Assembly: GCA_031292355.1 (NCBI GenBank)
Contig: JARLHI010000040.1
Location: forward strand, 36,090-100,089
Source: Candidatus Obscuribacterales bacterium
Lineage (GTDB): Bacteria > Cyanobacteriota > Vampirovibrionia > Obscuribacterales > Obscuribacteraceae
Length of the DNA: 64,000 nt
Reading direction: 5' to 3'
Part shown: positions 1-64,000 of the stretch, one piece after another
How the letters are laid out: every line of letters starts with the position of its first letter
Numbering within the stretch: the first letter of the stretch is position 1
The notes under the pieces: model-generated
What the model was told of the DNA's origin: nothing
Database searches by the model: none
What the model saw: the letters and a program-made list of their open reading frames with translations, nothing else
Translations under genes and position numbers: made by a program

Positions 1-236
1 AGCGCGTTGTGTGTTTTTTTCTTCCGATCTTCAGTGACTGATTTTTCAGAACCGGCTGGCTCCGGCGTTATCTTAAAATCGCGCTTACGCTTATATTCCT
101 GCAGCATGTATCTCTCTCCGAGAGTGCTTATTGTAGGATATTTGACGTCCCGAAAACAAAGTCGGTTCCACGCCGACAGTCATGTGCTAAATTGTGGACT
201 TAGCCACTCAGCCTTTATGCGAGTCCTTTGCCTTGA

Positions 237-248
237 CTTTGCCTAAAA
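237..248 (+). repeat. conserved intergenic 12-mer CTTTGCCTAAAA, site 1
   Basis: Exact 12-mer. Context TTGACTTTGCCTAAAAAGATATAATTG. Confidence 0.6.
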
Positions 249-404
249 AGATATAATTGAAAAAATGTCGGCAAGAATCGCCTCGCTTGGGAGACGAAAC
301 TTGCCGATTCTTTCAGACTCTGTCCGGCCCTTTGCTGTTTTTCTTCTTTTTGTTTTCGAAGGTTTTGGCGACACCGAGAACGGTTTCCGATTGTCTTTCT
401 CTGT

Positions 405-800
405 TTAGTCAGCAGTTGAAACCTTCAACTGCCACTTTTTGATCACCTGTGACGCGAGGTGATTAGCTCCGCCGCTGAAAGCACCGATGCCAAAGAACAA
501 CAGGCTAGGTTGAAAGAAAAATTGCCACGATATTGCTTGGTGCAGGTGTAACATTGTGCAAACGGCGAGGCAAAACCAGAACACAGATAGACACACAGCC
601 GAGACCAGAACGCTATTGCGCAAAGATGGCGACACCCAGGATCTGAAATTGTTGTTCCAGGTCCAGGTTAAATAACCAAGTGCGGCACCAAATAGCGAAG
701 CGAAGAAACATTGACTAGGAGCGCTCTGCATAAAGTAGCTGAAGAGACCGTAGCCGAGAGAGGCTGCAAGCATGCTTGCAAGCAAAGGGACAAACTTCAT
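405..800 (-). CDS. small polytopic membrane protein, unknown function
   Basis: ORF 405..845 re-started at the internal ATG (MKFVPLL) preceded by AAGAGGAA. Several hydrophobic helices. Confidence 0.5.
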   Translation of the reverse strand: MKFVPLLASMLAASLGYGLFSYFMQSAPSQCFFASLFGAALGYLTWTWNNNFRSWVSPSLRNSVLVSAVCLSVFWFCLAVCTMLHLHQAISWQFFFQPSLLFFGIGAFSGGANHLASQVIKKWQLKVSTAD

Positions 801-866
801 AGTTGGATTCCTCTTGTTGCGACTGCGAAACGCAATGTAGGGCACTGCATTTGGTGTTAGGTGAAT

Positions 867-1154
867 TTAGATTCCGATGATCTTCCTCTGTTCGCAGGTC
901 AGCTGGTCGATTACTGAGTCGCGATGGGTTCGGTAGATCGGGCGGGGCGAAGTAATTTCATAGGCTATTTCGCCGATGACGACGCAATCGATTTCGCGTG
1001 GCTCGATATTGCCGCCCCATACGTCTTTACCTTTGCCGACTGCAACTGCTACGGCCCTGTCATAAAAACGTCCGATATGCTTGACTCCCCCTTTGCCTTC
1101 GACTGTGTCCAGCGGTTCGAAGACATCATAGGCTTGAATGATTTCGGTGGCCAT
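867..1154 (-). CDS. hypothetical protein (95 aa)
   Basis: ATG preceded by GGAG about 7 nt upstream. Same strand as the flanking genes. No recognisable motif. Confidence 0.45.
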   Translation of the reverse strand: MATEIIQAYDVFEPLDTVEGKGGVKHIGRFYDRAVAVAVGKGKDVWGGNIEPREIDCVVIGEIAYEITSPRPIYRTHRDSVIDQLTCEQRKIIGI

Positions 1155-1442
1155 AAGGAGACTCCATCATTTGAGTGGTTCCTGGCGTAGATTTGGTAAC
1201 TGGTATAACTGGTGGTTTTTTTTTAGAGGCTCGGATGGAGAAGAGAAAAGACGAATTGACAACTTCAAGCTAGGCTGTAAATAGCGGCGATTGCAAGCAG
1301 TCTTATCGTTTCTAACTCGAATACTGCTAGCTGACGAGACACCGGCACGGCAATTGTCGCAAAAACTGGTATGTGGCATCGTATTTTCGCTAATGATAAT
1401 GATATTGAATGGCAGCATCAGTTGAGCTGAGAGGGCGCCTTG

Positions 1443-2240
1443 CTAAGCCACTTTGCCAGAGCCACTCTTTGTACGCTTAGAAATATTGTTCATGCTCGCT
1501 TTCAAAGCCGCCATCAGATCAATAGCCTGTGTCGGTGCTGTCACTTTCGGTTGTTTCAAGGTGGTACCTTTTAACTTTGCAGCTATCAGCTTTTTTAGAG
1601 CAGCTTGATATTTGTCTTTGAATTTCTTTGGTTCAAACGTTGAAGTCATCGCCCCAATCAACGAACTGGCCATCTTTTTTTCTTGTGCTGAAATCGATAC
1701 TGAAGATTTAGGAGCATCTTCCATCGATTTAATTTCGTCTGCATAAAGCAAAGTTTGAAGCATCAAAGTCTTGCCCATTGGCCGCAAAGCGCACAACCGC
1801 TCTTTATTGCGGAAGGCGATAGTGGCTATTCCTGCCATGTTTTTGGACGACAATGCGTCGACCAACAGTCTATAAGGTTTAAGCCCAGCCTTATCTACTT
1901 CTAAATAGTAAGTCGAGTCGTAGTAGATGGGGTCAATTTCTTGCAATTCCACAAAATTAGACACGTCTATAGTGTGCTTGCTTGGCAGTGGTAGTTGTTC
2001 AAAATCTGCGGCTGTCAACTCAATGTACTCGTTTTTCGCGTACTCAAAGCCTTTGACGATTTCTTCCCATTCTACGTTTCGCTTACAATGCGGGCAATAT
2101 CGCAACTCTTTAATTCGCGTGTCGCACTTTTTATGCAGTTGATGGAAGTTGACACCGTGACTCTCGGTGGCTGTGTGTAGCTTTACCGGAATGCTCACCA
2201 TGCCGAAGCTAATAACGCCAGTCCACATCGATCTGCCCAT
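1443..2240 (-). CDS. ku: Ku (non-homologous end joining DNA-end-binding protein)
   Basis: N-terminus MGRSMWTGVISFGMVSIPVKLHTAT matches the bacterial Ku signature (…WKG.ISFGLV.IPVKL..A.). Start re-placed at the ATG after GAAAAAGGAGGAAACTTT. No LigD gene in the window. Confidence 0.85.
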   Translation of the reverse strand: MGRSMWTGVISFGMVSIPVKLHTATESHGVNFHQLHKKCDTRIKELRYCPHCKRNVEWEEIVKGFEYAKNEYIELTAADFEQLPLPSKHTIDVSNFVELQEIDPIYYDSTYYLEVDKAGLKPYRLLVDALSSKNMAGIATIAFRNKERLCALRPMGKTLMLQTLLYADEIKSMEDAPKSSVSISAQEKKMASSLIGAMTSTFEPKKFKDKYQAALKKLIAAKLKGTTLKQPKVTAPTQAIDLMAALKASMNNISKRTKSGSGKVA

Positions 2241-2265
2241 AAAGTTTCCTCCTTTTTCAATTCGC

Positions 2266-2790
2266 TTATGCCATGGCTTTATTGATGGCAAGCCTGGCCG
2301 CATCGCTATCCTTCCAGCCCAGTATTTTGAATTGCTCTCCCTTGCTCTGATTTTGCAAGACAAAAAACATCTCCAATTCTTTGAGGAAGTTTGGCGCTAC
2401 TTCCTGCCAGCTTTTTAATTCTCCGTACTCAATGGAATAGTTGTGCACTACAAGCACCCTATCGTTACGATAAACCTTTCCATTCTTGGTTTGCTCAGCT
2501 TCCATCACGCCGATCAGTATCGTGTGCACCAAACAACCTGCAAAAGCCGGCTGGTCCATCAAGACAATAATGTCTAAAGGATCGCCATCTTCGGCTCGCG
2601 TGGATGGCACAAATCCAAAATCGAAAGGAAAGGTGAGACCCGCGGTGAGCGCTTTTGCGCATTCGAACATCTTCGTTTGCGGCGAATACTTGTATTTATT
2701 GCGACTGCCTTTGGGCGTTTCAATGATCACATGCGTCAGGCCTTCGCTGTCAAAGGGGGGCAAGTCGTTTACTGCAGTCACTGGGTTCAC
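2266..2790 (-). CDS. ppa: family I inorganic pyrophosphatase
   Basis: 174 aa with HVIIETPKGSRNKYKY and DGDPLDIIVL motifs typical of soluble PPase. GTG start. Confidence 0.85.
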   Translation of the reverse strand: MNPVTAVNDLPPFDSEGLTHVIIETPKGSRNKYKYSPQTKMFECAKALTAGLTFPFDFGFVPSTRAEDGDPLDIIVLMDQPAFAGCLVHTILIGVMEAEQTKNGKVYRNDRVLVVHNYSIEYGELKSWQEVAPNFLKELEMFFVLQNQSKGEQFKILGWKDSDAARLAINKAMA

Positions 2791-2996
2791 CTCAAACGCT
2801 CAAGTGGCATAGACGGGACGGAGAATGCTTTGCACCACCATATGGTTAAAAGATCGTGTTTCTTACAGAATTATATGTGGACAAGCAGTTGTCTGCTGAG
2901 GTATTCATCCCTGCCTGAACATCGGGTTAACTTGCTAAGACCAAATTCTCGATGTAGACTCGGGGACGACCATTTACTACCGACGCGTATCGACAA

Positions 2997-4241
2997 TTGA
3001 TGATGTCTTCACCGCCAGCCTTAACAGGGCTATATTTATTGCGCCCAAACACAGGAGCGATGCGAAAACTCGCTCTTGGTAGCGCGACTACAATCGCCAC
3101 GCTGATGTGTATTCCGGATGCCGTCGGCATCATACCTGTGGTCCCGGATCCGCTCGCCTGGTGCATCCGCATTACTGGGCTCTGGCTTTCAGCTTTTATT
3201 TTGTGGGCTTTTGGTTTTATCGCCACTCTTTATTTTGCACGTTTTGCTGGTGGTGGTATTTTGATCAGTGCCAAAGGCATCAAATTCTCGCGCTTTGGCA
3301 AGGTTGTGGAATGGAAGAACATCAAAGCATTGACGCTGGACACACAGCCGTTATTCTCTCTAGCTTTCGGTTTGGCTGGAACAGCAAGACGATTACTCGT
3401 TTTTGAGGAGAAATCAGACAAAGCGAGTGGCAAGAAAAAGCTTGTGCCGCATCCAGTGCCTTCCTTTCAATTCTCGCCAGAGGAATTTACTTCGCTCTTT
3501 GCATACATTTGCGACAATGCGTTGCACTTTGTGCCGCATTCCACCGAAGCCTATATTTTTCAGCAAGAACAAAGTCAATTCTTACGATCGTCAGGAAAAC
3601 GTGCGGCAACTCTGAGAAAGGTCTTGTCGGTAATTATCGCCATTGGTCTCGTATTGTTTCTAGGACGGAAAGCCAGTCTTAACTATTTTTTCAATCAAGG
3701 CACGGTTAGTTTTCGACATGAAAATTATGCCGCCGCAATTAAGGATTTTCAAACGGCAACGAAAATAGATCAGACATTTGCCGCAGCTTGGGATCAACTT
3801 GCGCGTTCGGAATTTAGACGTGGAGACTCGCTCAAAGCCGAGCAACACTGGCAGCGAGCCCTGCAAATGAAGCCAGACTTGGTCGAAGCGAAAGTTGGAC
3901 TCTCTAACATTTTGATGAGTCGGGGCGAATACAAACAAGCCGAATCACTCCTTGAGCAATGTGCTCAGTTAGCTCCGCATAACTTTGCGGTCTATCTGAA
4001 TCAGGCGGTTCTCTACCAAAAGTTGGGACAGATCGATAATTCCAGAGAGCTTCTTAGCACTGTGCTTCACGAAGCGAGCAATGATCCGGATTCGCTTGCC
4101 AAAGCAGCCAGAATCTACGATGAAATTGGCGATCGAGCTGTGGCACTTGTGGTGCTTAAACAGGCCTTGAATATCGCTCCTCAAAATCGCATAGCCCTGT
4201 CTTTGATGGCTCAATTGAAGAACGAGCGTGGTGCACAATGA
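2997..4241 (+). CDS. membrane-anchored TPR-repeat protein
   Basis: N-terminal TM helices, then C-terminal TPR-like repeats (AWDQLARSEFRRGD…, …LNQAVLYQKLGQ…). The true start may be the internal ATG near 3060 (MRKLALG). Confidence 0.6.
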   Translation: MMMSSPPALTGLYLLRPNTGAMRKLALGSATTIATLMCIPDAVGIIPVVPDPLAWCIRITGLWLSAFILWAFGFIATLYFARFAGGGILISAKGIKFSRFGKVVEWKNIKALTLDTQPLFSLAFGLAGTARRLLVFEEKSDKASGKKKLVPHPVPSFQFSPEEFTSLFAYICDNALHFVPHSTEAYIFQQEQSQFLRSSGKRAATLRKVLSVIIAIGLVLFLGRKASLNYFFNQGTVSFRHENYAAAIKDFQTATKIDQTFAAAWDQLARSEFRRGDSLKAEQHWQRALQMKPDLVEAKVGLSNILMSRGEYKQAESLLEQCAQLAPHNFAVYLNQAVLYQKLGQIDNSRELLSTVLHEASNDPDSLAKAARIYDEIGDRAVALVVLKQALNIAPQNRIALSLMAQLKNERGAQ

Positions 4242-4774
4242 AGGATAAAATTGAGTCATTACTTGCCAATGAAATTCTCAAAGCGGTATTGTTCGTTTCT
4301 TTGCCATTCGCCTTAGCAGTGTTTATGGGAGCGGTCTGGGGGCTCGTCGATTGGCTTCGAACATACGGCAGTGGTACAGCCGCTTTTCCTTATTTTGATC
4401 AATCGCAAAGTGGTTTGGAATTTCACAATCGCTATCAGCCTGGCACCTTTTTCGGCTTTGTCGAAACCGCTGTTAACTGGTACAACATGTCTTTTCGCGG
4501 TGGTACTAGATTCGGTTCAGGGCTGGGTTTCATGGGGGGAGCCTTCCTGGTCATGGGCTTTTACAAAGAGCGCAAAGTTTTTGTCCGCACGGTGGCAGGC
4601 ATGACAGTGGGCGCCGAGATCGGCGCTAGATTTGCTCTTAATCTCGGTAGTGGTGTGCCGTTGTTTTTAGTGGGAGTAACAGTGGGAGCCATTATCGGCG
4701 GGCTCTATATGAGCTTTGGCGCTGCTCCATCTAAGGCGAAGACGCTGCCATTGAAAGTATTGTCACAAGTCTAA
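4238..4774 (+). CDS. polytopic membrane protein, unknown function
   Basis: ATGA stop/start overlap with the upstream TPR gene, so probably co-transcribed. Gly-rich hydrophobic helices. Confidence 0.55.
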   Translation: MKDKIESLLANEILKAVLFVSLPFALAVFMGAVWGLVDWLRTYGSGTAAFPYFDQSQSGLEFHNRYQPGTFFGFVETAVNWYNMSFRGGTRFGSGLGFMGGAFLVMGFYKERKVFVRTVAGMTVGAEIGARFALNLGSGVPLFLVGVTVGAIIGGLYMSFGAAPSKAKTLPLKVLSQV

Positions 4775-5067
4775 AATAGGCAGCCCAGCGCAGACCGCTT
4801 TTTGCAAAAAGTGGCATGCCGGTGACTGGTCAGCTAGCACTCTTTGGGCCGAGAATTGCAAGAGTGCTTGCAATAACTCCTCCTTACAACCTAGCGTGAA
4901 GACATCACTTCGTCTTTCCAATTTTATATTTGAGTCTGCAAAAACAGTAAGCACTCACTCTAATTCCAAACCTCATCAAGCACACCACTGCCTAATGGCT
5001 GTCTGGTAGCCGTCTTTGCACCGTCTGTCGAAGGCCACGCCTTGCCGCTCAATTTAACTTGTCATCG

Positions 5068-5340
5068 TCAATAAGCCCAAATCGAAGGCTTCGGGCTACG
5101 TCGGTGAATCCATGGGGGGTAAACCTGGATGCGATTTGTTTGCAAACGTTTCTGGATTCCAACGCCCAAGAGTTTGGCAGAGTCACCGGCACGGTTGCCC
5201 AGAAGCTTCTTGCCGGCGCGCCGCATATTGAGTTCGTCGACGTGGGTATACGCTATCAAACGGTTGAGGTAAGACGGATGATTCAGCAAGGACTTGAGCC
5301 CACCGTAGGCGCAAATGCTCTGGTGTAGGAGCTTGACCAA
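5068..5340 (-). pseudogene. remnant of a tyrosine recombinase/integrase C-terminus
   Basis: The minus-strand reading gives LKSLLNHPSYLNRLIAYTHVDELNMRRAGKKL, which resembles the XerC/D-integrase box II end (LLGHSS..TT.IYTHV..E.L). Only ~90 aa are open, with a stop upstream. An overlapping + strand ORF (5059..5328) is presumably a shadow. Confidence 0.4.
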
Positions 5341-5439
5341 GCGATAGCGATGAATAAACTCACTAAAAAGTGAGCAGGCAGTAAATACGTGCGGTGGTAT
5401 TCAAAACGTTCAGAAACTGGAAAAGGAAAGGGTACTGCT

Positions 5440-5676
5440 ATGGAATCGGAATCCGTTATTGGAGAACTTCTCTCGTCAACAAGAGAAATTTGCCGTCGAT
5501 ATCTACTGATTTTCCTCATTGGCGCAATCGTTGTGCCTCTCGTCTGCGGCGGCATCGAGATCCATGCAGGAGGTCCGTTCTGGCTGGGAGTGAAGTGGGG
5601 CCTTTCCGGATGGCTGTATGTTGCATTTGTCGTGTACTCGTTCGCCATGTTTAATGCCTCTCGTGGTTACAACTAG
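5440..5676 (+). CDS. small membrane protein (78 aa), hypothetical
   Basis: ATG preceded by AAAGGAAAGGG. Two hydrophobic helices. Confidence 0.35.
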   Translation: MESESVIGELLSSTREICRRYLLIFLIGAIVVPLVCGGIEIHAGGPFWLGVKWGLSGWLYVAFVVYSFAMFNASRGYN

Positions 5677-5836
5677 GGGTACAAGGCTACGAACTGCACT
5701 GTGTCGAAATGGTGATGAGAAGCCAGTCTTGGCTTCTCGTTATCGTTTTCTGTACGTGGTGGCAGCTTGGGCACCACTTGCAGAACAGGCGTTGGGTTGG
5801 CCCTGTGTCGAGCACTTATCTCTTTTTTTTTGCCAA

Positions 5837-5848
5837 CTTTGCCTAAAA
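5837..5848 (+). repeat. conserved intergenic 12-mer, site 2
   Basis: Exact 12-mer. Context CAACTTTGCCTAAAAGAG. Confidence 0.6.
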
Positions 5849-5949
5849 GAGTTCATGTTTTGACGAAATTGCATTGCGTAATTTCCCCCTTGATCACGGC
5901 GTTTTGAAAACCTAAGATGCTTTCAGACTTACACCTGAGGTTGCACAAA

Positions 5950-6183
5950 ATGGCTGACATTATTATCAATCCAGAAAAAACAGCCAGCACAGAAGCTGTG
6001 TCTCATTCTTTTTCGCCGGCTCAGAGCGAGGGTTACGCCAGTGGCGGTGCCTTCAAAATAGCTGAATCTACCGCCGCCACGCTTCCACTTTTTGTAATTT
6101 GTCCTGATGGCAACGTTGCAGGAACCGCTACCACTAAAGCAGAAATAATCAAGCTTAACGGACAGTGTCGCGAAAAGGGTTGA
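5950..6183 (+). CDS. small hypothetical protein
   Basis: ORF 5917..6183 with a plausible ATG at MADIIINPEK after GAGG. About 100 bp downstream of an occurrence of the conserved 12-mer. Confidence 0.3.
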   Translation: MADIIINPEKTASTEAVSHSFSPAQSEGYASGGAFKIAESTAATLPLFVICPDGNVAGTATTKAEIIKLNGQCREKG

Positions 6184-6184
6184 T

Positions 6185-7066
6185 CTAATGCATTAGCGCT
6201 TTGAGAGCTGTCATTTTGCTGTCTGTATCGAGCGAATCATCACGCAGAATATGACCAATTGCTCCTTTGCGATCTTCGGAGAGATTTAGTTCTCCTTGAG
6301 ATTTATTCATCAACCCCAGACTGCGAGCCATGTCTCGGGTATTTTGATCGCTCATGGCACGCGAAATATCGCCATTGTATTTGGTATTAACGGTGTCAAT
6401 GAAAGAATTAGCAAACGGCGCATTTTTGCTTGGCTTTGGCGCTTTGCCGCGGGAGTTGCCAGAGCCGTATGAGGTCGGATTGTGAGGAGAGCCAGGGCGG
6501 GCATAGTTGTTTCCGGTACTTCCTCCTGCGCCGCTGATGGGGGTTAAAAATGGGTCAGGACCTTGGGCATTGGCTTGATTCGTTGGCGTAAAATTTTGTC
6601 CGCCGTTTCTTGAAGATTGAAATGCGCTAGTGCCGTTGTTTTGTTGATTCTGGTTCTGATTTTGATTGTTGAACTGATTTGAATTGGGGTAACCATAGCG
6701 AATCACTTGTTGTGGATTGGCATTAGGATTTGGATTCGGATTATGTTCGTCGGCATTGATTTGATAAAAATTTGGATTGCCGTAGGGACTATAGCCACCG
6801 TAACCAACGCCGCCTGTGCCTCGGCTCGTTTGCTGCAGAATTTTTCCGCCCCACCAGATAGGATTAGTCTGGCCGTTTCCACCCCAGGGTGAATAACTGA
6901 AGTATCGCAACGGCTGTAAAAGCGAACTGCCAATGGCTAAGGGGTTGGCCGCCTGAGCGTGCGATGGTGCTGTACTTGAACCGAATAACAGAATGACGCC
7001 GAACAGCAAATTGATTTTTTGATTTTGCATCTTTAAATACTCGAGTGCAGACCTCTTTGATACCAT
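6185..7066 (-). CDS. secreted low-complexity Asn/Gln/Gly/Pro-rich protein
   Basis: Signal-peptide-like N-terminus (LLFGVILLFGSSTAPSHAQA). NPNPNPNANP and NNQNQNQNQQNN tracts. Gly/Tyr/Pro-rich middle region. Confidence 0.6.
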   Translation of the reverse strand: MVSKRSALEYLKMQNQKINLLFGVILLFGSSTAPSHAQAANPLAIGSSLLQPLRYFSYSPWGGNGQTNPIWWGGKILQQTSRGTGGVGYGGYSPYGNPNFYQINADEHNPNPNPNANPQQVIRYGYPNSNQFNNQNQNQNQQNNGTSAFQSSRNGGQNFTPTNQANAQGPDPFLTPISGAGGSTGNNYARPGSPHNPTSYGSGNSRGKAPKPSKNAPFANSFIDTVNTKYNGDISRAMSDQNTRDMARSLGLMNKSQGELNLSEDRKGAIGHILRDDSLDTDSKMTALKALMH

Positions 7067-7219
7067 TAAAACCGGTAACTAGCTCATTTCTTTAAGATCG
7101 TTTATGCAAGAATTTCATTTGCGCCCCAGCTTGAGCTTTATCAATGAAGCCGGGATATGTGAAAGTGCGGCACCGCAAATGGTGTCGGAAAATGCTCTGC
7201 TTAGTCCTTCCGACCTGGC

Positions 7220-8368
7220 TCAGGCGCGCAAGGCAGCGCTCACTGCTGCACCCTTTTCGCAACGATGACCGTTATCGATCAACACGCTTTCTAGAGCAGC
7301 AAGTGTCATCAAAACGTCGCGTTCGAACACATAGCCCATATGACCGATGCGGAATATTTTGCCCTTCAGCTCTTCCTGACCATCGGCGACGAGAATGCGA
7401 AATTTTTCTTTGAGTCCTTTGCGAATCACATCGACACCGATATTCGCTGGTGGATAGACAGCCGTAATCGTTGATGAAGCGCAGTCTTCGGCTACGAACA
7501 ATTCTAGATTGAGAGCTTTTAGACCTTCTCGTGTCATTTTTTGCAGCCGTTTGTGTCTGGCGAAAATTGATTCAGTGCCTTCTTCTTTCATCATCTGCAA
7601 AGCAACCTGCAAGCCCATGACGAGCGAAACGTTCGGTGTGAAGGGCGTGGTGTCGGCAGACATGGATTTTTTGTACTTGGCGGCATCGAGGTAGAAGCGC
7701 GGCGTTTTGCACAGTTTGTGAGCATCCCAGGCGCGTGGACCAAAGAAAACAAAAGACAGACCTGGAGGAAGCATCAGGGCTTTCTGACTGCCTGTAGCGA
7801 CAATATCGGCTTGCCATTCATCTATAGGAAAAGGCACGGCGCCGAAGCTGGTTACTGTATCTACAATTGATAATGCGCCATGTTTGCGAATGGCGGCGAG
7901 CATCGGTTGAATGTCGTGCACCACTCCTGTGGATGTTTCATTGTGAGTGATGATCACCGCTTTGAATTTCTTTTCTTTATCTGCTTCCAGTTTTTGCTCT
8001 AATGCTTTGACCGACACAGCTTGCCCGGCAGGAGCACTCAGACGCTCGACCTTGGCGCCTAGGGCCTCGCTCATGCGCGCCCAGCGTTCGCCGAAGACGC
8101 CATTGACGACGCAGAGAACGTCATCTGCCGGACTTATCGTGTTGAAGATGGCAAGTTCCAGAGCTGCGGTACCGGAGGCGGTCAAGACGAAAACATCGTG
8201 TTTCGTTTGACCCAGCCACTGTAAGTTTTCGACTGCGCTTTTGAGCGCTTTGGAAAAATCTGGTGTGCGATGACCAATCGGATGACGGGCAATTGCTTCA
8301 AGGACCGCATCCGGGACAGGTGTTGGTCCAGGAATCATCAAGAATTCACGTGGTTTAAGTACGCTCAT
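7220..8368 (-). CDS. class V aminotransferase (serine--pyruvate / alanine--glyoxylate aminotransferase family)
   Basis: LMIPGPTPVP N-terminal motif and overall AGXT/SgaA-like sequence. Start re-placed at MSVLKPR after GAGGAT. Confidence 0.75.
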   Translation of the reverse strand: MSVLKPREFLMIPGPTPVPDAVLEAIARHPIGHRTPDFSKALKSAVENLQWLGQTKHDVFVLTASGTAALELAIFNTISPADDVLCVVNGVFGERWARMSEALGAKVERLSAPAGQAVSVKALEQKLEADKEKKFKAVIITHNETSTGVVHDIQPMLAAIRKHGALSIVDTVTSFGAVPFPIDEWQADIVATGSQKALMLPPGLSFVFFGPRAWDAHKLCKTPRFYLDAAKYKKSMSADTTPFTPNVSLVMGLQVALQMMKEEGTESIFARHKRLQKMTREGLKALNLELFVAEDCASSTITAVYPPANIGVDVIRKGLKEKFRILVADGQEELKGKIFRIGHMGYVFERDVLMTLAALESVLIDNGHRCEKGAAVSAALRA

Positions 8369-8488
8369 GGTTATCCTCATTTAAAGCCTGGGGCTGTCCC
8401 GTGAACTCAGGATAGACTCTTTATTTCACGAGTGTCAAAGATCTGCGCGGCATCTTTGCGCAAGTTTAGAATTAGGCATAAAAAGAGA

Positions 8489-8520
8489 CCAAAAAAAAGA
8501 AGGAGTGGAGTCTCCTTCTT
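8489..8520 (-). terminator. rho-independent terminator for the 8546..8926 gene
   Basis: Perfect 9-bp stem AAGAAGGAG/CTCCTTCTT with a 6-nt loop, followed on the minus strand by a run of 8 T (A8 on the plus strand at 8491-8498). Confidence 0.7.
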
Positions 8521-8545
8521 TGAGCGTTTTTGAGAAAAAGTGGTC

Positions 8546-8926
8546 TTAGCTGATTTGCCATTCCATGGATTGGCCGCCGGCATTTAGTTGCTTGCTTACT
8601 TCAAAGACTGTTTGACGTGCCATAGAGTCGGTGAAATTGCCGTGCTGGCGGTGATATTCAATGTGTTTATCCATGGTTGCGATATCTTTTTGTTTGATGG
8701 CGGTTGCGAGTTCGTTATTGCGAGCTTCCAGTTCAAGCAAGGCTTGAACCATTGCCGCCAGGCGTTGTTCGGTGGGTGAGAGCTGTCTGCTCTGTGACCA
8801 TTCCTGGGACTCGGACAGCTTAAATCTTTCGCTGATTGATTCGTGTTTTGCACCGTATACGGTGTCGCTTAGATCGTTTCGCATATTAGATGCCATAATC
8901 GATTCACTTTTGCCCGCTTCCATCAT
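8546..8926 (-). CDS. hypothetical protein (126 aa)
   Basis: ORF followed by a strong intrinsic terminator. No recognisable domain. Confidence 0.5.
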   Translation of the reverse strand: MMEAGKSESIMASNMRNDLSDTVYGAKHESISERFKLSESQEWSQSRQLSPTEQRLAAMVQALLELEARNNELATAIKQKDIATMDKHIEYHRQHGNFTDSMARQTVFEVSKQLNAGGQSMEWQIS

Positions 8927-9032
8927 GATTCTCCCCCAGCCATAACCGCTCTTGCTTTTGCCGCTTGTTGATTGTCTTGCTTTGACAATTGAATCCTAAG
9001 CTCTCCAGAAAGGGCAGTCAATTCACTGGCTC

Positions 9033-10001
9033 TCATGTTCGACGTTTTCTAGGGGGAGGACCACCACTGAGAGGAGGTCTATTTTGAAAATCGATTTCAG
9101 AGCCTTCCTCTTGTATACCCGTTTGCGCCCCTGAATTAACGTCTTCATCGGGCTGGATTAGCTCGACAGCGGGCTCTTCATCTCCTTCTTCTTTTGCAGT
9201 CGCAGGGCTCGGAGAAACCGGTGCAGTTGTATCTTTTGGAGTTTCTTTGGTTGTACTTTCGGCTAATTGTTTTTGCTGATTCTGAAATGCAGCTAACTCA
9301 GCGTCGAATACTGAGTGGGGGATTTCCCCTCCTGAAGCTGATGTGGACAGTTCTTCATTCTTTTGTATGTCATTTGGAATTGCAGAATTGCTCTCTTCTT
9401 CTTTTTCCTCTTTGGGTGTCTGTTGATTTTCCATCGCGTTCAACAGTGAACTGGCGGCAAGTGGCGTCGCCGCTTCATCGTACTCTCCGAGCAATTCATC
9501 GAGCGGGTCGGAAAAATCCATCGGCTCATCGAAAACTTCTTCGATTGCTCCAAGTCTTGGTGAAATGATGAATGCTCTTTCAGCGAGTTCTTCTGCTTCT
9601 TTTGCATTTTGCCCATAGTCTTTTAGTGGACCGACCGCTGCACTTTCGGAAGTGGCTGATTCCTGATCTGGATTGCTTTGACTGGTACTGGATGTGGTGC
9701 TGCGCTGCAGATCTGCTTGTGGCTGCCCATTGACTATGTAACCATAATCTTTGGCGCTCAATGATTCAGCAATGAAAATTTGTAGCTCTCTATGCAAGCG
9801 TTTCAATTCGCCGGTAACACTGGTCAAATCTTGCGCTCTGGTGGCTTTCAGGTTTTTGCTACCCAAGTTAAGCCCAACTGCTGCAAGCAATTTTTCGCGA
9901 GCGTATGTTCCTACTGATCTTGCGCCAGCAGTGCGTGCCAGGCGTTGGATTTCTTGAAATTGTTCGGCTTGCAAAGTGATTGTAATTTGATGTTCGCGCA
10001 T
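9033..10001 (-). CDS. ribbon-helix-helix (CopG-like) N-terminal domain protein with long acidic disordered tail
   Basis: N-terminus ITITLQAEQFQEIQRLARTAGARSVGTYAREKLL has the RHH pattern. The remaining ~250 aa are E/D/S/T/P-rich low complexity. Confidence 0.5.
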   Translation of the reverse strand: MREHQITITLQAEQFQEIQRLARTAGARSVGTYAREKLLAAVGLNLGSKNLKATRAQDLTSVTGELKRLHRELQIFIAESLSAKDYGYIVNGQPQADLQRSTTSSTSQSNPDQESATSESAAVGPLKDYGQNAKEAEELAERAFIISPRLGAIEEVFDEPMDFSDPLDELLGEYDEAATPLAASSLLNAMENQQTPKEEKEEESNSAIPNDIQKNEELSTSASGGEIPHSVFDAELAAFQNQQKQLAESTTKETPKDTTAPVSPSPATAKEEGDEEPAVELIQPDEDVNSGAQTGIQEEGSEIDFQNRPPLSGGPPPRKRRT

Positions 10002-10139
10002 GTGATCCCACTGTTGCTATTTCTAGCAATTCTAGCGGAACATCGACTGTCGTTGTTGTTCTCTATCGTTTTAGGCAAAGTTGCGTATAAAAACTTGAGA
10101 CAGAAGATTGGCTCCGTCTCAAGCAGTCACCGTGCAATG

Positions 10140-11039
10140 CTATTTCTTGCGCTGCTCCACAAAAAGTGGATTGATGCGCAGTCGTGGTGTTGGGCGTGGA
10201 TACTGGATTACCTGGGCGTCGGGCAGATTGTCAGGATTGAAGTCCAACTGAAATGCGCCGAAAGACAGGGCATAAGCCAGCTCAGACGCAGTCAACAGAT
10301 GCTGGATGGTTGCTTCCGCAGTGACCAGATCCTGGTCTGCTGTGATGTCGGCTATCTCCATTAAGGGCAACGGTCGACCCAGGTCGTGGATGGCGTCCTG
10401 GATAAACTCGTAGCGGGTAACCCAGATCATCTGCCTGAAACTTTGCAAATTGAGTGGGAAACCAGAACCGCCGGCAAAAAGAAGACCCCAGGCAAACGTG
10501 CGGTTGGGGCACAAATTGATTCCGGCAAAGACTTCTTCGGCTGCGCCGTTTGCATTGTCTTGAGCGCTGAGAAAAACTCTCAGTATGTCCATTCCCTCGA
10601 CCTTGGACCAGCGACTTAACTGGCGTTTGAGGGCGCTTACAGCTCCGTCGACCAGACGTGGCTGAATGGACTCACGCGCTTCGGATTCTTCCGGTGTCGG
10701 TGCGGCGCGTGCGCTTATCTGCTGCCAGGTTTGAACGAGCGTTTGGGCCAATGTGGTGTCATCAGCTTGACTTATGGTTTTGAGGAAACTCTGTAAGTCG
10801 CTCAGCATGAGCCTGATAGGTTCGCGGCAGGTGAGGCGTCCGCGTGTGCGAGTCATTTGCTCATGCAACCATGGTGTGAGAATGGCGCTGAGAGCGATTG
10901 CATTTGTGATTTTGCCCTGATTGCCTTCAGCAAAATTTTCATGACTGAGGCTGTAAGTGGCAAGGGTCGTATCGGCGGCGATAGCGGTGGGAAAAAGGCG
11001 AACCTTCCGTGTTGGCGCTCGGTTCGATTTACGGGACAT
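10140..11039 (-). CDS. hypothetical protein (299 aa)
   Basis: Long ORF on the same strand as its neighbours. No recognisable motif. Confidence 0.5.
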   Translation of the reverse strand: MSRKSNRAPTRKVRLFPTAIAADTTLATYSLSHENFAEGNQGKITNAIALSAILTPWLHEQMTRTRGRLTCREPIRLMLSDLQSFLKTISQADDTTLAQTLVQTWQQISARAAPTPEESEARESIQPRLVDGAVSALKRQLSRWSKVEGMDILRVFLSAQDNANGAAEEVFAGINLCPNRTFAWGLLFAGGSGFPLNLQSFRQMIWVTRYEFIQDAIHDLGRPLPLMEIADITADQDLVTAEATIQHLLTASELAYALSFGAFQLDFNPDNLPDAQVIQYPRPTPRLRINPLFVEQRKK

Positions 11040-11164
11040 TGGGGTATTCCTGTGTGCTCGCTGTTAAAAATTTCCTTGTGAAGTCTTGCAACTCTGTCTC
11101 TTGGGGTGGTGGTTAGAGTGGCTTGAGACAGGAGAACAGGGTCTGTCTCAAGCCATTACGGTAC

Positions 11165-11992
11165 TTAGAGCGGGCAGGCATCCTCCGGCCAGAGCTCTTC
11201 AGCCTTCAGCTGGCACAGCCTGGCACGCTCCGTGTGGATGTCGCGTTTCAGTTTCCAGAGAAATGCTCGATTTGGATCCTCGGCAAAACGCTTGAGACCC
11301 TCGTTGACCAGTCTTTCCGCTTGATCGAGCTTGCCGAGCGCGATCAGATGCCAACCGGTCTGGGTCCAGGAAGCAATTCTCTCTTTATCGCCTGCGTCAT
11401 TGAGCTCGCGAGCAAGTTTGAGTCCCCGCAGTGCCCGCTTCAACGCCGTTTCGCGGTCGCCAAACCGGGCGTACATGACGCTCAGATTGGTGAGATTGCC
11501 GCTTAGGGAAGACAAGTCGCCCTGGCGTTCGATGACGACGATTTGCTTCTCGTACCAGTTGAGCGCCTCCTGGCGGCGTCGTTGGAGGTTCTTCGAGCGC
11601 GCTTTGGAGAAGAAGCAGATGCCCCAGAGGTTTTCGTACGCTTCAGCGAGATCCGCACTAGCCGGTGCAAACTTTTCGAAGAGCCTGGCCGCCTCGATGA
11701 GCAGCGTACGCGCCTGCCAGTCTTTCTTCTCTTCTCGCAACTTTTTCGCCTTTTCGACGAGCATCTGCGCTCCGAGAAAGTCTGGGCCCCAGTAAGTCGC
11801 GCGGCCGGAAGGGATTTCCTTGCCGTCGACGATTCGGTACAGCTGCACCACGCCGCTGGTCTTGGGCGGCGGATTCCATTCCACAGCAGGCGTATCGCCG
11901 ATTGCGAAATCCTGCTTCAGCACTTCGGTGCCGTTGAACGTGGCCCTGATGGTCACGGGCTTCGAGATTGGTTTTTCGTAGTTCATGCGCAT
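11165..11992 (-). CDS. hypothetical TPR-like helical-repeat protein
   Basis: ORF 11165..12028 with a probable ATG at MRMNYEK after TGAGGA. C-terminal half has TPR-like repeats (AEAYENLWGICFF…, LSVMYARFGD…). Confidence 0.5.
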   Translation of the reverse strand: MRMNYEKPISKPVTIRATFNGTEVLKQDFAIGDTPAVEWNPPPKTSGVVQLYRIVDGKEIPSGRATYWGPDFLGAQMLVEKAKKLREEKKDWQARTLLIEAARLFEKFAPASADLAEAYENLWGICFFSKARSKNLQRRRQEALNWYEKQIVVIERQGDLSSLSGNLTNLSVMYARFGDRETALKRALRGLKLARELNDAGDKERIASWTQTGWHLIALGKLDQAERLVNEGLKRFAEDPNRAFLWKLKRDIHTERARLCQLKAEELWPEDACPL

Positions 11993-12068
11993 TTGGTTAG
12001 TCCTCATGTTGCAGAATTTCTTGGCCATTGGATTTCGACCAAGGCGATTTTCAGAAGTCGCAGAGTCA

Positions 12069-12566
12069 CTAGCTTTTTGGTGCTGGTGCTTTCAACCACA
12101 AAGTGCGTTGATCGCAGTTTGATTCAGAGCGAGCCGGAAAAACTTCCCAACCCCTTTCGACGAGCAAAGAAACCGCACCTTCAACGATGGTCGGCTCAAG
12201 AGTTTCGGCTGGAAGTATGGCGACGGTCGTCACAGCCGGATTGCCACCACAGTTTTTGTGGAACAAGTCGACAAATGCAAAAGACGTCGCGAGAGTCTGC
12301 CGCTCCGGTTGAGGCATGGCCACGATGGTCTGCCAGGAGTAACCGGACCGGGAAGCCAGTTCGTGGATTTTCTTCTCGTAGCCCTGTCGTATGGAAAACA
12401 AGTCTCCGTCTGCTTCCGTTGCCTCGAAAGCCTCGCCAGTGAGAACGCACCGACGAGACCCATCCTCGAGAACGTTGACGCCGTGGTGGTGGCAACACGG
12501 GCACGCAACGACCCGACCGTCGCAATGAAGGCCCAGAAATTTGTCCTGATTTCCAATTGAGGTCAT
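12069..12566 (-). CDS. hypothetical Cys/His-rich protein
   Basis: ORF immediately downstream of adk. CPCCHHHG cluster suggests a metal site. Confidence 0.45.
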   Translation of the reverse strand: MTSIGNQDKFLGLHCDGRVVACPCCHHHGVNVLEDGSRRCVLTGEAFEATEADGDLFSIRQGYEKKIHELASRSGYSWQTIVAMPQPERQTLATSFAFVDLFHKNCGGNPAVTTVAILPAETLEPTIVEGAVSLLVERGWEVFPARSESNCDQRTLWLKAPAPKS

Positions 12567-12608
12567 GGATTACTTACTCTTTGGTTGGAGGAGGAATTCT
12601 CATTACGC

Positions 12609-13346
12609 TCAGAAAAGACTAATGACCGCCTTCAACACTGTGTCTTTTCCAGTTGTATTGTCGGCACGGACTGTTTTGAGCAAACCCTCCTTGGCGTAAA
12701 ACGCTATAAGCGGGGCTGTCTGCGTGCGATATGTGGCAAGCCTTGCTTCAACTACAGCAGGCGCGTCGTCGGGGCGCTGGTAGAGTTTGCTCTGGCAGTG
12801 ATCGCATACACCTGAGACCTTCGGGGGCAGCATCTTCAGATGAAATGTGCGCCCACATTCCTTGTTTGAGCAGGTGAGGCGATAAGCCAGCCTGTTAAGC
12901 AAATCTGGTTCAGGCACGGCGAATTCGATCACTATTGTTAGCGCAGCGCCTTGTTCTTTGAGCATGGTGCCAAGCAGTATTGCCTGATTGATATTGCGTG
13001 GAAAGCCATCGAGAATTCCTCCGCGCCAGTATTTGAATTTGAGCAACTCCTTCTTCAAGACTCCGATGGTCAGCTCATCTGGCGCGAATTTGCCTTCGTT
13101 GATCAGAGTCGAAAGGAGAACACCAATAGCGGTACCATTGGCCTGCTCGCGGCGGAAGAGATCGCCCATGCTGACGGTCGGAATTTCGAGGAAAGCAGCC
13201 AGTTCGTTTGCGATTGTGCCTTTGCCGGCTCCAGGCGGACCCACAAAGACAACAAATTTCGGTTTGCAAATAATCCAAAAAAGGCTGCGAAGTACCGTTC
13301 GAAAACGCTGTGGGTTTTCGGTGGGATATGCGGTGCGGACAAACAT
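12609..13346 (-). CDS. adk: adenylate kinase, long zinc-lid form with ~30-aa N-terminal extension
   Basis: P-loop GPPGAGKGT. LID domain CSNKECGRTF…CDHCQ carries the four-Cys zinc motif of the Gram-positive type. ILDGFPR motif. Confidence 0.85.
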   Translation of the reverse strand: MFVRTAYPTENPQRFRTVLRSLFWIICKPKFVVFVGPPGAGKGTIANELAAFLEIPTVSMGDLFRREQANGTAIGVLLSTLINEGKFAPDELTIGVLKKELLKFKYWRGGILDGFPRNINQAILLGTMLKEQGAALTIVIEFAVPEPDLLNRLAYRLTCSNKECGRTFHLKMLPPKVSGVCDHCQSKLYQRPDDAPAVVEARLATYRTQTAPLIAFYAKEGLLKTVRADNTTGKDTVLKAVISLF

Positions 13347-13631
13347 TGGAGGTCCTTGTTAGTGAAGATGGCACAGAAAAATACACCGGAGTGATGCATT
13401 TCGCGAAAAGTGAAATCAACTGCCGGATAAAGTTCGATGATGTTGAAAGGCTTGGAGTTTACGACGTGTAATAGAGATTTGTATAAGCACGCGTAGCCTG
13501 ACAAAAATTTGCTCCTCATTGCAAGCGATGAGCGTAGCTGGCCATGAAAAGAAATCAAAGCGCTTTAGATTGGTCTAGCGCGGCTAGTGTTCCACTTGGC
13601 AATTGTTGCCATTTGAGGCGACACAGCTCGA

Positions 13632-15407
13632 TTAATGGGCGAATTGTTTCTTGAAGAATTCGCCTAATTTGGCCGGTGCGGACTTCACCAGTACCTGTGA
13701 AAGCGACAAATCCTCGTGAATTGCATCCTGCCACTGTCCACTTTCAACACAGACATTGAGAATGTAAGTGTGCAAGTCAGCATCGTCATCATTGATTTTT
13801 TCGGCTTCTTTATATTCGCTCAATGATTCAGAATAACTTTTGGTTTCGAACAACATGTCGCCTAGCAAGATGTGTTCCTGAATTTCTCTTTCTTTTTTCA
13901 GTTGGCTGAGTACAATGTGGTCCGGGCGCAGATTAAGCAGTTGCAGCCCGTTGGCTAGGTGCACAATAAATTTCAACGAATTGAAGATTTTTGCTTCTTC
14001 TAGAGCCTTAGACTTATCTTCTTGCGCATAATAGATAAATCCCATACCAGCGTGAATTTGCCCAATTTCGTTTTTGGCAAGAACATTTAGATCATCGTAC
14101 TTATTTGACACTAACGAGAGCGCTTTTTGATAAGCGGCTAGGCTTTCGGTCCATCTTTTTTGCTTGCGGTAGGCATCGCCCAGTTTGCGCCATCCGCCTA
14201 TAAATTCGGGGCACAGCTGATTCATGGTTTGAATTTCTTTGAAGGCTTCGTCATCTTTTTTCTGCTCGATCAACAGGTTGATTAGGTCGACGCGAGCGCT
14301 GCCGGCCTTTGGATTAAACGTAAGCCCCTTTTTTATTGCAGCAATCGCTTGATCGAGTTTTTTCTGTCGTCTCAATGGTCGTGATAGAGAAAACTGCGCC
14401 TCGGCACTGCGTGGACGGAGCTTGATGACGTGCTCAATATACTTTTCTGATAGCTCATATTTTTGTTCGTTTTGCAGATCAAAACTCATTGTGTAATAGC
14501 TGCGACTCGTAAATCGCTTGCTGTGCAATGCTAATTTGGCCTGTTCTTTGGCAGCACTATGGTCGTGATGACCATATGCTATCGCTAAATCGTTATGCCA
14601 GACTGGATCGCCCTCGACAATGGTACCGGCTTCTTTAAGGATTTTGATTCGCTCAAGTCGGTTTTGTTCTCCTAGTTCTTGCTCCCCAGGTTTTTCTTCG
14701 AGAGCAAGTGCGGCAGCTTTCCATAACAGACTGACATAGCGGTTGTTATTAACTTGCGCTGCTTCTTTAAATTGTTTGACCGCTGCTTCTTGCAGACCAT
14801 TTCTTAGAGTGCAACGCGCTTTTGTGATGGCAAAACCGGCGTCGTTAGCCGCATTTTTTGACAAGGCCGGGTCAAGTGCATATTCTTCCAGCAGTTTGCG
14901 TGCTTTAAGTGGCGCTGTTTCTCGCAGAGCAATCATCGCTTGCACCTTGATTAGCTCAAGGTCTTGTTTGTTTTTGCACTCAGCAATCAGTGCGGCGGCG
15001 CGCTCAGGGTAACCTGCCCGCGAACAATTGTCGATTAAGGAAGCGGTAATCGCCAGATCGTCTGGAGCCAGGCGGTGAGCCATAGACAGAACTGAAACAG
15101 CGGCAATTTCGTTTTCATCAAAAAGCAAAGCGCGGCCAATCCAGGCCAGATCTCGTGCAGCTTTCTTTGCGTTATTCGCTTGTGTCAGAGATAGGCGAAC
15201 ATCATGAGCGTATAGCGGCATAAGATCCAGGATTGCTTTGCGAGGGTTCATCTGTTGCAGATCTGTGTACGCTTCTTTTTGACAATTAAGCGAAGACGAT
15301 TGTGAGTTTGTAGCGATGACGTTGTTTGTCTGTGCGCTGCTGTTAAGCGTTAAAAATCCCACCATCAAGAGGCTAAAAGTCAGATAGGTTGCTGTTTTTG
15401 CTTGCAT
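13632..15407 (-). CDS. secreted TPR-repeat protein (591 aa)
   Basis: Signal-peptide-like N-terminus (…FLTLNSSAQT), then many TPR-like 34-aa repeats. Confidence 0.65.
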   Translation of the reverse strand: MQAKTATYLTFSLLMVGFLTLNSSAQTNNVIATNSQSSSLNCQKEAYTDLQQMNPRKAILDLMPLYAHDVRLSLTQANNAKKAARDLAWIGRALLFDENEIAAVSVLSMAHRLAPDDLAITASLIDNCSRAGYPERAAALIAECKNKQDLELIKVQAMIALRETAPLKARKLLEEYALDPALSKNAANDAGFAITKARCTLRNGLQEAAVKQFKEAAQVNNNRYVSLLWKAAALALEEKPGEQELGEQNRLERIKILKEAGTIVEGDPVWHNDLAIAYGHHDHSAAKEQAKLALHSKRFTSRSYYTMSFDLQNEQKYELSEKYIEHVIKLRPRSAEAQFSLSRPLRRQKKLDQAIAAIKKGLTFNPKAGSARVDLINLLIEQKKDDEAFKEIQTMNQLCPEFIGGWRKLGDAYRKQKRWTESLAAYQKALSLVSNKYDDLNVLAKNEIGQIHAGMGFIYYAQEDKSKALEEAKIFNSLKFIVHLANGLQLLNLRPDHIVLSQLKKEREIQEHILLGDMLFETKSYSESLSEYKEAEKINDDDADLHTYILNVCVESGQWQDAIHEDLSLSQVLVKSAPAKLGEFFKKQFAH

Positions 15408-15418
15408 AGGTTGTGAGA

Positions 15419-15982
15419 TTATTTGATGCTGCGTGCTTTGTTTTTAAAGAAATCAATTAGCAGTTTCTGACAATTGTGTTCAAGTACTCCGCCTTTTACT
15501 TCTGGTAATGGATAAATGCGACCTTCGCAATAGAGATTGAAAGCCGAGCCAACCGCACCCGATTTGATATCATACGCGCCAAAAACCAGACGCGGCACAC
15601 GTGCTTGTAACAGTGCCTCTGCACACATGGGACAAGGTTCCAGTGTTGTGTATAAACAAACATCGTCCAGGCGCCAGCGATTCAGATGCGCAGCAGCCTG
15701 GCGAATAGCGATGATTTCTGCGTGCGCGGTTGGATCTTGATTTAATTCGCGTTGATTATGTGCGGAGGCGATAATGACGTTATTTCTAACGATGACACAC
15801 CCCACCGGCACGTCTGTGGCTGAATTTTCGGCTTCTGCAAGAGCCGCTTTCATCCAATTTTGGTCCGGGTTAAGCGAATTTGGGTCAGTCACGGCAAGAT
15901 TGTTCTTTTCGAAAAATGTTTTCGAGAAATTGTCCAGAAATACCTTCATCAGTATATATCCAGAAGTTAAGCGAGAAGCCAA
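15419..15982 (-). CDS. tadA: tRNA-specific adenosine deaminase
   Basis: HAE…PCPMC zinc-deaminase motifs (HAEIIAIRQAA, LEPCPMCAEAL). The true start may be the internal MKAALAEA. Confidence 0.8.
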   Translation of the reverse strand: MASRLTSGYILMKVFLDNFSKTFFEKNNLAVTDPNSLNPDQNWMKAALAEAENSATDVPVGCVIVRNNVIIASAHNQRELNQDPTAHAEIIAIRQAAAHLNRWRLDDVCLYTTLEPCPMCAEALLQARVPRLVFGAYDIKSGAVGSAFNLYCEGRIYPLPEVKGGVLEHNCQKLLIDFFKNKARSIK

Positions 15983-16726
15983 TCTGGCGAAGGGTTTTGA
16001 TTCAGGGGTGCATCAAAGCTGTTCGTTTGGTTTCAAATTAGGATTCGGGCGAGATTGGTGGGAACATTCCTTGACCTCTCTCGCCCGTATCGCCTTTCTA
16101 GCTTTTTTTTCAATTTTTTTCGGTGGTCATGGCTTTTATGCCAAAGCGTCACTGGGACTGATTGCTCTGGTGCAAAAGTCGAATGCATTACCGATTTGAT
16201 TTTTATAGCACACCGATTGCTTTTTTATGACCATCTTTAGCGAGTCTGAAGCTTTGCCGTTACACCAGGCTTATGACAAATCGATCATAAATGTGTCTGC
16301 GTCGCGCGAACTGCGCCATATCTGTGCGTGCTACATAGCTGCGCGAAGTAATCAAGCTGAACTGAAAATGTGCAAATTTGTTACATCCCTTACTGCCACG
16401 GGCCGAGCGTTTGCAGAGGTGGCCAGGAAGATCTGAACAGAGCATTAGCAGGTGCTTATGTGTTTTAAGCTCTTGATATATCTCTTTGAATTTATCTAGA
16501 TCTAAGTACAAGTTCTATACCTACTTCTCTGTTTAGCATTCCAACACAGCACAAAACGCAATTCCAATTGAAACAGAACGCCGATTGAACGAGCTTTTGC
16601 TTGTCTGTCGTCGACTGCTTCTGAAGACACCAAACGGAATTTTGTCGTTGCCGCGTGCTCACCATCTTTTGCATCACTGCTCTCAGGGTTGCCTGCTTGC
16701 AGAACTAATCCACTTGGGAGGCAATC

Positions 16727-17761
16727 ATGCCTAACATCCACATCATCTGGTCTTTCAACGGTGGCGGCACACGCGGCATCATGCAGGCGCGTGCGGTTCA
16801 ACGTCTTGAAGAACGTCTCGGTACCCAACTTGCATCCATCCAGGGCCTCAAGCATTACTTCATTGGCACATCCACCGGAGCCATTGTCGCTCTTGCGCTC
16901 ACCAAGCCCAAAGCCGATGGCACACCTCTTTACCGCGGTGGTGACATCGTCAATCTCTACTACAACGACAGCCCCACCATCTTCCCCAAAAACTTCTGGC
17001 GCCTGCTGCTTTCGCTTGTTGTTAATTGCGGCAGATATCCAGCGTCCGGCATCGAGTCTGTGTTCAAGAAGTATCTGGGTGGCACCACTCTCGGTGAACA
17101 CATGCACAATGTGATCGTTCCGGCTACGCAGACCGGGCCGATTTTCCAACCCTTTTTCTTCAAGAATTACGACAAAGACGACGCCAAGCGTCAAGCCTGG
17201 TTTGTCTGCAGAGCATCAACTGCGGCTCCGCAGTATTTCCCGCCGCTGGCTGATCCTTCGCTTGGACCGGATGGTTGCTTCATCGACGGTGGCATTGAGG
17301 TCAATGCACCGGCGATTAGCGGACTGGCCGAGGCCATGCTTAAGGCCAATGACGATGACGAATTCATCGTTGTCTCCTTCGGTACCGGAATGTATCTGCG
17401 CTCCTTCAGCTACAAGACGATGTCGCGTGCTCCCATCTGGAAGCTCCTCGGCACCGTTCTGGATATGCTGACCGGCGGTCAGGGATACATCGTCAGTTAC
17501 CAGTTGAAGCTGCTGTTGAACAAGCAGATACCGCAGATGTTCCAGCATCGCGACAGTGCCATGCGGCGCTTCTTCAACTTCGACACGATGATTCCGCCGG
17601 ACGTCGATAGCATCGATGATACGAGCAAAGCTACTTTGGATAAGCTTGTCGCGCTCGCTGACGAGATGATCGATGTCGAATTGAAAACCGACTTCGACGC
17701 GCTCTGTGAGATGCTCAAGAAGATCCACGCCGGGACTTTCAGCGTTAGAACTGGGGTCTAG
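16727..17761 (+). CDS. patatin-like phospholipase
   Basis: GGGTRG oxyanion motif, GTSTG (GxSxG) nucleophile elbow and a DGG catalytic Asp motif (FIDGGIEVNAP). The minus-strand ORFs 16502..17194 and 17216..17770 are antisense shadows. Confidence 0.8.
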   Translation: MPNIHIIWSFNGGGTRGIMQARAVQRLEERLGTQLASIQGLKHYFIGTSTGAIVALALTKPKADGTPLYRGGDIVNLYYNDSPTIFPKNFWRLLLSLVVNCGRYPASGIESVFKKYLGGTTLGEHMHNVIVPATQTGPIFQPFFFKNYDKDDAKRQAWFVCRASTAAPQYFPPLADPSLGPDGCFIDGGIEVNAPAISGLAEAMLKANDDDEFIVVSFGTGMYLRSFSYKTMSRAPIWKLLGTVLDMLTGGQGYIVSYQLKLLLNKQIPQMFQHRDSAMRRFFNFDTMIPPDVDSIDDTSKATLDKLVALADEMIDVELKTDFDALCEMLKKIHAGTFSVRTGV

Positions 17762-17932
17762 AAAATGCAAAGTCAGCGACAGTTGTTCTTATCTCATAAG
17801 ACAACTGGAGCTGACTTTGTATAAACGCAGCGCATGGTGCGTATGCGGCCGCTTGAGATAAGTAATCTCTTGAGTCGACGGTAAGAATTCGGCGCGGTGC
17901 GACCCACCATTGGTTAAGAAGGATATTCTGGA

Positions 17933-18148
17933 ATGACTTTAACGAAGACCAAGAACGTTCAGACTGTCGCTCGCGAAGTGGTCGGTAAGCCCATTCGTGA
18001 GGCGGAAGCCTTCATCACCGAGGCTGGTTTTATCAGCCGCGTGGTGATCGTTCATGGGGTCGGTATTCCCGGCGCTCATGAATATAACGATAAACGCGTC
18101 AAGCTTTTCGTCGAGAACGACGTGGTTTACGACACCCGCGTCGGTTGA
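17933..18148 (+). CDS. potato inhibitor I (MEROPS I13, CI-2/eglin-like) family serine protease inhibitor, copy 1
   Basis: 71 aa ending …RVKLFVENDVVYDTRVG, with VGKPIREAEAFI…; matches the CI-2 fold signature (…VGK..E.A…R.DRVRLFVD…PRVG). No signal peptide. Confidence 0.65.
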   Translation: MTLTKTKNVQTVAREVVGKPIREAEAFITEAGFISRVVIVHGVGIPGAHEYNDKRVKLFVENDVVYDTRVG

Positions 18149-18158
18149 GGAGGTGACA

Positions 18159-18485
18159 ATGTTTGGTCGTAATAAAACCGCCACGCGGGCGCCTCCTGTC
18201 GAGTGCAATGGGCGAATTCTCAATAGAGCCCCCTATCTGTTTGGAGGAGGCTACACCTTCATCACCGTCGCTATTCTGGTTGAACTCCCAGATGGCGGCG
18301 AGGAGGTGGTGTTGGAATATTCAAACAGTGCTTCGGTCAAGGCTCTCGCTTTGTGTAAACCCGGGCACAAGGTCAAAGTCTCGTTGGATCGTGAGAGCTC
18401 TGAAGCTCCGTGGAGTATTCAGAATTTTAAGATTGACTACGACGTCAAGGGTGAAAAGCTTGCCCTTGAGAAACTGACCGGCTGA
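18159..18485 (+). CDS. hypothetical protein (108 aa)
   Basis: ATG 10 nt after the I13 stop, preceded by GAGGAGG. ORF track frame 18054..18485, trimmed to MFGRNK. Confidence 0.5.
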   Translation: MFGRNKTATRAPPVECNGRILNRAPYLFGGGYTFITVAILVELPDGGEEVVLEYSNSASVKALALCKPGHKVKVSLDRESSEAPWSIQNFKIDYDVKGEKLALEKLTG

Positions 18486-18501
18486 GATCAGTCAAACGCT
18501 A

Positions 18502-19080
18502 GTGAAACGGGCGATGCACACTTTAGAATTGGCCGTTTCTTTATGCAGTTGGCACCATCTTTTTCCAACTAAACTTCATTGCTTGTTTATAAACTCTTCG
18601 GTCTATACGACTGAGAAAGACTACAAAGTGTCGATTTTCTCTAACACCGCTGGTGCGGCATTGTGCTTTTTGATTGTGTTTGTCATTTGCGTTGCAGCGC
18701 TTGTGGACTGGCGGCAAGCCCGTAAGGAGCGTGCGGAACTTAGACTGTCCGACGATTTGTGGCGCTTCCCAATCTCGTACAGGGCGCTTCTCAAAGATTG
18801 CGGTGCGTACATGACAGATGACGCTGTGCAAAAATATTTAAAGGCAATAGTCAAAGGCTATGAGGATTCGCGAACTCTGCTCCGAATGGGACAGGTTGAT
18901 CGCGCCTCCAAGCGTTTTGTTTATGTGCAGTGGTGCTTTCACAAGGCTCGCGAAAGTGCAGCTGCAGCAGCTTACAACGCTGAAACGGAATCTCTTTTGT
19001 TGGACGAGGCGGATGTAGACTTCGATGAAGTCGCAAGTTCTAACGCGCTTCTGGCTAGACGTCGAGCGGCCAAACAGTAA
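18502..19080 (+). CDS. hypothetical membrane protein
   Basis: One TM helix (AGAALCFLIVFVICVAALV). Start uncertain. Confidence 0.4.
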   Translation: MKRAMHTLELAVSLCSWHHLFPTKLHCLFINSSVYTTEKDYKVSIFSNTAGAALCFLIVFVICVAALVDWRQARKERAELRLSDDLWRFPISYRALLKDCGAYMTDDAVQKYLKAIVKGYEDSRTLLRMGQVDRASKRFVYVQWCFHKARESAAAAAYNAETESLLLDEADVDFDEVASSNALLARRRAAKQ

Positions 19081-19162
19081 TTCAAACGCGCCTTCTTTGG
19101 TTTTGCAAGCGCCATTTGCATGACCAGAGGAGGTTTCACGACCCCAGGTTGGAGTATAAGAG

Positions 19163-19906
19163 ATGCTGTGTACTAAACATCCCACCACGCTGAAAGGCGC
19201 CGCCGAAATCATGGACAGAGCATGCAGTGACTGCGGCAACCTGACCTACTCCGATTGCCAAATTTGCGCGCAGTGCAGCAAGGGCTATGACGAATGTCAG
19301 CGCTGTCGTGCACCGTTGAATAGTTACGTCGACCCACGCAAGCTCGCCGCATTCACGTCGCCTCTCGCTCAAGAGATTCGTAAAAACAAGCTGCTGGCCA
19401 GGGAAACCTTTCTGACCAAAAAGCATGATGCCGAGCGCAACTTTACTGTGTGCACGGCAGAATATAGAAATCTGGTGCGTGAGCAAATTGCACCACATCA
19501 GCTAATCTGCGAAAAAGCCTGCAAGCCCCACAGAGACAAAGTGGCGGCTGTGAGCGAGTCGCTGGGTGGCGAGCTGGCTGACGACAATTTGATGTTCCTG
19601 CAGAAGTCAGTGATTCATCCACGGCTCAAGGAAGCCATCGAAAAATGCGATGCGGCCTGTTTGTCTATCCAAGATAAATATGAGCATGATGTGAAGGGCT
19701 TCTTCGCGGCGTATCGCAAAGCAATAAGACCGGCGAATGCATCGTTGAAAAGGCAGGTAGCCAACGCTCAAGATGAGATGAATCAGCGAATTCGTTCGCT
19801 GGATGATCAGCTGGAAATCTTGCTATATCGTTCGACAAGAATTCGGTACATGGTCCTCGGTGCCATCAGCGATTTCTTTCGAGGCATTCTTCGTCCAAAG
19901 CGTTAG
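19163..19906 (+). CDS. zinc-ribbon (multi-CxxC) N-terminal domain protein with coiled-coil C-terminus
   Basis: CSDCGN…CQICAQCSKGYDECQRC cluster, then a helical region. Followed by a terminator. Confidence 0.55.
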   Translation: MLCTKHPTTLKGAAEIMDRACSDCGNLTYSDCQICAQCSKGYDECQRCRAPLNSYVDPRKLAAFTSPLAQEIRKNKLLARETFLTKKHDAERNFTVCTAEYRNLVREQIAPHQLICEKACKPHRDKVAAVSESLGGELADDNLMFLQKSVIHPRLKEAIEKCDAACLSIQDKYEHDVKGFFAAYRKAIRPANASLKRQVANAQDEMNQRIRSLDDQLEILLYRSTRIRYMVLGAISDFFRGILRPKR

Positions 19907-19947
19907 CCGCGTCAGGTCAACGTAGTGAAATTGAATGAGCAACAGTG

Positions 19948-19990
19948 AAACGGATGATGCGCAATCTGCATCGTCCGTTTTCTTTTATTA
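19948..19990 (+). terminator. rho-independent terminator
   Basis: 13-bp stem AAACGGATGATGC/GCATCGTCCGTTT (one mismatch) with a 7-nt loop, followed by TCTTTTATT. Confidence 0.65.
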
Positions 19991-20117
19991 CCAGTCGCAT
20001 CCCATTCGCTTCACGGAGCAAATTGGCTGAAATTGGCGGATTCCATGTTTTCCTAATAAACCCTCACACCAAAGGTGGTGCATCACCACGCGATACAAAC
20101 AGATAGAAAGACAGAAC

Positions 20118-20546
20118 ATGTATTCCCGCTTGCAACAATTCGAGACCTGTTTTACCACATTCACCGGGCAGGACTTTTTCGTAGTCTTGTTCTACATGGC
20201 GTTGGCATTTGTTGTCGCCGTCATTTTCTTTGTCGCCAATGAGCTCCTGAATTACAACCTTACGAATCTGGTGCCCCATACCGTCGACCAGGCGCGTGAA
20301 CATCACAATAGACTGAAAGATCGCATTGGCTCGGCACGAACAAACCGCAGCCCTGCGTTTGATTACGATTTTGGAGACAAATTGCTCCTAGCGGTCACCT
20401 TGTGTCTCGATGACGCCGACCGAAAGGTGGCACGCGCTCCTTCGCATATCAAAAGCTATAAGGAAGCGTGGAAAGACGTCAAACTGGCGCTGAGACAGCT
20501 TCGGGAAGTCGAGGCACTCTTCGACTACGTACCCAACGAAGATTGA
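20118..20546 (+). CDS. single-pass membrane protein, unknown function
   Basis: One TM helix (FFVVLFYMALAFVVAVIFFV). 16-nt gap to the downstream QueC-like gene. Confidence 0.5.
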   Translation: MYSRLQQFETCFTTFTGQDFFVVLFYMALAFVVAVIFFVANELLNYNLTNLVPHTVDQAREHHNRLKDRIGSARTNRSPAFDYDFGDKLLLAVTLCLDDADRKVARAPSHIKSYKEAWKDVKLALRQLREVEALFDYVPNED

Positions 20547-20562
20547 CAGTGAGGAGCTAATT

Positions 20563-21660
20563 ATGCAGGAATTGTCGATAGTGCTCAAAGAGCGTCGGCT
20601 AGAGATGAAAGGTCCAAAGGGACTGGAAAGTCTTGAGCTCGCGCAGAATTATTCTCTGACGCCGCTTTCGCGCTTTCTGTTTTCTCAGCTCGGCGCGATG
20701 TTTCTTGTTTCACCATATGTTGAGCCTCGAATTCGGACGAATTTTCAAATCTGTCCGGAGATACGCTCGCTCTTTGCTGGCATGTATGAGTCGCTTCAAC
20801 AAGCTCCTCCTCGATTCTTCTCGTCGGACGATCAGCCGTGGCAACTTCCAACTCTCCGTGAACCTTCGCTTCAGCGAGCAGCTGTTGCTCACGGAGGGGG
20901 CAAGGATTCGCTGCGCAACATCTGGTGGGCTGAAGAAGAATACGGAAGAGAAAACGTCCTAGCAGTACATGTAAGTGGGCTGAATCGAGCGGTTGCAAAA
21001 CGCGAGCATGAATATTGCGATCGTCAACAGAAAGAGTTGGGGTTTCACAACTTCAAATTTGTCGAGCTCAAGAACGGCTCGCGAAGCGCCGGACATGAAA
21101 TCATGCGCGCCAGAGACTTCTTTCTCCTGGCGTTAATCATTCCGGATGCACTCGAGTTTGGAGCTTCCACTGTTATCACCGAGGGCTATGCTGAGACAAA
21201 GGAGAATGAGCCGTTTTCTGGAAAGGTTGAGAACATGCGGTTCTTCAATCAGATATTGAGTCGGCTCAAGATTCCATGTCAGGTCGCCTGGCGCGATAGA
21301 GAAGAAGTTTACGCCGTGAAAGATCTGCTCATTCACCGCAGTGGGTGGCTCGATCACGTCGCCAACTGTTTCACCCCGGCAAAATACTTTGGTGTTTATC
21401 GTAGCTGCTGGGAGCGCAACGCACCATCACTTCGACTCTACGATTCACAGTGTGGCTCGTGTCCAAAATGCCGGACGGTAAATCTGGCGAGGATTCTTTA
21501 CGACAAGCGCACCACTGATAATTTGGCATTGTCAGATGCGCAGTATTTTCTCGCCAACACAAAAAGCTGGATGGGCAGGAATCGGGTCAAATTCGCCGAT
21601 TTCATTGACGGTAGTTTTGGCGAAGAATTTGCCAGAGCCTGTCAACGGTATTCTCGTTAG
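20563..21660 (+). CDS. QueC-like PP-loop ATP pyrophosphatase (adenine nucleotide alpha-hydrolase superfamily) with ~110-aa N-terminal extension
   Basis: PP-loop HGGGKDS (SGGxDS-like). Blocks align to QueC: IMRARDFFLLALI ~ VPGRNILFLTLA, ITEGYAETKENEPFSGK ~ ITGVCETDFSGYPDCR, and C-terminal CGSCPKCRTVNLARIL ~ CGHCAACNLRANGL. No queD/queE/queF nearby. Confidence 0.65.
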   Translation: MQELSIVLKERRLEMKGPKGLESLELAQNYSLTPLSRFLFSQLGAMFLVSPYVEPRIRTNFQICPEIRSLFAGMYESLQQAPPRFFSSDDQPWQLPTLREPSLQRAAVAHGGGKDSLRNIWWAEEEYGRENVLAVHVSGLNRAVAKREHEYCDRQQKELGFHNFKFVELKNGSRSAGHEIMRARDFFLLALIIPDALEFGASTVITEGYAETKENEPFSGKVENMRFFNQILSRLKIPCQVAWRDREEVYAVKDLLIHRSGWLDHVANCFTPAKYFGVYRSCWERNAPSLRLYDSQCGSCPKCRTVNLARILYDKRTTDNLALSDAQYFLANTKSWMGRNRVKFADFIDGSFGEEFARACQRYSR

Positions 21661-21748
21661 CTCAACGGTTTTTTAGATAGAACCTGGCTGCAGTCATCGG
21701 ATTGATGCAGACCAGGTTCCATTGCAGCATGTTTTTGTGGAGACTAAC

Positions 21749-22405
21749 ATGACCCAAAGCAAGCAACCAGCAAAGAATAAAGTGTCTTACGAACATCTTC
21801 GCGAAGTCGGCGACCGTTTAATGGCGAGTCTCAGACCGCATTTCGAAAAGCTTTATCGCGAGCACAATCCTCTCAACGTGACGTTTCTCCATCCGGGTAG
21901 CCTCATGTGCAAACAGTTGCTCTCGAAGGAAGAGCCGTGGATTACTCACGTGCACAAGGGATACTATTTGGTCCGTGCAAATTCGCTATTTGTGGTTCTC
22001 GATGAAGCGCTGCCCGAAGCTGTTTTGCCGAAGGCTTTCGAGGGCATTCCTGTGGATTATGTCGTCTATCATGCTCCGCAAAAGACTGCTTGTTATCGCG
22101 ACAAAAATATGAGAACGCCCGAGTGGAAAGCCGCCATCACCGAAGCGACAGCGCTCTGGTCGCGGCTTTGCGAAGAATTTTACTCTGCTCATGGTGACGG
22201 TGGTTCATGCGTATTGGGTGCTGGAATTGCGGTAAGGTATTTGCCTCCGCGGTGCCGTAACACAACGCTGGAAATTGTTATCCATGACTATCAAGGGTTT
22301 CGCAGCCAATCTTGCGCAGTGCACGAGGCGACCAAAATGGAAGTAATCATTTTTCTCGCAAGCAAGGGCATCGAGGCCGTTTGGGATGCAGGTCATATGG
22401 GCTGA
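21749..22405 (+). CDS. hypothetical protein (218 aa), third gene of the QueC-like operon
   Basis: ORF 21722..22405 re-started at MTQSK after GGAG. No recognisable motif. Confidence 0.5.
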   Translation: MTQSKQPAKNKVSYEHLREVGDRLMASLRPHFEKLYREHNPLNVTFLHPGSLMCKQLLSKEEPWITHVHKGYYLVRANSLFVVLDEALPEAVLPKAFEGIPVDYVVYHAPQKTACYRDKNMRTPEWKAAITEATALWSRLCEEFYSAHGDGGSCVLGAGIAVRYLPPRCRNTTLEIVIHDYQGFRSQSCAVHEATKMEVIIFLASKGIEAVWDAGHMG

Positions 22406-22489
22406 CATCTGCAAAGGTGTTGGAAAGAGCGATCTAAACGAGGGTGTAAGCGGTATTTCCAAAATGCCGCTCACATTTTTTAGAATTGA

Positions 22490-22501
22490 CTTTGCCTAAA
22501 A
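22490..22501 (+). repeat. conserved intergenic 12-mer, site 3
   Basis: Exact 12-mer. Context GAATTGACTTTGCCTAAAAAGAAG. Confidence 0.6.
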
Positions 22502-22965
22502 AGAAGTGAGTTTCACCTAACGTTTGCATCGCTAGTATCTGCTAGGCAGTCCACTATTTGTTCATCAGCGCATACCGGTTTACCTTCGCCAGTCTGATTT
22601 GCTGACCACTTCTTCCATTATCTTGAACTTCTAGGCTGTCGCTTAGCCTTATCTGTGCAGGCTTCTAGGGCTTATGTGTCGATAGCCGCGAGTTCCGTAG
22701 GAGCCGCCTATGAGTTGCGATGTCATCGTCATGACGAGCAGAATGAAGTCACACATCCAATTAAAACTAATTTGCCTGAAAGCTAACTCCATCTTCTAAT
22801 TATCTCGATCATCTAAATCAATCTAGTACTCGTAATGTGAGTGCAGGCTCGCTCGCTAGAGATCTGCTTGGGCATTAGAGACTCAATAATCTCCGCGCTT
22901 TTTTGGAACACAAGGCGCTGAGTGATGAAGACAACCTCGACCACAAACCTTTATGGAGACAAAGG

Positions 22966-23187
22966 ATGACTGATATGAATGATACGACCAACGAAGTGCA
23001 GGCGGTGGCCAGCGAAGCGATCGGTAAGACGCTTCGCGAAGCCGATGCTCTAATCTCTGCTGCTGGATTCGTGAGCAATGTGGCTTTCAATCATGGGAAG
23101 GCCATTCCCGGCATTCTCAACTTCAGAGGCGGGCGCATACAACTTCACGTCAGAGACGACATAGTCTTCGACGCAAAGGTCGGCTGA
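22966..23187 (+). CDS. potato inhibitor I (I13) family serine protease inhibitor, copy 2
   Basis: 73 aa, IGKTLREADALI…GGRIQLHVRDDIVFDAKVG. About 50% identical to copy 1, same family signature. ATG after AAAGGA. Confidence 0.65.
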   Translation: MTDMNDTTNEVQAVASEAIGKTLREADALISAAGFVSNVAFNHGKAIPGILNFRGGRIQLHVRDDIVFDAKVG

Positions 23188-23226
23188 CTGGCGAATAGCT
23201 CGAAAAGCATAAGAAAAGGAACGGTT

Positions 23227-23793
23227 ATGAAAAATGGAAATAGCAAATCCCAGTTAAGATCGCTTAATCGCGCCGCTCATCGCGTGTTTGGCGATTTGTT
23301 CTCTATCGGCGAACCACTTCCGATCAATTCTATCAGCGGCGACGAGCTTTCCAATTGCGATCCAACTGATGGATTGGCGAAGTTTGTTCAAAACTTCCAA
23401 ATGGTCATTTGTCCGGTGCTCCGACACGAACACCTTATGTGCACCTTCACAATGTTGAAGGAAGGAAGTTCCTGGGGACTACACTCGTTCACTTATGGAA
23501 CGTCGACTGAAAGTCAAGTTTTGTTCAGTCAGGTTGCCGAGTGCAAAAAAACTATAGGGCACACTGATTTTCGATTAATCGATTTCAACAGTCTAAATCG
23601 TCAGTGCTTGAGTTATAACACTCCCGCTGGTCTGAGACTTTATTGTCTTCGTTACTGGCCGAACGATCCCGACCTAATTCGGCGCAGCAGAGATCCTATC
23701 GTTTTACTGAACTTTTTCAAAGAAGAGTGGGCGAGAAAGAAGAAGATGATCGACGAGAACACTTCTTCTGATCTCGTTGGCGGCTCTAGCTAG
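23227..23793 (+). CDS. hypothetical protein (188 aa)
   Basis: ORF 40 nt after I13 copy 2. No recognisable domain. Confidence 0.5.
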   Translation: MKNGNSKSQLRSLNRAAHRVFGDLFSIGEPLPINSISGDELSNCDPTDGLAKFVQNFQMVICPVLRHEHLMCTFTMLKEGSSWGLHSFTYGTSTESQVLFSQVAECKKTIGHTDFRLIDFNSLNRQCLSYNTPAGLRLYCLRYWPNDPDLIRRSRDPIVLLNFFKEEWARKKKMIDENTSSDLVGGSS

Positions 23794-23935
23794 TTAGAAC
23801 AAACAAGATGTGTTGCACTGGCTTCGCTCGTGCAGCACATCTTAGACTAGTTCTTTTCAATTTTGAGGTTGCGACTTTGCTTTAAATGATATTTTAAGCA
23901 ATAATTCGTATGAAAAATGAGTATCCGAGCCGGTG

Positions 23936-23957
23936 CGAGAGACCCACCGGTCTCTCG
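23936..23957. terminator. bidirectional hairpin between convergent genes
   Basis: Perfect 9-bp stem CGAGAGACC/GGTCTCTCG with a CACC loop, 21 nt downstream of the minus-strand gene ending at 23981. T-richness is only moderate on both sides. Confidence 0.5.
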
Positions 23958-23980
23958 TTCCAGACTGGCTTTCTCTGAGT

Positions 23981-24367
23981 TCAGTACAGCACTGATGCTG
24001 CGCGCTCACCACCTCCGCGGCTGACGATTTCGTCTTCGAGCTTGTAGTGTTCGCTGAGAACGACGAAGCCAGTCAAAACCAAAGCGACGGTCCAGAACGA
24101 AACAACGTCCGTCCCTGACCAACTGTCCCCGGCAATGAAGCGCATCGAGAACATTACGGCGAGCATACTCACGAATGACGTTCCGAGAAGGAATTGCGAT
24201 CTTTCGAGTCGCTTCCAGGGCATGCGATCGATTTTGCGCATTGCGTCGCTCGCCTGCAGCACTTGCAAATGCGCCGCATTCGTGCGACGACTGAGGTTGT
24301 TATACAAAGCGAGTAATGGAACGCTAAAGAGCGCCACTATGACAAGAACAACAGTGTGAGGCACCAT
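23981..24367 (-). CDS. small three-helix membrane protein, last gene of the SPFH operon
   Basis: Three predicted TM helices. Directly downstream of the two SPFH genes. No NfeD-like OB region is evident. Confidence 0.5.
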   Translation of the reverse strand: MVPHTVVLVIVALFSVPLLALYNNLSRRTNAAHLQVLQASDAMRKIDRMPWKRLERSQFLLGTSFVSMLAVMFSMRFIAGDSWSGTDVVSFWTVALVLTGFVVLSEHYKLEDEIVSRGGGERAASVLY

Positions 24368-24472
24368 CGGTGTTTCCTTTTTTTATGGTTTGTCGAATCC
24401 TTGCTGTGAAGAAGAAAGGCAGTAGTACAGTCAACTTCGACTGTACCACTGCCTTTGTGGAGCAAAGATGCG

Positions 24473-25426
24473 TTACTTGCTGTCCGAACTGGCCAGCAGT
24501 TGACCGACAGCAAAGTCACTGGCGGTGCTCGAATTCTGAGGCACCATCAGCACCTTGGTCGCGGCGACGCCGATCTTGAGCAGCGTATCCATGTCGAGTT
24601 GCTTGTTCAGAATGACGAGGATCTCACGGCGAAGTGAGCGCTTTTCCTCGGCAGTCGCTTTGCCCAGACCGAGCGCTGTGCCGAGCGACTTGATGGAGTT
24701 GGCATAGGCTCTGCCGATTGCGATACGCTGCAGACCCACGCCTTCACCGCCAAGTTTCATCTTCTGCTTGTTGGCAGTCGCTCGGGCAACGGTCTGAATC
24801 TTGTTCGTCTCGCCCTGAGCCTCTGCCGTCAGCTTCTTCTGAGTCTGCTCGTAGACCGCATCACGTGCGTCTTTGACAGTCGTCGGCAGGATGATATTGT
24901 TCAGATTGACGCTGAGAATATCGTATCCATTGTCTTCGAGGAAGTGCTCGAGTTCCTCTCTGACCGCCAGAACGATGCCGGTGGTGTCGGTGAACACCTC
25001 TTCGAGGTCCATTCTGGGCGCCTTGGCGAATGCCACCTTGCCGACATGGGACTCGATTTGCTTGAGGGGCTCGCGCAGATTGAACATGGCTTCGCGTTCG
25101 CGACCCGTCTTGACCCGAATCGCGATGGTCAGTTCGAGTACGACGGGAACCTTGTCCTTTGTGGTCGTGTTGACCTTGATCACGTGCTGCTGACTTTGCA
25201 GCGACCAAGGCGCCGTCAGCGTCTCGAAGATCGGCAGTTTCAGGCAGGGACCGGAACCGACGATCTTGATGAATCTCCCCTGACGAAGCTTCGCCCGGAA
25301 GTGCTTGGGCGGAGTGATTCGAATGCTGCCGATCAGTGTGCATATGAAGAGGATCGCCAGGACGGCTGTGAGACCGAGAGTGACGTAGAAACCGATGTTC
25401 GATGAATCTTCCATTGTAGACTCCAA
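24473..25426 (-). CDS. SPFH/Band-7 (stomatin/flotillin-like) membrane protein, paralog B
   Basis: N-terminal TM, then an SPFH core (…TKDKVPVVLELTIAIRV…, NGYDILSVNLNNIILP…). About 45% identical to the upstream paralog. Confidence 0.75.
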   Translation of the reverse strand: MESTMEDSSNIGFYVTLGLTAVLAILFICTLIGSIRITPPKHFRAKLRQGRFIKIVGSGPCLKLPIFETLTAPWSLQSQQHVIKVNTTTKDKVPVVLELTIAIRVKTGREREAMFNLREPLKQIESHVGKVAFAKAPRMDLEEVFTDTTGIVLAVREELEHFLEDNGYDILSVNLNNIILPTTVKDARDAVYEQTQKKLTAEAQGETNKIQTVARATANKQKMKLGGEGVGLQRIAIGRAYANSIKSLGTALGLGKATAEEKRSLRREILVILNKQLDMDTLLKIGVAATKVLMVPQNSSTASDFAVGQLLASSDSK

Positions 25427-25498
25427 TAGTGCTTGGCTTGAACAGCCGACAGGTTTCGTTGCAGGTTTTCGCTTGTTCTTAGGTCGTGTTTAAGCGAC

Positions 25499-26458
25499 CT
25501 AGGCTGCGAGAACCCCCTTGTCGGTGACACCGAGGTTGTGCTGGAACACCAGAACCGTGCCGGTCGAAGTGCCGACCTTCACGAGAGTCGCGAGCTCGAG
25601 CTGCCGATTGAGCAACTTGGTGATCTCGTCGTGCAGTTCCTTCTTCTCTTCCTCGGGAGCGTCTTCAAGTTCGAGAGCTTCGCTCAGTTCGTTGATGGTG
25701 ACGACAGAAGCATCTGCAATCGCCATACGCTCTTCGCCGACGCCTTCACCGTCGAGCTGCCGTTCGATCTTGTCGGCTTCGGCCGCTGCGAGAACCAGAA
25801 CGGCTGCTGTTTCACCGGCAGCCTTTGCGGCGATCTGCAGCTGGGTGTTCACGTAGACCGCATCGCGCGACTTCTGAACCGAATCCGGCAGGGTGATGCC
25901 GTTGAGGTTCACCGAAAGAATGTCGTAGCCGTTGTCGTTCAGGAATTTCGAGATATCCGTCGCGATAGCGGCGATGACCTTGCCAGAGTCGCCGTAGAGG
26001 GTGTCGAGATCCATGGTGGGCACGAGCGCGAGTGCGACTTTGCCAACATGGGACTCGATCTGCGGAACGGGATCGGCCAGGTTGAACATCGCTTGTTCTT
26101 CTTTGCCGCGCTGAACCCGGATGGCGACATTGAGCAGAAGCGAAACCGCGACCTTGTCCTTGGTTGTCGTGGTGACGGTGATCGCATACTGGACGCTCTG
26201 CAGCGAGAAGGGCTCCGAGAGCGAGTGCAGAATCGGCACGACGATGCACCAGCCCTCATGGACGATCTTGACGAAGTTGCCCATTCGCATCTTAGCGCGG
26301 AACGTCATGGTCTGCGTCTTGCGAACGAATATGGCGATGAACAAGGTGGCGGCGACGAGCACCGTACCGAGTAGAAGTATGGCTGTCTGAAAAAGTTGCA
26401 TGAGAAGACTCTCCTTAAGGTTGGTTGATTTCTCTTCTGTGCTCTTTTTATTTGGCAT
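25499..26458 (-). CDS. SPFH/Band-7 membrane protein, paralog A
   Basis: Same architecture as paralog B (…TKDKVAVSLLLNVAIRV…, NGYDILSVNLNGITLP…). Confidence 0.75.
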   Translation of the reverse strand: MPNKKSTEEKSTNLKESLLMQLFQTAILLLGTVLVAATLFIAIFVRKTQTMTFRAKMRMGNFVKIVHEGWCIVVPILHSLSEPFSLQSVQYAITVTTTTKDKVAVSLLLNVAIRVQRGKEEQAMFNLADPVPQIESHVGKVALALVPTMDLDTLYGDSGKVIAAIATDISKFLNDNGYDILSVNLNGITLPDSVQKSRDAVYVNTQLQIAAKAAGETAAVLVLAAAEADKIERQLDGEGVGEERMAIADASVVTINELSEALELEDAPEEEKKELHDEITKLLNRQLELATLVKVGTSTGTVLVFQHNLGVTDKGVLAA

Positions 26459-27037
26459 GGATTCTTTGACGACGCGTTCACTCCGACAGTTTGAGGCTGC
26501 AGAAGAAGTGTCAAAGAAGGTGAGGCGCTTAGAGACTAAATGGTTGTGTGCCAGAAAAAGAGGAGAACAGAAGATAACTTACCGTATGACACTCATTCAC
26601 CTTCGTTCAACGGACTATACAAATTTAAATATGAACAACGGCCCTGGTGGGGGGGTTCCCTATTGCCCAGAAGGCTGATTGGGCTCAAGCGCGCGCACAG
26701 TCTGCAGCGATTTACGCTGATACATCGAGCCCTTGGTTAGCTCGCGCGAGGGCGTTCTATCCGTTGTCGCCAGTGGTGTACATGTGCGCGGCTTAAGGAA
26801 TGCCGCGTGCTGTGGCGCGCTTGGCAGAGTTCTGTCTCAATGATTGCTTGTTAATTTATCGTTTTCAGGCGTGATTTTAAGATGCAATTTATAAAGGCTG
26901 GATAGCATTTTTAGTCGACTTTTACTTAGGGTCAATTTACTTAACTCACTTCAACATCTTCGCGGAATAGCTAAAGCAACAGCCTTCACTTTCAATCAAA
27001 CTTTCATAACAGTACTCAAACAGAGGAGTGCGCGGTC

Positions 27038-27592
27038 ATGTATCGACTTATCGAAATTCCGTTATGCCTCATGCTCTGGTATGTGTTTTATTCGTTTTTG
27101 GAATATACAGAGCATCGCTGGTTATTGCATAAAATGCGTGTGGCTAATTCGCTTCAAAGTGAATGGCTTCGCCAGATGTGCCGCAATCACATGAAGCTTC
27201 ATCACGGACGTGACTACGAACACGATGAGCATCATCAAGACGATAATCCATTGCAACTGGCAATCGTCGGTTTCTTTCCTAGTCTTCTGGCGGCCTTTTT
27301 CGTGCATAAATTGGACGCCTTCGCGGCTAAGCTGCTTATCAGTTATGGAGCCGCCTATGCAGTGTTGTTTTATGTAGTACATCTTGAAATGCACCTCAGG
27401 CGGGGTTGGTTCTTTTCCAAAACATGGCTGTTTAGAAAGCTTGATGAACGTCATCGCGATCATCACGTTCAGCCAAATAGCAACTACAACGTCGTTCTGC
27501 CATTGTTCGATTGGATTTTCAGAACAACTGCAAGCAAACATCGCGTACTTCCAAGAATAGTCAAAGCTGTTAATGAGAGTAAAAATGGTTAG
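27038..27592 (+). CDS. fatty acid hydroxylase superfamily membrane enzyme (sterol desaturase / carotene hydroxylase-like)
   Basis: Three His boxes: HRWLLH, HHGRDYEHDEHH and HRDHH, plus the C-terminal NYNVVLPLFDWIF motif typical of the family. Transcribed divergently from the SPFH operon. Confidence 0.7.
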   Translation: MYRLIEIPLCLMLWYVFYSFLEYTEHRWLLHKMRVANSLQSEWLRQMCRNHMKLHHGRDYEHDEHHQDDNPLQLAIVGFFPSLLAAFFVHKLDAFAAKLLISYGAAYAVLFYVVHLEMHLRRGWFFSKTWLFRKLDERHRDHHVQPNSNYNVVLPLFDWIFRTTASKHRVLPRIVKAVNESKNG

Positions 27593-27626
27593 GCATGGCT
27601 TGGCTGAAATGGTTTTAGAACTCGGT

Positions 27627-27675
27627 AAGAGCGGCGAAAATGCTATATTCCGCTCTTTTTCTTTTGCTTTTTATT
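27627..27675 (+). terminator. rho-independent terminator
   Basis: 8-bp stem AAGAGCGG/CCGCTCTT, followed by TTTTCTTTTGCTTTTT. Confidence 0.7.
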
Positions 27676-28319
27676 TAGCCTAAAATAGATAAAATTAGCA
27701 ATTAACGTATTTTAAAAAGTGACACCAACGACATTTTTGCTGAGTGTAGTTGGACGTGCTTTCTTTGATTCGGGTGGGATTCGGGGCGCACCAAGAGTGT
27801 GCAACCGCGACTTCACCTCGACGCTCCGACCGACGTCGGCAAAGACATTGATAGCGTCTTTCTCTGCCACAACGTTCAGCGTTTCGGAGCCTCCCATGTC
27901 ATGGCAGACGATGCTGAAAGCATAATGCGGCGCGGCCGATAGCCAGAAGAGAAGCGTCCGGTTGGGCGGGATAGCAGCAGCAGACCAATGGCAATGAGCA
28001 CGGCCCACACAGGAAGCGGTATCTGATTTATTTGGTTGATCATGGGATGTACCTTTCGATGCCTAAGATTTGGTTCCGTCGCCGTTGTTGCGTGAGCTTC
28101 GCTAGTTCTGGTATCGCCGGTGGTGTTTCAAAATGACAAAAACCAGCAGATCGCAGGTAAACGATCTACTGGTTTTTAATGTTGGCGGAGAGGGGACTCC
28201 GGTTGTCTGAATCATGGGCAGACTATTACATTTTAACTATCAAAATAACACTGACATGACATGGAAAATCGCGCAGGCGTGCGATACTCCATTACAAAGA
28301 GAAAAACATCTCCGATAGG

Positions 28320-28955
28320 ATGCATTTAGTGCAAAAGATTGTGAAAAAACAAATCAAGAATATTTTCAGTGACGTTGGCGGCGTGCTTGCTACAAATGGA
28401 TGGGATCACATTTCTCGACGCAAGGCTGCCGAGCAATTCAATCTCGATTACGAGGAATTTGAAAGCTATCACCAGAAAGTAGCAGATTCTTTTGACGCCG
28501 GATTGATTACTTTAACTCAATATCTCAAGGCCACTGTTTTTTATGAGGCGCGCAGCTTTTCGGTTGATGATTTTTTTGCTTTTATGAAAATGCAATCGCA
28601 GGCGAATTCAGACGCTCTAGGAGTGGTTAAAGCACTGCAAGCCACTGGAAAATATCGACTGGCAACGATTAACAACGAATCATTCGAACTGAATGATTTT
28701 CGCATCAAGAAATTTGCACTAGCGGATTATTTCGAATCGTTTTTTTCATCGTGCTATATGGGTCTGAGAAAACCTGAGCCTGAGATTTATCGTCGGGCGC
28801 TGCTTATCTCCAACTCTTGCGCTGAAGATTCAGTATTTATTGATGATCGGGAAGAGAATCTGGTAGCACCGAAAGAGTTGAATATGCAAACGATTTTGTT
28901 TGTGGACGCTCAGCAATTGCGAGATTCGCTGAGCGCCATTGGTGTCGATTGCTAA
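28320..28955 (+). CDS. HAD-superfamily hydrolase (subfamily IA-like)
   Basis: Motif I FSDVGGVL (DxG). Motif IV-like FIDDREEN. Overall HAD-IA pattern. Confidence 0.7.
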   Translation: MHLVQKIVKKQIKNIFSDVGGVLATNGWDHISRRKAAEQFNLDYEEFESYHQKVADSFDAGLITLTQYLKATVFYEARSFSVDDFFAFMKMQSQANSDALGVVKALQATGKYRLATINNESFELNDFRIKKFALADYFESFFSSCYMGLRKPEPEIYRRALLISNSCAEDSVFIDDREENLVAPKELNMQTILFVDAQQLRDSLSAIGVDC

Positions 28956-30052
28956 AGCTCCTGGAGCAGCTGCAGTGTTCGGCGTCCGACTGCAATACCA
29001 CAACTATGCTTCTGACCGTGCACGCTGAGGCTCCAGAGCATAATCAGTGCCGCAGAGAGTTTCATGTAATTGCTGAAGACACGATTGTCCCGAGCCGAGG
29101 GAGTGAAGTAGCAGTCAGGCAAGCACACTGGTTCATGACCGACCTCTGCAATTTGATCCACATATCCTTGCAGAAATTTGCAAGACAAATTGGTATCGAA
29201 TGGCGCGGGCTCTTGTGAGGACAAATTGCCTGCGTACATGAGCAAGCCATATGCTAGGTCCATCAGAGGATTATCCAGACGTGTGTAATCCCAATCGATC
29301 AGCCCACAGGCATTACCATTGCGGTAGAGAATATTGCCTGGTTGAAAATCCCCATGTACAACCACTTCTTCGGCTTTAAGAGCTTTAGCGTGGATTCCGT
29401 CTTCGATTTCGGCAGCAGCCTTGCGCAAAATGGCCAGCAGTCTCTGGTGCTCCAGGCTCTCGAGACCGATGCGCGCGAGATACTTTGACCCTGCATCTGC
29501 GCACGCATCAAGCAGAAGTTGCGGCACGCTAGATGCTATCGACGTTTCTATTTCACAGCCGAGGTCAAGCAATCTGGTTTTGACGGATCGTGTCGCTGCG
29601 TGGGTTCTGGCAAGCAGGTTTCCAGCCGAATAACTGTGCGAGTCTGTCCAGGGTGGTGGAGATTGAAGCCAATCGAAAGATGGTGCGTTTGCTTCGAAAG
29701 TGGTGACACTCCAGACGGTCTTTTCCGCTCCTGAAAATCCGGTTGCAATGTGAATGTCTTTGCCAGAGGCAGTGAGTCGACGCGCGGGAACGACTATGTG
29801 GTGGTCATTTTTGGCCAGTAAGTTTTCGACCGCGGTCATCGCCGAAGATTGTCTATGAATGGAGAACGGAGTGGCCTTTAAAACAAAATCCTGGATCGTT
29901 CCATTTTGATTGCAGCGTGCTTGTACGACGATGGATGTTCCGTCGTTTTTGAGAAATCTAAGAGCCGCGCTTTCATTACTTTCGGACTCTAAGGTCAATC
30001 CGAATGCTTCGAGGCAGGGCATGCACAATATTTGAAGGGCGTTTGAGGACAT
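28952..30052 (-). CDS. aminoglycoside/choline/homoserine-kinase-type phosphotransferase family protein
   Basis: HGDFQPGNILY catalytic-loop and GLIDWDY metal-binding motifs of the APH kinase-like fold. Confidence 0.7.
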   Translation of the reverse strand: MSSNALQILCMPCLEAFGLTLESESNESAALRFLKNDGTSIVVQARCNQNGTIQDFVLKATPFSIHRQSSAMTAVENLLAKNDHHIVVPARRLTASGKDIHIATGFSGAEKTVWSVTTFEANAPSFDWLQSPPPWTDSHSYSAGNLLARTHAATRSVKTRLLDLGCEIETSIASSVPQLLLDACADAGSKYLARIGLESLEHQRLLAILRKAAAEIEDGIHAKALKAEEVVVHGDFQPGNILYRNGNACGLIDWDYTRLDNPLMDLAYGLLMYAGNLSSQEPAPFDTNLSCKFLQGYVDQIAEVGHEPVCLPDCYFTPSARDNRVFSNYMKLSAALIMLWSLSVHGQKHSCGIAVGRRTLQLLQEL

Positions 30053-30175
30053 CGAGTAGATCTTTCTTGGATGGTGTCAGTTTAACGCAAATTGAATGCC
30101 CGAAATGACAAAAAGAGAGAGTGCTCGCGCGAGATTCGGAACGCTCTCTCATTCTGTTACTTAATTAGTTGTGGG

Positions 30176-30742
30176 TTATTCGGAGGTGTCTTCGAAGGCT
30201 CTTCCGCCGGTGAGTTCCGAGCGGATCACTTTGAGAACGTCTTCGAAATCTGTCGTCGCATAGACGGCGCCGTACAGATTTCGCAATTCTTTGTCGCGGA
30301 AATCTTGCGGCGTTGGCTCTCCTTGCCCGAAGAGCTGATTGGGAAAATCTCCGTTGAGGACAGTATAGAGCTGGGCGTGAGTCGCTTCGCTGCCGTCACT
30401 GCTGGCGGTGCCCGACAATTGATCGGCTCTCAGTACAAACTGGATTTTTCTCGTGGTAGCCTTGACGCCCAAGCTAGCCAGCCAAGCAAACAGCAAAGAA
30501 GCTCGGCTGGGCACTTCGAGTGTTACATCAATGCGCCAGCTGTCGTCCTCGCTGATAGTGGTGCCGACTGAAGTTTGGATGTATGACGTCGATAGGCCAA
30601 ATATGCTTCCACCTGTTGGAACGAGCTTAATCAGTTGAGAAAGCGCATGATTCGCTGCGCCCGTCGATATTGGGGCTCCCCGATTCTCGAAGGCTTCGTC
30701 AGCGGTCGCGTAAGTTGTTTCATTAGCCGCGATGTCAGTCAC
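30176..30742 (-). CDS. hypothetical protein (188 aa), downstream of the large flotillin-like gene
   Basis: Same strand and probably co-transcribed. No motif recognised. Confidence 0.45.
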   Translation of the reverse strand: MTDIAANETTYATADEAFENRGAPISTGAANHALSQLIKLVPTGGSIFGLSTSYIQTSVGTTISEDDSWRIDVTLEVPSRASLLFAWLASLGVKATTRKIQFVLRADQLSGTASSDGSEATHAQLYTVLNGDFPNQLFGQGEPTPQDFRDKELRNLYGAVYATTDFEDVLKVIRSELTGGRAFEDTSE

Positions 30743-30913
30743 TGTGGTACCTCATGTTTGAGTTTGCAGCGCGTCGCTCAATTCGAGAGACCCGACGAGG
30801 GACCCGAAATGAGCAAAAAGGGAGAAAAAAGGTGAGACATCAAAAGATGCCCCACCTCCTTCCATTACTTATTCAACTCTGCGATACCATGTGCATGGTA
30901 CTGCGGAGTGGAA

Positions 30914-33088
30914 TTACACTACGTCGGTCTTCGGGGCGCTGGAAGCGTCCGTAGAAGCCGGCGCAGCACTGGCGTCAGCATCAGGAGCCGGAGCGACTGT
31001 GGGCTTTGCGGCAACTGCGGCGGGAGCACCACCGTCGATACCAGCGAGCTTGGGCAGCAACATGGCGCCGATGAGGTCGGCCATTGAACCACCGCCATTG
31101 CCACCACCGGTGGAAATTTGCGGCACGATAGGCACCCTGATCTCGACGAGCGCGCGCGTCTGTTCGAGACGAGCAACGTTGTCTTGACCGAGTGCGTCGG
31201 ACTTCTTGCGATAGGCTTCGGCTTCGGCAGTACCAGTCGCGAGAACGACGGCCGCTTCGGCTTCACCCTTGAGCTGAATTGCTTTCGCTGTTGCAACGCC
31301 GACTGCTTCGATGCGGGCAGCTTCACCAGAAGCCCGTTCCCTGGCAGCAAGAGCGTCGTTCTTGGCGATGAGGATGCCGGCTTCAGCCTTCCGGATGGAT
31401 GACTGCTGATCGGCTTCAGCCTTGGTGTTCTCGAGCGTGACGCGCGCCACTTCGGCGAGCTGCTGCGAGGTGTACATCTCCTTGCGTTGATCGGCAAGGT
31501 TTTTGGCCGACTGCGTATCCATCAGGTCCTTGGGCAGGTTGATGTTGGTGATCAAAACGGCAATCACCTCGATACGATAGTCACGCAGCGCGTTCTGCAC
31601 CTCGACGAGGGCACTGGCTGCTTCTTCGGCACGCTTCTTCATGTAGTTCAGCGCCGGCGACTTGGAGACCTGCGAGCGGAAAATGCCGTCCACCTGTGGG
31701 TGAATGACGTTTGCTTCCAGGGCATCGATGTCACCGAGCTTGGAGATGACGTAAGGGACGTTCTCCGGCAGCACGCGGTAGTTGACCCGAACTTCGACGG
31801 TCATCTCGAAGCCGTCATTGGAGACGACCATGAAGGGGTCGAAGTAGTTCGTCTTTTGGTCTTCCTTGGCATTGGCCCACTCGACGGTACGAGCAGACGT
31901 CGGCCATGGAATGACTTTTTCCGCGTAGGGGTTGATAGCATACTTGGCCGGCTGCAGCACTTCGCTCTGCAGACCGCGTTCGCCTCGATTGACGACATGA
32001 AGTGCGCGACCACCGCTGTTAAGCCGGTGTTCGGCGGTGTCGGTGGCCGACCCGTCGATTGTCGTGGTAGATGGTTCTGCCTTGCTGGTGGGCTCGCTGC
32101 CTGTGTAGGCAATGCGGGCGGCCACGAAGCCAGGAAGCACCTCGTACAGTTCCTTCATTTCGATTTCGAAAGCATCGGTGTTGATGTAGTATCGACCGGC
32201 ACCAAGCACGCGATCTTGTGGACCAGCAAAGCCGCCGAGGGTAACAAACTGCTGCGCGTCGGAGAAGATGTTGTCGGTCGCGGCAGGAGTGGTGGCACAT
32301 ACTTCGCCAGCAGGCAGCGGTCGGCCGATCTTGGCGATCACGATACCGACCTTGCCCTTCGGCACATCGGTGGCGGGCATCGTCTTGACGTCGAAGACTG
32401 CGGTGTTGATGTTGTAGACACCGGGCGGCAGAATCTCGATCTGTCGACCTTGCTGTCCGCCATTCTTGATGAAAGTGGCAGCATCCTGGAAGCGGTCGTG
32501 ACCTTCGACCTTGTCGCCGAGAATCTGACCGGCAGACGTCCGTAAGGGCTTACCGTCCTTGGCGTAAACGAGACCGACCTGACCTTCGGGAATGACAGTC
32601 CGATCGATGATGTCGATCTTGAACTGCAACGGATGGATGAACTTGGCGCCAGCCGTCAGCAGCTTGAGCTGCGTGCCGACGATGCCGCCGTTTTCCATGA
32701 AGCCGTTGACGTCCTGGAAGTTGTCGTGATGATCGCCAGCGGCGTCATCGGCGAAGTTGCGACCAGCCGGAAGCGGCTTGCCATCGAGCGCCGTGACGAC
32801 AGCCAGTTTTCCCTCGGGCACGATGGTGATGTCTTTCATCTCCTTGATGCGCCGATTGGGATAGGCTACGAAGTGCCATCCCTGCTTGTAGTAAGTGCGT
32901 AGCACGCCGATTTCGTTGTCGCGAGCGAGGATGCGACCGGTTTCGATGCTCTTGCCCTTGAGGGTGTTTTCGAGCAATGCGAGCTTGCCGCTGGGAACCT
33001 TGCGGACCCAACGCGTAGCGAGCCAGAGAAGCGCTGCCAGAACGACTACACCGATTCCGGTGTAGATGCCGAGATTAACGAAGTTCAT
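30914..33088 (-). CDS. large flotillin-like SPFH protein with three N-terminal ~65-aa repeats and an Ala/Glu-rich coiled-coil
   Basis: N-terminal TM. Three repeats of VPEGK.GVV.A.DGKPL…H..FQD…F…GG…. SPFH core (MTVEVRVNYRV…, YRIEVIAVLITNINLPKDL). Flotillin-like EA-repeat coiled-coil. Pro/Ala-rich tail. Confidence 0.7.
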   Translation of the reverse strand: MNFVNLGIYTGIGVVVLAALLWLATRWVRKVPSGKLALLENTLKGKSIETGRILARDNEIGVLRTYYKQGWHFVAYPNRRIKEMKDITIVPEGKLAVVTALDGKPLPAGRNFADDAAGDHHDNFQDVNGFMENGGIVGTQLKLLTAGAKFIHPLQFKIDIIDRTVIPEGQVGLVYAKDGKPLRTSAGQILGDKVEGHDRFQDAATFIKNGGQQGRQIEILPPGVYNINTAVFDVKTMPATDVPKGKVGIVIAKIGRPLPAGEVCATTPAATDNIFSDAQQFVTLGGFAGPQDRVLGAGRYYINTDAFEIEMKELYEVLPGFVAARIAYTGSEPTSKAEPSTTTIDGSATDTAEHRLNSGGRALHVVNRGERGLQSEVLQPAKYAINPYAEKVIPWPTSARTVEWANAKEDQKTNYFDPFMVVSNDGFEMTVEVRVNYRVLPENVPYVISKLGDIDALEANVIHPQVDGIFRSQVSKSPALNYMKKRAEEAASALVEVQNALRDYRIEVIAVLITNINLPKDLMDTQSAKNLADQRKEMYTSQQLAEVARVTLENTKAEADQQSSIRKAEAGILIAKNDALAARERASGEAARIEAVGVATAKAIQLKGEAEAAVVLATGTAEAEAYRKKSDALGQDNVARLEQTRALVEIRVPIVPQISTGGGNGGGSMADLIGAMLLPKLAGIDGGAPAAVAAKPTVAPAPDADASAAPASTDASSAPKTDVV

Positions 33089-33122
33089 AGCTTGTCCTTG
33101 AGATTGAAGTTACTTGGAAGAG

Positions 33123-33153
33123 TCTCTTTAGCTGCACGTCGCAGCTAAAGAGA
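33123..33153. repeat. perfect 13-bp inverted repeat (hairpin) between pncA and the flotillin-like gene
   Basis: TCTCTTTAGCTGC-ACGTC-GCAGCTAAAGAGA. No strong T-tract follows. Possibly a terminator for pncBA or an operator. Confidence 0.45.
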
Positions 33154-33196
33154 CAGGGTTGGAATAGTCCGTTTACGTTTTACACAGTTGGAACGC

Positions 33197-33853
33197 TTAC
33201 AGAATGTCCGCCGCGGTGATCAACGTGACACCATGGGCGGTGAGATCCGCGTCGTCGGCAGCGGCCATTTCAGGTGCGAGCATCGAGCAGGCATCGGTGA
33301 CAAGATATGTCTCGAAGCCTTCGTCGACCGCGTCTTTGGCGGTATAGCTGGCACAGAAAGGACGTGTGATGCCGACCACAACGACGGTCGTTACGCCCTT
33401 ACTGCGCAGCCAATCGGCGAGGTCTGTTTTCTGACCTTTCTTGTTGTCTCGGAAACCCGAGTAGCTGTCGACCTGTTTGTCGGTCCCCTTGCGGACGACG
33501 TGATCGCATCGCGAGCGGTCGAAACTCGGATGGAATTCGGCACCAGGCGTATTCGCGCGTCCGTGGACGGTCCAGAGCATCTGCTGCACGCCGTGCAGGT
33601 CGATGATCTCGCCGGGGTTTTTACCCAAGTGTTGTTCGGCGAAACTTTCGTGATCCGGCGGATGGTGGTCTGCCGTATCGACGACGAGATTGAACTTCGG
33701 TGACGCCGAAAGCTTGTTGACGTTGTGCACAATGGTTGGCGCTGTGGCGACGGGCAGCTCGCCTGTGCCAGGAATGTTTCTGTCTTCCGGAAAGAAGCAG
33801 TTCTGCCCATCCACGCGGATGAGAGCAGTGGTGCCATTGAACGAGATTGTCAT
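33197..33853 (-). CDS. pncA: nicotinamidase / isochorismatase-family hydrolase
   Basis: ALIRVDGQNCF (DxQxDF-type) motif, VVVVGIT…C catalytic Cys region. Adjacent to pncB. Confidence 0.75.
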   Translation of the reverse strand: MTISFNGTTALIRVDGQNCFFPEDRNIPGTGELPVATAPTIVHNVNKLSASPKFNLVVDTADHHPPDHESFAEQHLGKNPGEIIDLHGVQQMLWTVHGRANTPGAEFHPSFDRSRCDHVVRKGTDKQVDSYSGFRDNKKGQKTDLADWLRSKGVTTVVVVGITRPFCASYTAKDAVDEGFETYLVTDACSMLAPEMAAADDADLTAHGVTLITAADIL

Positions 33854-34002
33854 ATGACCTCTTGCTGGTTGATGATGACTGAGACAATGGTGGCAGAAAC
33901 TGGCACCATTGTCCCCGGAAATCTGTCATGTAAGTTCGCCCGGGCAGCTGAGTGCGCGAGCGAGCCGACATGCTCAGATGGTTTTGAGTGCGATCAGGCG
34001 AC

Positions 34003-35202
34003 CTAGGCTGCCTTTTTCAGCTTCAGCGTCCCGTCTATTGGCCGCCCGTGATGAGTCCAGAGTGCGACCTCGACGGCATCGGGGTCGCCGCTGGCCTTTT
34101 CGGGAGAATCGGAAAGTTTGACGACCGGCACGACGATGCCGCTATGGTCGATCACTTCCGCGAGTTTGATCACGATTTTCAGTGCCGGACTTTGGGCGCC
34201 GTAATCGTTGCTCATGGAGGTACCGATGCCAAACCAGCATTTTCCGCCCTTTTCTGCCACCCACAACTTGATGGCGATCGCTGAATCGACATCATTGCCA
34301 TCGGTGAATCCAAGCGGCTTAGTCACCCAGTTGATGCCCAGCTTCCCGTAGTGAGCGATCATCTTCTCCGCCCAGATGTAAGGATCGGCCGAGTCATGGC
34401 GAACGGAGTCGAACTGGCTCGCGAGCAATTTGTCGAAATCTCGCAGGAAAGCGTCCGTACCAAAGGTGTCCGGAAGCGCGACCCCCAGTGCACCCTGATA
34501 GACATCCATCCAGGCTCGCAGTGCGAAGCGGTTGGCGTGACGCAGTGAGAACAAGGCGGAGTGCGCCATGATCCATTCGTGGGCCATGGTGCCGAGCGCC
34601 TTCACTCCGTATTTCATCGCCAGATAAACGTTGCTCGTTCCGGTGAAATTTGGGTTGTGCTGGCAGATGCGCACAACACGCTCCTGGGCTTCGAAATGTC
34701 GGCGACGACGCGTGCCGAAATCGCCCCAGATCACGTTCGCTTCCGTCAGACGCCTGGACTTCTCGAGCATCAGCTCGTCTTGCCCATCGTCGGTCCAGTT
34801 GGTGTCGATTTCCTCGTAGTAGGTTTCGCTGATCATGGCCAGAAGCGGCACTTCCCAGAGGATGGTGCGGCACCAGAGACCAGCTATCTCCACCTGGAGC
34901 TTGCCCTTGTGCAAGCCGACTTTCACCTCCTTGGAATTGAAGCGATAGTTGGCCAGGTATTCCCAGTAGCCGCGATTGATCCACGGCATGTTTTTTTCGC
35001 ACCAAATTCGCTCTACGAGCGAAAGTTTGGCTTTTTCTGCGGCTTTGATCTTGCGCTTTAGAGCCCGCAGAGCCTCTTTGGTCCAGTTGCCCTTGGGCGC
35101 ACGATCCGTAAACCTGTATTTGACGACGATGTCTGGATACAGGCGCAGAACCGCATTCTGCATCGAAAACTTGTAGAGGTCATTGTCGAGAATTGATCGC
35201 AT
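34003..35202 (-). CDS. pncB: nicotinate phosphoribosyltransferase
   Basis: N-terminus ILDNDLYKFSMQNAV matches PncB (…DTDLYKLTMQQA…). 399 aa. Confidence 0.85.
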   Translation of the reverse strand: MRSILDNDLYKFSMQNAVLRLYPDIVVKYRFTDRAPKGNWTKEALRALKRKIKAAEKAKLSLVERIWCEKNMPWINRGYWEYLANYRFNSKEVKVGLHKGKLQVEIAGLWCRTILWEVPLLAMISETYYEEIDTNWTDDGQDELMLEKSRRLTEANVIWGDFGTRRRRHFEAQERVVRICQHNPNFTGTSNVYLAMKYGVKALGTMAHEWIMAHSALFSLRHANRFALRAWMDVYQGALGVALPDTFGTDAFLRDFDKLLASQFDSVRHDSADPYIWAEKMIAHYGKLGINWVTKPLGFTDGNDVDSAIAIKLWVAEKGGKCWFGIGTSMSNDYGAQSPALKIVIKLAEVIDHSGIVVPVVKLSDSPEKASGDPDAVEVALWTHHGRPIDGTLKLKKAA

Positions 35203-35463
35203 GTTTTGCTCTTTCAGGTTGGTGGTGGGTGCTTGCGTTTGCCTGGCTGCTGTTTGCGCAACTGGGCGGCGAAATCACTGCGAACTAAGCCTGCCGTCTT
35301 TACAGATGCGGAAGTGCAGGAGTGGTGGCTAAAAGGTTTGACTTCGTAGTGAGTGCTATGAAAATTCCGGTGGTTGAGTGTTGAAATACGATTGACCCTA
35401 CCGTGCCTACCGGAGTGATATCAAGGTGGTCGTGGCGCCGTTCACTGGTTTTGTCATTAGTAC

Positions 35464-35519
35464 CTTTAAAGAGAACCTCTTGGCAAATTTGCCGCTTTTG
35501 TAGAACTCTTTAAAGCCGT
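35464..35519. promoter_or_regulatory. nested palindrome upstream of pncB (candidate operator)
   Basis: 10-bp inverted repeat CTTTAAAGAG…CTCTTTAAAG enclosing the perfect 12-bp palindrome GGCAAATTTGCC. About 260 bp upstream of the pncB start on the minus strand. Confidence 0.35.
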
Positions 35520-35638
35520 TACAGAGAGGGATTGGTCGACAGATTCAGTTGTGTCACGGCCTTGTGAACCTAGCGATGCTTCGCGCGAGTGCAATTTTTT
35601 GTTCACGAATTGGCAAGACCGTTCCAAAAGAGAATGCA

Positions 35639-36064
35639 TCATCCCGGGGCGGCGAGGCTCGTGTGGTGCCACATGCCGAAGCCGATGGTCTGAAAGCCAT
35701 GGCGCTCATAAAAAGCCTGAAGCCACGGCTTAGAATCATCGAAGGTAAGACCGAGGTAGCGAATCTTGTAATTGCTTGCCTCAAGAATCAGCCTGTCGAC
35801 CAGGCAACCGCCGACGCCCATCTGACGTGCGGATGGATGCACTGACAGGTCGCAAATTGTTCCGTGTCGGCGATTCCCAGCGAGAAATCCGACGCCTATC
35901 AACGTGCCGGAAGCGTCTCTTGCACCGGCGACAAAAAGAGACTGCTTTAAGCAATCTTGCCACTCTTTTGCACTTTCAGCTGTGAATAGCTGTTCGCGCA
36001 CTGCAAGCACTTCCGCTGGCATGATTATGCTTGCAGATGGGTCGTTCACCGAGAATTTCAACAT
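35639..36064 (-). CDS. GNAT-family N-acetyltransferase
   Basis: Acetyl-CoA binding motif region …RQMGVGGCLVDRLILEA… and C-terminal YERHGFQ. Confidence 0.7.
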   Translation of the reverse strand: MLKFSVNDPSASIIMPAEVLAVREQLFTAESAKEWQDCLKQSLFVAGARDASGTLIGVGFLAGNRRHGTICDLSVHPSARQMGVGGCLVDRLILEASNYKIRYLGLTFDDSKPWLQAFYERHGFQTIGFGMWHHTSLAAPG

Positions 36065-36205
36065 GCTTTCCCTTTGTCTTCAGATGTTTTTTCAGTATCT
36101 TACGACGATCTTCGGGAAGGAGTGCTTCCCGGAAATAAAGAAGAGGGACGCACCTTAGATTTAAGACGCGTCCCCTAGAGTTTAGATCTCGACTGTTATC
36201 GACGA

Positions 36206-38230
36206 CTACTTGCCTGCGTTGCCTGGCGCAGCACAGGAGCTGTCCAGGTTGTCCAAGATTTTATCGACGTCGGCTTGAGAGTCGACATCGTCGTAGTGCT
36301 GTCCGTGACCGTCTGCCAGGGTGTTTCTGGAATACCCGTGGTAGGCAGGGTTGGTTTGCTGCATCAGGGCTGCAAGTACGTAGATGCAGTGATTCTTGGA
36401 CACGGAGATGAGCGGATCGCGGGCCGTTACGTTGAACAGACCGGGATGAGACGCATTCGCTGCGTTCAGCACCAGCTGCTTCGTGCCGGTCAAATTGAGC
36501 GATTCGATTTGCACCACGGTCATCGAGAGCGACGCCCGGTCAAACAGACCAATGCGTACCCAGGAATTCTGTTGCGTGCCGATTGGCTCGAAGTTGACCA
36601 CTCCCTTGAGACCCCAGTGTTTGAAGTCCTGCCAGTAGGGAGAGGCATTGGCATTGCCAGCGTCAGTCGGATTTTCCGAAAGCTCCAACTGGTTGCCGGT
36701 AATGTGCTTGGCCCAGAACGATGAGTCGTGCGCCCAAAGGTCGGCATATTGCCTGGCAAGATCGCTTGGAACGAAGGCCACACCCGGGAATTTTGCAGCC
36801 GCTTGCGACGGCAGAAGATCCTGAATGAAGCCGTGAGACGAGATGGTCATGACGCCGGAGAGATCCGGAATCATCGAGCCCAACTGGAGCTCTTTGTTGA
36901 CGAACGGAATGACGACGTAAGCGTCCTGGTCTGCCGTCAAAGCGATCATGCCGGGTTGCGGCGTGGCGCCTGGATGACGAGCATAGAATGCGCCCATGGC
37001 AAAGACACTTTCTTCGCCAAAGAGGAATTCCGTTTTGATCGGTTCGCCATAACGACCACGCTCGCCGGCATCGACGAGAACTGCTCCTTGCGTACCGCCG
37101 GTCAGAGCTAGCGGATGGGAGAGAAACAGACCCTTTCGATTCTGGATCGCGGCGAGATCGGGGTGGCGGACACATTCCCAGTAGAAGCGACTGGCACCAC
37201 CAGGTCCATCGTTGATAACGATTGGTCGAGGGGTTTTCGAGATCGTTGTGATTGTCTCCTGGTTGTTGCCCGCACAGTAATCCGAAGCCGCCAGGCGAGG
37301 AACCAGGCGGTTATTGTTCGTAGCATCGAGAGCACTTGCGTCGATTTCGGTGATCGAGACGGCGTTTGCCATCTGGTAATCGTAAATCGTCTGCGACACA
37401 TTCGAGACGAAATAGACCAGACAGAAGACGCCACCGACAGCGGTTGCTGCAAGAAACGTACGATGTGCAGCGATTCCCTGGGCGTCACCTGTGCGCCCAA
37501 GAAACGCGAGGACCGAAAGCGCAACTGCAGTTGCAATGACCAGAGTCATGCCGATGTAGCTGTGCGCCGGCCAGAAGCATGCAACGAACAAGGCGGCCAG
37601 AACCGGCGTCGTCAGCCAGTAATAGTTGGCAGTGGAGGTTTTCTGGCGGATCGAGCTGTAGCCGATGATGGCAAGAGTCGGAATCATCGACAGGACGGGC
37701 CACAGGTTGTACACATGGATTGTCAGCGGGTGCACCGCGGGCAATACCGTCGTGTACAGCACATAGTAAGCGCCGAAGACGACAGCCGGGGCCAGGAACA
37801 GCGCAAGCAGTGCCGCCACTACCTTGCGCCAGATGGCGCCTGGCGCGAGGTATGCTGCGCCCCCAGCTGCGAGCACCGCAAGCAGTGCGCACAGCACCAG
37901 AACGATTGCCGGTTGTACGAGAAAGTAGTACAGAACGGCAACCGTCAGGAACGTGAGGCTGGCCACGGCAAATTTGCGACCGAGGTAGTAAGCCCCGCCC
38001 GCTGCGACGACGAGCACGGCCGGAGTGATATAGAATGGCAGGTAACGACCCACCAGTCCAAGCACAAACGCAAGCAGCACGCCGAGGACACCCTGTTCGC
38101 ACTTGACCAAGGTGTCATGGTTGAAAGCTGGCACAGCTCTCGAAACCGGCAGGTAGCGACCGATAGCGCCGCCTGCCGTTGTAAACCAATTCAAAAGTTT
38201 GTTCATCGTTGACCTCGTGTGAGATGTCAT
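36206..38230 (-). CDS. polytopic membrane protein (~8-10 TM) with large extracytoplasmic C-terminal domain
   Basis: N-terminal ~290 aa is strongly hydrophobic. C-terminal ~380 aa is soluble. First gene downstream of the PstS-like gene in the kinase operon. Confidence 0.55.
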   Translation of the reverse strand: MTSHTRSTMNKLLNWFTTAGGAIGRYLPVSRAVPAFNHDTLVKCEQGVLGVLLAFVLGLVGRYLPFYITPAVLVVAAGGAYYLGRKFAVASLTFLTVAVLYYFLVQPAIVLVLCALLAVLAAGGAAYLAPGAIWRKVVAALLALFLAPAVVFGAYYVLYTTVLPAVHPLTIHVYNLWPVLSMIPTLAIIGYSSIRQKTSTANYYWLTTPVLAALFVACFWPAHSYIGMTLVIATAVALSVLAFLGRTGDAQGIAAHRTFLAATAVGGVFCLVYFVSNVSQTIYDYQMANAVSITEIDASALDATNNNRLVPRLAASDYCAGNNQETITTISKTPRPIVINDGPGGASRFYWECVRHPDLAAIQNRKGLFLSHPLALTGGTQGAVLVDAGERGRYGEPIKTEFLFGEESVFAMGAFYARHPGATPQPGMIALTADQDAYVVIPFVNKELQLGSMIPDLSGVMTISSHGFIQDLLPSQAAAKFPGVAFVPSDLARQYADLWAHDSSFWAKHITGNQLELSENPTDAGNANASPYWQDFKHWGLKGVVNFEPIGTQQNSWVRIGLFDRASLSMTVVQIESLNLTGTKQLVLNAANASHPGLFNVTARDPLISVSKNHCIYVLAALMQQTNPAYHGYSRNTLADGHGQHYDDVDSQADVDKILDNLDSSCAAPGNAGK

Positions 38231-38254
38231 TTTCGGTTAGAGGGACTCTGGCGC

Positions 38255-39340
38255 TTATGGCGCCAGGGCTGATTTGCCGTTCACGTCGATGGACTGGATG
38301 AGCTTAGTGGCCTGACTGACGACGTTGTCGGGCAGAGGCACGTAGTTAAGCGAGGCTTCGACCGATTGACCGTCATGCAGTCCCCAGAGCAGAAACTTCG
38401 CAAGCGAGGAAGCGGTGCTTGTGTCGTGTTGATGCTGGTGGACGATGATGTAGGTCGCGGTCACCAGCGGATACGATGAGTCGCCGCCGGCATCGATCAG
38501 ATTCAGGCGCAGATCGTCTGAACCCTGGGCTTTGAAAGCGACGCTCGCGACAGCCTGGCGGATGTTTTCGAGCGTGGGCTGCACGAAATTGCCGCTGGCG
38601 TTTTTGAGGCTGGCCATCGGCAATTTCTTCGCGACAGCGAAGTTGTAATCGGCGTAGCCGATGGAATAAGGATTGCCATTGACGGCATCGACCACCGGTC
38701 CGTTGCCACCTCTGCCGTCGCCGACAGGCCATATTGTGGCAAAAGCGGCTCCGTTAGTTGCATGCCAGTCCTGGCTTGCAACATTCAGATAGCTGGTGAA
38801 ACCGAATGTGGTGCCTGACCCGTCTCCGCGATGGAAAGCGATGATGGGGAAATTGATGTTCGCCAGGCTGGGATTGACCGCGACCAGGCGCGAATCATTC
38901 CAGTTGCGAATCTTGCCCAGATAGATGAGCGCGATTTGCTCGCCGGTCAGATTGAGAGTGCCCTTGAAGCCTGGCAGGTTGTAGGTGATGACAATGCCAC
39001 CATAAGCGGTGGGGATGTGTAGTACATCTTTGCTGCCGCCTTTGGTGTCACTGAGCTGGTCATCGTTCATCGGCACGTCCGAGCCGGCGAGATCCACGAC
39101 CCGATTTTGGAAACGACCGATGCCTGCGCCCGAGCCGATGCCGTCGAATGTCAGATTGCCCGGATTCTTCTGGAAGAAGGACTTCGCCCAGTTGTCGTAG
39201 AGCGGTTTGGCGAAGGTGGAGCCTGCACCGGTGATGGTGGTCGGCTCCGCTGCATTTGCTGGCAATGCGGAGAGCCATGCCGAAGAGAGCAGTGCGGAGC
39301 CAACCGCGGCGACAAGCAATCTCGACTTTGTCATTTTCAT
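38255..39340 (-). CDS. PstS-like phosphate-binding periplasmic protein (orphan, no pstCAB adjacent)
   Basis: Signal peptide. GAGSTFAKPLY…GIGSGAGIGRF…DLAGSDVPM matches the PstS N-terminal lobe (GAGSTF…IGSG.G…ASD). Confidence 0.75.
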   Translation of the reverse strand: MKMTKSRLLVAAVGSALLSSAWLSALPANAAEPTTITGAGSTFAKPLYDNWAKSFFQKNPGNLTFDGIGSGAGIGRFQNRVVDLAGSDVPMNDDQLSDTKGGSKDVLHIPTAYGGIVITYNLPGFKGTLNLTGEQIALIYLGKIRNWNDSRLVAVNPSLANINFPIIAFHRGDGSGTTFGFTSYLNVASQDWHATNGAAFATIWPVGDGRGGNGPVVDAVNGNPYSIGYADYNFAVAKKLPMASLKNASGNFVQPTLENIRQAVASVAFKAQGSDDLRLNLIDAGGDSSYPLVTATYIIVHQHQHDTSTASSLAKFLLWGLHDGQSVEASLNYVPLPDNVVSQATKLIQSIDVNGKSALAP

Positions 39341-39416
39341 AGAAGCCTCTTGGTGTGAGAGAAATCTGGTAGAGGCAGGGTCAACGAATTGACACTGCGC
39401 TCCTCAGAGAAATAGA

Positions 39417-40925
39417 TCAGGCCTTTGAAAGAGCACGCCATCTGGCGACGGCGCGTTCGGGGCTGGTAGCGGAACGCACGAAGAGGGTGCCCCCGAAGAC
39501 CAGCAGTTGAATTAGAAACAGGATGGCCGGAGTCAGCCATTCGAGGTTGTCGATGTCAGCAAAACCACGCTGAATCGCCGCATTCTGCTGCGCCAGGTTG
39601 ATCTGATAGGTCGAGCCCAGCGTGCCATTCTTAGCCTTCTCATCGATCAGCTGATCGAAAAGATAATTGCCTTGTCCAGGATTGCCGCCGGCCAACAGTG
39701 TGATGGCTTTGGCGTGTTGCCCCTGAAGTTCCAGGCTGCGAACTTGCTTGTCGAGGGCAAGGAAATCCGCATAGACTTTGACCGTTTTCGTGGCACCTTC
39801 GAGTTCACCCGGGAAGGTCACGTTATTCAGTTCGTCGGCGATCTCGCCAGAAAGAACGTCAGGCTTGAGCGGACCACCATCGGTGGTGGCGCTCCAACCG
39901 AGACCTCCCTTGACGTACCCGTGCGTGGCGATGGCGTTGATCGTGTCGGCAGTCTGCCCACGACCGAATTTGCCGATTTTGTCGATGTAGGCATCAAATG
40001 CCTTTTGATGTTGATCGGCGTTCGGGCGATCGAGCAGCCACAGGCTCGCTTCCGCCTTTGCCTGCAGCAGGTCGGCTCGAGTTTGCGTCAGCACTTTCAC
40101 TGAAGGATAGGCGGCTGTGCCGGCGATATAGAGGTCTTCATTCGCGTTGATGAAGGCATAGCCACAGTAGGCGAAGAAGATGAAAGCGAGGCCTGTTGCT
40201 GCCGCGAAGAACGGATTGAGACCGCGCTTGAAAGTCCGCGTTAGCAAGATGCCCTGCACATACAACATGAAGAGGACGAAGATGATGCCGACGCCGGCAG
40301 CTCCGAGTCCCACTATGAGGTGATGTACGCGCGAGGCATACTTGTCTTGCAGATGGGCGTCGTTGACCCCCGAGAGGGCATCGGCCGACGGCAACAAAAC
40401 TTCATTCACAACCGTGTTGATGTCACGAGCCGTGGACAGCACCGCCGCGTCTCCATTTTCATGGAAGACACGCGCTTTGGCTGCCAGCATCAGAAACTGC
40501 GCCCAACCTTCCTGCAGACGATTGACCGGGCCAAGTTCACCCTGAGGCTCACTGGGGTAAAGATGATCGGCATCGTCGGTGTAGGTGATGTTGTGAGCAG
40601 CCTCGGTCAGATTGGCGGCCACGAGCACTTTCGTAGCGTCGAAGTCTTTCACCAAGTCATAGTTTTCGCCAGGCTTGGCGTCGAGCTCGGTGTTCAAATC
40701 TTCGAACATGCGCCCGACGCCAGACTTGATGTTCTGAGCTAGCACTACAGACGGTGCGGCATCCACGCCGATGGTTTTGATCAAGTCGTGATCGCTATAG
40801 CGAGCGGTTTCGATGAAACCGAACGCCAGAATGAGGACGAGGAAGCTCAGAACTGGAACGCGGTTAATGCGCGCCAAGGGATGACTGTTTGTCAGCCAAC
40901 CGATCAGTGATTTTAACGACTGCAT
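39417..40925 (-). CDS. membrane protein with two TM segments flanking a large external domain, unknown function
   Basis: N-terminal TM, central soluble region, a cluster of TM helices around residue 230-290, then a second soluble region and a C-terminal TM. Confidence 0.5.
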   Translation of the reverse strand: MQSLKSLIGWLTNSHPLARINRVPVLSFLVLILAFGFIETARYSDHDLIKTIGVDAAPSVVLAQNIKSGVGRMFEDLNTELDAKPGENYDLVKDFDATKVLVAANLTEAAHNITYTDDADHLYPSEPQGELGPVNRLQEGWAQFLMLAAKARVFHENGDAAVLSTARDINTVVNEVLLPSADALSGVNDAHLQDKYASRVHHLIVGLGAAGVGIIFVLFMLYVQGILLTRTFKRGLNPFFAAATGLAFIFFAYCGYAFINANEDLYIAGTAAYPSVKVLTQTRADLLQAKAEASLWLLDRPNADQHQKAFDAYIDKIGKFGRGQTADTINAIATHGYVKGGLGWSATTDGGPLKPDVLSGEIADELNNVTFPGELEGATKTVKVYADFLALDKQVRSLELQGQHAKAITLLAGGNPGQGNYLFDQLIDEKAKNGTLGSTYQINLAQQNAAIQRGFADIDNLEWLTPAILFLIQLLVFGGTLFVRSATSPERAVARWRALSKA

Positions 40926-40959
40926 ATTTTTCTCTCCTGATTGTTTCGTTAAGAAGGGT

Positions 40960-41661
40960 TCAGTCCTGCTCGTGATAGACGATCAGAAAGAAATCACCGA
41001 TCTTGATGGCGTCACCATCTTTGAGTGCGACCGTTTGTCCTTTGGCGATTTCGACGCCGTTGACCTCCGTGAAGTTCTCGGTATCGCATTGCAGTTCATA
41101 GCCGCCGGCCGGTGTGCGATGAAAATAGCCATGCACGCGAGAGACGGTCTGGTCGCCCAGGATCGGGATAACCGGACTCATGCGACCGAACGGTACACGT
41201 ACGCCGCTCAGTGTGTAGCCCGTGCTCGGCACTGTGGGCGCCACCACATCATCAGGACGCAACGGACGCGGATCGAGATCCACGGAAACTTCGATGTAGC
41301 AGAGTTTGCAACTGGTGTTGCCAGCCGTGTTGTCTGCATTCGCCTGGGTGGAAGCGGCCGGCTGCGCGATTGCAGGCGCTTGCACTGCCGGTTGCGGTTC
41401 GGATGATGGCGCAAGCGCAGGTGTGTGCGTATCCGCATCGTCGACATGAACGACGGTGCTTGCTTGCACATTGGTGCTTGCGTCGTCAGTGGCAGGGTCG
41501 TGAACGCTTCCATCCGAATTTAATTGAACGATCGGGTCTGCGTCGCTGAAAGCATGTCCGCAGCCGCTCGAACAGAATAAGTCGTCCACCTCTGCGATCG
41601 TCTTGCAAACAGGGCAGATACGTCCCTGTTTGAGCGGAGACGAAGTCTCGTTGCTGGTCAT
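40960..41661 (-). CDS. zinc-ribbon + FHA-domain protein
   Basis: N-terminal CPVCK…FCSSGCGH. C-terminal FHA (…PFGRMSPVIPILGDQTVSRVHGYFHRT…NGVEIAKGQTVALKDGDAIKIGDFFLIVY). Start re-placed at MTSNE after GAGGAG. Confidence 0.75.
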   Translation of the reverse strand: MTSNETSSPLKQGRICPVCKTIAEVDDLFCSSGCGHAFSDADPIVQLNSDGSVHDPATDDASTNVQASTVVHVDDADTHTPALAPSSEPQPAVQAPAIAQPAASTQANADNTAGNTSCKLCYIEVSVDLDPRPLRPDDVVAPTVPSTGYTLSGVRVPFGRMSPVIPILGDQTVSRVHGYFHRTPAGGYELQCDTENFTEVNGVEIAKGQTVALKDGDAIKIGDFFLIVYHEQD

Positions 41662-41745
41662 AAAAAACTCCTCATTGGTCAAGGGGCAAGCGGACGAACA
41701 CTTGAGTGCTCGTCCGCTCATGCTGTCGCTTTTCGTAAGGAGTCC

Positions 41746-43131
41746 TTACGACTGAGTGGTGGTCGCAGCGGCGGCCGTGGTGTCGGCCGGAGCCGCCGTC
41801 GGTGCAGCGACTGCGCGCGTGCGACGAACGCTCGAACCGGCGTTGATCTTCATGCCGGTCGCGGCGTCCGTGTTCTTCAGCTTCACCTTGCCGGTTGCAG
41901 CGTCCAGAATCTCAACGAATTCCTTCAGCTGCTCAAGCAGATCGATGTCGCCGTCTTCATGCGCTGTCTTGACCAGATCGCCGAGAATATCGCTTGCGCC
42001 GCGGGTGTTGCCACCCTTGAGCAGATCGCCTGCTTCACGCATGCGGCGCTGCGAACCCTCGATGCCCTGAGCCACCTTGACGCCGCGGGTGACGCGCTGG
42101 CTGAGTGACGCTTCCTCCGAGTTGCGCGCCCACTGAGCCTTGATCGGGAACGGATCGCTCTTCACGAGCTGCCCGCCGACTTTGTATTCGAACCAGATTT
42201 TGGCTGCCATCACCGCTGGTGCGTTGCTCGGACGAGCGACTTCGAAAGCGAGGTAGAACAGACGCGTTTCGGCATCCCAGGAACCGAGGTTGACGCGGAT
42301 GAACTTCTCGCCTTCCTTGCTGCAGGCGTTTTCCAGGTCGAGGCTGACCGGGGAGCGCACGGCGATGTCCAGGATGTCGCCCATGTTGAACTTCTGGATC
42401 ACCATGGTCACCCCAGACAGAGCCTGACTGGCTGCCTGAGCTACCATGCCCTCGAAGTCGGCCTTGACTTCGGAAGGATTGGCGAGCACCACCGGCGGTG
42501 CCGAGCCGGTGCCGTCCGAGATCAAGCGCAGCTTGTCCATTTCCCAGTCGGTGCCGACGCCGCGAGCGAGGACTCGCAGAATCTGCCCCTGCTTGGCGAG
42601 ACCCTGGTAGGCAACGAGCTCTTCGCCGACTGAGACGCGATCACCGTAATCACCATCGGTGAGCAAGCCGGCGAAGCCTTCGGTCACTTTGCCGGCCTTT
42701 GCAAGAGCGCAGTAGTCCTCCCGGAAGAGCTGCAGACCGCCGGCTGTCTGGGTCGAACCCTCGAGCGCAGGCAGTTTCTGGCGCAGGGCGTGCTTGGCCG
42801 CCTCGATGTTCTGCGGCGTCGCGAGGGCCGGATGGAAGAGCCGGTGCTTGGACGAGCCGAAGAGGTAGACCGCGACGTAGTTCTGCGGCGACTTGAGCAT
42901 GGCGTCGAGGAAGGCGCACGCCCCTTCGACAGCCGCTTGAATCTTGGCGCCCTTCATGGAGACCGAGATATCCAGAATTACGGCCGCCAGACGCGGAGGC
43001 TGCACCGTCGCTGTGGCATCGAAGCCGACAGGGGTAACGAAGAAGGCGGCGTCCTGACGCGTGGCGTCGGCCTTCAGGATCTCGTTGATGTCGGTCTTGA
43101 TTTGCAGCGAGGGGGAGGCGATGTTTGACAT
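41746..43131 (-). CDS. von Willebrand factor type A (VWA) domain protein
   Basis: MIDAS motif AAVILDISVSM…, then YLFGS. Long C-terminal region. Start re-placed at MSNIASP after GGAG (the ORF track TTG start at 43218 is unlikely). Confidence 0.7.
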   Translation of the reverse strand: MSNIASPSLQIKTDINEILKADATRQDAAFFVTPVGFDATATVQPPRLAAVILDISVSMKGAKIQAAVEGACAFLDAMLKSPQNYVAVYLFGSSKHRLFHPALATPQNIEAAKHALRQKLPALEGSTQTAGGLQLFREDYCALAKAGKVTEGFAGLLTDGDYGDRVSVGEELVAYQGLAKQGQILRVLARGVGTDWEMDKLRLISDGTGSAPPVVLANPSEVKADFEGMVAQAASQALSGVTMVIQKFNMGDILDIAVRSPVSLDLENACSKEGEKFIRVNLGSWDAETRLFYLAFEVARPSNAPAVMAAKIWFEYKVGGQLVKSDPFPIKAQWARNSEEASLSQRVTRGVKVAQGIEGSQRRMREAGDLLKGGNTRGASDILGDLVKTAHEDGDIDLLEQLKEFVEILDAATGKVKLKNTDAATGMKINAGSSVRRTRAVAAPTAAPADTTAAAATTTQS

Positions 43132-43226
43132 ATTTGGCTCCATCAGTGTCATTGAGAATTGGTGATTGTCTGCAAGGAATTTGCAGACTCGATCACATTG
43201 GATACGCACGAAAGTCAAGCAGGCTT

Positions 43227-44399
43227 TTAAAAGTTGATCACAGCGATGGTGTTGTTGTCTGCACCACTTGCTCTTTTGAGGACAGCCTCGGCAAAGCCCA
43301 TGGCGCTCCTCGGATTGCTCGCAAATATCTTGGCGAACTCGCCGGACTGGGGTAAGTCCATATCATGGACGTCATTCCAGGCTCCGTCAGAACAGCCGAA
43401 GATAGACACAAGGGTTGAATCGATGGTCACAGTCGACGTCGACGGTGCATAGATCTCACCCTCAGGCACTTCACCAAGGCATTGCGTCATCGTATGCAAT
43501 TCCTTAGTAGTGAACTTCTTGTAGGCTTCTGCCGCAGAGACACCCGTCTGGTCAATCATCTCGTTGAGAAGGGTATGGTCGCGCGACAGCAGTTTGTCGG
43601 AGTAACCGCAACTCGCAGTCGAGTCACGATAGATGGCATAAAGGCGACTATCGCCGCACCACCCTAGAGACGCCACACCATCATCGATGAAGGCGACGAT
43701 GATGGTGCAAGCTGGAGCAGAGAAGTCAGCGTCGGCGTTGAGTTCGGCTGGGACTTTCAAAACCGCCGACTGGGCAGAATTGATAGCCGCAAGCACGAGT
43801 CCTTCACTGCCCTTCTGGCGACTGAGAGCAGCAATTCTCAGCGTTGCCGATGCGGCTCTGCACGCTTCTTCCGAGGCTTGTTGAGGAGCCTTAGAAGAAG
43901 AGACACCGTCTGCCACCACGAACCAGCTGATTCTCTTGCCGTCGACTACAACGGAGTCCATCGCCGCGTAATCTTCGTTGCGAGAATGGCCGATCGTGGG
44001 ATTGCCGAGATTGCTTCGTGCCACTATATTCGGTGTGACTTCGATGAAGAAGTCATCGCGACATGGTAGCACTGCTTGAACCCAGCACTTCGTGCAAAAG
44101 CCATCTTCATCGAAATTTGATGAATCGGCATTGCAGCCGACACACTTTGGCGCAATATAGTGACGGATGTTATCCGCCTCCTCTGGCACCTGGATGGCGA
44201 CTGCTGCCGCTTGCTCTGTTTTGGGCGGTTCGACTTCGACAATCGTCGCTGCCGCCGGAGTTGTCGTTGCCTTTTCGATCGAGCCGGCATCGTCTTGTGC
44301 CGAGTCGTATTCTTTGCCACACTTCGAGCAGAAAAGATCTCCTGGCTCACGCGTTGGACACGGGTCTCGTCGTGCATTGAGGTAAGGACAGGGCTCCAT
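43227..44399 (-). CDS. zinc-ribbon + PP2C-family Ser/Thr phosphatase
   Basis: N-terminal CPYLN…CPTRE…FCSKCGKEY. PP2C motifs GHSRNEDYAA, VVADGVSSS, GDSRLY, CSDGAW, DNNTIAVI. Confidence 0.75.
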   Translation of the reverse strand: MEPCPYLNARRDPCPTREPGDLFCSKCGKEYDSAQDDAGSIEKATTTPAAATIVEVEPPKTEQAAAVAIQVPEEADNIRHYIAPKCVGCNADSSNFDEDGFCTKCWVQAVLPCRDDFFIEVTPNIVARSNLGNPTIGHSRNEDYAAMDSVVVDGKRISWFVVADGVSSSKAPQQASEEACRAASATLRIAALSRQKGSEGLVLAAINSAQSAVLKVPAELNADADFSAPACTIIVAFIDDGVASLGWCGDSRLYAIYRDSTASCGYSDKLLSRDHTLLNEMIDQTGVSAAEAYKKFTTKELHTMTQCLGEVPEGEIYAPSTSTVTIDSTLVSIFGCSDGAWNDVHDMDLPQSGEFAKIFASNPRSAMGFAEAVLKRASGADNNTIAVINF

Positions 44400-44408
44400 T
44401 GATGCACC

Positions 44409-46712
44409 TCAAATGTATTTGAAGGGCCCTGCTTTGAGCGCCTCCGCGATGAGACTATTGCGTTCGTCTCCAGAGGTGTGACTGGCGCAGATGCTGAGAT
44501 GGAGATTTGCTGCGGTGCGAAGATCGTAGCTTTTGAGCTTGACGCCCATCAGTTTGATCTGAGCATCGGCTGCAACATCGCCGCTTTCGACGGCTCGTGT
44601 TCCCGCCAGATACAAATCAGCGGCCAGACGATGCCAGTCGAGATTGTCTTGCATGACACCGGCGATGATACCGGCGGCCGCAACCAATTCGTCTTTGCCT
44701 GGTTTGCTGCTCGGTAGCGTCTCGATGAGCACCCTTGCTGCCTGCATTTCAGCCGGCACGTGGGCGATCGAAGATGACGGTACTCGCTTAAGGGCTTTCA
44801 CCGCCGAAGCGCGATTGCCTTCAAGTGCCAGGCTGCGAGAGTGAACGAAGGCGGCCATGGCGAATCTGTCGGCATCGACCAATGTGACCAAGTCACAGCA
44901 GCCAATCGCTGTCGAGGTGTCGCCGACAAGCTCCGAAGCAAAGCCCAGAGCCAACTTGGCCGCGGGTTCGCCAGGCAGCTGGACGACGACCGAGCTGTAA
45001 AATTCCACAGCGCGATTGTGATCGCCCTTTGCCAGAGCCAGTAGACCGCGTAACCAAACGGTCTTCCAGTCATCCGGTTCAGACTCTGCCAGGGTGTTGA
45101 GAAGTCCTTCGGCTTCATTGTGTTCGTCGAGCTGGATCAGACAGTGAGCCAGACGAAAGCGTGCCTCGCGTGATTTCGGATGCTTGTCGGCGAGAGCCAC
45201 CAGGACGGGCTTCAACTCACTGGCTGCGGTTGCGGCTTTTAGAGCCGTCTCCACTTCTCCGCGAGCAGAATCGTCCATGTCGATTTTGAGACCAGGCAGC
45301 AAACGCCAGTTGGCTTCAGGCGAGCCGTTGCTGATGTCGCCGTCGAAGAACTCGGACTCGAGTGGCTTGGTCGCACCCGTATCGATTGCTACCACTTCTC
45401 TGAGAACGCCCCAGAGTTGTGCTTCGAATTCGGCTACGGATGAGAAGCGATCGAGCGGGTCGGGAGCCGTCGCGCGCCTGATGATTGCGGCATACGAAGG
45501 ATATTTGTCGAAGTTTTCGAGATCGTCTGGCAGCGAGTAGCGGTACATCTCTTCGAAGTCGAAGACGTTCGAAAGTACAGCCAGCACGCGTCCTAGCGAG
45601 TAGAGGTCCGACTGCTCCGACAGAATAAGGTCGACGCTTTCGTCATCGACTTCGCGCGGAGCATAGCCCTTGGTGGATGTGACATTCGGCATCAGGTTCG
45701 TAGCCAGAACGCAGCCACCGGCGTCGATCATCACCATGCGATTGCCGGTGACCATGAAGTTGCCTGGCTTGATGTCGGGGTTGAAAACCTTCGGCTTCTG
45801 CTCATGGAGGAAGCCGATGGACTGACACATGCCCAGAACATAGGCGATAGACTGCGCGACAGGTAGCGGTTCGTTGTTGTCTTCGTAGATCTGTTCGACC
45901 GTTTTTCCGTCGACCAGCTGCATGGCGATGAGCGGCTGATTCTGGTGGGTTTTGAAGCCGAAGATCTGCACCACCGACGGATGAGAAAGCTTAGCGAGCA
46001 TCTGCTTTTCGGCAATGGCCGCTTCGCGATCCATCTTGTTGTTGGTGATCACGCCCTTGACGATAGCCCAGCGTTCGACGTCGAGGTCCCAGCACAGGTA
46101 AATGTAGCCGCAACCTCCCTTGGCGATGGTGCCTTTCACTTCATATTGGTTGGCGACGATGGTGCCGGGCAACATCGCGTACGAATATGGTGAACCGCAT
46201 TTGGTGCAGACACCAGAATCCGCCAGGTTGCCGTCCTTGTCGCGACGGGTAAGAGGAACCCTCACACCGGGATGGCGCTTGCCGGTCGGATCATCGCAGA
46301 AGCGCTGCTCGACAGGCACATCCCACTTGGTCTTGATCAAGTGCAACGGATCTGTCTGCGGCACTTCGCTCACAGCGACAAAACCGCCGCCCAGGTTGCG
46401 TCGCTTTGAAGAGGAGGTTTGGCTGCTGGCACCGCCCAGACGCTTCTTGTTCAATAGCCCTTGGGCTTGTGCCGCCGGCTTGCCGATGAATCGTACGGAG
46501 CGCCTGGACGAACGCAGAGATGAGCCGCCGATTTTCGCGCTGCTGCGTGCCGAGTTCGTATTCTTCGCCACCGCTACCGCCACCGATGGCAGCAGCGTAA
46601 GGTCAACCATGGCGCCGCAGTCGTTGCAGAAGCCATCTGCGATGACACCGCCGCATTTGGCTCCATTGACTATCTGTTCACATATTGGCATGGCCATTAC
46701 TGATCTCTCCAT
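44409..46712 (-). CDS. zinc-ribbon + Ser/Thr protein kinase (non-RD type) + TPR-repeat C-terminal domain
   Basis: N-terminal CEQIVNGAKCGG…FCNDCGAM. Gly-loop AKGGCGYIY, VAIK-like AIVKG, catalytic loop NPDIKPGNFMV (HRD replaced by NPD), DAG in place of DFG, APE-like region. C-terminal TPR repeats. Confidence 0.75.
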   Translation of the reverse strand: MERSVMAMPICEQIVNGAKCGGVIADGFCNDCGAMVDLTLLPSVAVAVAKNTNSARSSAKIGGSSLRSSRRSVRFIGKPAAQAQGLLNKKRLGGASSQTSSSKRRNLGGGFVAVSEVPQTDPLHLIKTKWDVPVEQRFCDDPTGKRHPGVRVPLTRRDKDGNLADSGVCTKCGSPYSYAMLPGTIVANQYEVKGTIAKGGCGYIYLCWDLDVERWAIVKGVITNNKMDREAAIAEKQMLAKLSHPSVVQIFGFKTHQNQPLIAMQLVDGKTVEQIYEDNNEPLPVAQSIAYVLGMCQSIGFLHEQKPKVFNPDIKPGNFMVTGNRMVMIDAGGCVLATNLMPNVTSTKGYAPREVDDESVDLILSEQSDLYSLGRVLAVLSNVFDFEEMYRYSLPDDLENFDKYPSYAAIIRRATAPDPLDRFSSVAEFEAQLWGVLREVVAIDTGATKPLESEFFDGDISNGSPEANWRLLPGLKIDMDDSARGEVETALKAATAASELKPVLVALADKHPKSREARFRLAHCLIQLDEHNEAEGLLNTLAESEPDDWKTVWLRGLLALAKGDHNRAVEFYSSVVVQLPGEPAAKLALGFASELVGDTSTAIGCCDLVTLVDADRFAMAAFVHSRSLALEGNRASAVKALKRVPSSSIAHVPAEMQAARVLIETLPSSKPGKDELVAAAGIIAGVMQDNLDWHRLAADLYLAGTRAVESGDVAADAQIKLMGVKLKSYDLRTAANLHLSICASHTSGDERNSLIAEALKAGPFKYI

Positions 46713-46824
46713 TAAGGTTTGATGGACTGAATTCCAGGCAGGGTCTCAACCGGACCCTACCAGGCTAGACTTGAGCCCTCATCGGGTTTTCATTGAGACT
46801 GACCTGGAAATCAGAGCGAAAATT

Positions 46825-47865
46825 TCAGGTTTTGCTGCCGGCGTCGGCTTCGAGCCGCGCGAGCATCTCCTGGAATTTCTGCACCGCGTCCTCGGCCGCC
46901 TTCACATCGCACGGGCGCTTGCGAGCGAGCGTGAGAACGAGAGCCGCCTGACTGTTCAGCGCTTCGTTTCCACCTTCGCCGGCAAATTTGCCGCGCTCGG
47001 CTGCCCGATACAAGGTGGAAAAGAATCCCTCCACAGACTCGGGCTGAGCGGCCTGTTTGTTCTTGGCCTTGAGCGTCTTCTGACGTTCCTCCAGCAGTGC
47101 CTGGGCAGTGGAGAACCACGAATATACAGTGAGAGCCGCCTGCGGGAAATTGTTCTCGTCTGCCGCCATTTGTGCGGTGGTGAGTGTCGTCGCCAGGGCG
47201 CCTATCGCATCCTTTTGATCGACATTTTCGGCCGCCGCGCCGAGAACGATGGAAACCAGCTTGACCTGCGTCGCAACGACCCTGGTGTTGATCTTCTCGA
47301 GATCGCTGAGGAGCGTCGTGGCGTCGGCGAGCTTGTTGCGGACCGAAGTTTCGTCGGTCGAGAAAGAATCGACGGCAGTGCTTGCGGCGATGATGAGTGC
47401 CTCGAGATTCGTAGCTTCGGCCGAAACGTCGGCGTTGGGATTGGTCTTGAGGGCATCGCGGATGGTGTCAACCGCCTTGGCGCAGGCGGCGACTTCTGGT
47501 AGCTCGAGAGCGCCCTTGGCTGAGGCGATTTCTTGAACGCTCGCGAAGGTAGCGAGCTTGACGGCGAGCTGAGGAGGCATGCCGTTCGCGGCCTCGCGTA
47601 AGCTTGCTACAACGCTGGACAAATCACCGAGAGCGGCGGTGCCGGTTGTTTTCGCGCGGGCGATGATGGCATCGAGTTGAGCGAGCGCCTGTGCGCGTGC
47701 CTGCGGGTCGGTCATCGAGCGAGCTTTGTTCAAAGCGGCAGTGACGCCCGGTTCCACGGCAGTCCAGGCTTCGCGGGCGGCTGTGCTAGCTGTGCGTGCA
47801 TACTGACCGGCCTTGTGAGCAGCGCCAAGAAGGGTCTCGAAGATATCGGAAGACGACATTCGCAT
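46825..47865 (-). CDS. Ala-rich all-helical hypothetical protein, first gene of the kinase operon
   Basis: 346 aa, predicted helical and Ala-rich. 112-nt gap to the kinase gene on the same strand. Confidence 0.5.
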   Translation of the reverse strand: MRMSSSDIFETLLGAAHKAGQYARTASTAAREAWTAVEPGVTAALNKARSMTDPQARAQALAQLDAIIARAKTTGTAALGDLSSVVASLREAANGMPPQLAVKLATFASVQEIASAKGALELPEVAACAKAVDTIRDALKTNPNADVSAEATNLEALIIAASTAVDSFSTDETSVRNKLADATTLLSDLEKINTRVVATQVKLVSIVLGAAAENVDQKDAIGALATTLTTAQMAADENNFPQAALTVYSWFSTAQALLEERQKTLKAKNKQAAQPESVEGFFSTLYRAAERGKFAGEGGNEALNSQAALVLTLARKRPCDVKAAEDAVQKFQEMLARLEADAGSKT

Positions 47866-48313
47866 TCTCCATTGAGTTGAAGCGGTTGACAGTTAAAGAG
47901 TTGCTCTAGCCCCGCCCAATACATCTGGCACCAGTCACCACTATCACCAAACCAAAAGCGCAAACGACGTCGCTTAGACCAGAAGTGCTAAGAGACGATG
48001 TAAGTGATTGGTGATAAGCGCTGAGTAGTAAGTTTTTCTGCTGCGAGTAAGTATGTGGGGAGTACCTTCACCCTACAATTCTTATATGCGCAGATGCCAA
48101 GAACTTTGCGCACCTGCAACAAACTTTGGGTGAATCAGTTCGCGCTACGTTGATGAGTACAAAACTTAAACACATCAACATTTAGATACGAAATAGTGTC
48201 ATCGATGTGGCAAGGCTATTTATGCGGCTTTTCTGTGAAAAACGAAAGAGATTATAAACAGCATTGGTATGATAAAATGACGGCGCCAAGTTTAAAAATA
48301 AAGAAAAACGAAA

Positions 48314-49222
48314 CTACTCGAACACGCGAAGACTGTCTTCTAGTGCTAACTTCGCGCTAACTGATGGATCTCTTCTTTTGATAATAATTGGTGTCTGCAA
48401 AATGAAGTCTTGCTTGCCAACTTTCTTCAAGCGGCCGCCCGGCACTACGACTGCGTTCTCCGGTACTCGGCCGAAATATTCCTCGCCGGTGTTAATGTCG
48501 ACGATAGGAGTCCGCGCAGTGATAATTGTGCCGGCGCCAAGAACTGCACCAGCTTCCACAACACAGCCTTCATAGACGCCGCAACTGCCGCCGATAAAAG
48601 CACCGTCTTCGATAATGACAGGAGTGCTGTTTGGTGGTTCAAGCACGCCACCAATAACGGTGCCAGCTCCCAGGTGAACATTTTTGCCGATTTGTGCACA
48701 CGAGCCAACCAGCACGAGTGAATCAACAAGAACACCTTCATCTACATAGGCGCCAATATTGATAAAGCTGGGTGCCATTATTACTACTTTAGGGGCGACA
48801 TAGCAGCCTCTTCGTACCGATGAATACGGCAGCAGTCTGTTTGTTGCTGGTGAAAATTCCTTTAGAGGAATTTTGTCGCAAAAAGGACCTTCGTCCATTT
48901 TTACAACCGGGCGTAGTCTGAAATATAAAAGAATTGCTTTTTTGACCCAGGCGTTTACTTTCCAAATACTGGAGTCGTGGTCTCCGTAAGCTTTTTCGGC
49001 TACTCGTACACGTCCTGAATCAAGAGCCTCGATTACTTCTTCGACAATCTCCAGAGTGTTTTCTGGAAGAGTCGTCATCTCGAAATATTCTTCAATGATG
49101 TGGGCTAAGTCGGCAATTTCTTTTGGCACGGGATTTTCTCTTTTGTGGAGGACATTTACTTGCTGCGCAGCACTTGATGCAGGCGCAAAGCGGTTTGTGA
49201 CAATATGGCAGAACCTATCCAC
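48314..49222 (-). CDS. dapD: 2,3,4,5-tetrahydropyridine-2,6-dicarboxylate N-acyltransferase (DapD/DapH family)
   Basis: N-terminal IIEEYFE…LDSGRVRVAEK matches the DapD N-domain. C-terminal left-handed beta-helix hexapeptide repeats. The true start is probably the GTG near 49129, which avoids a 67-bp overlap with the upstream gene. Confidence 0.75.
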   Translation of the reverse strand: MDRFCHIVTNRFAPASSAAQQVNVLHKRENPVPKEIADLAHIIEEYFEMTTLPENTLEIVEEVIEALDSGRVRVAEKAYGDHDSSIWKVNAWVKKAILLYFRLRPVVKMDEGPFCDKIPLKEFSPATNRLLPYSSVRRGCYVAPKVVIMAPSFINIGAYVDEGVLVDSLVLVGSCAQIGKNVHLGAGTVIGGVLEPPNSTPVIIEDGAFIGGSCGVYEGCVVEAGAVLGAGTIITARTPIVDINTGEEYFGRVPENAVVVPGGRLKKVGKQDFILQTPIIIKRRDPSVSAKLALEDSLRVFE

Positions 49223-50394
49223 AAACCAGATTCATCTATATCGAATGTTGCTGTATGGTGCGGAAAATATCCTTCATGCTGACCGGGGCGCTTTAATTCG
49301 CCACCCAAAAACATGAATGCTCCTGGAGCCAGATTGGCAAACATTGAAAAATCTTCACTCCAGCCTTTTGGTTTAAGTGTGATGACGTTTTCTTCACCAA
49401 TCATTTCAATAGCTACTTCTCTCATCACATCAACAATAGTTGGATCATTAACGAGACACGGATAGCCTTCTTCGTATTCGATTTTGTAGTCTCCGCCGAG
49501 TACTCGCGCAATTGAACAGGCGCGGTCGAGTTCGTCTTTGATTTTGGCTCTGGTTTTTAAGTCGAAAGTGCGGAATGTTCCTTGCAAAATCACTTCGTCT
49601 GAGATGACATTGCCACGTTGGCTGGAGCTATGAAAGGAGCCAATGGTGACTATCGCTGGTTCGGCACCGGCAATTTTGCGAGAGACGATTTGCTGAATTG
49701 TTGAAACGATTGTGGAAGCAATGACAACAGCATCGATTGTTGTCTCAGGGAAGGCTCCATGACCGCCTTTGCCGTAAATATGGATAGTGAAGGCATCCGA
49801 CGCTGCCATAACAGGTCCTGCTGCGAGACCGATTTTGCCAGCCGGTAAGCCGCCGTCCATATGCAAACCAATCACTGCGTCGACGCCGTTCATTGCATCG
49901 TCTTCGATCATGCGTGCTGCGCCTGATTTGCCTTCAGCGTCACCTATTTCTTCGGCCGGCTGCAGGAGCATACGAATGCCGCCTTGCAAGGCGCTGCCTT
50001 GTCCTGCCAAGATTTTTGCCGTAGCCATGGCACAAGACACATGGGCATCATGTCCGCAAGCGTGCATCACTGCTGGGTTTTTCGAACGATAGGCAGTTTC
50101 GTTTTTTTCTTCTATAGGTAAGCCATCCATATCGGCGCGAATGGCTACAACAGGGCCGCTACCATGAGCTAGATCGGCTATGACGCCCGTTTTACCAACG
50201 CCCTTTTTGACTTTGAAACCGCTCGTTTCCAGCTTTTCAGCAGCAAGTTTGGCGGTTTCGAATTCTTCGAAGCCAAGTTCAGGATGCTCATGTAAATGCC
50301 TGCGCAATTTGACGATTTCGCCCTGTAATTCTTGCGCCTGGGCGGCGATTTTGGCTGACTCAGCTGCTTTATCTGAATGCGATCTCTCTGTCAT
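49156..50394 (-). CDS. M20D-family amidohydrolase (probable N-acyl-diaminopimelate deacylase)
   Basis: HEHPELGFEE…MHACGHDAH metal-binding motifs of peptidase M20D. Adjacent to dapD. Confidence 0.7.
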   Translation of the reverse strand: MTERSHSDKAAESAKIAAQAQELQGEIVKLRRHLHEHPELGFEEFETAKLAAEKLETSGFKVKKGVGKTGVIADLAHGSGPVVAIRADMDGLPIEEKNETAYRSKNPAVMHACGHDAHVSCAMATAKILAGQGSALQGGIRMLLQPAEEIGDAEGKSGAARMIEDDAMNGVDAVIGLHMDGGLPAGKIGLAAGPVMAASDAFTIHIYGKGGHGAFPETTIDAVVIASTIVSTIQQIVSRKIAGAEPAIVTIGSFHSSSQRGNVISDEVILQGTFRTFDLKTRAKIKDELDRACSIARVLGGDYKIEYEEGYPCLVNDPTIVDVMREVAIEMIGEENVITLKPKGWSEDFSMFANLAPGAFMFLGGELKRPGQHEGYFPHHTATFDIDESGLWIGSAILSQTALRLHQVLRSK

Positions 50395-50396
50395 GA

Positions 50397-50567
50397 TTAA
50401 TAACGACCGCCGCCTTTGGGACTCCAGTTAGCAAATGCTTCTTCTACTGTTCTTGTGCAAATTTTGGTAACGAGCAGACAAATTGCTTGAATTTGCTCTT
50501 CGGTAAAAGTTGCTCCGGTTTCTTCAAGGGCTTTGCGTACGATGTGTTCTGCATCAGAATGGAACAT
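50397..50567 (-). CDS. small 56-aa protein translationally coupled to the M20D gene
   Basis: Not in the ORF track (below 60 aa). ATG after GGGAGAG. Its stop lies 2 nt before the M20D ATG. Sequence MFHSDAEHIVRKALEETGATFTEEQIQAICLL…. Confidence 0.4.
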   Translation of the reverse strand: MFHSDAEHIVRKALEETGATFTEEQIQAICLLVTKICTRTVEEAFANWSPKGGGRY

Positions 50568-50765
50568 AACAGCTCTCCCGTTTGATATGGTGCGACCGCT
50601 TGAGTTTATCGCGAATAAGCTTGCTGAGAGCAGTCAAGCGCTGTTTTTGTGCATTTTCAAAAGAAGTTGCAACACGAAACGAGATTTGCTTGTCAACTAA
50701 ACCTCGGAGTTTGCTAGGCTAAGGGGCCGATGCTGTTAATAATTGGAGTAATTGCAGGTTAATTT

Positions 50766-51380
50766 ATGTCAGACGAGCCACACTTTGAAGTCGAGCGCAA
50801 ATTCCGATTGACTGATGAGGAATTCGACGTCATGCCTGCTCGTCTGGTTGAGGATTTGAATTTCGTCAAAGTGCGTGAAGTAACCGAGACAGACACTTTT
50901 TTTCCAGCGGAAAAGCCTGGAGATATGGTGCGCATCCGAGATGAAAAATGCGGCACAGATACAGTTCATTATTTGACACAGAAAACCTGGAAGATTGTTG
51001 GCGAATCAAAAGAGCGAAGCGAGCAAGAAGAAAAGCTTACCGCCAATGTGCGCAATTGCATGATTGCAGTCGGTGAGCGAATGAACGACGGCAAACCTTT
51101 GCTGACCTTGTTCAAGACCAGGACTTTTTATGAGCGTTTGCAAAAATCAGATCCTGGTGCCAAAAAAGTGTTGGTCGTGCTCGACACTCTGCCTGAATTG
51201 GGCAGTTATTCGGGGCATTATATGGAAGTGGAAATTTTGGTGCCAGAAGGAGCAAATGTAGAGGCTGCTCGAACACAGATTTTGGGTATAGCCAAGGCCT
51301 TGCTGCAAGGCGAAGAGCGGGCGCCAATGGAAATTTCGTATATGAATATGCTAATTGAGTCTAAGAAACAGACTGTATAA
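50766..51380 (+). CDS. CYTH (triphosphate tunnel metalloenzyme) domain protein
   Basis: N-terminal FEVERKF (ExExK) signature of CYTH/CyaB-ThTPase, followed by a run of acidic residues. Confidence 0.65.
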   Translation: MSDEPHFEVERKFRLTDEEFDVMPARLVEDLNFVKVREVTETDTFFPAEKPGDMVRIRDEKCGTDTVHYLTQKTWKIVGESKERSEQEEKLTANVRNCMIAVGERMNDGKPLLTLFKTRTFYERLQKSDPGAKKVLVVLDTLPELGSYSGHYMEVEILVPEGANVEAARTQILGIAKALLQGEERAPMEISYMNMLIESKKQTV

Positions 51381-51410
51381 GTGGTGTTGTCTGCAGTGGC
51401 AGTCGTGCCG

Positions 51411-51710
51411 TCATTCTTTCGGTGGCGGCTTATCCAACATAGTTTGGGTGCCTTGATTGCCTGTTAATGATGAGGTCACGGCTTTATAGAGCGAATCTCT
51501 GCATGTATAGACGCCAGCGCCAAGCGCGATAATAACCACGATTATAATCAATGGAGCGTTATTTGAGGGCGCTTTGTATTTTGGTACGATGTATTTTTGC
51601 CCGCAGCTTTTGCAGGTGGAGAAGTCCGTGACATCGACTTCGTTGCAACGATTACATCTTTTAGAAACAGCATCACTCATGAGCACGTACTCCAAATCGG
51701 TAGCCACCAT
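51411..51710 (-). CDS. zinc-ribbon + single TM small protein
   Basis: CNRCNEVDV…CKSCGQKY, then a hydrophobic helix (LIIIVVIIALGAGVY). Start uncertain (alternative ATG at 51680 after GGAG). Confidence 0.45.
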   Translation of the reverse strand: MVATDLEYVLMSDAVSKRCNRCNEVDVTDFSTCKSCGQKYIVPKYKAPSNNAPLIIIVVIIALGAGVYTCRDSLYKAVTSSLTGNQGTQTMLDKPPPKE

Positions 51711-51953
51711 TAGCGGCAACCAATTGAGTAACTGACTAACCCGTAGGTATAGCTCAAAAGAAAGCTTTTATAGATGTACTTCGATAATATCACTATTGAG
51801 CTTTGGTAACTGGAAATAACTGTTGGAATTTCATTTGTCCTTTTCGGCAAAGTCGCATCTATAAAATAGACAGTAGCGTAGTCGGACTTTTACCACGCTA
51901 CTGTCTATCAGAAAGTAAGAGTTTGAAAGTTACACAGAGTCAGTCTATGCGCA

Positions 51954-52259
51954 TTACGACTTGAGTTTCTCCTGCGCCCGCTGGTATTCCTTTTGTGCAG
52001 CGTTCTCGATGAAACTGAGCTCCGCCCAAACAGCAAAGTTCGGACCATCTTTCATTGTCTGCACTAGACGCAGGAGCCGTCGAGCCGACTTCCTCAGCTC
52101 AACATTATCGATCGCCCGGACGTCATACGCAATGGCACGACAGGCGGTGAGGGCCACTTGGAGGTACTTATCGACCTCCATCAAGACGTCTTGTGCGCGG
52201 CGCCGGTCTTCCATTGCTGCAACAGCAGATCGCGCTTTTAGATTTTTGTTGGTATTCAT
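51954..52259 (-). CDS. small hypothetical protein (101 aa)
   Basis: ORF 51954..52592 trimmed to MNTNKN after GAGGAAAGGA. The N-terminal part of the long ORF overlaps the upstream small gene. Confidence 0.5.
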   Translation of the reverse strand: MNTNKNLKARSAVAAMEDRRRAQDVLMEVDKYLQVALTACRAIAYDVRAIDNVELRKSARRLLRLVQTMKDGPNFAVWAELSFIENAAQKEYQRAQEKLKS

Positions 52260-52273
52260 GATGATTCCTTTCC

Positions 52274-52480
52274 TCAGTAAGAACGCTTGCGTGCCTGTAT
52301 GCGGGGGCCGCCGCCGATGAAAACGGTAGCCTTTTTGTCCGTGGAGCCTGGTCCGGTCGGGTGGGCTGCAACGTCTAGACGACGTTTGTCCGGGGCCAAG
52401 AATGACAGCAAGCAGAGGACGAACAAGAGTACGGCGATAATGGCTAGGAGTACGATGATGGCTACAAAGTGGGGGGACAT
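52274..52480 (-). CDS. small membrane protein (68 aa)
   Basis: ATG after AAAGGAAA. One hydrophobic helix (FVAIIVLLAIIAVLLFVLCLL). Confidence 0.45.
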   Translation of the reverse strand: MSPHFVAIIVLLAIIAVLLFVLCLLSFLAPDKRRLDVAAHPTGPGSTDKKATVFIGGGPRIQARKRSY

Positions 52481-52533
52481 GTGTTGTTTCCTTTCTTTTC
52501 TTCTCTTTTCTTTCGTGAAATGCGGGGCGCAGT

Positions 52534-53055
52534 TTATAAAACCAGTCCGGCTCCAAATGGAAACGTTGCCGACTGGGCGGCACTGGGGGCAAGAGCTAGG
52601 GCACGCTGCATGATGTTCTTTAACTCCGCCCGCAACTGAGGAGTGATATTTACTCTCCGGCGCCCAGCTGCAAGAGATTCTTTGGCACCGGCGATTGTCT
52701 CATAGGCACCCAGCACATCCAGTTGCCAAAGCTCCTTGTTGACACCTTGGAACTTTTTGCCGTATCGGGCCAAATACTGGGTCATCCGGTGAGCCGAGGC
52801 TTCGAGCATAGCTATGCGATTGGCAAACTCCTGGTCAACGTAGGATACCAGGGCAACGTTTTTTGCATAGAGAAGCATGGCGTAGTCTAATTGGGTCGGA
52901 TGGCAGCCGTTTTTCAGCTGCTCTGCATACTCCGCCTGACGAGTCAGCAAACGCTTTATATTGTCCGACAATTGGCGCTGGAATGCGATCAATTCCTTGA
53001 CCTCCTCCGAGAATGCCTGTCTTCTTGGATCTTGGTAGGTGTATCTGTTGCTCAT
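52534..53055 (-). CDS. hypothetical protein (173 aa)
   Basis: ORF 52534..53085 re-started at MSNRYTYQ after GGAGAG. Helical. First gene of a three-gene small-protein operon. Confidence 0.5.
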   Translation of the reverse strand: MSNRYTYQDPRRQAFSEEVKELIAFQRQLSDNIKRLLTRQAEYAEQLKNGCHPTQLDYAMLLYAKNVALVSYVDQEFANRIAMLEASAHRMTQYLARYGKKFQGVNKELWQLDVLGAYETIAGAKESLAAGRRRVNITPQLRAELKNIMQRALALAPSAAQSATFPFGAGLVL

Positions 53056-53517
53056 TTTTCTCTCCATTTGTTTTTGAAGGTGCACAAGTACACACCATGC
53101 AACTTACATGGTCGAGTCGAGTTTTGATTGCGATGGTGTTTAGGACTGCTGCCCAATGAAAATCTCATTCATCGCTAGGCTGCAGAAAAGCGCTGAGGCG
53201 CCCGAGTTTGATTTAAAAGAAAGATGCATTGAATGGCTTGTGGCTAACTAGAACTCCAGAAAAAAGAAATGAGACGATATGCCTCAATCCTAATAACGTC
53301 CTTGTGTCAGCTCAAGCTATTTTGCCTCGAAGAGAGCAAGAACAAGTTTAAATTGACTCTTTTACTTGAAAACCACTTTTACTAGCCAAACTGGATCGCT
53401 TCCGGTATCAACTTTTGGCCAGAAGAGAATCCTCAAGAAAAACGCGGAGGAAAACGTGGAGGAAGGCATGGTGCAGTTGTGCAATAATTGCCATCCATAA
53501 AAGCGGTCCCATTGCTC

Positions 53518-54933
53518 ATGATACCGATCATTCTTTCTGATGATGCGAATATTGCTCTCTACAAACGCATTGCGTCAGCTGTGGAGGAAGGAATTAGCCA
53601 GGCGAAACTCAGCTCTGGAACCAAAATGCCTTCCAGCAGAGAGCTTGCGGAATCTTTAAGTGTATCTCGCGGCAGCGTTGTCAGAGCCTACGAGGAGTTG
53701 ATTCACAGCGGTCACCTTTTTGCGCGGGCTGGAGGCCAAACTTTCGTTGCCGAAAAGTCCAGTCATAAGCAGACTCTGTCGAACGGTGATAGTGCGGAAG
53801 ACGACTCTGAGCAGAATCCAGAAAATGTGAGCGAGTTCGCTAAACGCTTGTCGAAATTCAGTTGGTCCTTAGGTTCTGCAGCAGACATGCCATTGTTGAA
53901 TTATGGTGCACCACCTGAATGGGCCTTACCTGTTTCTAAATGGAAATATGCTCTAAATAAAACGTGCGCTGATCTTAGTCCAGCTTCCATCGAATATGCT
54001 CCGCCACCTTTTGGTGATTTTTGGGTGCGAGAAGTGCTCTGTGAATTTCTTCGTCGGCGCAAGGGCGTTCTAGCCAATGTAGCGCAAACAATTGTCTTTG
54101 CGGATTCGGAGAGCAGTCTGGTCTATATAGCGCGTTTGCTCATAAACGTGGGTGATGTCGTTCTAGTGGAAAACCCGTGTCACGCTGGCGCTCGGGATAC
54201 ATTCCGCACACATGGTGCTCACGTGATAACGGTACCGATTGATGAAGATGGAATCAGAACAGACATCGTTGAAGAATATCTAAATAATGGTTCAGTGAAA
54301 TTGATTTATGTGTCTCCGTCCTTTCAAGACCCAGTCGGTGTCAATATGTCTTTAGCGCGCCGACAGCAGTTGTTGAAACTGGCAAATGCTCATAACGTCT
54401 GCATCGTGGAAGATGCATGGGATAGCGACTATTCTTACATCAGCCCTAATTTTCCACCGCTTTTCACGCTTAGCCAAAATTCAAATGTTTTTTTCATTTA
54501 CAGCTTTTGGAAGCTGCTGTATCCGCTTTCTATGGTTGGTTGTTTGTTAATACCGCCTCGGTACGCGGCAACGTTTGCAGCAGCAAAAGTGCAATCGAAT
54601 AGCATCAACCCTGTGATTGAGCATCGCACTCTTGCTGATTTCATCGAAAGCGGCAACCTAGAAAAACACATAAAGCTGACACGAAAGCAATTAACCATCA
54701 AGCGACAGACCATGATTGCTTTGCTTGTTGCTCTTTTCGGCAAAGATGTGCAAATAAGAAAACGTAGCTCAGCCTTCTGGCTCGTAGTGGAATTTAGTGA
54801 AGAGTTGACGCAAGGAGATATTGAAAGGATGGCGGCGGACAACAATATTGTCTTGTTCTCGACAGACTGCTACTACTTAGATCCGCGTAAAATTCCCGCT
54901 CGCGAATACATGGTTCCTTTCGCTGATTACTAA
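53518..54933 (+). CDS. MocR/GabR-type regulator (GntR HTH fused to class I aminotransferase-like domain)
   Basis: N-terminal winged HTH (…KMPSSRELAESLSVSRGSVVRAYEEL…), then a ~350-aa PLP-fold domain. Start ATG at 53518 or 53488. Confidence 0.7.
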   Translation: MIPIILSDDANIALYKRIASAVEEGISQAKLSSGTKMPSSRELAESLSVSRGSVVRAYEELIHSGHLFARAGGQTFVAEKSSHKQTLSNGDSAEDDSEQNPENVSEFAKRLSKFSWSLGSAADMPLLNYGAPPEWALPVSKWKYALNKTCADLSPASIEYAPPPFGDFWVREVLCEFLRRRKGVLANVAQTIVFADSESSLVYIARLLINVGDVVLVENPCHAGARDTFRTHGAHVITVPIDEDGIRTDIVEEYLNNGSVKLIYVSPSFQDPVGVNMSLARRQQLLKLANAHNVCIVEDAWDSDYSYISPNFPPLFTLSQNSNVFFIYSFWKLLYPLSMVGCLLIPPRYAATFAAAKVQSNSINPVIEHRTLADFIESGNLEKHIKLTRKQLTIKRQTMIALLVALFGKDVQIRKRSSAFWLVVEFSEELTQGDIERMAADNNIVLFSTDCYYLDPRKIPAREYMVPFADY

Positions 54934-55609
54934 GCGCGTTCTAGCAGGTGCGATTCAAGTTTGCTCGGCGTCGTGCTCAAATATAAACAAAAGGTGATTC
55001 TTGAGCGTGAACTCCGCTAGCGCCTATCTTGGTAAATTGAGTCTCATTACCATTTGATACGCAAACTCGCAGGTATTAAGACGCAGCAAGACCAATTGCA
55101 TCTATATACGTTGGATTGCTTTAGACATCCTGAGACTGGTGGTTTTAAGTTCGCGATCGGTTGGAACTCCATTACTCATCAAGGTTTCGGAATTTCTCCA
55201 CGCAATGCTCGCATTGCTTTGTTAATGCCTTGCAACAAGCGCTTGGAATCATTTGTTTTATGGTTCACCTCCTTGTTACGGTCAGATGTCTTTCCATCCC
55301 CAAACCTTCTCTGAGTTTCCCCGCACAATAAACAGCTGCTTGTTCTACTGAAAATTCGCTCGATCCTCAAAGGGATGGTCGGTCTCGTGTGCGGTTTGTC
55401 TATCAGTGTCAATCAGCAGCTCCAGCCTTCAACCCCTAGCTAGCTGTTGTCACCGTAAGTGTCTGTAGCGCGTTCGTGCGGCTAGCGCTGATCTGTTTGT
55501 GTGTATCCAGTCTGGATTACTACGCACGAGCAGATGTTTGCTGACCGTTTTCCTTCTCATCTACTGCAAATCATCAACCGTGTTTGCAGCTTTCACCCGG
55601 AGGTTCAAT

Positions 55610-58585
55610 ATGGCTTCTTCGTTTGCCAGGCGTCTTCTTTTGCCGCTGATGGCCGTGTTCGCGATGCTCACCCTCTCACCCATGGCCGCTTATGCCGCCG
55701 CCAGTGTGTGGGTGCCCGACTTCAATTCCGGTCAGACCGTCTACGTCGACCCTGCTCTGAGCAATGATTCGCAGTATCCAGTGCGCCTGGATGGTCTCGA
55801 ATCGAAGCTTCAGGATGCGGGGCAAAAGGAAGGAGTGCACTACTTCTTCATTTACGAGAAGTCTGTGCCCGAGGCCCAGATTCCTCCGCAATACGGCAAG
55901 CAGTACGCCGAATGGCAGCTCGATGACGTCGCCAATCGCTGGGCCGGTAAGGCAGGATTCTCTTCGAAGGATTCGGTCGTGATTCTGCTGGTGCGTTCGG
56001 CGAAGAACCCCAACGCTTTCAGCTATGCTGCCGACTCGGGCAGTCAGTGGCAGCAGGCGGGGCTGACCAAGTCCTACTACACCAATGTCCTTGCGGGCAT
56101 CAAGAAGTCCTATCTGCCCGGCGACCCCTCGGGTTTCGCTCTGGCGGTCGCTCAGGACAGCTCGTCCCACATCGGCGCCGTGAACGCGCAGGTTGCTTCT
56201 GCGGCCGCTCACAAGGCCTTCGTCTCGCATCTGCCGCTCTACATCGGCATCTTCCTGGCACTTGCTCTCCTCGCCGGCTACAGCATCTTCATGCTGGTGC
56301 GGTTCGGCAAGGCCAAGAAGCTTCTCGCCGACCTGCTCGCCGACCTCCAGCCCAAGTTCGATTCCTTCAATCAAGTCAGCATGAAGATCCAGAATTCCTA
56401 TATGGGTTTTCTTTCTGACCAGCGCGGTTGGCAGGGCAAGCTCACGGGCGTGACGCAGAAGAAGTTTTCGGCTGCGGTCGCTTCCTATTCTGATCTGACG
56501 ATTCAACGTCAGGTGGCCCTCGACCTGCTCGCAGCCGGTCAGAAGGCTCTGGAATCTGCGTCCATGTTCAAGGTCGGCGCTCTCACGACCGCTTACGATA
56601 ACCTGACCTCGACTCCTGTCGTCATCACCGGCGACGAGATCGAGTTCAAGAAGATCACCGATGCTTTCGGCGGTCTGGTCTCCAAGAAGACGTTCACGCC
56701 CGAGCAGCTGTTCGCCAATTTGAACAGCCTGTTCACCACCAGCAACTCGCTCCTTTCGGAAATCTACGATGCTTTCGAGTCGGCCAACGCCAACAAGACT
56801 GCCATCGCCGATGCCCTCAAGGCGGCGTCTGAACTGCAGCCGGAAATCGAGGCGGTCGGCCTTTCGTTCGCCCCGTATTTGACGGCTTACAACGATCTCG
56901 TCGCTCGTGCAGGTACCACCGTCGCCGGCATCAGCTCCGACCCTGTCAGCGCCGTTTCTGGTTCCACCAGTCTGCGTTCTGACGCCGAGAAGTTGAAGGC
57001 CTCCATCCAACAGGCCGTCTCTTTGAAGAAGGACGTGTTGACGGTTTCGACCGCCATCGCGGATGCGCGCACTGAAATCGCTGCCAAACGTGCTGTGGCT
57101 GTCGATTTCACATTCGTTTCGTCGGCTGATCCTGCCACCTTCGCGTTCGCCGAAGAGGGGTACAACCCCGATACGGTGCTCGCACAGGCTGATGGTTCGC
57201 TGAAGTCGTTCAGCGATGCGCTTGGGGCTGGTCGGGTCGAGGAAGCGCAGTCCGCCAAGGCGGCGGCTCTTGCTTCGGTGACTGCGGCTCTGGCGCTCGT
57301 CGCGTCATCGCTTGCGGCAAAGAAGGCAGTAGAAGAGAAAGTGCCGGTTCTTTCGGCGACATTCTCCGACTATGCTGCTTTGTCCAAGGTGGGTGTCCTG
57401 TATAAGGCGCAGTCATTCGTTGGTGCGGCGGCTATCCTCTCTGCTCTCGAGTCGCTCACCGAACTCGAGAACAATGGGGCGATGCTGTCTGCTTCGGCTG
57501 CGAAGAACCCCAAGCTCTCGGATGTCACCTTGAGCAAGGTGACGACTCTGAGCGCGCGCATCGCAGATGTGGTTTCGGCGTACAAAGGACCGTCTTTCGA
57601 TGGTGCTCGGGCGCAGGCGCTGCATGACACGGTCGCTCAGGAGTTCGAGGGTGCACAAGACGCCATCGCAGCCGATGAAAAGGTGTTCAAGTCGGCCAGC
57701 GACGCCGTTGCTTCGTTCCGTGCGGCTTATAGCCAGGCGGTCAACGTCGTCAACGACTCACGTGTCGGCCAGCATCGTCGCGACTCGTTGAGCACTCTCA
57801 ACGGCACGCTCACTTCTTTGACCGCTGCGGTGCAGTTCACCGTCGGCGCTTCGAAGGATTGGTCGACGGTTGAAGCCGATGCCGTCGCCAGCAAGTCCCA
57901 GGTCGATTCGCTCAAGGCGGCTGCCCAGGGCGATATTGATGCGGCCGTCGCCGATGCTAAGGCGCTGGCCGAATTGCAGGACGCCGAGCGCGAGCTCGCG
58001 GGTTACGGCAGCCGTCGTTACGTGCGTACGATCAACAATTACAGCTTCGGCGGTAATGTGTTCTTCGATGCTTCGCGTCCGACGTCGCAACTGTCACTCG
58101 CCCAACAGTACTACCATGCGCGCAACTATTCGGCGATGCGTCAGGCTATCGCCGAGATGCAGGAGGAAGCCTATCAGGCTGACACCTATGCATGGTGGTT
58201 GACCATGGAGTTGATGTCCGAGAGCAACAATGTCATGGCCCAGCGCTATGCGTATGAGCTCGGCTACCGTCAAGGTGGCTACGATTCTTGGTATGGCAAT
58301 CATATCGGATCGGGCATCGACTACAACCAGCCCTGGGAGCCGACTCCGGACACCAACTGGGAGCCCTCGCATGAGAGCGCTCATCTGGACCCGGATTATG
58401 TCGAACCGGCTCAGGGGCACAGCCGTGACGACGACGATGACACCACGGGCAATGCCGGTGGAGGCACCGATCGTGGCTTTGGCGGCGGTGGCAACGACGA
58501 CGACAACAACAACGTCTCGGACGACCGTGACGACACACCTGCTGACACCGGCAATTCTGGCGGTGGCACTGACGACTCGTTCTAA
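55610..58585 (+). CDS. TPM-domain (TLP18.3/Psb32/MOLO-1 family) membrane protein with ~700-aa Ala-rich helical insertion and Gly/Asp-rich C-terminal tail
   Basis: Signal peptide (…MAAYAAASVW). The N-terminal ~170 aa align block-wise with the TPM domain of YgcG-like proteins. TM helix (LPLYIGIFLALALLAGYSIFMLV). C-terminal GNAGGGTDRGFGGGGNDDD…GNSGGGTDDSF mirrors the Gly-rich tails of TPM proteins. ATG after GGAGG (the ORF track GTG at 55499 is unlikely). Confidence 0.6.
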   Translation: MASSFARRLLLPLMAVFAMLTLSPMAAYAAASVWVPDFNSGQTVYVDPALSNDSQYPVRLDGLESKLQDAGQKEGVHYFFIYEKSVPEAQIPPQYGKQYAEWQLDDVANRWAGKAGFSSKDSVVILLVRSAKNPNAFSYAADSGSQWQQAGLTKSYYTNVLAGIKKSYLPGDPSGFALAVAQDSSSHIGAVNAQVASAAAHKAFVSHLPLYIGIFLALALLAGYSIFMLVRFGKAKKLLADLLADLQPKFDSFNQVSMKIQNSYMGFLSDQRGWQGKLTGVTQKKFSAAVASYSDLTIQRQVALDLLAAGQKALESASMFKVGALTTAYDNLTSTPVVITGDEIEFKKITDAFGGLVSKKTFTPEQLFANLNSLFTTSNSLLSEIYDAFESANANKTAIADALKAASELQPEIEAVGLSFAPYLTAYNDLVARAGTTVAGISSDPVSAVSGSTSLRSDAEKLKASIQQAVSLKKDVLTVSTAIADARTEIAAKRAVAVDFTFVSSADPATFAFAEEGYNPDTVLAQADGSLKSFSDALGAGRVEEAQSAKAAALASVTAALALVASSLAAKKAVEEKVPVLSATFSDYAALSKVGVLYKAQSFVGAAAILSALESLTELENNGAMLSASAAKNPKLSDVTLSKVTTLSARIADVVSAYKGPSFDGARAQALHDTVAQEFEGAQDAIAADEKVFKSASDAVASFRAAYSQAVNVVNDSRVGQHRRDSLSTLNGTLTSLTAAVQFTVGASKDWSTVEADAVASKSQVDSLKAAAQGDIDAAVADAKALAELQDAERELAGYGSRRYVRTINNYSFGGNVFFDASRPTSQLSLAQQYYHARNYSAMRQAIAEMQEEAYQADTYAWWLTMELMSESNNVMAQRYAYELGYRQGGYDSWYGNHIGSGIDYNQPWEPTPDTNWEPSHESAHLDPDYVEPAQGHSRDDDDDTTGNAGGGTDRGFGGGGNDDDNNNVSDDRDDTPADTGNSGGGTDDSF

Positions 58586-58734
58586 CAAATTCTGCAATCC
58601 GTCCTAAGCGGTGCAGTCAAGTTCCGTAGCAACTTGAATTTCGCGTATTGGAAAGTGCCAGGCCCGGCTGGCGCTTTCTTCACAGGTGTGTCACATGAGT
58701 GGTGCATCCTCAACTTTAGAACCAGGAGATCAAT

Positions 58735-59469
58735 ATGTCTGTTGTTATCGAAGTAGTTGGTGTCGTCGCCGTTGTCGGTGGTCTGGCCTACTGGCAGATC
58801 CCGGCTGTCCGTCAGCTTTTCCGCATCAACCGCGATAAAGTCATCGCGGCGAGCTCGACTCCTCTGGAGCGCATCACCGACAACGTCAATCAAGCCATCG
58901 CCAAGCTGCCGGCTCAGCGCGCGCTGGTCGCCCAGCAGATGACGGCGGCGCAGCGGGCTCAGACCAACGCCCAGAACAAGCGTGACGAGGTCGAGGATCT
59001 GTTCAAGCAGGTGAATGTGGCGATCGGCGCGAATGCCACCGCGGCGACCATCACCACGCTGAAGCAGCGCTGGCTGACGGCCAAGGGTGCAGTCGTCGAC
59101 CTGGACAAGGTGTCCGAGGAGGCGCACAAGAGTGCCGACGACGCGCAGGCCGAACTCGAGGATCTGCTCACGTTGATCCAGCAGAGCAAGGCCGGCGCCG
59201 AGAAGCTGAAGAGCGATGCCAACTTGACCGCGATTCTGCAGCAGTCGACCCAGTTCCGCACGCAGGTCAACGACCTGAAGTCGGGGCTCGGGGCGAATGC
59301 CGCCGATGTGCAGGAAGTGCAGGACGCGCTGTCGAATGCTCGCAACGCCAACGAACTCTCCAAGGGTTCGGCTGCCGATCGCGAGATGGCCGATATCGCC
59401 AAGAAGACCCAGGCAAGCGCCGCCGATGACGCCTTCGCCGCGGAGCTCGCCGCGCGCGCCGGCAAGTAA
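58735..59469 (+). CDS. PspA/IM30 (Vipp1/ESCRT-III-like) family protein, paralog 1, with N-terminal hydrophobic extension
   Basis: Helical heptad sequence aligns with PspA (LERITDNVNQAIAKLPAQRALVAQQMTAAQRAQ…). Extra N-terminal MSVVIEVVGVVAVVGGLAYW. ATG after CAGGAG. Confidence 0.6.
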   Translation: MSVVIEVVGVVAVVGGLAYWQIPAVRQLFRINRDKVIAASSTPLERITDNVNQAIAKLPAQRALVAQQMTAAQRAQTNAQNKRDEVEDLFKQVNVAIGANATAATITTLKQRWLTAKGAVVDLDKVSEEAHKSADDAQAELEDLLTLIQQSKAGAEKLKSDANLTAILQQSTQFRTQVNDLKSGLGANAADVQEVQDALSNARNANELSKGSAADREMADIAKKTQASAADDAFAAELAARAGK

Positions 59470-59492
59470 GCACCATAAGCGGTGCTTGGACA

Positions 59493-59531
59493 AGCAGTGA
59501 TCCTGCTTTAATGAGGTAAGCAAAACTTACC
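59493..59531 (+). repeat. conserved double-hairpin 3' element, copy 1
   Basis: AGCAG-TGATC-CTGCT and GGTAAG-CAAAA-CTTACC hairpins 7 nt apart. A nearly identical copy lies after paralog 2. Confidence 0.6.
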
Positions 59532-59540
59532 TATAGACTC

Positions 59541-59589
59541 ACCAGCTCGACAGAGCCACAAGCTTCGTCGGGCTGGTGTTGTTTTTCTG
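59541..59589 (+). terminator. rho-independent terminator after pspA paralog 1
   Basis: About 10-bp stem CCAGCTCGAC/GTCGGGCTGG (one mismatch), followed by TGTTGTTTTTCTG. Confidence 0.55.
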
Positions 59590-59680
59590 CGTTCCAACAG
59601 ACTGTTCCAACCCTCTTTCTCATCGCGGCAACTTCAGCTCAACCGAGTTGAAGAAATCGAACCATCATCAGGAGTTACAC

Positions 59681-60361
59681 ATGAGCCTCGCTTCTTCTTT
59701 CCTTCAGGCTTTCCGCATCAACGGCGAAAAGGTCGTCTCGCATGGCTCGACCCCGCTCGAGCGCATCGAAGACAACGTCAAGCAGGCCGAAGCTCACCTG
59801 CCGCAGCAGCGTGCGCTGGTCGCCCAGGAGATGACGGCCGCGCAACGTGCGTCCACGAATGCGGATAACAAGCGTGCCGAAGTCGAATCGCTGTTCAAGG
59901 AAGTGCAGACTGCGATGTCCGCCTCGGCATCAGCCGCCACCGTCACCACGCTGAAGCAGCGCTGGCTGACGGCCAAGGGCGAGGTCGAAGCGCTCGACAA
60001 GATCGCTCTCGATGCCCATACGGCCGCCGACGAAGCGCAGCATGACCTCGAAGGGCTGCTCTCGTTGATCCAGCAGAGCGAACAGGGCGCCCAGAAGCTC
60101 AAGGACGACGCCAATCTGGCCGAGACCCTGAAGCACTCGACCGAGCTGCGTCAGCAGGTCAACGACCTGAAGGCCGGCCTCGGTGCGAACGCCGCCGATG
60201 TCGCCGCCGTCGAAGACGGTCTGGCCAACGCGCGCAACGCTGCCGAACTCTCCAAGGGTTCGGCTGCCGACCGCGAGATGGCTGCCATTCACGAGAAGAC
60301 CCAGGCGAGCGCCGCCGACGATGCCTTCGCCGCGGAACTCGCCGCGCGCGCCGGCAAGTAA
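59681..60361 (+). CDS. PspA/IM30 family protein, paralog 2
   Basis: About 65% identical to paralog 1 over the helical core. Identical C-terminal KGSAADREMA…AADDAFAAELAARAGK. ATG after CAGGAG (ORF track start 59576 trimmed). Confidence 0.6.
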   Translation: MSLASSFLQAFRINGEKVVSHGSTPLERIEDNVKQAEAHLPQQRALVAQEMTAAQRASTNADNKRAEVESLFKEVQTAMSASASAATVTTLKQRWLTAKGEVEALDKIALDAHTAADEAQHDLEGLLSLIQQSEQGAQKLKDDANLAETLKHSTELRQQVNDLKAGLGANAADVAAVEDGLANARNAAELSKGSAADREMAAIHEKTQASAADDAFAAELAARAGK

Positions 60362-60387
60362 GCATCGCTTTCGTTGCGAGCTAAGTA

Positions 60388-60426
60388 AGCAGTGATCCTG
60401 CTGTAACGCGGTAAGCAAAACTTACC
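60388..60426 (+). repeat. conserved double-hairpin 3' element, copy 2
   Basis: Same AGCAGTGATCCTGCT…GGTAAGCAAAACTTACC arrangement as copy 1. Confidence 0.6.
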
Positions 60427-60560
60427 CGAAGTGGGCACCGGTCTGGTTGAGTCAAAAGCTTGATTTGACCGGTGTTCCTTTCAACTGAAGTTTTTTTGGG
60501 GTGTGTTGAATATTATCGTGTGCATGTTGCATGCGATATCTCAAACTGTGAGGTACTTAT

Positions 60561-61658
60561 ATGCTAGTTCAAATGGCTATCGGCGACGCTTACGGCGCCG
60601 GTTTCGAATACGCCAGTGCCGAATTCGTCCTGGCAAATCACAGGCTTACGATGTATGTGCAGCATCCCAAGCATAAGCTGGTGCCAGGCGTTTACACGGA
60701 CGACACTCAAATGTCGATCGCCAACGCTGAGGTCATTCTCGCCGGGATACTTTCTCGGGAAGCCTTCGCTCAAGCTTATGTCGATTGCTTCAAGCGCGAT
60801 CAACGCGAGGGCTATGCAAGTGGCTTCTACAACTTTCTGTGTAGCGTCAAGGACGGTGAGGAATTCTTGTCACTGATGAAGCCTATCAGCGACAAGAGCG
60901 GTAGTGCCATGAGGGCTTTGCCGTTTGGAATTTATCCCGACATAGAAGTTGTGATTGCTCTTGCTACTTTGCAGTCGACGATCACCCACAATAGTTTCCA
61001 CGGCATCAACGCGGCAGTGGCTGCTGCTTTGATGTCACACTATTTTCTCTATCAGCTTGGTCCCAAAAGCGAACTCGGTGCTTTCATCGAAAAGCACGTG
61101 CCGGGTACGTGGGCGGAACCATATACGATACCTGTCGCCCAAAAGGGCTGGATGTCCGTTCGTTCGGCCATCACGGCTATCATGGGCAACGATTCAATGA
61201 CTGAGATTTTGCGCGCCTCTGTTGCCGTTACGGGTGATGTGGATACGGTTGCCGCACTCGCTCTGGGGGCAGCGGCGGCTTGCAGCGAGGTCAAACAAGA
61301 CTTGCCCGAGTTCCTTGAAAGGGATCTGGAGAATGGCGCTTACGGGCGAGATTTTCTCGCTGACTTAGACGCCAAGTTGATGGCCAAAATGGCAGATCTC
61401 AAAGCCGAAAAAGCTGCGTCACAGCAAGTCGCAGTCAGCGGTCCGCGAATCCTCGTGGTGCAGTCGCCAGAACAGTGGACGGGAGCGATAAACAGTCAGT
61501 CGTTTCTGGAAATTCCGACTGCGCTGGATGTGCAGAAAGAAGAAAATGCCTGGTTTGCAGCTGGAGGTGATTCCAGTGGCAAATCTTTCGTCGAGCATTT
61601 GCTCGCTCTGGGCGCGACGCGGCTGACCGTCGAAGTCTGGAATATCAACTACCAATGA
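60561..61658 (+). CDS. ADP-ribosylglycohydrolase (ARH/DraG family) with ~85-aa C-terminal extension
   Basis: N-terminal GDAYGAGFEY and YTDDTQMS metal-site motifs of ARH. C-terminal ~85 aa not assignable. Confidence 0.7.
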   Translation: MLVQMAIGDAYGAGFEYASAEFVLANHRLTMYVQHPKHKLVPGVYTDDTQMSIANAEVILAGILSREAFAQAYVDCFKRDQREGYASGFYNFLCSVKDGEEFLSLMKPISDKSGSAMRALPFGIYPDIEVVIALATLQSTITHNSFHGINAAVAAALMSHYFLYQLGPKSELGAFIEKHVPGTWAEPYTIPVAQKGWMSVRSAITAIMGNDSMTEILRASVAVTGDVDTVAALALGAAAACSEVKQDLPEFLERDLENGAYGRDFLADLDAKLMAKMADLKAEKAASQQVAVSGPRILVVQSPEQWTGAINSQSFLEIPTALDVQKEENAWFAAGGDSSGKSFVEHLLALGATRLTVEVWNINYQ

Positions 61659-61742
61659 TTGAAGTGCAGGCACTCTCATCTCGTGAGTGCCTGCTAGTCA
61701 AATCATGTGCCTGCGTTATTTAACTAGCCGGAGTAATTGAGA

Positions 61743-62405
61743 ATGAATGAACTGCAATCGAGTTTCCAAGGATGGCCGTCTGCTGTCTGGGCTCTCGCTG
61801 TGATCGTTATTGCGGTCTTAGTCTATCGCTATGCAATCAGCACCGCCGCGCAGCGTTTTCAAGCCAAGGAAGCGAACGCGGTTCGCGAACAGGCACGGGA
61901 TGCCTTGCGTCGCGAGGATAGACTGAAGCAAGAAGAAAGAAGTGCGGCAACGACGGCTACAAATCAACAGCAAAGGCGCGCAGATGAAGCGCAAGAGCGG
62001 GAGGCTCGCGCTGCTCTACTGGCGGCTCTTAGAGAGGAAGCCAAGGCAGACGTTGCTGGCAACGCACGTTGCGCCGAGGAAACGAAAAGAATACTCGCTG
62101 AAGCCGATGTTTACCTTGTGAAAATCTGCCGCTACTATGTGGTGCGCGACGAAGAGATCGATGAAAACGACGAAGACCAGGAAGACCCGCAAATCAACCT
62201 GGGCAACATGAAGGGCGACATCTCCGACAGTTATGAAAGCGCTTTGACATATTTTGCACAAGCGCAAGAGTTCGTAGCTCAAGGTGTGTACCTCGCGGCG
62301 AAGTGGAAAGCTGAAAACTGCTTGCTGGAAGCTAGATACGCTGCCGACAGAATCGCCAATCTTGACTCTCGTGCATGGAACGAAATTCAGGCTGCGGTGC
62401 GCTGA
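61743..62405 (+). CDS. membrane-anchored coiled-coil protein, hypothetical
   Basis: One N-terminal TM (VWALAVIVIAVLVY), then a charged R/E/A-rich helical region. ATG at 61743 (ORF track TTG start at 61737). Confidence 0.5.
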   Translation: MNELQSSFQGWPSAVWALAVIVIAVLVYRYAISTAAQRFQAKEANAVREQARDALRREDRLKQEERSAATTATNQQQRRADEAQEREARAALLAALREEAKADVAGNARCAEETKRILAEADVYLVKICRYYVVRDEEIDENDEDQEDPQINLGNMKGDISDSYESALTYFAQAQEFVAQGVYLAAKWKAENCLLEARYAADRIANLDSRAWNEIQAAVR

Positions 62406-62501
62406 TCTCTGAATCATAATTGAGGCAATCTGCGCGACGGGGATGGGCACGCCATTGCGTACTTGTCAACGTCGCGCAAATTGTGTTTTATTTTGAAAAG
62501 T

Positions 62502-62513
62502 CTTTGCCTAAAA
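62502..62513 (+). repeat. conserved intergenic 12-mer, site 4
   Basis: Exact 12-mer. Context AAAAGTCTTTGCCTAAAATAAT. Confidence 0.6.
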
Positions 62514-62607
62514 TAATAAAAAAGAATCGCTGAAGGAGAGGTAAAAGCGCAAGTCCTATCGCTCTCCCCTTCAGTCGATTTGATTTTGCTCAGAGTTTCT
62601 AAAGAAT

Positions 62608-63654
62608 CTAGATTCGCGCAAAGTTAAGAGCTTGTTCTAGAAATGGCTTTCTGATCTCGTCGCTTTCCAGAAATAAATCGTGCCTTGCAAATTCGCCGGC
62701 TTCGTACAACTGCAGGTTGCTCAGTTTTCTGACGCATTGCCGTTGCTTGTAGGGTTTTATGATCAGGTCAGCACCGGGACATCCCACTAAAACTGGCGTT
62801 TTTATGTCCTTTAAGTAGTGTCCAGACCAAATAATGTCCAGTGACTTTTGATATTCTTGCAGCCATTCCCAGGTTGCGCCACCAGAGCGCAATTTGGGAT
62901 TTTGCTTGGCCCAGGCGGCTTCTAGTCGCACCCGTTTTTCGTCGTGAGAGTGTGTCGCCGCCTTAGTTACTTTTGGTTCCATGAAGTCCCAGTTGCCCTG
63001 ATCGTCAAGATACTTGTTGCCATTACCTGTGGTGCACTGCCACCACGTCATAAGAGAAATCAGTGTTGGGTTTTCTTTGCTGGCAAAATCCACGGCGGGC
63101 GCAGACAGTATCGCTTTATCCACTAAACCTGGATGGTCGTGCAGAAAACGTAGAGCAATATGACCTCCGAGTGAATGTGCCATGAGAATCAGTTTTTGTT
63201 TGCCCTGAGGTTTCACAACAGTCTCAATCAATTGAGCAAGGTCATTTGCATCATGGTCAAATCCCAGAGAATAAGCTTTTTCTCGGTCATCTAAATAACG
63301 GTCAGAACCGCCTTCGCCTCGCCAGTCCATCTCGTAAACGTTCCAATGAGCTTCAAGCAAATCATTAATCAGCTCGAAATAGACCTCGCCGAATTCTGTG
63401 AAGCCGGTCACCAGGATAATTGTGCCTTTAGGTTTTTCGGCTTGCGCCTGACCATAACGAATAGAGGCGCCGTCAGCATTTTTAAAAAAATGCCACTGCC
63501 AGTTCGGTGGTTGCTGAAATCTCTTTTCTTTTAGCAGCTCTTCATCTGATACTGCTGTTTTGGTAATAGTTGCATCTGCAAGGCATGGTGCTGCCAAAAT
63601 TATTGAACAAAGCAAAACAATTGCTAGTTTATAAAAATTTGTCCAGGCTGGCAT
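62608..63654 (-). CDS. secreted alpha/beta-hydrolase (lysophospholipase-like)
   Basis: Signal peptide. GxSxG nucleophile elbow AHSLGGH. Overall alpha/beta-hydrolase length. Confidence 0.7.
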   Translation of the reverse strand: MPAWTNFYKLAIVLLCSIILAAPCLADATITKTAVSDEELLKEKRFQQPPNWQWHFFKNADGASIRYGQAQAEKPKGTIILVTGFTEFGEVYFELINDLLEAHWNVYEMDWRGEGGSDRYLDDREKAYSLGFDHDANDLAQLIETVVKPQGKQKLILMAHSLGGHIALRFLHDHPGLVDKAILSAPAVDFASKENPTLISLMTWWQCTTGNGNKYLDDQGNWDFMEPKVTKAATHSHDEKRVRLEAAWAKQNPKLRSGGATWEWLQEYQKSLDIIWSGHYLKDIKTPVLVGCPGADLIIKPYKQRQCVRKLSNLQLYEAGEFARHDLFLESDEIRKPFLEQALNFARI

Positions 63655-64000
63655 TACTTTCTTCCACTCAGTATAGGGCTCGTTCGCATTTTAGCATTAT
63701 CGCCGGTTTGCTCTTTTCCGTCAGGTAAAATGCCTTCCTCAGTCCAACGAAGATGTCGCGATGCATGAAATAAGATGCATTGATTGATTCTCTTGTGGTT
63801 TGAGTGTGACACCTTCGAAAAATGGAAAGTCGCTATGTCCATACTGGAACAGTCTTCCGTCAAGATACTATTAAGGTTTTGCTCTCTCGTAGTCAAGTTG
63901 GTTGGCCTTTATTTCTTGAGCTGATATATTCTGGTCACATTCTTGCGAATTCAGTTCAGCGCGACTATTCAGCCGATGAACTTGATGACGTGGCGTTTTG

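Follow-up and report, generated by a model that had tools for sequence, protein, structure and literature searches.

The 12-mer CTTTGCCTAAAA, over-represented in the 64-kb stretch analyzed here (the window), appears to belong to a terminator-linked 3'-end element, an undescribed add-on to the stop signal. The window is part of a metagenome-assembled genome of Candidatus Obscuribacterales (Melainabacteria). Copies follow an intrinsic terminator at a preferred spacing, share the orientation of the gene being terminated, prefer convergent gaps and terminator-bearing tandem gaps, and avoid divergent gaps and coding DNA. Our leading reading, held tentatively and at somewhat less than an even chance, is that the 12-mer forms the core of a ~20-nt "post-terminator box" that makes up a composite 3'-end signal with the intrinsic terminator and serves as a factor site acting as a polymerase roadblock.

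Five exact copies occur in the window, all intergenic, compared to a mean of 0.02 in 100 dinucleotide-preserving shuffles, none of which reached 5. The four plus-strand copies of the preliminary description (237, 5837, 22490, and 62502) were all recovered, and its claims of over-representation and intergenic placement hold. A fifth copy on the minus strand (10069 to 10080) had been overlooked, so the statement that all copies point the same way is true of those four only. The excess persists with one mismatch allowed: copies of CTTTGCCGAAAA at 51841 and 54734, both on the minus strand, bring the count to 7 against 0.27 expected, and degenerate copies lie at 27674 and 23875. The motif ranks first among both 9-mers and 10-mers of intergenic DNA, and flanking contigs belonging to this genome contribute four further copies. 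Over 83 kb of this genome, CTTTGCCNAAAA is present in 11 exact copies, and coding DNA makes up 82% of the sequence yet holds only one of them (P = 3e-7). The sample is small (some 13 independent sites from a single genome, some 30 clade-wide), and its gene calls are partly home-made. The flanks are mostly unrelated, as described earlier, except that the copies at 237 and 22490 have the 19-mer TTGACTTTGCCTAAAAAGA in common; the earlier view of a short, specific site, not a long repeat, is correct. Scanning metagenomes with this 19-mer yielded nine single-copy, chance-level matches in unrelated contigs, the pattern being too specific to reveal a distribution. The boxes of the window and the terminators beside them are as follows.

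237 to 248, plus strand: exact box CTTTGCCTAAAA, an atypical copy antisense to both neighbors, gene 405-800 (minus) and ligD 1-107 (minus)
269 to 306, minus strand: hairpin of the terminator of gene 405-800, its T-run being the A-run 260-265 on the plus strand
5837 to 5848, plus strand: exact box in a tandem gap, 5 nt past a T9 run that follows small gene 5440-5676 (plus)
10069 to 10080, minus strand: exact box, 8 nt past the T-run in the terminator of gene 10140-11039 (minus)
10089 to 10123, minus strand: intrinsic terminator of the 10069 box, hairpin 10094-10123 (dG -15.7 kcal/mol) and T5 at 10089-10093
22444 to 22481, plus strand: intrinsic terminator of the 22490 box, hairpin 22444-22475 (dG -14.1) plus T6
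22490 to 22501, plus strand: exact box in a 497-nt tandem gap, 8 nt past the T6 run in the terminator of gene 21722-22405 (plus)
23875 to 23902, unstranded: two variant boxes in inverted arrangement, CTTTGCTTTAAA-TGATA-TTTTAAGCAAt, within a convergent gap
27674 to 27685, plus strand: degenerate box TTTAGCCTAAAA in a convergent gap, 8 nt past a TTTCTTTT tail
51841 to 51852, minus strand: variant box CTTTGCCGAAAA, 10 nt past the T-run in the strong terminator of gene 51954-52592 (minus)
54734 to 54745, minus strand: CTTTGCCGAAAA, antisense within MocR-like gene 53488-54933, the sole coding copy
62502 to 62513, plus strand: exact box in a convergent gap, 7 nt past the T-rich tail in the terminator of gene 61737-62405 (plus)

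The decisive feature, overlooked in the preliminary description, is the placement of the box about 8 nt past the T-run of an intrinsic terminator, in the orientation of the upstream gene, whose terminator hairpin precedes that T-run. Of the 10 intergenic exact copies, 8 have a T-run ending 5 to 10 nt before the box, compared to 4.8% in the background (P = 1.2e-9), with a mode of 8 nt, and across 22 aligned sites a T-rich block occupies columns -13 to -9. Most copies are preceded by a G+C-rich hairpin of -14 to -29 kcal/mol that leads directly into T4 to T9, beyond the end of a gene in the same orientation, which is the layout of an intrinsic terminator. Over all clade loci, 13 of the 14 intergenic exact copies share the orientation of the upstream gene (12 of 13 when the small call over L035:6019 is treated as a gene), and the downstream gene runs opposite in 8 of the same copies. 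The extended consensus reads T-run, about 6 nt, YRA-CTTTGCC-K-AAAA-WRRTA. The box itself is non-palindromic. The hairpins beside it have unrelated sequences from site to site, except for two neighboring terminators with the common stem CTTGAGACAG. Only about 40 to 50% of clear terminators carry a box; hence, it is not required for termination.

Variant copies follow the same layout. The terminator upstream of the 51841 box has a hairpin at 51867-51907 with a dG of -25. The one before the 27674 box belongs to a fatty-acid hydroxylase gene (27038-27592, plus strand), and the orthologous site L036:4493 has the canonical CTTTGCCGAAAA, 8 nt past its T-run. In the inverted pair at 23875, each arm lies ~9 to 10 nt past a T-run on its own strand; such pairs, a feature of convergent gaps, recur at L026:2575-2603 and L014:3022-3050, three places only, all of a GCT/GCG variant. 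No convincing terminator was found at the 54734 copy, which is probably a chance occurrence or non-functional.

Is the box maintained by selection? In orthologous spacers, box columns show 85% identity compared to 48% in the remaining spacer (P = 1.5e-14), and the footprint of conservation is ~20 bp, a protein-sized stretch. These alignments show purifying selection on the box across species of one Obscuribacterales clade. At 10069, the terminator stem, T-run, and box are kept in L027 and L029, and the loop and spacer vary. The 5837 box aligns with its ortholog TTTTGCCGAAAA at L029:9692, and the 62502 box is kept in L031:4274 and L035:6019 and lost in L032. Searching genome contigs with the 322-aa protein encoded downstream of 10069 gave no match, and with Adk the matches were only 33 to 40% identical, from Atribacterota and similar, so that this route points to no close representative in GTDB. 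Searching the literature with the motif string returned primers only, and literature searches brought up no description of such a post-terminator box and no equivalent.

The distribution among gap types is uneven. In the 83 kb of this genome, 8 copies fall in 1.2 kb of convergent gaps (occupying 7 of the 10) and 5 in 8.2 kb of tandem gaps, with none in the 4.2 kb of the 11 divergent gaps. This corresponds to 6.6 copies per kb in convergent gaps versus 0.6 per kb in tandem gaps. A position weight matrix scan of 173 kb of the clade gave 12 convergent, 14 tandem, 1 divergent, and 3 coding copies, the single divergent copy being the only one in 23 such gaps. The earlier argument that the position of the 62502 copy, indeed between convergent genes, speaks against a simple mRNA promoter is upheld. 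A fixed distance to downstream promoters is not seen: at 5837, a conserved promoter of gene 5950-6183 (TTGATC-N17-TAAGAT) has its -35 beginning 41 nt further downstream, and at 10069, the -10 lies at 34 nt. T-run coupling, gap bias, and this variable distance together argue that the box is not an mRNA promoter. A site for a promoter transcription factor and an sRNA promoter element, both suggested earlier, likewise do not fit the T-run coupling, the convergent bias, and the lack of divergent copies. For the sRNA element, the downstream flanks are unrelated, with nothing like an sRNA or small open reading frame common among sites, and in some convergent gaps the stop codon of the partner gene is just 12 to 15 nt away from the box; at the sites where room for an sRNA or small open reading frame is shortest, a convergent stop codon comes after only 12 to 40 nt. 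What survives of the proposed transcription-factor or nucleoid-protein site is recognition by a protein, which we still prefer.

A promoter could also be coupled to the terminator itself: the box would give rise to sense, antisense, or abortive transcripts just past the terminator, with bound polymerase interfering with termination, through a forward (T/G)AAAAT or a reverse-strand TAYYAT over positions 12 to 17. Promoter-terminator coupling within 35 bp is reported to be widespread (bioRxiv 10.64898/2026.08.19.745784), about half of the sites carry TAAAAT/GAAAAT or the reverse TAYYAT, and the two middle positions show R/R variation among orthologs. The other half lack a -10-like match, and there is no second hexamer at a fixed distance: across 22 aligned sites, a sigma70 -35/-10 pair 16 to 18 nt apart was seen at 237 only, and there is no second conserved block. 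At 237, a sigma70-like TTGCCT-N18-TATAAT (228-257) overlaps the box. The TTTGCC half-repeat reported upstream of this site is present at 227-232, and the TATAAT said to lie 13 nt downstream is located at 252-257, starting 4 nt after the 12-mer. In many sites, "TA" follows the T-run within the 5- to 10-nt spacer, but a -7 T is missing in most, and the conserved block begins 8 nt further on. The near absence from divergent gaps, where sigma70 promoters would be placed, and the excess in convergent over tandem gaps also run against this reading, most copies facing a convergent gene. Altogether, we regard a coupled promoter as improbable. Aligned sites were also checked by eye for TTGCCT as -35, TAAAAN as -10, sigma54 -24/-12, an ECF-type AAC -35, Bacteroidetes -33/-7, and a reverse-strand SigF TAGGC, none of which had a consistent partner element.

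A stronger contender, though still rather unlikely in our judgment, is an RNA-level 3'-end signal, in which polymerase would often read past the hairpin and short T-run and an endonuclease or RNA-binding protein recognizes CUUUGCC(U/G)AAAA, leading to trimming to the hairpin or to decay. Such trimming is likened to chloroplast or cyanobacterial 3'-end maturation, and the organism is of the cyanobacterial lineage. The strict preference for the strand of the upstream gene would be explained by an RNA signal at least as naturally as by a factor site; inverted pairs give each strand its own copy, and the short T-runs, often of 4 to 6 T, make read-through plausible. However, single copies (62502 and L031:4274) serve gaps with terminators on both strands, the reverse complement of the 62502 box lying 4 nt past the T-run in the terminator of gene 62608-63654 (minus). 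The 237 copy is antisense to both neighbors and conserved so, its ortholog CTCTGCCTAAAAAGATA at L029 position 12634 having the same orientation. The box has no associated RNA structure (an Rfam scan of the window at the gathering threshold gave no match, and a tRNA scan found no tRNAs), and it lies past the predicted termination point, so that most transcripts would be without it.

Location at 3' ends and in convergent gaps, but never in this genome's divergent gaps, is also what REP/BIME elements show, and the ~20-bp footprint would suit a nucleoid-associated protein or topoisomerase that binds at gene ends, relieving supercoiling or organizing the chromosome with no direct role in termination. 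This idea does not predict the 5- to 10-nt T-run spacing or the orientation rule; REP elements proper, whose repeated unit is a conserved imperfect palindrome, are rejected, the box being non-palindromic and its neighboring hairpins not conserved between sites, and we consider a nucleoid site quite unlikely. Least probable is a DNA uptake or other self-recognition sequence accumulating near terminators. Several hundred exact copies per genome can be extrapolated from the 11 in 83 kb, and known uptake sequences cluster in terminators (PMC1852404). The near absence from coding DNA weighs against it, as do the position outside stems, the usually single copies, the fixed spacing and orientation to the T-run, and the lack of divergent copies; the earlier suggestion of an uptake or recognition sequence therefore fits poorly. 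Integron attC sites, which flank cassettes in co-oriented arrays next to an integrase, were rejected as well: GCCTAAA resembles RYYYAAC but comes without a paired GTTRRRY, and the genes concerned, including housekeeping genes, lie on both strands and are syntenic across species.

How might a post-terminator box work? The order is hairpin, T-run, ~8 nt, and box, co-oriented with the gene being terminated. The box may be a DNA site recognized by a factor specific to this lineage, which could be a dedicated DNA-binding protein or a promoter-like trap for RNA polymerase. With the active site of a polymerase on the T-run, such a factor would lie at the front edge of the enzyme and could hold it over the weak rU:dA hybrid, blocking read-through into the neighboring, often convergent, gene. 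The A4 end of the box would present a T4 tract to a polymerase coming from the other side; thus, one copy could serve both convergent genes. We infer the roadblock step purely from this geometry. Worded more broadly, the preferred mechanism is a putative factor-binding site that would reinforce or insulate termination. The 237 box and its ortholog count against it, being oppositely oriented to the sole nearby terminator, that of gene 405-800; on the minus strand, the reverse complement of this box lies 10 nt past that terminator.

The usual view treats intrinsic terminators as RNA signals that suffice on their own. A conserved DNA box that is locked in orientation, kept by selection across species at a fixed distance from the T-run, and found in most convergent gaps would mean, if our reading is true, that in some bacteria termination or the insulation of neighboring genes has a sequence-specific part as well. 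How cells avoid read-through and head-on collisions of polymerases could then be approached experimentally. The box would also be of use as a small, portable enhancer of terminators and, for annotation, as a marker of where transcription units end in an uncultured lineage that is sister to the cyanobacteria.

Among known systems, the promoter-coupled terminators of Fletcher et al. place a generic -10 hexamer immediately behind the T-tract, have their start site ~10 bp away from where termination occurs, and are enriched between tandem genes (bioRxiv 10.64898/2026.08.19.745784). In both cases, something bound would modulate termination and couple neighboring transcription units, but the box is a specific 12- to 20-mer 8 nt past the T-run with no consistent hexamer pair and with convergent-gene enrichment. 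In Neisseria and Pasteurellaceae, inverted pairs of DUS/USS make up the terminator stem; a genome has at least 1,000 of these sequences, and coding DNA often contains them too (PMC1852404). They resemble the box as short, highly conserved oligomers with many copies tied to Rho-independent terminators, whereas the box lies outside the stem, is usually single, is orientation-locked, and is almost excluded from coding DNA. The REP/BIME palindromes of enterobacteria are conserved imperfect palindromes of 20 to 40 nt at 3' ends and in convergent, not divergent, gaps, thought to bind proteins such as gyrase and IHF and to influence either termination or the stability of mRNA. They share with the box the extragenic location at the ends of transcription units, but here the hairpins are site-specific and only the non-palindromic sequence after the T-run is conserved. 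A matching geometry is found in factor-dependent roadblock terminators, namely, the Reb1/Nsi1/TTF-I sites of RNA polymerase I, with their upstream T-rich release element, and mTERF. In the Reb1/Nsi1/TTF-I sites, the release element lies a few nucleotides to ~15 bp upstream of an asymmetric, orientation-dependent factor site; the arrangement of the box is compatible with a terminator of this type and its candidate factor. Those systems are eukaryotic or organellar and the box is bacterial, with a predicted factor; we know of no bacterial equivalent. It is possible, if doubtful, that this clade of Obscuribacterales uses a two-part terminator, in which the ordinary hairpin and T-run are reinforced by a sequence-specific factor at CTTTGCC(T/G)AAAA 8 nt downstream, a polar or bidirectional roadblock that insulates convergent genes as a bacterial counterpart of Reb1/TTF-I/mTERF-type termination.

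The box, a repeated 12-mer core of the form CTTTGCC(T/G)AAAA (also written YRACTTTGCCKAAAA; the post-terminator box), occurs in the window as five exact CTTTGCCTAAAA copies versus a mean of 0.02 in shuffles, and the top 9- and 10-mers of the window's intergenic DNA come from this motif. The preliminary description reported four exact copies in one orientation; all four are present, and a fifth, on the minus strand at 10069, had been overlooked. Logan contigs of the same organism lengthen the window by ~9 kb per side and carry further copies.

Copies of the box and their orthologs (L011 and L014, flanking contigs of the same genome; L027, L029, L031, L035 and L036, loci of related species; bare numbers, window positions)
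237, plus strand: exact CTTTGCCTAAAA; ortholog L029:12634
5837, plus strand: exact CTTTGCCTAAAA; ortholog L029:9692
10069, minus strand: exact CTTTGCCTAAAA; orthologs L027:10380 and L029:5500
22490, plus strand: exact CTTTGCCTAAAA
62502, plus strand: exact CTTTGCCTAAAA; orthologs L031:4274 and L035:6019
51841, minus strand: variant CTTTGCCGAAAA
54734, minus strand: variant CTTTGCCGAAAA
27674: weaker copy TTTAGCCTAAAA; ortholog L036:4493
23875: weaker copy CTTTGCTTTAAA, inverted partner at 23892
L011:16963: exact box; ortholog L027:17759
L011:12867: variant CTTTGCCATAAA
L014:719 and L014:6055: variant CTTTGCCGAAAA
L014:735: variant CTTTGCCCAAAA

The intergenic enrichment suspected from the first four copies holds in 83 kb of this genome: although just 17.8% of the DNA is intergenic, 10 of 11 exact copies lie there (P=3e-7), independent box sites being few. 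Rfam and tRNA scans of the window gave no matches.

Conservation was assessed in syntenic loci of related species, whose identity to the window is 76 to 79% for adenylate kinase (Adk), 83 to 84% for ADP-ribosylglycohydrolase (ARH) and 63 to 64% for APH. These relatives are close, yet their spacers are already ~50% diverged; at orthologous sites, box columns are 85% identical (92/108), whereas identity across the remainder of those spacers is 48% (Fisher P=1.5e-14). One species (L032) no longer has the counterpart of 62502, and a relative further away (ARH 65%) has no box within 20 kb, which restricts the element to a narrow clade. The window's Adk and ARH match, at 100% identity, MAG proteins assigned by NCBI to Candidatus Obscuribacterales bacterium, and further homologues are cyanobacterial; the source organism is thus an uncultured member of Melainabacteria/Vampirovibrionia, with no close representative in the GTDB species set. 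Window genes carry Shine-Dalgarno sequences, several with TCAAA a few nucleotides upstream (e.g., 1152-, 27016+, 50565- and 53053-), and many lack a Pfam family.

Inspection of each copy with its flanks reveals a common order: a G+C-rich hairpin, a T-run, 5 to 10 nt (mode 8), and the box. The hairpins (-14 to -29 kcal/mol) vary in sequence between sites and are ordinary intrinsic terminators, because they lie 3' of the stop codon of the gene co-stranded with the box. This genome has 10 exact CTTTGCCNAAAA copies in intergenic DNA; in 8 of them a T-run ends 5 to 10 nt upstream, compared to 4.8% of intergenic positions (P=1.2e-9), and 22 sites yield the extended consensus T-run, ~6 nt, Y-R-A-CTTTGCC-(T/G)-AAAA-W-R-R-T-A. 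The box is present at just ~40 to 50% of clear terminators. Two adjacent terminators (10094-10123 and 11122-11152, after genes 10140-11039 and 11165-11992) have a common stem, CTTGAGACAG/CTGTCTCAAG; a box follows the first only. At 62502 and its orthologs, a single box is flanked on either side by the T-run of a convergent terminator. The box at 237 is antisense to both neighboring genes; its reverse complement lies 10 nt past the T-run of the terminator that serves gene 405-800 on the minus strand, an arrangement that is conserved.

Elsewhere, a different conserved sequence, TTTTTG(T/C)(C/T)CATTTCGGG, follows the T-runs of two other terminators (30099-30107 and 30803-30811, both minus strand); the one upstream of the APH-like gene is kept in L027 (L027:1552, TTTTTGTCATTTCGGCTATTGAATTTGAGTTAAACTGAC), and the sequence may be a promoter or another motif of the post-terminator kind. 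The palindrome TCGCGCGA, often lengthened to CTCGCGCGAG, has six copies (16302, 25863, 26742, 30125, 35581 and 43579), four of them intergenic, that at 30125 forming a terminator loop or stem.

In the clade loci taken together, 13 of the 14 exact copies that are intergenic share the orientation of the gene upstream (12 of 13 if a small call over L035:6019 counts as a gene); in 8, the gene downstream lies on the other strand. A census of 83 kb of this genome, with window gene calls partly from our own ORFs and cross-checked against called genes of Logan and JGI loci, placed 8 copies in 7 of 10 convergent gaps (1.2 kb in total), 5 copies in 54 tandem gaps (8.2 kb) and none in 11 divergent gaps (4.2 kb). 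A PWM scan of 173 kb of the clade matched 12 times in convergent gaps, 14 times in tandem gaps, once in a divergent gap and 3 times in coding DNA. The stop codon of the partner gene lies only 12 to 40 nt from the box in several convergent gaps. This distribution is the reverse of that expected for promoters or activator sites.

A terminator-coupled promoter is one rival reading. Ortholog alignments expose the promoter of the gene downstream of 5837 (TTGATC-N17-TAAGAT), 41 nt from the box, and the -10 element TAGAAT of the gene downstream of 10069, 34 nt from the box; spacing to the promoter thus differs, whereas spacing to the T-run is constant. Separately, a near-consensus sigma70-type promoter, TTGCCT-N18-TATAAT (228-257, plus strand), overlaps the box at 237, its -35 element being the upstream TTTGCC half-repeat; this predicted promoter would give rise to transcripts antisense to gene 405-800.

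A GCT/GCG variant forms palindromic pairs at three places (23875/23892, L026:2575/2592 and L014:3022/3039). Their pattern is CTTTGC(T/G)nAAAA-N5-TTTTn(A/C)GCAAAG, position 7 being T/G, not C (window 23875-23902, L026:2575-2603 and L014:3022-3050), and such a pair may be a relative of the single box that binds a dimer or folds into a hairpin. The L014 pair lies in the gap between two tandem genes, the second of which probably starts at the ATG at 3063, before a signal-peptide-like N terminus.

The G+C content is 0.56 to 0.60 at 32000-48000 and 56000-60000, compared to 0.46 to 0.52 elsewhere in the window. The former block has zero box copies; it includes a cluster of closely spaced minus-strand genes that encode a Ser/Thr kinase-TPR protein, a PP2C phosphatase, an FHA protein, a GlnX-like membrane protein and a PBP-like protein. 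The longest stretch without a confident gene call in our map (47866-49155, 1,290 nt) holds only overlapping ORFs of ~100 to 300 aa on both strands.

These data show the box to be a 3'-end element that is linked to terminators and kept by selection. Judging from the spacing, a polymerase with its active site on the T-run would have the box at its leading edge; a bound factor is therefore favored, and we tentatively infer that such a factor could strengthen termination and insulate neighboring genes, convergent ones above all, a mechanism that we regard as possible rather than probable. A rival is a processing or decay signal that would act at the RNA level in read-through transcripts. A REP-like site for a nucleoid protein or topoisomerase and an uptake sequence are further rivals. 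No account of a box of this kind turned up in literature searches. The nearest phenomena on record are the recently described promoter-coupled terminators (bioRxiv 10.64898/2026.08.19.745784) and uptake sequences in terminator stems (PMC1852404); the box departs from both in its sequence logic, its spacing and the arrangement of genes around it.

Follow-up and report, generated by a model that had tools for sequence, protein, structure and literature searches.

Patatin-like lipases often serve as effectors that are secreted or injected (ExoU and Tle-type enzymes), and members of the potato inhibitor I/CI-2 family (MEROPS I13, PF00280) inhibit proteases rather than lipases. CapV-type patatins act as cyclic-nucleotide-activated lipases in CBASS and, like other PF01734 proteins, carry a GGGxRG oxyanion loop, a GxSxG serine and a DGG aspartate. 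Enzymes related to QueC occur in two defence settings: Cap9 of type IV CBASS, a minimal QueC core of ~185 amino acids with the QueC motifs that is encoded beside a CD-NTase and Cap10, and QatC of QatABCD. The substrate and catalytic signature of QueC and Cap9 comprises YxQxHxxE, VPxRN and YPDC (PMC13329287), and QueC-family enzymes in defence are documented to act as ligases on protein N-termini (PMC13329287; bioRxiv 10.1101/2025.04.06.647259).

We compared these systems with a block of ten genes in a metagenome-assembled genome of Candidatus Obscuribacterales (Melainabacteria), located within a 64-kb stretch of DNA that was analysed as a whole (the window). A sequence-only reading had likened this block to a coherent defence or effector island. 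With a probability of about 0.68, we consider it instead a fluid accessory region, made up of independent genes, in one Obscuribacterales lineage and not a single multi-gene system.

Layout of the block and its non-coding elements

Ten consecutive ORFs on the plus strand (g1 to g10) span positions 16727-23793, as the sequence-only reading had described, and independent gene calls in public assemblies of the same contig match all ten (Table 1). The block lies between two sets of conserved chromosomal genes, ADK-TPR-TadA and Band7/FA-hydroxylase/HAD. Its base composition is not distinct, with a GC content of 0.509 against 0.524 +/- 0.052 and a GC3 of 0.569 against 0.573 +/- 0.106 in the rest of the window, and thus give no compositional island signal; nor were tRNA or repeat boundaries found around it.

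Table 1. Positions of genes and non-coding features in and beside the block, counted from the first nucleotide of the window
Feature	Position	Strand	Remarks
Probable small conserved membrane ORF	15984..16199	+	C-terminal part of ORF 15774-16199; divergent from TadA
Non-coding leader and promoter region of patatin gene	16200..16726	+	~530 bp; conservation among relatives
g1, patatin-like phospholipase / lipid acyl hydrolase	16727..17761	+	344 aa; Pfam PF01734, PADLOC, motifs
Structured intergenic RNA element	17762..17932	+	171 nt; folding and covariation
g2 (I13a), CI-2 / potato-inhibitor-I-like	17933..18148	+	71 aa; no Cys, no signal peptide
g3, soluble protein	18159..18485	+	108 aa; this lineage only
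g4, single-pass membrane protein with helical tail	18514..19080	+	188 aa
g5, Cys-rich helical protein, Zn-ribbon-like N-terminus	19163..19906	+	247 aa
Terminator-like hairpin after g5	19947..19990	+	15-bp stem and T-run; hairpin 19947-19981
g6, single-pass membrane protein	20118..20546	+	142 aa
g7, QueC-fold PP-loop ATP pyrophosphatase	20563..21660	+	rare uncharacterised family
g8	21749..22405	+	218 aa; seen in window genome only
Terminator-like hairpin after g8, then one motif copy	22449..22501	+	hairpin 22449-22471, with T-run 22449-22480; motif 22489-22501
g9 (I13b), paralog of g2	22975..23187	+	70 aa; 94 aa if translation begins at TTG 22903
g10	23227..23793	+	188 aa; seen in window genome only

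Because terminator-like hairpins follow both g5 and g8, the block is predicted to comprise at least three transcription units and is not one operon. The hairpin downstream of g5 is retained in the related contig L008, where it directly follows g3 (L008 positions 2343-2382, 90% identical). Beyond the g8 hairpin lies a copy of the intergenic motif ACTTTGCCTAAAA, a 13-mer with four exact copies in the window; its 12-mer core has five exact copies and ten at up to two mismatches, far above the 1.7 expected by chance. The 560-bp ORF-free region with this 12-mer, formerly placed at the edge of the block, does exist but falls inside it, between g8 and g9 (22406-22974).

The other reported flank, a 740-bp gene-free region, corresponds to a gap of ~744 bp upstream of g1 (15983 to 16726) that is only partly free of genes. 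Its first ~215 nt probably encode a small membrane protein, since the open frame and the sequence of its product are conserved in three genomes (window, L026 and L027; LAKGFDSGVHQ...LARIAFLAFFSI...SNALP), at 88-89% nucleotide identity. The remainder forms the patatin leader, which is 79-87% identical to L026, L027, L008 and L025 and 63-66% identical to L009, and contains invariant blocks such as CTCTTGATATATCTCTTTGAATTTATCTAGATCT; from the synonymous divergence of the genes flanking it (0.5-1.1), the calculated identity at neutral sites would be roughly 55%. No open frame is maintained across the leader, it has no Rfam match, and its RNA stability is unremarkable (z +1.1).

On the other side of g1, a ~25-bp hairpin stands directly 3' of the patatin stop and is followed by smaller hairpins. 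The minimum free energy of this RNA element is -65.8 kcal/mol (z -5.3), a value that no sequence among 200 shuffles reaches. It is kept in five genomes, with 93.8% of cells paired and compensatory changes in six pairs against 1.6 in shuffles. It belongs to no Rfam family, the sole match being a chance-level miRNA (E 0.15).

Patatin, inhibitor-like pair and lineage-restricted proteins

The gene identities assigned from sequence beforehand, namely a patatin, two I13 paralogs, a Cys-rich protein, a QueC-like PP-loop enzyme and membrane proteins, were upheld. The patatin g1 matches Pfam PF01734 at 1.9e-16 (61.3 bits against a gathering cut-off of 27.7), and its motifs GGGTRG at residue 12 (oxyanion loop), GTSTG at 47 and DGG at 187 are complete, which indicates an intact Ser-Asp dyad and a catalytically intact enzyme. 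Its full-length architecture is shared with CapV, and CBASS effector models match it at 1e-31 to 1e-42: the PADLOC phospholipase effector model PDLC00758 aligns over the full length at 3.5e-42, and NCBIfam CBASS_lipase (NF041079) reaches 3.3e-31, although its 108.7 bits are far under the equivalog cut-off (200 bits). Among the sequences of solved structures, the best matches are four patatin chains (E 7e-13 to 9e-12) that include one named a CBASS cGAMP-activated phospholipase; a plant patatin is nearly as good (1.7e-10), whereas CapV is weaker (6.9e-7). Non-CBASS patatins (7e-30 and 5e-26) are likewise closer relatives than CBASS lipases (4e-12). Annotated relatives reach only ~29% identity, and the best of them is plasmid-encoded in an amoeba endosymbiont.

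The two inhibitor-like genes differ in how well they fit their family. The Pfam score of g2 against PF00280 is borderline (25.4 bits, cut-off 24.5), and almost all of its solved-structure sequence matches are CI-2. No match of g9 to PF00280 was obtained at E<=1; it aligns with g2 over 66 amino acids at 47% identity (E 5e-21), and both proteins carry the (K/Q)L(F/H)V motif as well as (R/K)VG at the C-terminus. Like CI-2, g2 is ~70 amino acids long and free of disulfides, with a VGK...A helix start, an R-V-(K/R)-L-F-V motif and a C-terminal RVG, and the CI-2 reactive-site loop aligns with a putatively exposed loop of equal length. The predicted structure is too uncertain for a fold call, and the bacterial, cytoplasmic context, with no obvious target protease nearby, sets the pair apart from the I13 family. 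Among the compared relatives, g9 was found in the window genome only.

A detectable family is lacking in six of the ten proteins. The soluble protein g3 has no match in Pfam, NCBIfam, PADLOC or PHROGs; L008, L026 and L031 encode orthologs of it with 46-53% identity (dN/dS 0.27-0.31), and it is missing in L009. The membrane proteins g4 and g6 have single hydrophobic segments at residues 46-64 (KD 2.97) and 21-39 (KD 3.02). Orthologs of g4, which gave no family match, occur in L009, L026 and L031 (58-81% identity) and not in L008; g6 has an ortholog in L026 only (68%) and is missing in L008 and L009. Seven of the 13 cysteines of g5 lie at residues 21-48 as CxxC-type motifs, and orthologs are present in L009 (58%) and L026 (75%). 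For g5, g8 and g10 alike, searches of Pfam, NCBIfam, PADLOC, PHROGs and plasmids gave no match.

A QueC-fold enzyme of a rare family

The predicted model of g7 is confident and its top fold matches are QueC and Cap9. Profile scores are low, with 14.7 bits against Pfam QueC (PF06508, cut-off 22) and no match to the PADLOC QueC/QatC models. A QueC-like core is flanked by an N-terminal extra domain of ~100 amino acids and by a helical domain at the C-terminus, and the protein is twice the size of Cap9. Its PP-loop is GGGKDS at residue 111 (family consensus S/G-A/G-GKDS), and the zinc-motif cysteines C269, C297, C300 and C303 are invariant, spaced as C(x)27CxxCxxC where QueC has C(x)8CxxCxxC. None of the three QueC/Cap9 signature motifs is found in an alignment of 28 family sequences; g7 has HxxGxN(x)6E, MRxRD and (T)EG instead, and the family retains H136, N141, E148, M181, R184, E207 and G208 as invariant or near-invariant residues. 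A further full-length family model scored 19.2 bits (cut-off 700), its match being limited to 37 residues around CxxCxxC, and just 3 of the 28 members match it at all.

This family accounts for 50 clusters among 1.84 billion and, in a scan of species-representative genomes, is almost confined to Patescibacteria and one DPANN archaeon. Its members there are solitary and sit amid housekeeping genes: across 16 loci no common neighbour was found by BLAST, and by Pfam the same family, of housekeeping type, recurs in at most 2 of 16. Cap9 and QatC are unlike g7 in this respect, as neither a CD-NTase with Cap10 nor qatA, qatB or qatD accompanies it; TGT, QatA, QatB and QatD are all absent from the 64-kb window.

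Mosaic variation among relatives and its interpretation

Six related contigs, which are metagenomic and several of them short, carry the patatin at 80-93% identity (dN/dS 0.09-0.13) between unchanged flanks, with differing subsets of the other genes. L008 has pat-I13a-g3-g7 and lacks g4-g6, L009 has pat-I13a-g4-g5-g7 and lacks g3 and g6, and g8 is missing downstream of g7 in both; L031 reads pat-I13a-g3-g4 up to the contig end. In L026 the patatin is followed by I13a cut to residues 34-71, by g3-g6 and by codons 1-20 of g7, then Band7, g10 having been lost along with g7-g9. In L027 and L028 the patatin stop is joined to the middle of the FA-hydroxylase gene by a deletion of ~9.6 kb, which an integrase fragment adjoins. 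A PIN/FitA toxin-antitoxin pair lies nearby in L027.

Thus g7 is lost where g3-g6 are kept and the reverse is also seen, g8-g10 occur in the window genome only, and g1 is the sole lineage-core gene of the locus, intact in L026, L027 and L028 although I13a is truncated or missing there. Joint loss and joint occurrence of the genes as one system were not observed across L008, L009, L026, L027/L028 and L031; with the solitary g7 homologs elsewhere, orthologs largely lack neighbourhood conservation. All genes common to the relatives are under purifying selection, g1 and g7 being the most constrained and the small genes evolving faster (dN/dS 0.2-0.3 against 0.1 for the patatin). The traceable differences are mostly deletions, not mobile-cassette insertions. 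Small genes that come and go quickly between fixed flanks, an effector-type enzyme and the integrase fragment are features shared with defence islands and variable islets; the locus differs from these in having no recognised defence system, compositional anomaly or tRNA or repeat boundary, and in this predominance of deletions. These observations do not bear out a coherent island, though the view that no described system matches still stands.

In an accessory region of independent genes, the three or more predicted transcription units between conserved chromosomal genes would work separately. The patatin g1 would be a catalytically competent Ser-Asp lipid acyl hydrolase with its promoter in the conserved leader, and the RNA element that follows its stop probably influences where the transcript ends, how stable it is or whether there is read-through into g2. 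The cytoplasmic g2 and g9 are most likely tight-binding inhibitors of subtilisin/chymotrypsin-type serine proteases that, judging from family membership, would act through a variable exposed loop. The proteins g3-g6, g8 and g10, two of them single-pass membrane proteins and one with a Zn-ribbon, would be small, lineage-restricted and individually dispensable products under purifying selection. Finally, g7, with its QueC fold, PP-loop and four-Cys zinc site, is predicted to act on its own as an ATP-dependent adenylating enzyme that may activate a carboxylate for amidation or ligation; the distribution of its family, centred on Patescibacteria and DPANN, suggests that the lineage probably gained it by horizontal transfer.

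Several observations run against independence. High turnover, an effector-type lipase and a Cap9/QueC-like enzyme are usual company at defence loci, as are the integrase fragment and the PIN/FitA pair, and I13a and g7 share their fate, each being intact in three genomes (window, L008, L009) and damaged or missing in L026 and L027 (five phylogenetically non-independent genomes). With no family detected for six of the ten proteins, a functional link between the genes could be hidden. The high gene flux fits a conflict-type locus and is compatible with defence or effector roles for individual genes. A new abortive-infection or defence module, in which g7 would license the patatin or an I13a-like partner by ATP-dependent covalent modification without a cyclase, by analogy with Cap9 acting on CD-NTase or QatC on QatB, would account for this flux, for the joint fate of I13a and g7, for the pat...g7 order kept in three genomes and for the full-length fit of g1 to CBASS-type effector models, and draws on the ligase activity documented for QueC-family enzymes. 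We consider it unlikely, since g7 lacks the signature motifs and any PADLOC QueC/QatC match, no CD-NTase, TGT or Qat partner is encoded in the window, deletion of g7 and I13a leaves the patatin intact and still constrained, the g7 homologs are solitary in streamlined genomes, and no relatives were found on viral contigs. The PADLOC scan of the ten block proteins matched g1 only and recognised no defence system.

The CBASS_lipase match, the cGAMP-activated chain among the top four and the Cap9-like fold of g7 might alternatively mark a degenerate CBASS-like operon with a CapV-type lipase, a cyclase lost or elsewhere in the genome and g7 as a Cap9 relic. This is highly improbable: the lipase is under the equivalog cut-off and closer to non-CBASS patatins, no CD-NTase model matched the ten block proteins or the 51 other window ORFs, none lies beside the patatin in relatives, the patatin persists across relatives as a lone gene with a long leader of its own, and g7 has neither the size nor the motifs of Cap9. 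The patatin could also be a toxin delivered to competitors, prey or hosts, with the I13-like and small membrane proteins as immunity or accessory factors; such lipases commonly serve as effectors, a small gene lies directly 3' of the patatin in most relatives, the small genes evolve faster, and the best annotated relative comes from an amoeba-endosymbiont plasmid. An arsenal of this kind is improbable, given that sequence reading and hydrophobicity reveal no signal peptide or delivery domain in g1, g2, g3, g9 or g10, that no secretion-system gene lies within the 64-kb window, that I13 targets are proteases and that a patatin persisting without intact I13a in three relatives is unexpected for an obligate immunity gene.

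There is a slim chance that the conserved core of patatin with leader, RNA element, CI-2-like gene and g7 constitutes a new conflict module. If so, a QueC-family ligase would covalently modify a partner protein and thereby arm or restrain a membrane-destroying lipase, providing protein modification as in type IV CBASS and Qat without a cyclase or nuclease. As a separate and more probable matter, g7, the most novel part of the block, would establish a new enzyme family that has the QueC fold but acts on a new substrate, and would be a solitary housekeeping gene in the ultra-small Patescibacteria and DPANN.

Composition and transcription units of the block

The ten consecutive plus-strand genes at 16727-23793 (g1-g10), which the sequence-only reading had proposed as a defence- or effector-type island, were confirmed by their ORFs and by separate gene calls in public assemblies with the same contig, and the gene families named in that reading hold. 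Our preferred interpretation, to which we assign a probability of roughly 0.68, is that of a fluid accessory region in which a lineage-core patatin is followed by independent genes. The block proteins are annotated at NCBI as hypothetical proteins of a Candidatus Obscuribacterales bacterium MAG, for which the NCBI locus tags are P4L53_09200-09225. The upstream flank encodes TadA, a TPR protein and adenylate kinase on the minus strand, and the downstream flank contains a 128-aa membrane ORF, two Band7 genes, a fatty-acid hydroxylase, a HAD hydrolase and an APH-like kinase. No tRNA or Rfam family was found across the whole window. The two downstream Band7/SPFH genes are tandem paralogs with a mutual identity of ~48% and a GC3 of 0.72-0.73, markedly above the 0.57 of the block, and a third Band7 gene is located further downstream.

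Coordinates of features in and around the block (window positions unless a locus is named)
Feature	Position	Strand	Remarks
Small ORF	15984-16199	+	within ORF 15774-16199
Patatin leader	16200-16726		
g1, patatin	16727-17761	+	
RNA element	17762-17932	+	171 nt, directly after patatin stop; ~25-bp hairpin and smaller hairpins
RNA element copies	L008 1585-1753; L009 1567-1751; L025 1389-1555; L026 7224-7400		
g2, I13a	17933-18148	+	
g3	18159-18485	+	
g4	18514-19080	+	
g5	19163-19906	+	
Hairpin after g5	19947-19981		15-bp stem
g6	20118-20546	+	
g7, QueC-fold enzyme	20563-21660	+	
g8	21749-22405	+	
ORF-free stretch	22406-22974		holds the 12-mer
Hairpin after g8	22449-22471		
g9, I13b	22975-23187	+	
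g10	23227-23793	+	
ACTTTGCCTAAAA copies	236, 5836, 10069(-), 22489, 62501		also 51841(-) and weaker copies
TTGACTTTGCCTAAAAAGA	233, 22486		at two of the ACTTTGCCTAAAA copies
Tandem Band7 pair	24473-25426; 25499-26458	-	
Third Band7 gene	30914-33088	-	724 aa
Repeat region	58582-60361		exact repeats, offset 892 bp
Integrase fragment and PIN/FitA pair	L027 11409-11738 and 54-712; L028		integrase fragment 109 aa, beside deletion scar

Terminator-like hairpins follow g5 and g8, the former kept in the related locus L008, and the block therefore comprises at least three units (g1-g5, g6-g8 and g9-g10) rather than the single operon originally envisaged. The ORF-free stretch holding the 12-mer, described as a flank, does exist but is located inside the block. 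The intergenic motif ACTTTGCCTAAAA has 10 matches in the window at two or fewer mismatches versus 1.7 expected. As it recurs across the window, usually 10-15 nt past a T-run, we regard it as a probable genome-wide element of this organism, serving as promoter, operator, other regulatory sequence or spacer, rather than as the boundary of an island.

Comparison of the composition of the block with the remainder of the window, as the sequence-only reading had suggested, revealed no difference in GC or GC3, and a foreign composition was rejected on this basis. Per-gene GC3 ranges from ~0.37 to 0.78 in blocks, and the stretches at 30.9-47.9 kb and 55.5-60.4 kb are examples of GC-rich ones. Such a mosaic composition of the genome makes GC-based island calls unreliable here. 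A recent duplication within GC-rich genes, either tandem or segmental, is indicated by many exact repeats of at least 16 nt at a constant offset (e.g. 59051 versus 59943).

Gene content across sister loci

Sister contigs were retrieved with g7 and g1 searches and carry patatins 80-93% identical to g1 at a dS of 0.5-1.1; a metagenome scan with the patatin as query added one short contig and no more. Where the contigs reach them (L026, L027/L028 and L031), the flanks are those of the window, but the content between them differs. L031 encodes TadA, the patatin, I13a, g3 and g4 before the contig ends; L008 has the patatin, I13a, g3, the g5 terminator sequence and g7, followed by unrelated DNA; and L009 has the patatin, I13a, g4, g5 and g7. 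In L026, g7-g10 and the 128-aa ORF are deleted, leaving the patatin, residues 34-71 of I13a, g3-g6, codons 1-20 of g7 with a 20-nt scrap, the spacer after g10 and Band7. In L027/L028 a deletion has removed ~9.6 kb, so that the patatin stop (window 17765) runs directly into the hydroxylase gene at window 27399, and an integrase fragment lies next to the junction.

The patatin is thus retained both without I13a and without g7, g3-g6 without g7, and g7 without g3 or without g4-g6, while g8, g9 and g10 occur only in the window genome among the loci compared. This independent variation of gene subsets runs counter to a coherent island. All shared genes are under purifying selection, with dN/dS of 0.09-0.13 for g1, 0.05-0.10 for g7 and 0.17-0.31 for g2-g6, values comparable to those of the Band7 genes; these genes are therefore real, yet individually dispensable.

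The L027 deletion removed g2 through the hydroxylase N-terminus, including the tandem Band7 pair. The phage-integrase fragment beside the scar and a PIN/FitA toxin-antitoxin pair ~9 kb upstream hint that a mobile element took part in remodelling the locus.

Non-coding sequence around the patatin gene

The region upstream of the patatin had been considered gene-free throughout, but its first ~215 nt contain an open and conserved frame, so the gap is shorter than claimed. The window, L026 and L027 share a conserved version of the encoded product (LAKGFDSGVHQ...LARIAFLAFFSI...), which is probably a small membrane protein encoded divergently from TadA; the start of the ORF may overlap the TadA 5' end. 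The remaining ~530 bp, the patatin leader, has no conserved reading frame and shows 79-87% identity with four of five relatives and 63-66% with L009, with invariant blocks such as CTCTTGATATATCTCTTTGAATTTATCTAGATCT. This identity is far above that predicted from dS, indicating constraint. As the stability of the leader as RNA is not unusual (z +1.1), it is probably promoter/operator DNA with a long leader.

The 171-nt element between the patatin and g2 folds with an MFE of -65.8 kcal/mol (z -5.3). Five genomes keep it, and six of its base pairs carry compensatory changes, compared with 1.6 in shuffles. Searches of the leader and intergenic regions, including this element, identified no riboswitch or known RNA and no Rfam match. 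A role in cis-regulation or RNA processing is conceivable for the element, as is one as a small RNA.

Protein families and competing interpretations

The g1 protein is a patatin by Pfam (1.9e-16) with intact GGGTRG, GTSTG and DGG motifs, and membership in this family would imply lipid acyl hydrolysis. It matches PADLOC models of CBASS-type phospholipase effectors over its full length (3.5e-42) and scores 108.7 bits against the NCBIfam CapV equivalog, well under the 200-bit cut-off. Among solved structures, the best matches of g1 (7e-13 to 9e-12) include a CBASS phospholipase, with a plant patatin nearly equal (1.7e-10); g1 scores worse against CapV (6.9e-7) than against the plant protein, and its closest annotated relatives are non-CBASS patatins (~29% identity). 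Word-based homolog searches with g1 and g2 returned sister-genome orthologs and nothing else.

The g2 protein marginally passes the Pfam potato-inhibitor-I threshold (25.4 bits; cut-off 24.5), and its sequence matches to solved structures are nearly all to chymotrypsin inhibitor 2 (CI-2), whose family is known mainly from plants. Its AF2 model, built from a shallow alignment of four sequences, has a pLDDT of 58, too low to establish the fold. The g9 protein is a 47% identical paralog, and this is the sole paralog pair among the small proteins (none for g3/g10 or g4/g6). Both are predicted serine-protease inhibitors by family, and orthologs differ most in the segment aligned to the reactive loop of CI-2. 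Each of g4 and g6 has one strongly hydrophobic segment, and g5 has 13 cysteines, seven inside an N-terminal CxxC-rich stretch. No match to g3, g5, g8 or g10 was found in Pfam, NCBIfam, PADLOC or PHROGs, nor any homolog of g5, g8 or g10 in plasmid records.

The g7 protein would be expected, as a QueC-fold PP-loop enzyme, to catalyze ATP-dependent carboxylate activation and ligation on some substrate. The GKDS loop and C269, C297, C300 and C303 are invariant in its family, from which the experimentally defined QueC/Cap9 signature motifs YxQxHxxE, VPxRN and YPDC (PMC13329287) are absent. It is sub-threshold for Pfam QueC and has no match to PADLOC QueC/QatC models. Membership in MurL was rejected, the match being a short motif alone (one 37-residue stretch, 19 bits versus a cut-off of 700, in 3 of 28 family members). 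A word-indexed search of 5.8 billion proteins returned 37 matches, and a full profile search of 1.84 billion representatives gave 50 clusters, counted at 50% identity, at E<1e-30. The outer relatives are unannotated ~350-aa proteins with weak QueC signals in a few. Some (P0146, P0155 and P0150) are 900-990-aa fusions with a true PF06508 QueC domain, one with a ParB_N-like N-terminus; these uncharacterised QueC-fold architectures could help place the g7 family.

In the species-representative genome scan, 12 of 14 g7 loci carry Patescibacteria-group names, the others belonging to a Woesearchaeota (DPANN) MAG and a MAG labelled Pseudomonadales, and no further Melainabacteria with g7 were found. 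These homologs are solitary and surrounded by housekeeping genes, and neither all-against-all BLAST nor a Pfam scan covering 77 proteins from their neighbourhoods revealed a recurrent neighbour in Patescibacteria/DPANN. DoxX/MauE-like genes upstream of two homologs were a promising partner candidate, dropped as not recurrent. A viral origin was rejected, as IMG/VR viral contigs contain no relative and the PHROGs QueC-like match reached just E 0.0014, over the Cys motif. We conclude that g7 defines a rare QueC-fold family with remodelled substrate motifs and extra domains, which in g7 span residues 1-100 at the N-terminus and 305-365 at the C-terminus. Its taxonomic distribution suggests acquisition from the gene pool of Patescibacteria and DPANN, lineages with tiny genomes that keep few non-essential enzymes.

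The observation that the block matches no described system was correct, and the suggested PADLOC check was positive for g1 alone. Three other interpretations keep a low probability, as six block proteins have no family and the activities are predicted from family membership. A novel defence module, with the patatin armed by a QueC ligase, and an effector/immunity arsenal are both improbable, and a CBASS remnant is more doubtful still. All are weakened by the mosaic gene distribution, by missing partner genes (no CD-NTase, TGT or Qat components among the other 51 window ORFs), by motif and HMM tests that came out negative and by the housekeeping context of g7 homologs.

As a candidate system the block chiefly carries a caution, in that same-strand effector-like and inhibitor-like neighbours mimicked a defence island while six sister genomes show independent gain and loss. 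Its CI-2-like genes carry a mainly plant-known family into Melainabacteria, and the constrained leader and covarying 171-nt element together could represent a new cis-regulatory element. Novelty sits mainly in this conserved RNA element and in g7, as a variant within QueC-fold PP-loop enzymes. Nucleobase-protein conjugation has recently been shown for QueC relatives, and the divergent g7 branch is therefore a concrete biochemical target.

Follow-up and report, generated by a model that had tools for sequence, protein, structure and literature searches.

The window analysed here, a 64-kb stretch of DNA from an uncultured Obscuribacterales bacterium, encodes two small proteins (copy 1 and copy 2, Table 1). 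They belong, as divergent members, to a bacterial and phage branch of the CI-2 superfamily that is for the most part unannotated and is positioned between MEROPS families I13 and I78. CI-2 and eglin c, textbook examples for the study of folding and of standard-mechanism inhibition, are usually seen as plant and leech proteins. The present locus shows that their fold and loop architecture are spread through bacteria and phages. We lean towards the view that copies 1 and 2 are small, disulfide-free and leaderless proteins of the CI-2/eglin c fold that most likely act as standard-mechanism serine protease inhibitors.

Both open reading frames are present on the plus strand as given in the preliminary description. 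In public assemblies, copy 2 is called from its second ATG, and the orthologue of copy 2 at locus L017 has kept both ATGs. A BLASTP comparison of the two products gave 31 identities in 66 gapless positions (47%, E = 1e-22), so the earlier figure of about 50% is correct. The I13 hallmarks quoted at that time (VGK...EA, R(V/I)(K/Q)L(F/H)V and a VG at the extreme C-terminus) were likewise found in the sequences, which run into their stop codons with T-R-V-G in copy 1 and A-K-V-G in copy 2. Cysteine is absent from both. Since direct reading of the N-termini revealed no hydrophobic stretch, we also agree that neither protein has a signal peptide.

The small size of both ORFs could mean that they are spurious or pseudogenes in decay. 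The missing family match of copy 2 would fit this, as would an allele of the copy 1 gene in the relative L009, where an in-frame deletion of 31 codons has removed the helix and strand 1; the gene is therefore dispensable in at least one lineage. However, several other metagenomes carry intact orthologues at 82–89% identity (89% for P0006, an orthologue of copy 2). Nei-Gojobori dN/dS values are 0.20 and 0.22 for copy 1 against its orthologues and 0.17 for copy 2 against P0006, and the ORFs are thus not chance occurrences. With plausible ribosome-binding sites and a confidently predicted fold in addition, spurious or decaying ORFs are an extremely improbable explanation. Copies 1 and 2 are real genes on which purifying selection acts (dN/dS about 0.2). 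The strain-variable segment that carries copy 2, a diverged duplicate, is 3.2 kb long and is missing from L009.

Table 1. Features of the two loci within the window
Feature	Coordinates	Strand	Basis or position
Patatin-like phospholipase, CapV/plant-patatin type, upstream of copy 1	16727..17761	+	PF01734, PADLOC, NCBIfam, PDB, synteny
Long hairpin right after patatin stop codon	17765..17822	+	RNA fold, alignment
Four-hairpin RNA motif, 90 nt, candidate cis-regulatory 5' leader	17822..17911	+	Ends 22 nt before copy 1 start codon
Copy 1, CI-2/eglin-like, leaderless, 71 aa	17933..18148	+	ORF list, PF00280, AF2 model
Unannotated gene, 108 aa	18159..18485	+	10-nt gap after copy 1, with GGAGG
Unannotated gene, 188 aa, one TM segment	18514..19080	+	28-nt gap
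Unannotated gene, 247 aa, Cys-rich N-terminus	19163..19906	+	82-nt gap
Terminator-like hairpin	19947..19981		Terminator scan
Copy 2, divergent paralogue, 73 aa (70 aa from ATG 22975)	22966..23187	+	ORF, identity to copy 1
Unannotated gene, 188 aa	23227..23793	+	39 nt after copy 2; ORF list, gene calls

Copy 1 matches PF00280, the Pfam profile of I13, with 25.4 bits (E = 2.3e-5, profile positions 6–59 of 64), a margin of only 0.9 bit over the gathering threshold of 24.5 bits. Copy 2 has no Pfam match, even at E ≤ 10. Of the three basic residues that brace the loop it has only one, and its place in the family therefore rests on paralogy. The I13 homology that had been proposed for both copies is therefore borne out by the profile for copy 1, but reaches copy 2 only through its identity to copy 1. 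PF11720, the I78 profile (gathering threshold 23.6 bits), gave no score for either protein at E ≤ 10.

An AF2 model of copy 1 has a pLDDT of 92 (91 for residues 41–50 in the loop region). In line with the original assignment, the model predicts the CI-2 wedge fold, in which an alpha-helix packs against a mixed beta-sheet and an extended loop connects strands. The best 50 Foldseek matches to this model are all I13 or I78 inhibitors, and identity to CI-2 over the structural alignment is 33–39%. When the family profile was compared with the PDB, it matched CI-2 (E = 1.4e-4), BGIT, CMTI-V, LUTI, HPI and AFUEI. Both genes are homologous to I13 and I78, copy 1 has the fold in its model, and the family carries the loop signature described below.

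With the I13 proteins of PF00280 (CI-2, eglin c, CMTI-V, LUTI and BGIT), the window proteins share a length of about 65–70 aa, the absence of disulfides and signal peptide, the alpha/beta wedge fold with a V-G-K-x-x-x-E-A helix start, a loop at the same site, where P1 of copy 1 is followed by E-Y, the equivalent of CI-2 Arg65, and R-V-G at the exact C-terminus, which copy 1 retains. They differ in their bacterial host, in the missing Trp of W-P-E-L, in a C-terminal hairpin that is shorter by two residues and in an extra conserved Arg36 on strand 1, a residue nearly invariant in the wider family and replaced by Asn in copy 2; copy 2 also goes unrecognised by the Pfam model.

Further differences lie in the loop itself, which is predicted to read G44-I-P-G-A-H49-E-Y-N-D-K-R55 in copy 1 and A-I-P-G-I-L-N-F-R-G-G-R in copy 2. 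The P1 residues proposed earlier, His in copy 1 and Leu in copy 2, agree with our alignments: HMMER aligns H49 with CI-2 residue 59, and the alignment of the two paralogues is ungapped. His is an unusual P1 residue. Around it, copy 1 (A-H-E-Y) has kept the P1' Glu and P2' Tyr of CI-2 (T-M-E-Y-R), and copy 2 reads I-L-N-F. Both proteins have lost the Thr at P2 (Ala in copy 1, Ile in copy 2). Both retain the equivalent of CI-2 Arg65 (Arg55 in copy 1), and the equivalent of CI-2 Arg67 is Lys in copy 1 and Gln in copy 2.

An exhaustive profile search collected about 70 cluster representatives of the family, every one of them labelled hypothetical. They include lipoproteins with lipoboxes, tandem-repeat proteins and leaderless proteins of about 60 aa on phage contigs, as well as fusions to META, SLH, PASTA and PepSY domains (PASTA domains in 17 of 68 search hits). 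PF11720 is matched by 9 of 68 relatives, but among 38 family members none reaches about its threshold, and four reach about that of PF00280. Because most members fall just under the Pfam thresholds of I13 and I78, almost the whole family is labelled 'hypothetical'; a profile built from the family would annotate many small ORFs. A literature search turned up neither a publication on I13 homologues in bacteria nor a measured inhibition for any member of the bacterial/phage branch.

The loop signature becomes clear from 139 non-redundant family domains. P2 is Thr in 118 of them, P1' is Asp in 120 and P2' is Tyr or Phe in 120; the equivalent of CI-2 Arg65 is Arg in all 139, that of Arg67 is Asn in 111, and Gly is the last residue in each of the 83 domains that reach the end. 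P1, by contrast, varies widely (46 Met, 38 Arg, 9 Leu, 9 Ala, 8 Cys, 8 Thr, 6 Lys, 5 Glu), with an entropy of 2.8 bits versus 0.9 and 0.7 for its neighbours. A hypervariable P1 between conserved neighbours is a known pattern of canonical inhibitors.

The preliminary description had stressed the rarity of such inhibitors outside eukaryotes and raised the prospect of horizontal acquisition. This framing is not supported, as the closest relatives come from prokaryotes and phages and belong to a family of considerable size that lacks annotation. It is true that CI-2 is about as near as the bacterial relatives from outside Obscuribacterales (29–42% identity), as might be expected if the Obscuribacterales bacterium had recently gained an I13 gene from a plant or animal. 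However, the cluster representatives show prokaryotic features (lipoboxes, the domain fusions listed above, phage contexts), and the family shares Arg36, Asp39 and the Asn at the Arg67 position, all absent from CI-2 and eglin c at the aligned positions. Moreover, synteny around the orthologues holds across diverged Obscuribacterales lineages, the GC content is unremarkable, and the hits aligned at E < 1e-3 include no plant-like I13 sequence of the W-P-E-L-V-G type. A recent eukaryotic import is thus very improbable, and the similarity ranking indicates that copies 1 and 2 would branch with the bacterial/phage family. Among GTDB species-representative genomes, a scan with a profile from a narrow alignment confirmed no close relative: it returned three loci, two of which match residues 13–46 only, and the third, L004, was rejected as a fortuitous hit within a PAS histidine kinase.

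The consensus of the wider family, R-V-x-x-x-D-G...T-M-D-Y-R-x-D-R-I-N-L, resembles the I78 pattern. AFUEI, the Aspergillus fumigatus elastase inhibitor, which has many bacterial homologues in I78 (PF11720), is a disulfide-bonded and secreted protein, whereas the window proteins are Cys-free and leaderless. Bacterial I78 proteins are already known, since MEROPS lists homologues in Bordetella (PMC12620975). A likeness to PASTA domains is confined to the N-terminal helix motif V-G-x-x-x-x-E-A-x-x-x-L-x-x-x-G, which gives a partial match at positions 5–28 of PF03793; with no full-length match and no PASTA fold, this identity was rejected.

If the proteins inhibit by the standard (Laskowski) mechanism, the exposed loop of copy 1, residues 43–54 between strands 1 and 2, would dock like a substrate in the active-site cleft of a serine endopeptidase, either subtilisin-like (S8) or chymotrypsin-like (S1), and hydrolysis of the docked loop would be extremely slow. 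Owing to their different P1 residues, the two copies would have different specificities, and from the sequences it may reasonably be inferred that they target different proteases. The absence of a leader suggests a cytoplasmic site of action. As the P2 residue and the second scaffold Arg are divergent and the 64-kb window contains no serine endopeptidase gene (the sole peptidase seen is an M20 metallopeptidase), inhibition is likely rather than proven; we infer activity, location and target class from the features above. If the proteins are active, the leaderless forms would be rare cytoplasmic canonical inhibitors in bacteria.

The degraded loop scaffold and the lack of a nearby protease gene could also mean that the fold has been reused without protease inhibition, as a binding or regulatory module and perhaps as a partner or antidote of the CapV-like patatin or of the co-transcribed proteins. 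The patatin gene lies directly before the copy 1 orthologue in all relatives examined, down to 54% protein identity. Its product resembles CBASS effector lipases: it matches the PADLOC phospholipase effector model PDLC00758 nearly end to end (E = 3.5e-42), and its PDB matches are CapV and patatin, with equal similarity to plant patatin. In addition, the region downstream of the patatin is a strain-variable mosaic that resembles an accessory or defence island. However, the entire neighbourhood is syntenic in these relatives (a cysteine desulfurase-like aminotransferase, adenylate kinase, a TPR protein, a deaminase and the patatin), so that the adjacency of the patatin gives no independent support to a functional link, and copy 2 has no patatin neighbour. 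The patatin is a lipid hydrolase, and we know of no I13 or I78 protein that inhibits such an enzyme. Furthermore, the loop is conserved inside orthologue groups (G-A-H-E-Y in three sequences). The patatin/copy 1 pair was also rejected as a CBASS system, because the patatin stays below the equivalog cut-off of NCBIfam CBASS_lipase (108.7 versus 200 bits), no cyclase was detected nearby, and no CD-NTase or other CBASS/PADLOC component was detected among nine neighbouring proteins. We regard such a reuse of the fold as unlikely and continue to favour standard-mechanism inhibition.

Inhibition might also serve a conflict between phage and host. The leaderless form of about 60–70 aa would then be a component of phage origin, used above all by phages as a weapon against the proteases of the host, or by the host as a counter-weapon against those of the phage, and the Obscuribacterales copies would be domesticated versions with the same role. 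All four leaderless members outside Obscuribacterales that were looked up (P0089, P0049, P0108 and P0113) lie on phage-like contigs of 44–300 kb, which encode a T4-type baseplate protein and homing endonucleases and contain series of small ORFs in one orientation. Relatives are also carried by IMG/VR viral contigs, and the structural matches include proteins of about 70 aa from uncultured phages and giant viruses (TM 0.7–0.8). P1 varies among the orthologues behind the patatin (His, Thr, Asn), and it is the variable segment that holds copy 2. On the other hand, the window cluster contains no phage gene or PHROG match, the Obscuribacterales subtype was found neither in GenBank phages (tblastn) nor in the IMG/VR scan, and a dN/dS of about 0.2 means that there is no gene-wide positive selection. 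A phage origin of this kind appears distinctly unlikely for the window proteins; the phage-borne forms themselves, if active inhibitors, would be candidate antagonists of host proteases.

Copy 1 is preceded by a structured RNA (Table 1) whose conservation in relatives is stronger than that of the coding sequence. The motif is represented by 15 instances at 10 loci, with 97% of cells paired and compensatory changes in 9 of 25 pairs, and on four of five measures none of 500 shuffles scored as high. Elsewhere it precedes unrelated genes. It occurs once in the window. Neither copy 2 nor its orthologue is preceded by it, apart from a short GCGACCCACC remnant in L017 only. Searches of Rfam 15 with the window and four other motif loci yielded no match to the motif at E ≤ 1, and elsewhere only chance miRNA and THF-II matches. 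Positions 17762..17940 fold with an MFE of -65.8 kcal/mol (z = -5.1 versus shuffles), and the long hairpin that follows the patatin gene is kept in L007 and L009, partial in L011 and missing in L010. Given this conserved leader, the expression of copy 1 is probably regulated. For RNA biologists, the motif is a separate lead that is directly testable.

A bolder reading, which we offer as speculation and consider improbable, is that the two proteins are intracellular, P1-diversified serine protease inhibitors in virus–host conflict, blocking either the maturation proteases of phages or defence effectors built on proteases. The RNA would then be an undescribed riboswitch-like element that switches on copy 1 and also controls unrelated small membrane or secreted proteins in other bacteria. 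If true, this would add a new class of regulatory RNA and a new physiological role of the CI-2 fold.

Behind this leader, copy 1 would be the first gene of an operon, as it is apparently co-transcribed with the three unannotated genes that follow, none of which has a Pfam, PHROG, PADLOC or PDB match. An uncharacterised gene closely follows each copy, as had been described, but the two do not form a shared two-gene module, since the 108-aa and 188-aa products directly behind copies 1 and 2 are non-homologous; the partner of copy 2 is unrelated to any of the genes after copy 1. A gene pair at 60561..62405 (365 aa and about 220 aa) was considered as a duplicate of 20563..22405 and rejected, because BLASTP found no similarity and the match in length is a coincidence. 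Searches of Pfam, PHROGs, PADLOC, NCBIfam and the PDB with the neighbouring proteins (108, 188, 247, 142, 365, 218 and 188 aa) gave no match except for the 365-aa protein, which shows a weak similarity to QueC/LarE-like PP-loop proteins.

The two small window genes encoding CI-2/eglin c-like proteins, referred to here as copy 1 and copy 2, have the coordinates and lengths that the preliminary description gave them (see the table). Their identity, put there at about 50%, was measured as 47% over 66 ungapped residues (E 1e-22). Direct inspection of both sequences revealed no hydrophobic N-terminus, as expected from the claimed lack of a signal peptide, and no cysteine. Public gene calls start copy 2 at the second ATG (22975), yielding 70 aa; both ATGs are retained in its orthologue at the metagenomic locus L017. 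An uncharacterised gene does follow closely behind each copy, and a comparison of these two genes found no relationship. NCBI lists a protein identical to copy 1, annotated as hypothetical, from a Candidatus Obscuribacterales MAG, and other metagenomes hold orthologues of both copies at 82–89% identity. For copy 1 the dN/dS values (Nei-Gojobori) are 0.20 and 0.22, and for copy 2 the value is 0.17. Purifying selection thus acts on both copies, which are genuine genes, and it is extremely improbable that they are spurious ORFs.

Coordinates of the features described (window positions unless a metagenomic locus is named)
Feature	Location	Strand	Remark
Patatin-like phospholipase gene	16727..17761	+	copy 1 starts 171 nt after
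Four-hairpin RNA motif, ~90 nt	17822..17911	+	upstream of copy 1
Copy 1	17933..18148	+	ORF, 71 aa
Unannotated gene after copy 1	18159..18485		108 aa; 10-nt gap with GGAGG
Copy 2	22966..23187	+	ORF, 73 aa
Unannotated gene after copy 2	23227..23793		188 aa; 39-nt gap
RNA motif	L007 1645-1734		
RNA motif	L009 7284-7373		
RNA motif	L010 9825-9949		
RNA motif	L011 1626-1714		
RNA motif	L028 (3 copies), L030 (2), L032 (3), L033, L034		
Leaderless members on phage-like contigs	L012, L015, L016, L021; 5001-5204 or 5001-5186		61-67 aa

Both proteins had been proposed as potato inhibitor I (I13) homologs. Against the Pfam profile potato_inhibit (PF00280, gathering score 24.5) this held for copy 1 (25.4 bits, E 2.3e-5), whereas copy 2 has no Pfam match even at E<=10 and is placed in the family by its paralogy. 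In the PDB, all matches to the copy 1 sequence are barley CI-2 (best E 0.013). From 1.8 billion cluster representatives, searched exhaustively by HMMER with a profile built on both copies and their orthologues, 70 proteins emerged at E<1e-3. Of 68 of these scanned with Pfam (E<=0.01), 26 proteins match potato_inhibit, 17 PASTA and 9 Inhibitor_I78. When a 38-sequence alignment of single domains served as profile for a PDB search, it matched CI-2 (1.4e-4), BGIT, CMTI-V, LUTI, HPI, ATSI and the I78 inhibitor AFUEI; PASTA proteins matched over the first helix only. The AlphaFold2 model of copy 1 (38-sequence alignment, pLDDT 92) has the CI-2-like fold that had been predicted, with a helix at 21-30, a strand at 34-40, a long loop at 41-54 and strands at 55-61 and 64-70, and Foldseek against the PDB places only I13 inhibitors or AFUEI among its first 50 matches. 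Copy 1 thus stands on both the profile score and the structure, the two tests on which the proposal had been staked. Membership in the I13/I78 superfamily and a CI-2 fold are well supported and very probable.

MEROPS and InterPro occasionally list I13-type sequences from bacteria. The superfamily, its fold and its mechanism were known beforehand, and I78 homologues have been listed for bacteria before (PMC12620975). The advance is a modest one: it consists of two leaderless members from Obscuribacterales and of their recognition as part of an unannotated bacterial and phage branch with a hypervariable P1. Part of the interest lies in the phage connection and the RNA leader.

Relatives from a word-indexed search carry uninformative names (hypothetical, one evidently spurious 'LpoB', or none) and no precomputed Pfam domain except for one I78 match. 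Approximately the PF00280 threshold is reached by 4 of 38 family members and the I78 threshold by none of the 38, and the family falls between these two curated models. Its members come as lipoproteins of ~115 aa with a lipobox, as tandem-repeat or fusion proteins with META, SLH, PepSY or pacifastin-like parts, and as leaderless proteins of 60-70 aa. One lipoprotein member has ordinary chromosomal surroundings with no adjacent protease. Four secreted lipoproteins (P0009, P0010, P0013 and P0014) contain two or three I13/I78-like domains in tandem, with a separate T-x-D-(Y/F)-(R/Q) loop in every domain, and may be multi-headed inhibitors; P0009 ends in a pacifastin-like Cys-rich segment.

All four leaderless members looked up outside Obscuribacterales lie on large phage-like contigs, which show a T4-type baseplate protein, endonucleases of the GIY-YIG and HNH types and extended same-strand runs of small ORFs. 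Further relatives are on IMG/VR viral contigs (L023-L027). In these 61-67 aa proteins P1 is mostly Arg (loop V-T-R-D-Y-R-T-D-R), and all of them are possible phage-encoded protease inhibitors. In BFVD, the copy 1 model also resembles proteins of ~70 aa from uncultured phages and giant viruses (TM 0.7-0.8). A role in phage-host conflict, inherited from such phage-borne leaderless forms, is compatible with inhibition and would specify its biology, but we consider it quite unlikely. The preliminary description had implied a eukaryotic origin. The plant-type W-P-E-L-V-G motif is absent from all aligned family hits, which does not fit a recent eukaryotic import; such an import is very improbable.

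An alignment to the family profile covered 139 non-redundant domains. The equivalents of CI-2 Thr58 (P2), Glu60 (P1') and Tyr61 are Thr in 118, Asp in 120 and Tyr or Phe in 120 domains, and that of Arg65 is Arg in all 139. Within the conserved core, P1, which lies between these positions, ranks with the most variable columns (M46 R38 L9 A9 C8 T8 K6 E5). Hypervariability of P1 between conserved scaffold residues is the classical hallmark of canonical serine-protease inhibitors, known from Laskowski's work, and its presence here is the strongest indirect argument for protease inhibition by the family. Unlike CI-2 at the aligned positions, the family has Asn in place of Arg67 (111/139) and, on strand 1, a near-invariant Arg (136/139) that may take over the buttressing role.

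Judged by their loops, copy 1 and copy 2 are atypical members. Copy 1 (A-H-E-Y-N-D-K-R-V-K) has Ala at P2 and His at P1, shares P1' Glu and P2' Tyr with CI-2, retains Arg55 and has Lys at the Arg67 position. Copy 2 (I-L-N-F-R-G-G-R-I-Q), part of a 'G-I-x-N' subgroup, has Ile at P2, Leu at P1, Asn at P1', Gln at the Arg67 position and Asn in place of the strand-1 Arg. The P1 residues of the two copies differ, as noted earlier; in copy 1 orthologues that follow a patatin gene in other lineages, P1 is Thr (P0007) or Asn (P0008). The function we favour, with some reserve, is canonical substrate-like inhibition of serine endopeptidases inside the cell, with different specificities of the paralogues. 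The whole 64-kb window contains no serine endopeptidase gene.

All relatives examined have a patatin gene directly before their copy 1 orthologue. The adjacency is weak evidence of a functional link, since the entire upstream block is likewise syntenic. The window patatin matches PADLOC models of CBASS-type phospholipase effectors nearly end to end (E 3.5e-42) as well as solved CapV structures, and scores below the NCBIfam equivalog cut-off; PADLOC detected no cyclase or other defence gene among nine neighbouring proteins. A curiosity of this bacterial locus is that patatin and potato inhibitor I, side by side here, both take their names from proteins of the potato tuber. Copy 1 is apparently the first gene of an operon that continues with the 108-, 188- and 247-aa genes and closes at a terminator-like hairpin (19947..19981). 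Reuse of the CI-2 fold as a non-inhibitory partner of patatin or of co-transcribed proteins seems unlikely to us, and inhibition remains the preferred reading. The cluster downstream of copy 1 (18539..23867) is a strain-variable mosaic: 18539..20561 is missing in L007, 20622..23867 including copy 2 is missing in L009, and L011 has diverged 188-, 247- and 365-aa genes and lacks the 108-aa gene. In the copy 1 orthologue of L009 (7401-7523), an in-frame deletion of 31 codons (helix and first strand) leaves a 40-aa ORF behind an intact RNA leader.

This leader lies in the spacer between patatin and copy 1. Conservation of the spacer exceeds that of the coding sequence, and its folding is far superior to that of shuffled controls (z -5.1). 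The layout of the motif is AAACGCAGCGC-[variable hairpin]-AUGCGGCCGCUUG-[hairpin]-CUUGAGCCGACGGUAAGAAAUCGGC-nnn-GUGCGACCCAC. When metagenomes were scanned for the pattern, the element turned up in five further loci, and a covariance model added three copies within them, giving 15 instances at 10 distinct loci, with up to three copies per contig of 3.6-4.8 kb. Where a candidate start codon could be identified, it lies roughly 15-160 nt downstream. The following ORFs are mutually unrelated (small membrane proteins, a lipoprotein, a hexapeptide-repeat protein, a 373-aa protein), and no protein-level similarity exists between the window and the further loci. The consensus has four hairpins with 97% of cells paired, and compensatory changes occur in 9 of its 25 pairs. 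None of 500 shuffles reached the observed value on four of five measures; on the fifth, the count of further pair types, the element is not outstanding. Slid-register controls were far lower. The element has no match in Rfam 15 and is absent upstream of copy 2. Sampling is small and covers few lineages; we regard the element as a candidate new cis-regulatory RNA rather than an established one.

Other window genes deserve mention. The 365-aa protein (20563..21660, +) combines a PP-loop-like GGGKDS motif with C-x2-C-x2-C at its C-terminus, and weakly resembles QueC/LarE-type ATP pyrophosphatases (Pfam E 0.023; PHROG QueC-like E 0.0014), its strongest match. A PknG-like Ser/Thr kinase (rubredoxin, kinase and TPR), a PP2C phosphatase and an FHA-domain protein cluster at 40963..46712 (-), flanked by large proteins of 502, 490 and 674 aa without Pfam match. 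A stretch of 9 kb has three SPFH/Band 7 genes (24473..26458 and 30917..33088, both -); two are tandem paralogues of ~317 aa, and one encodes 724 aa with Band 7 in its C-terminal half.
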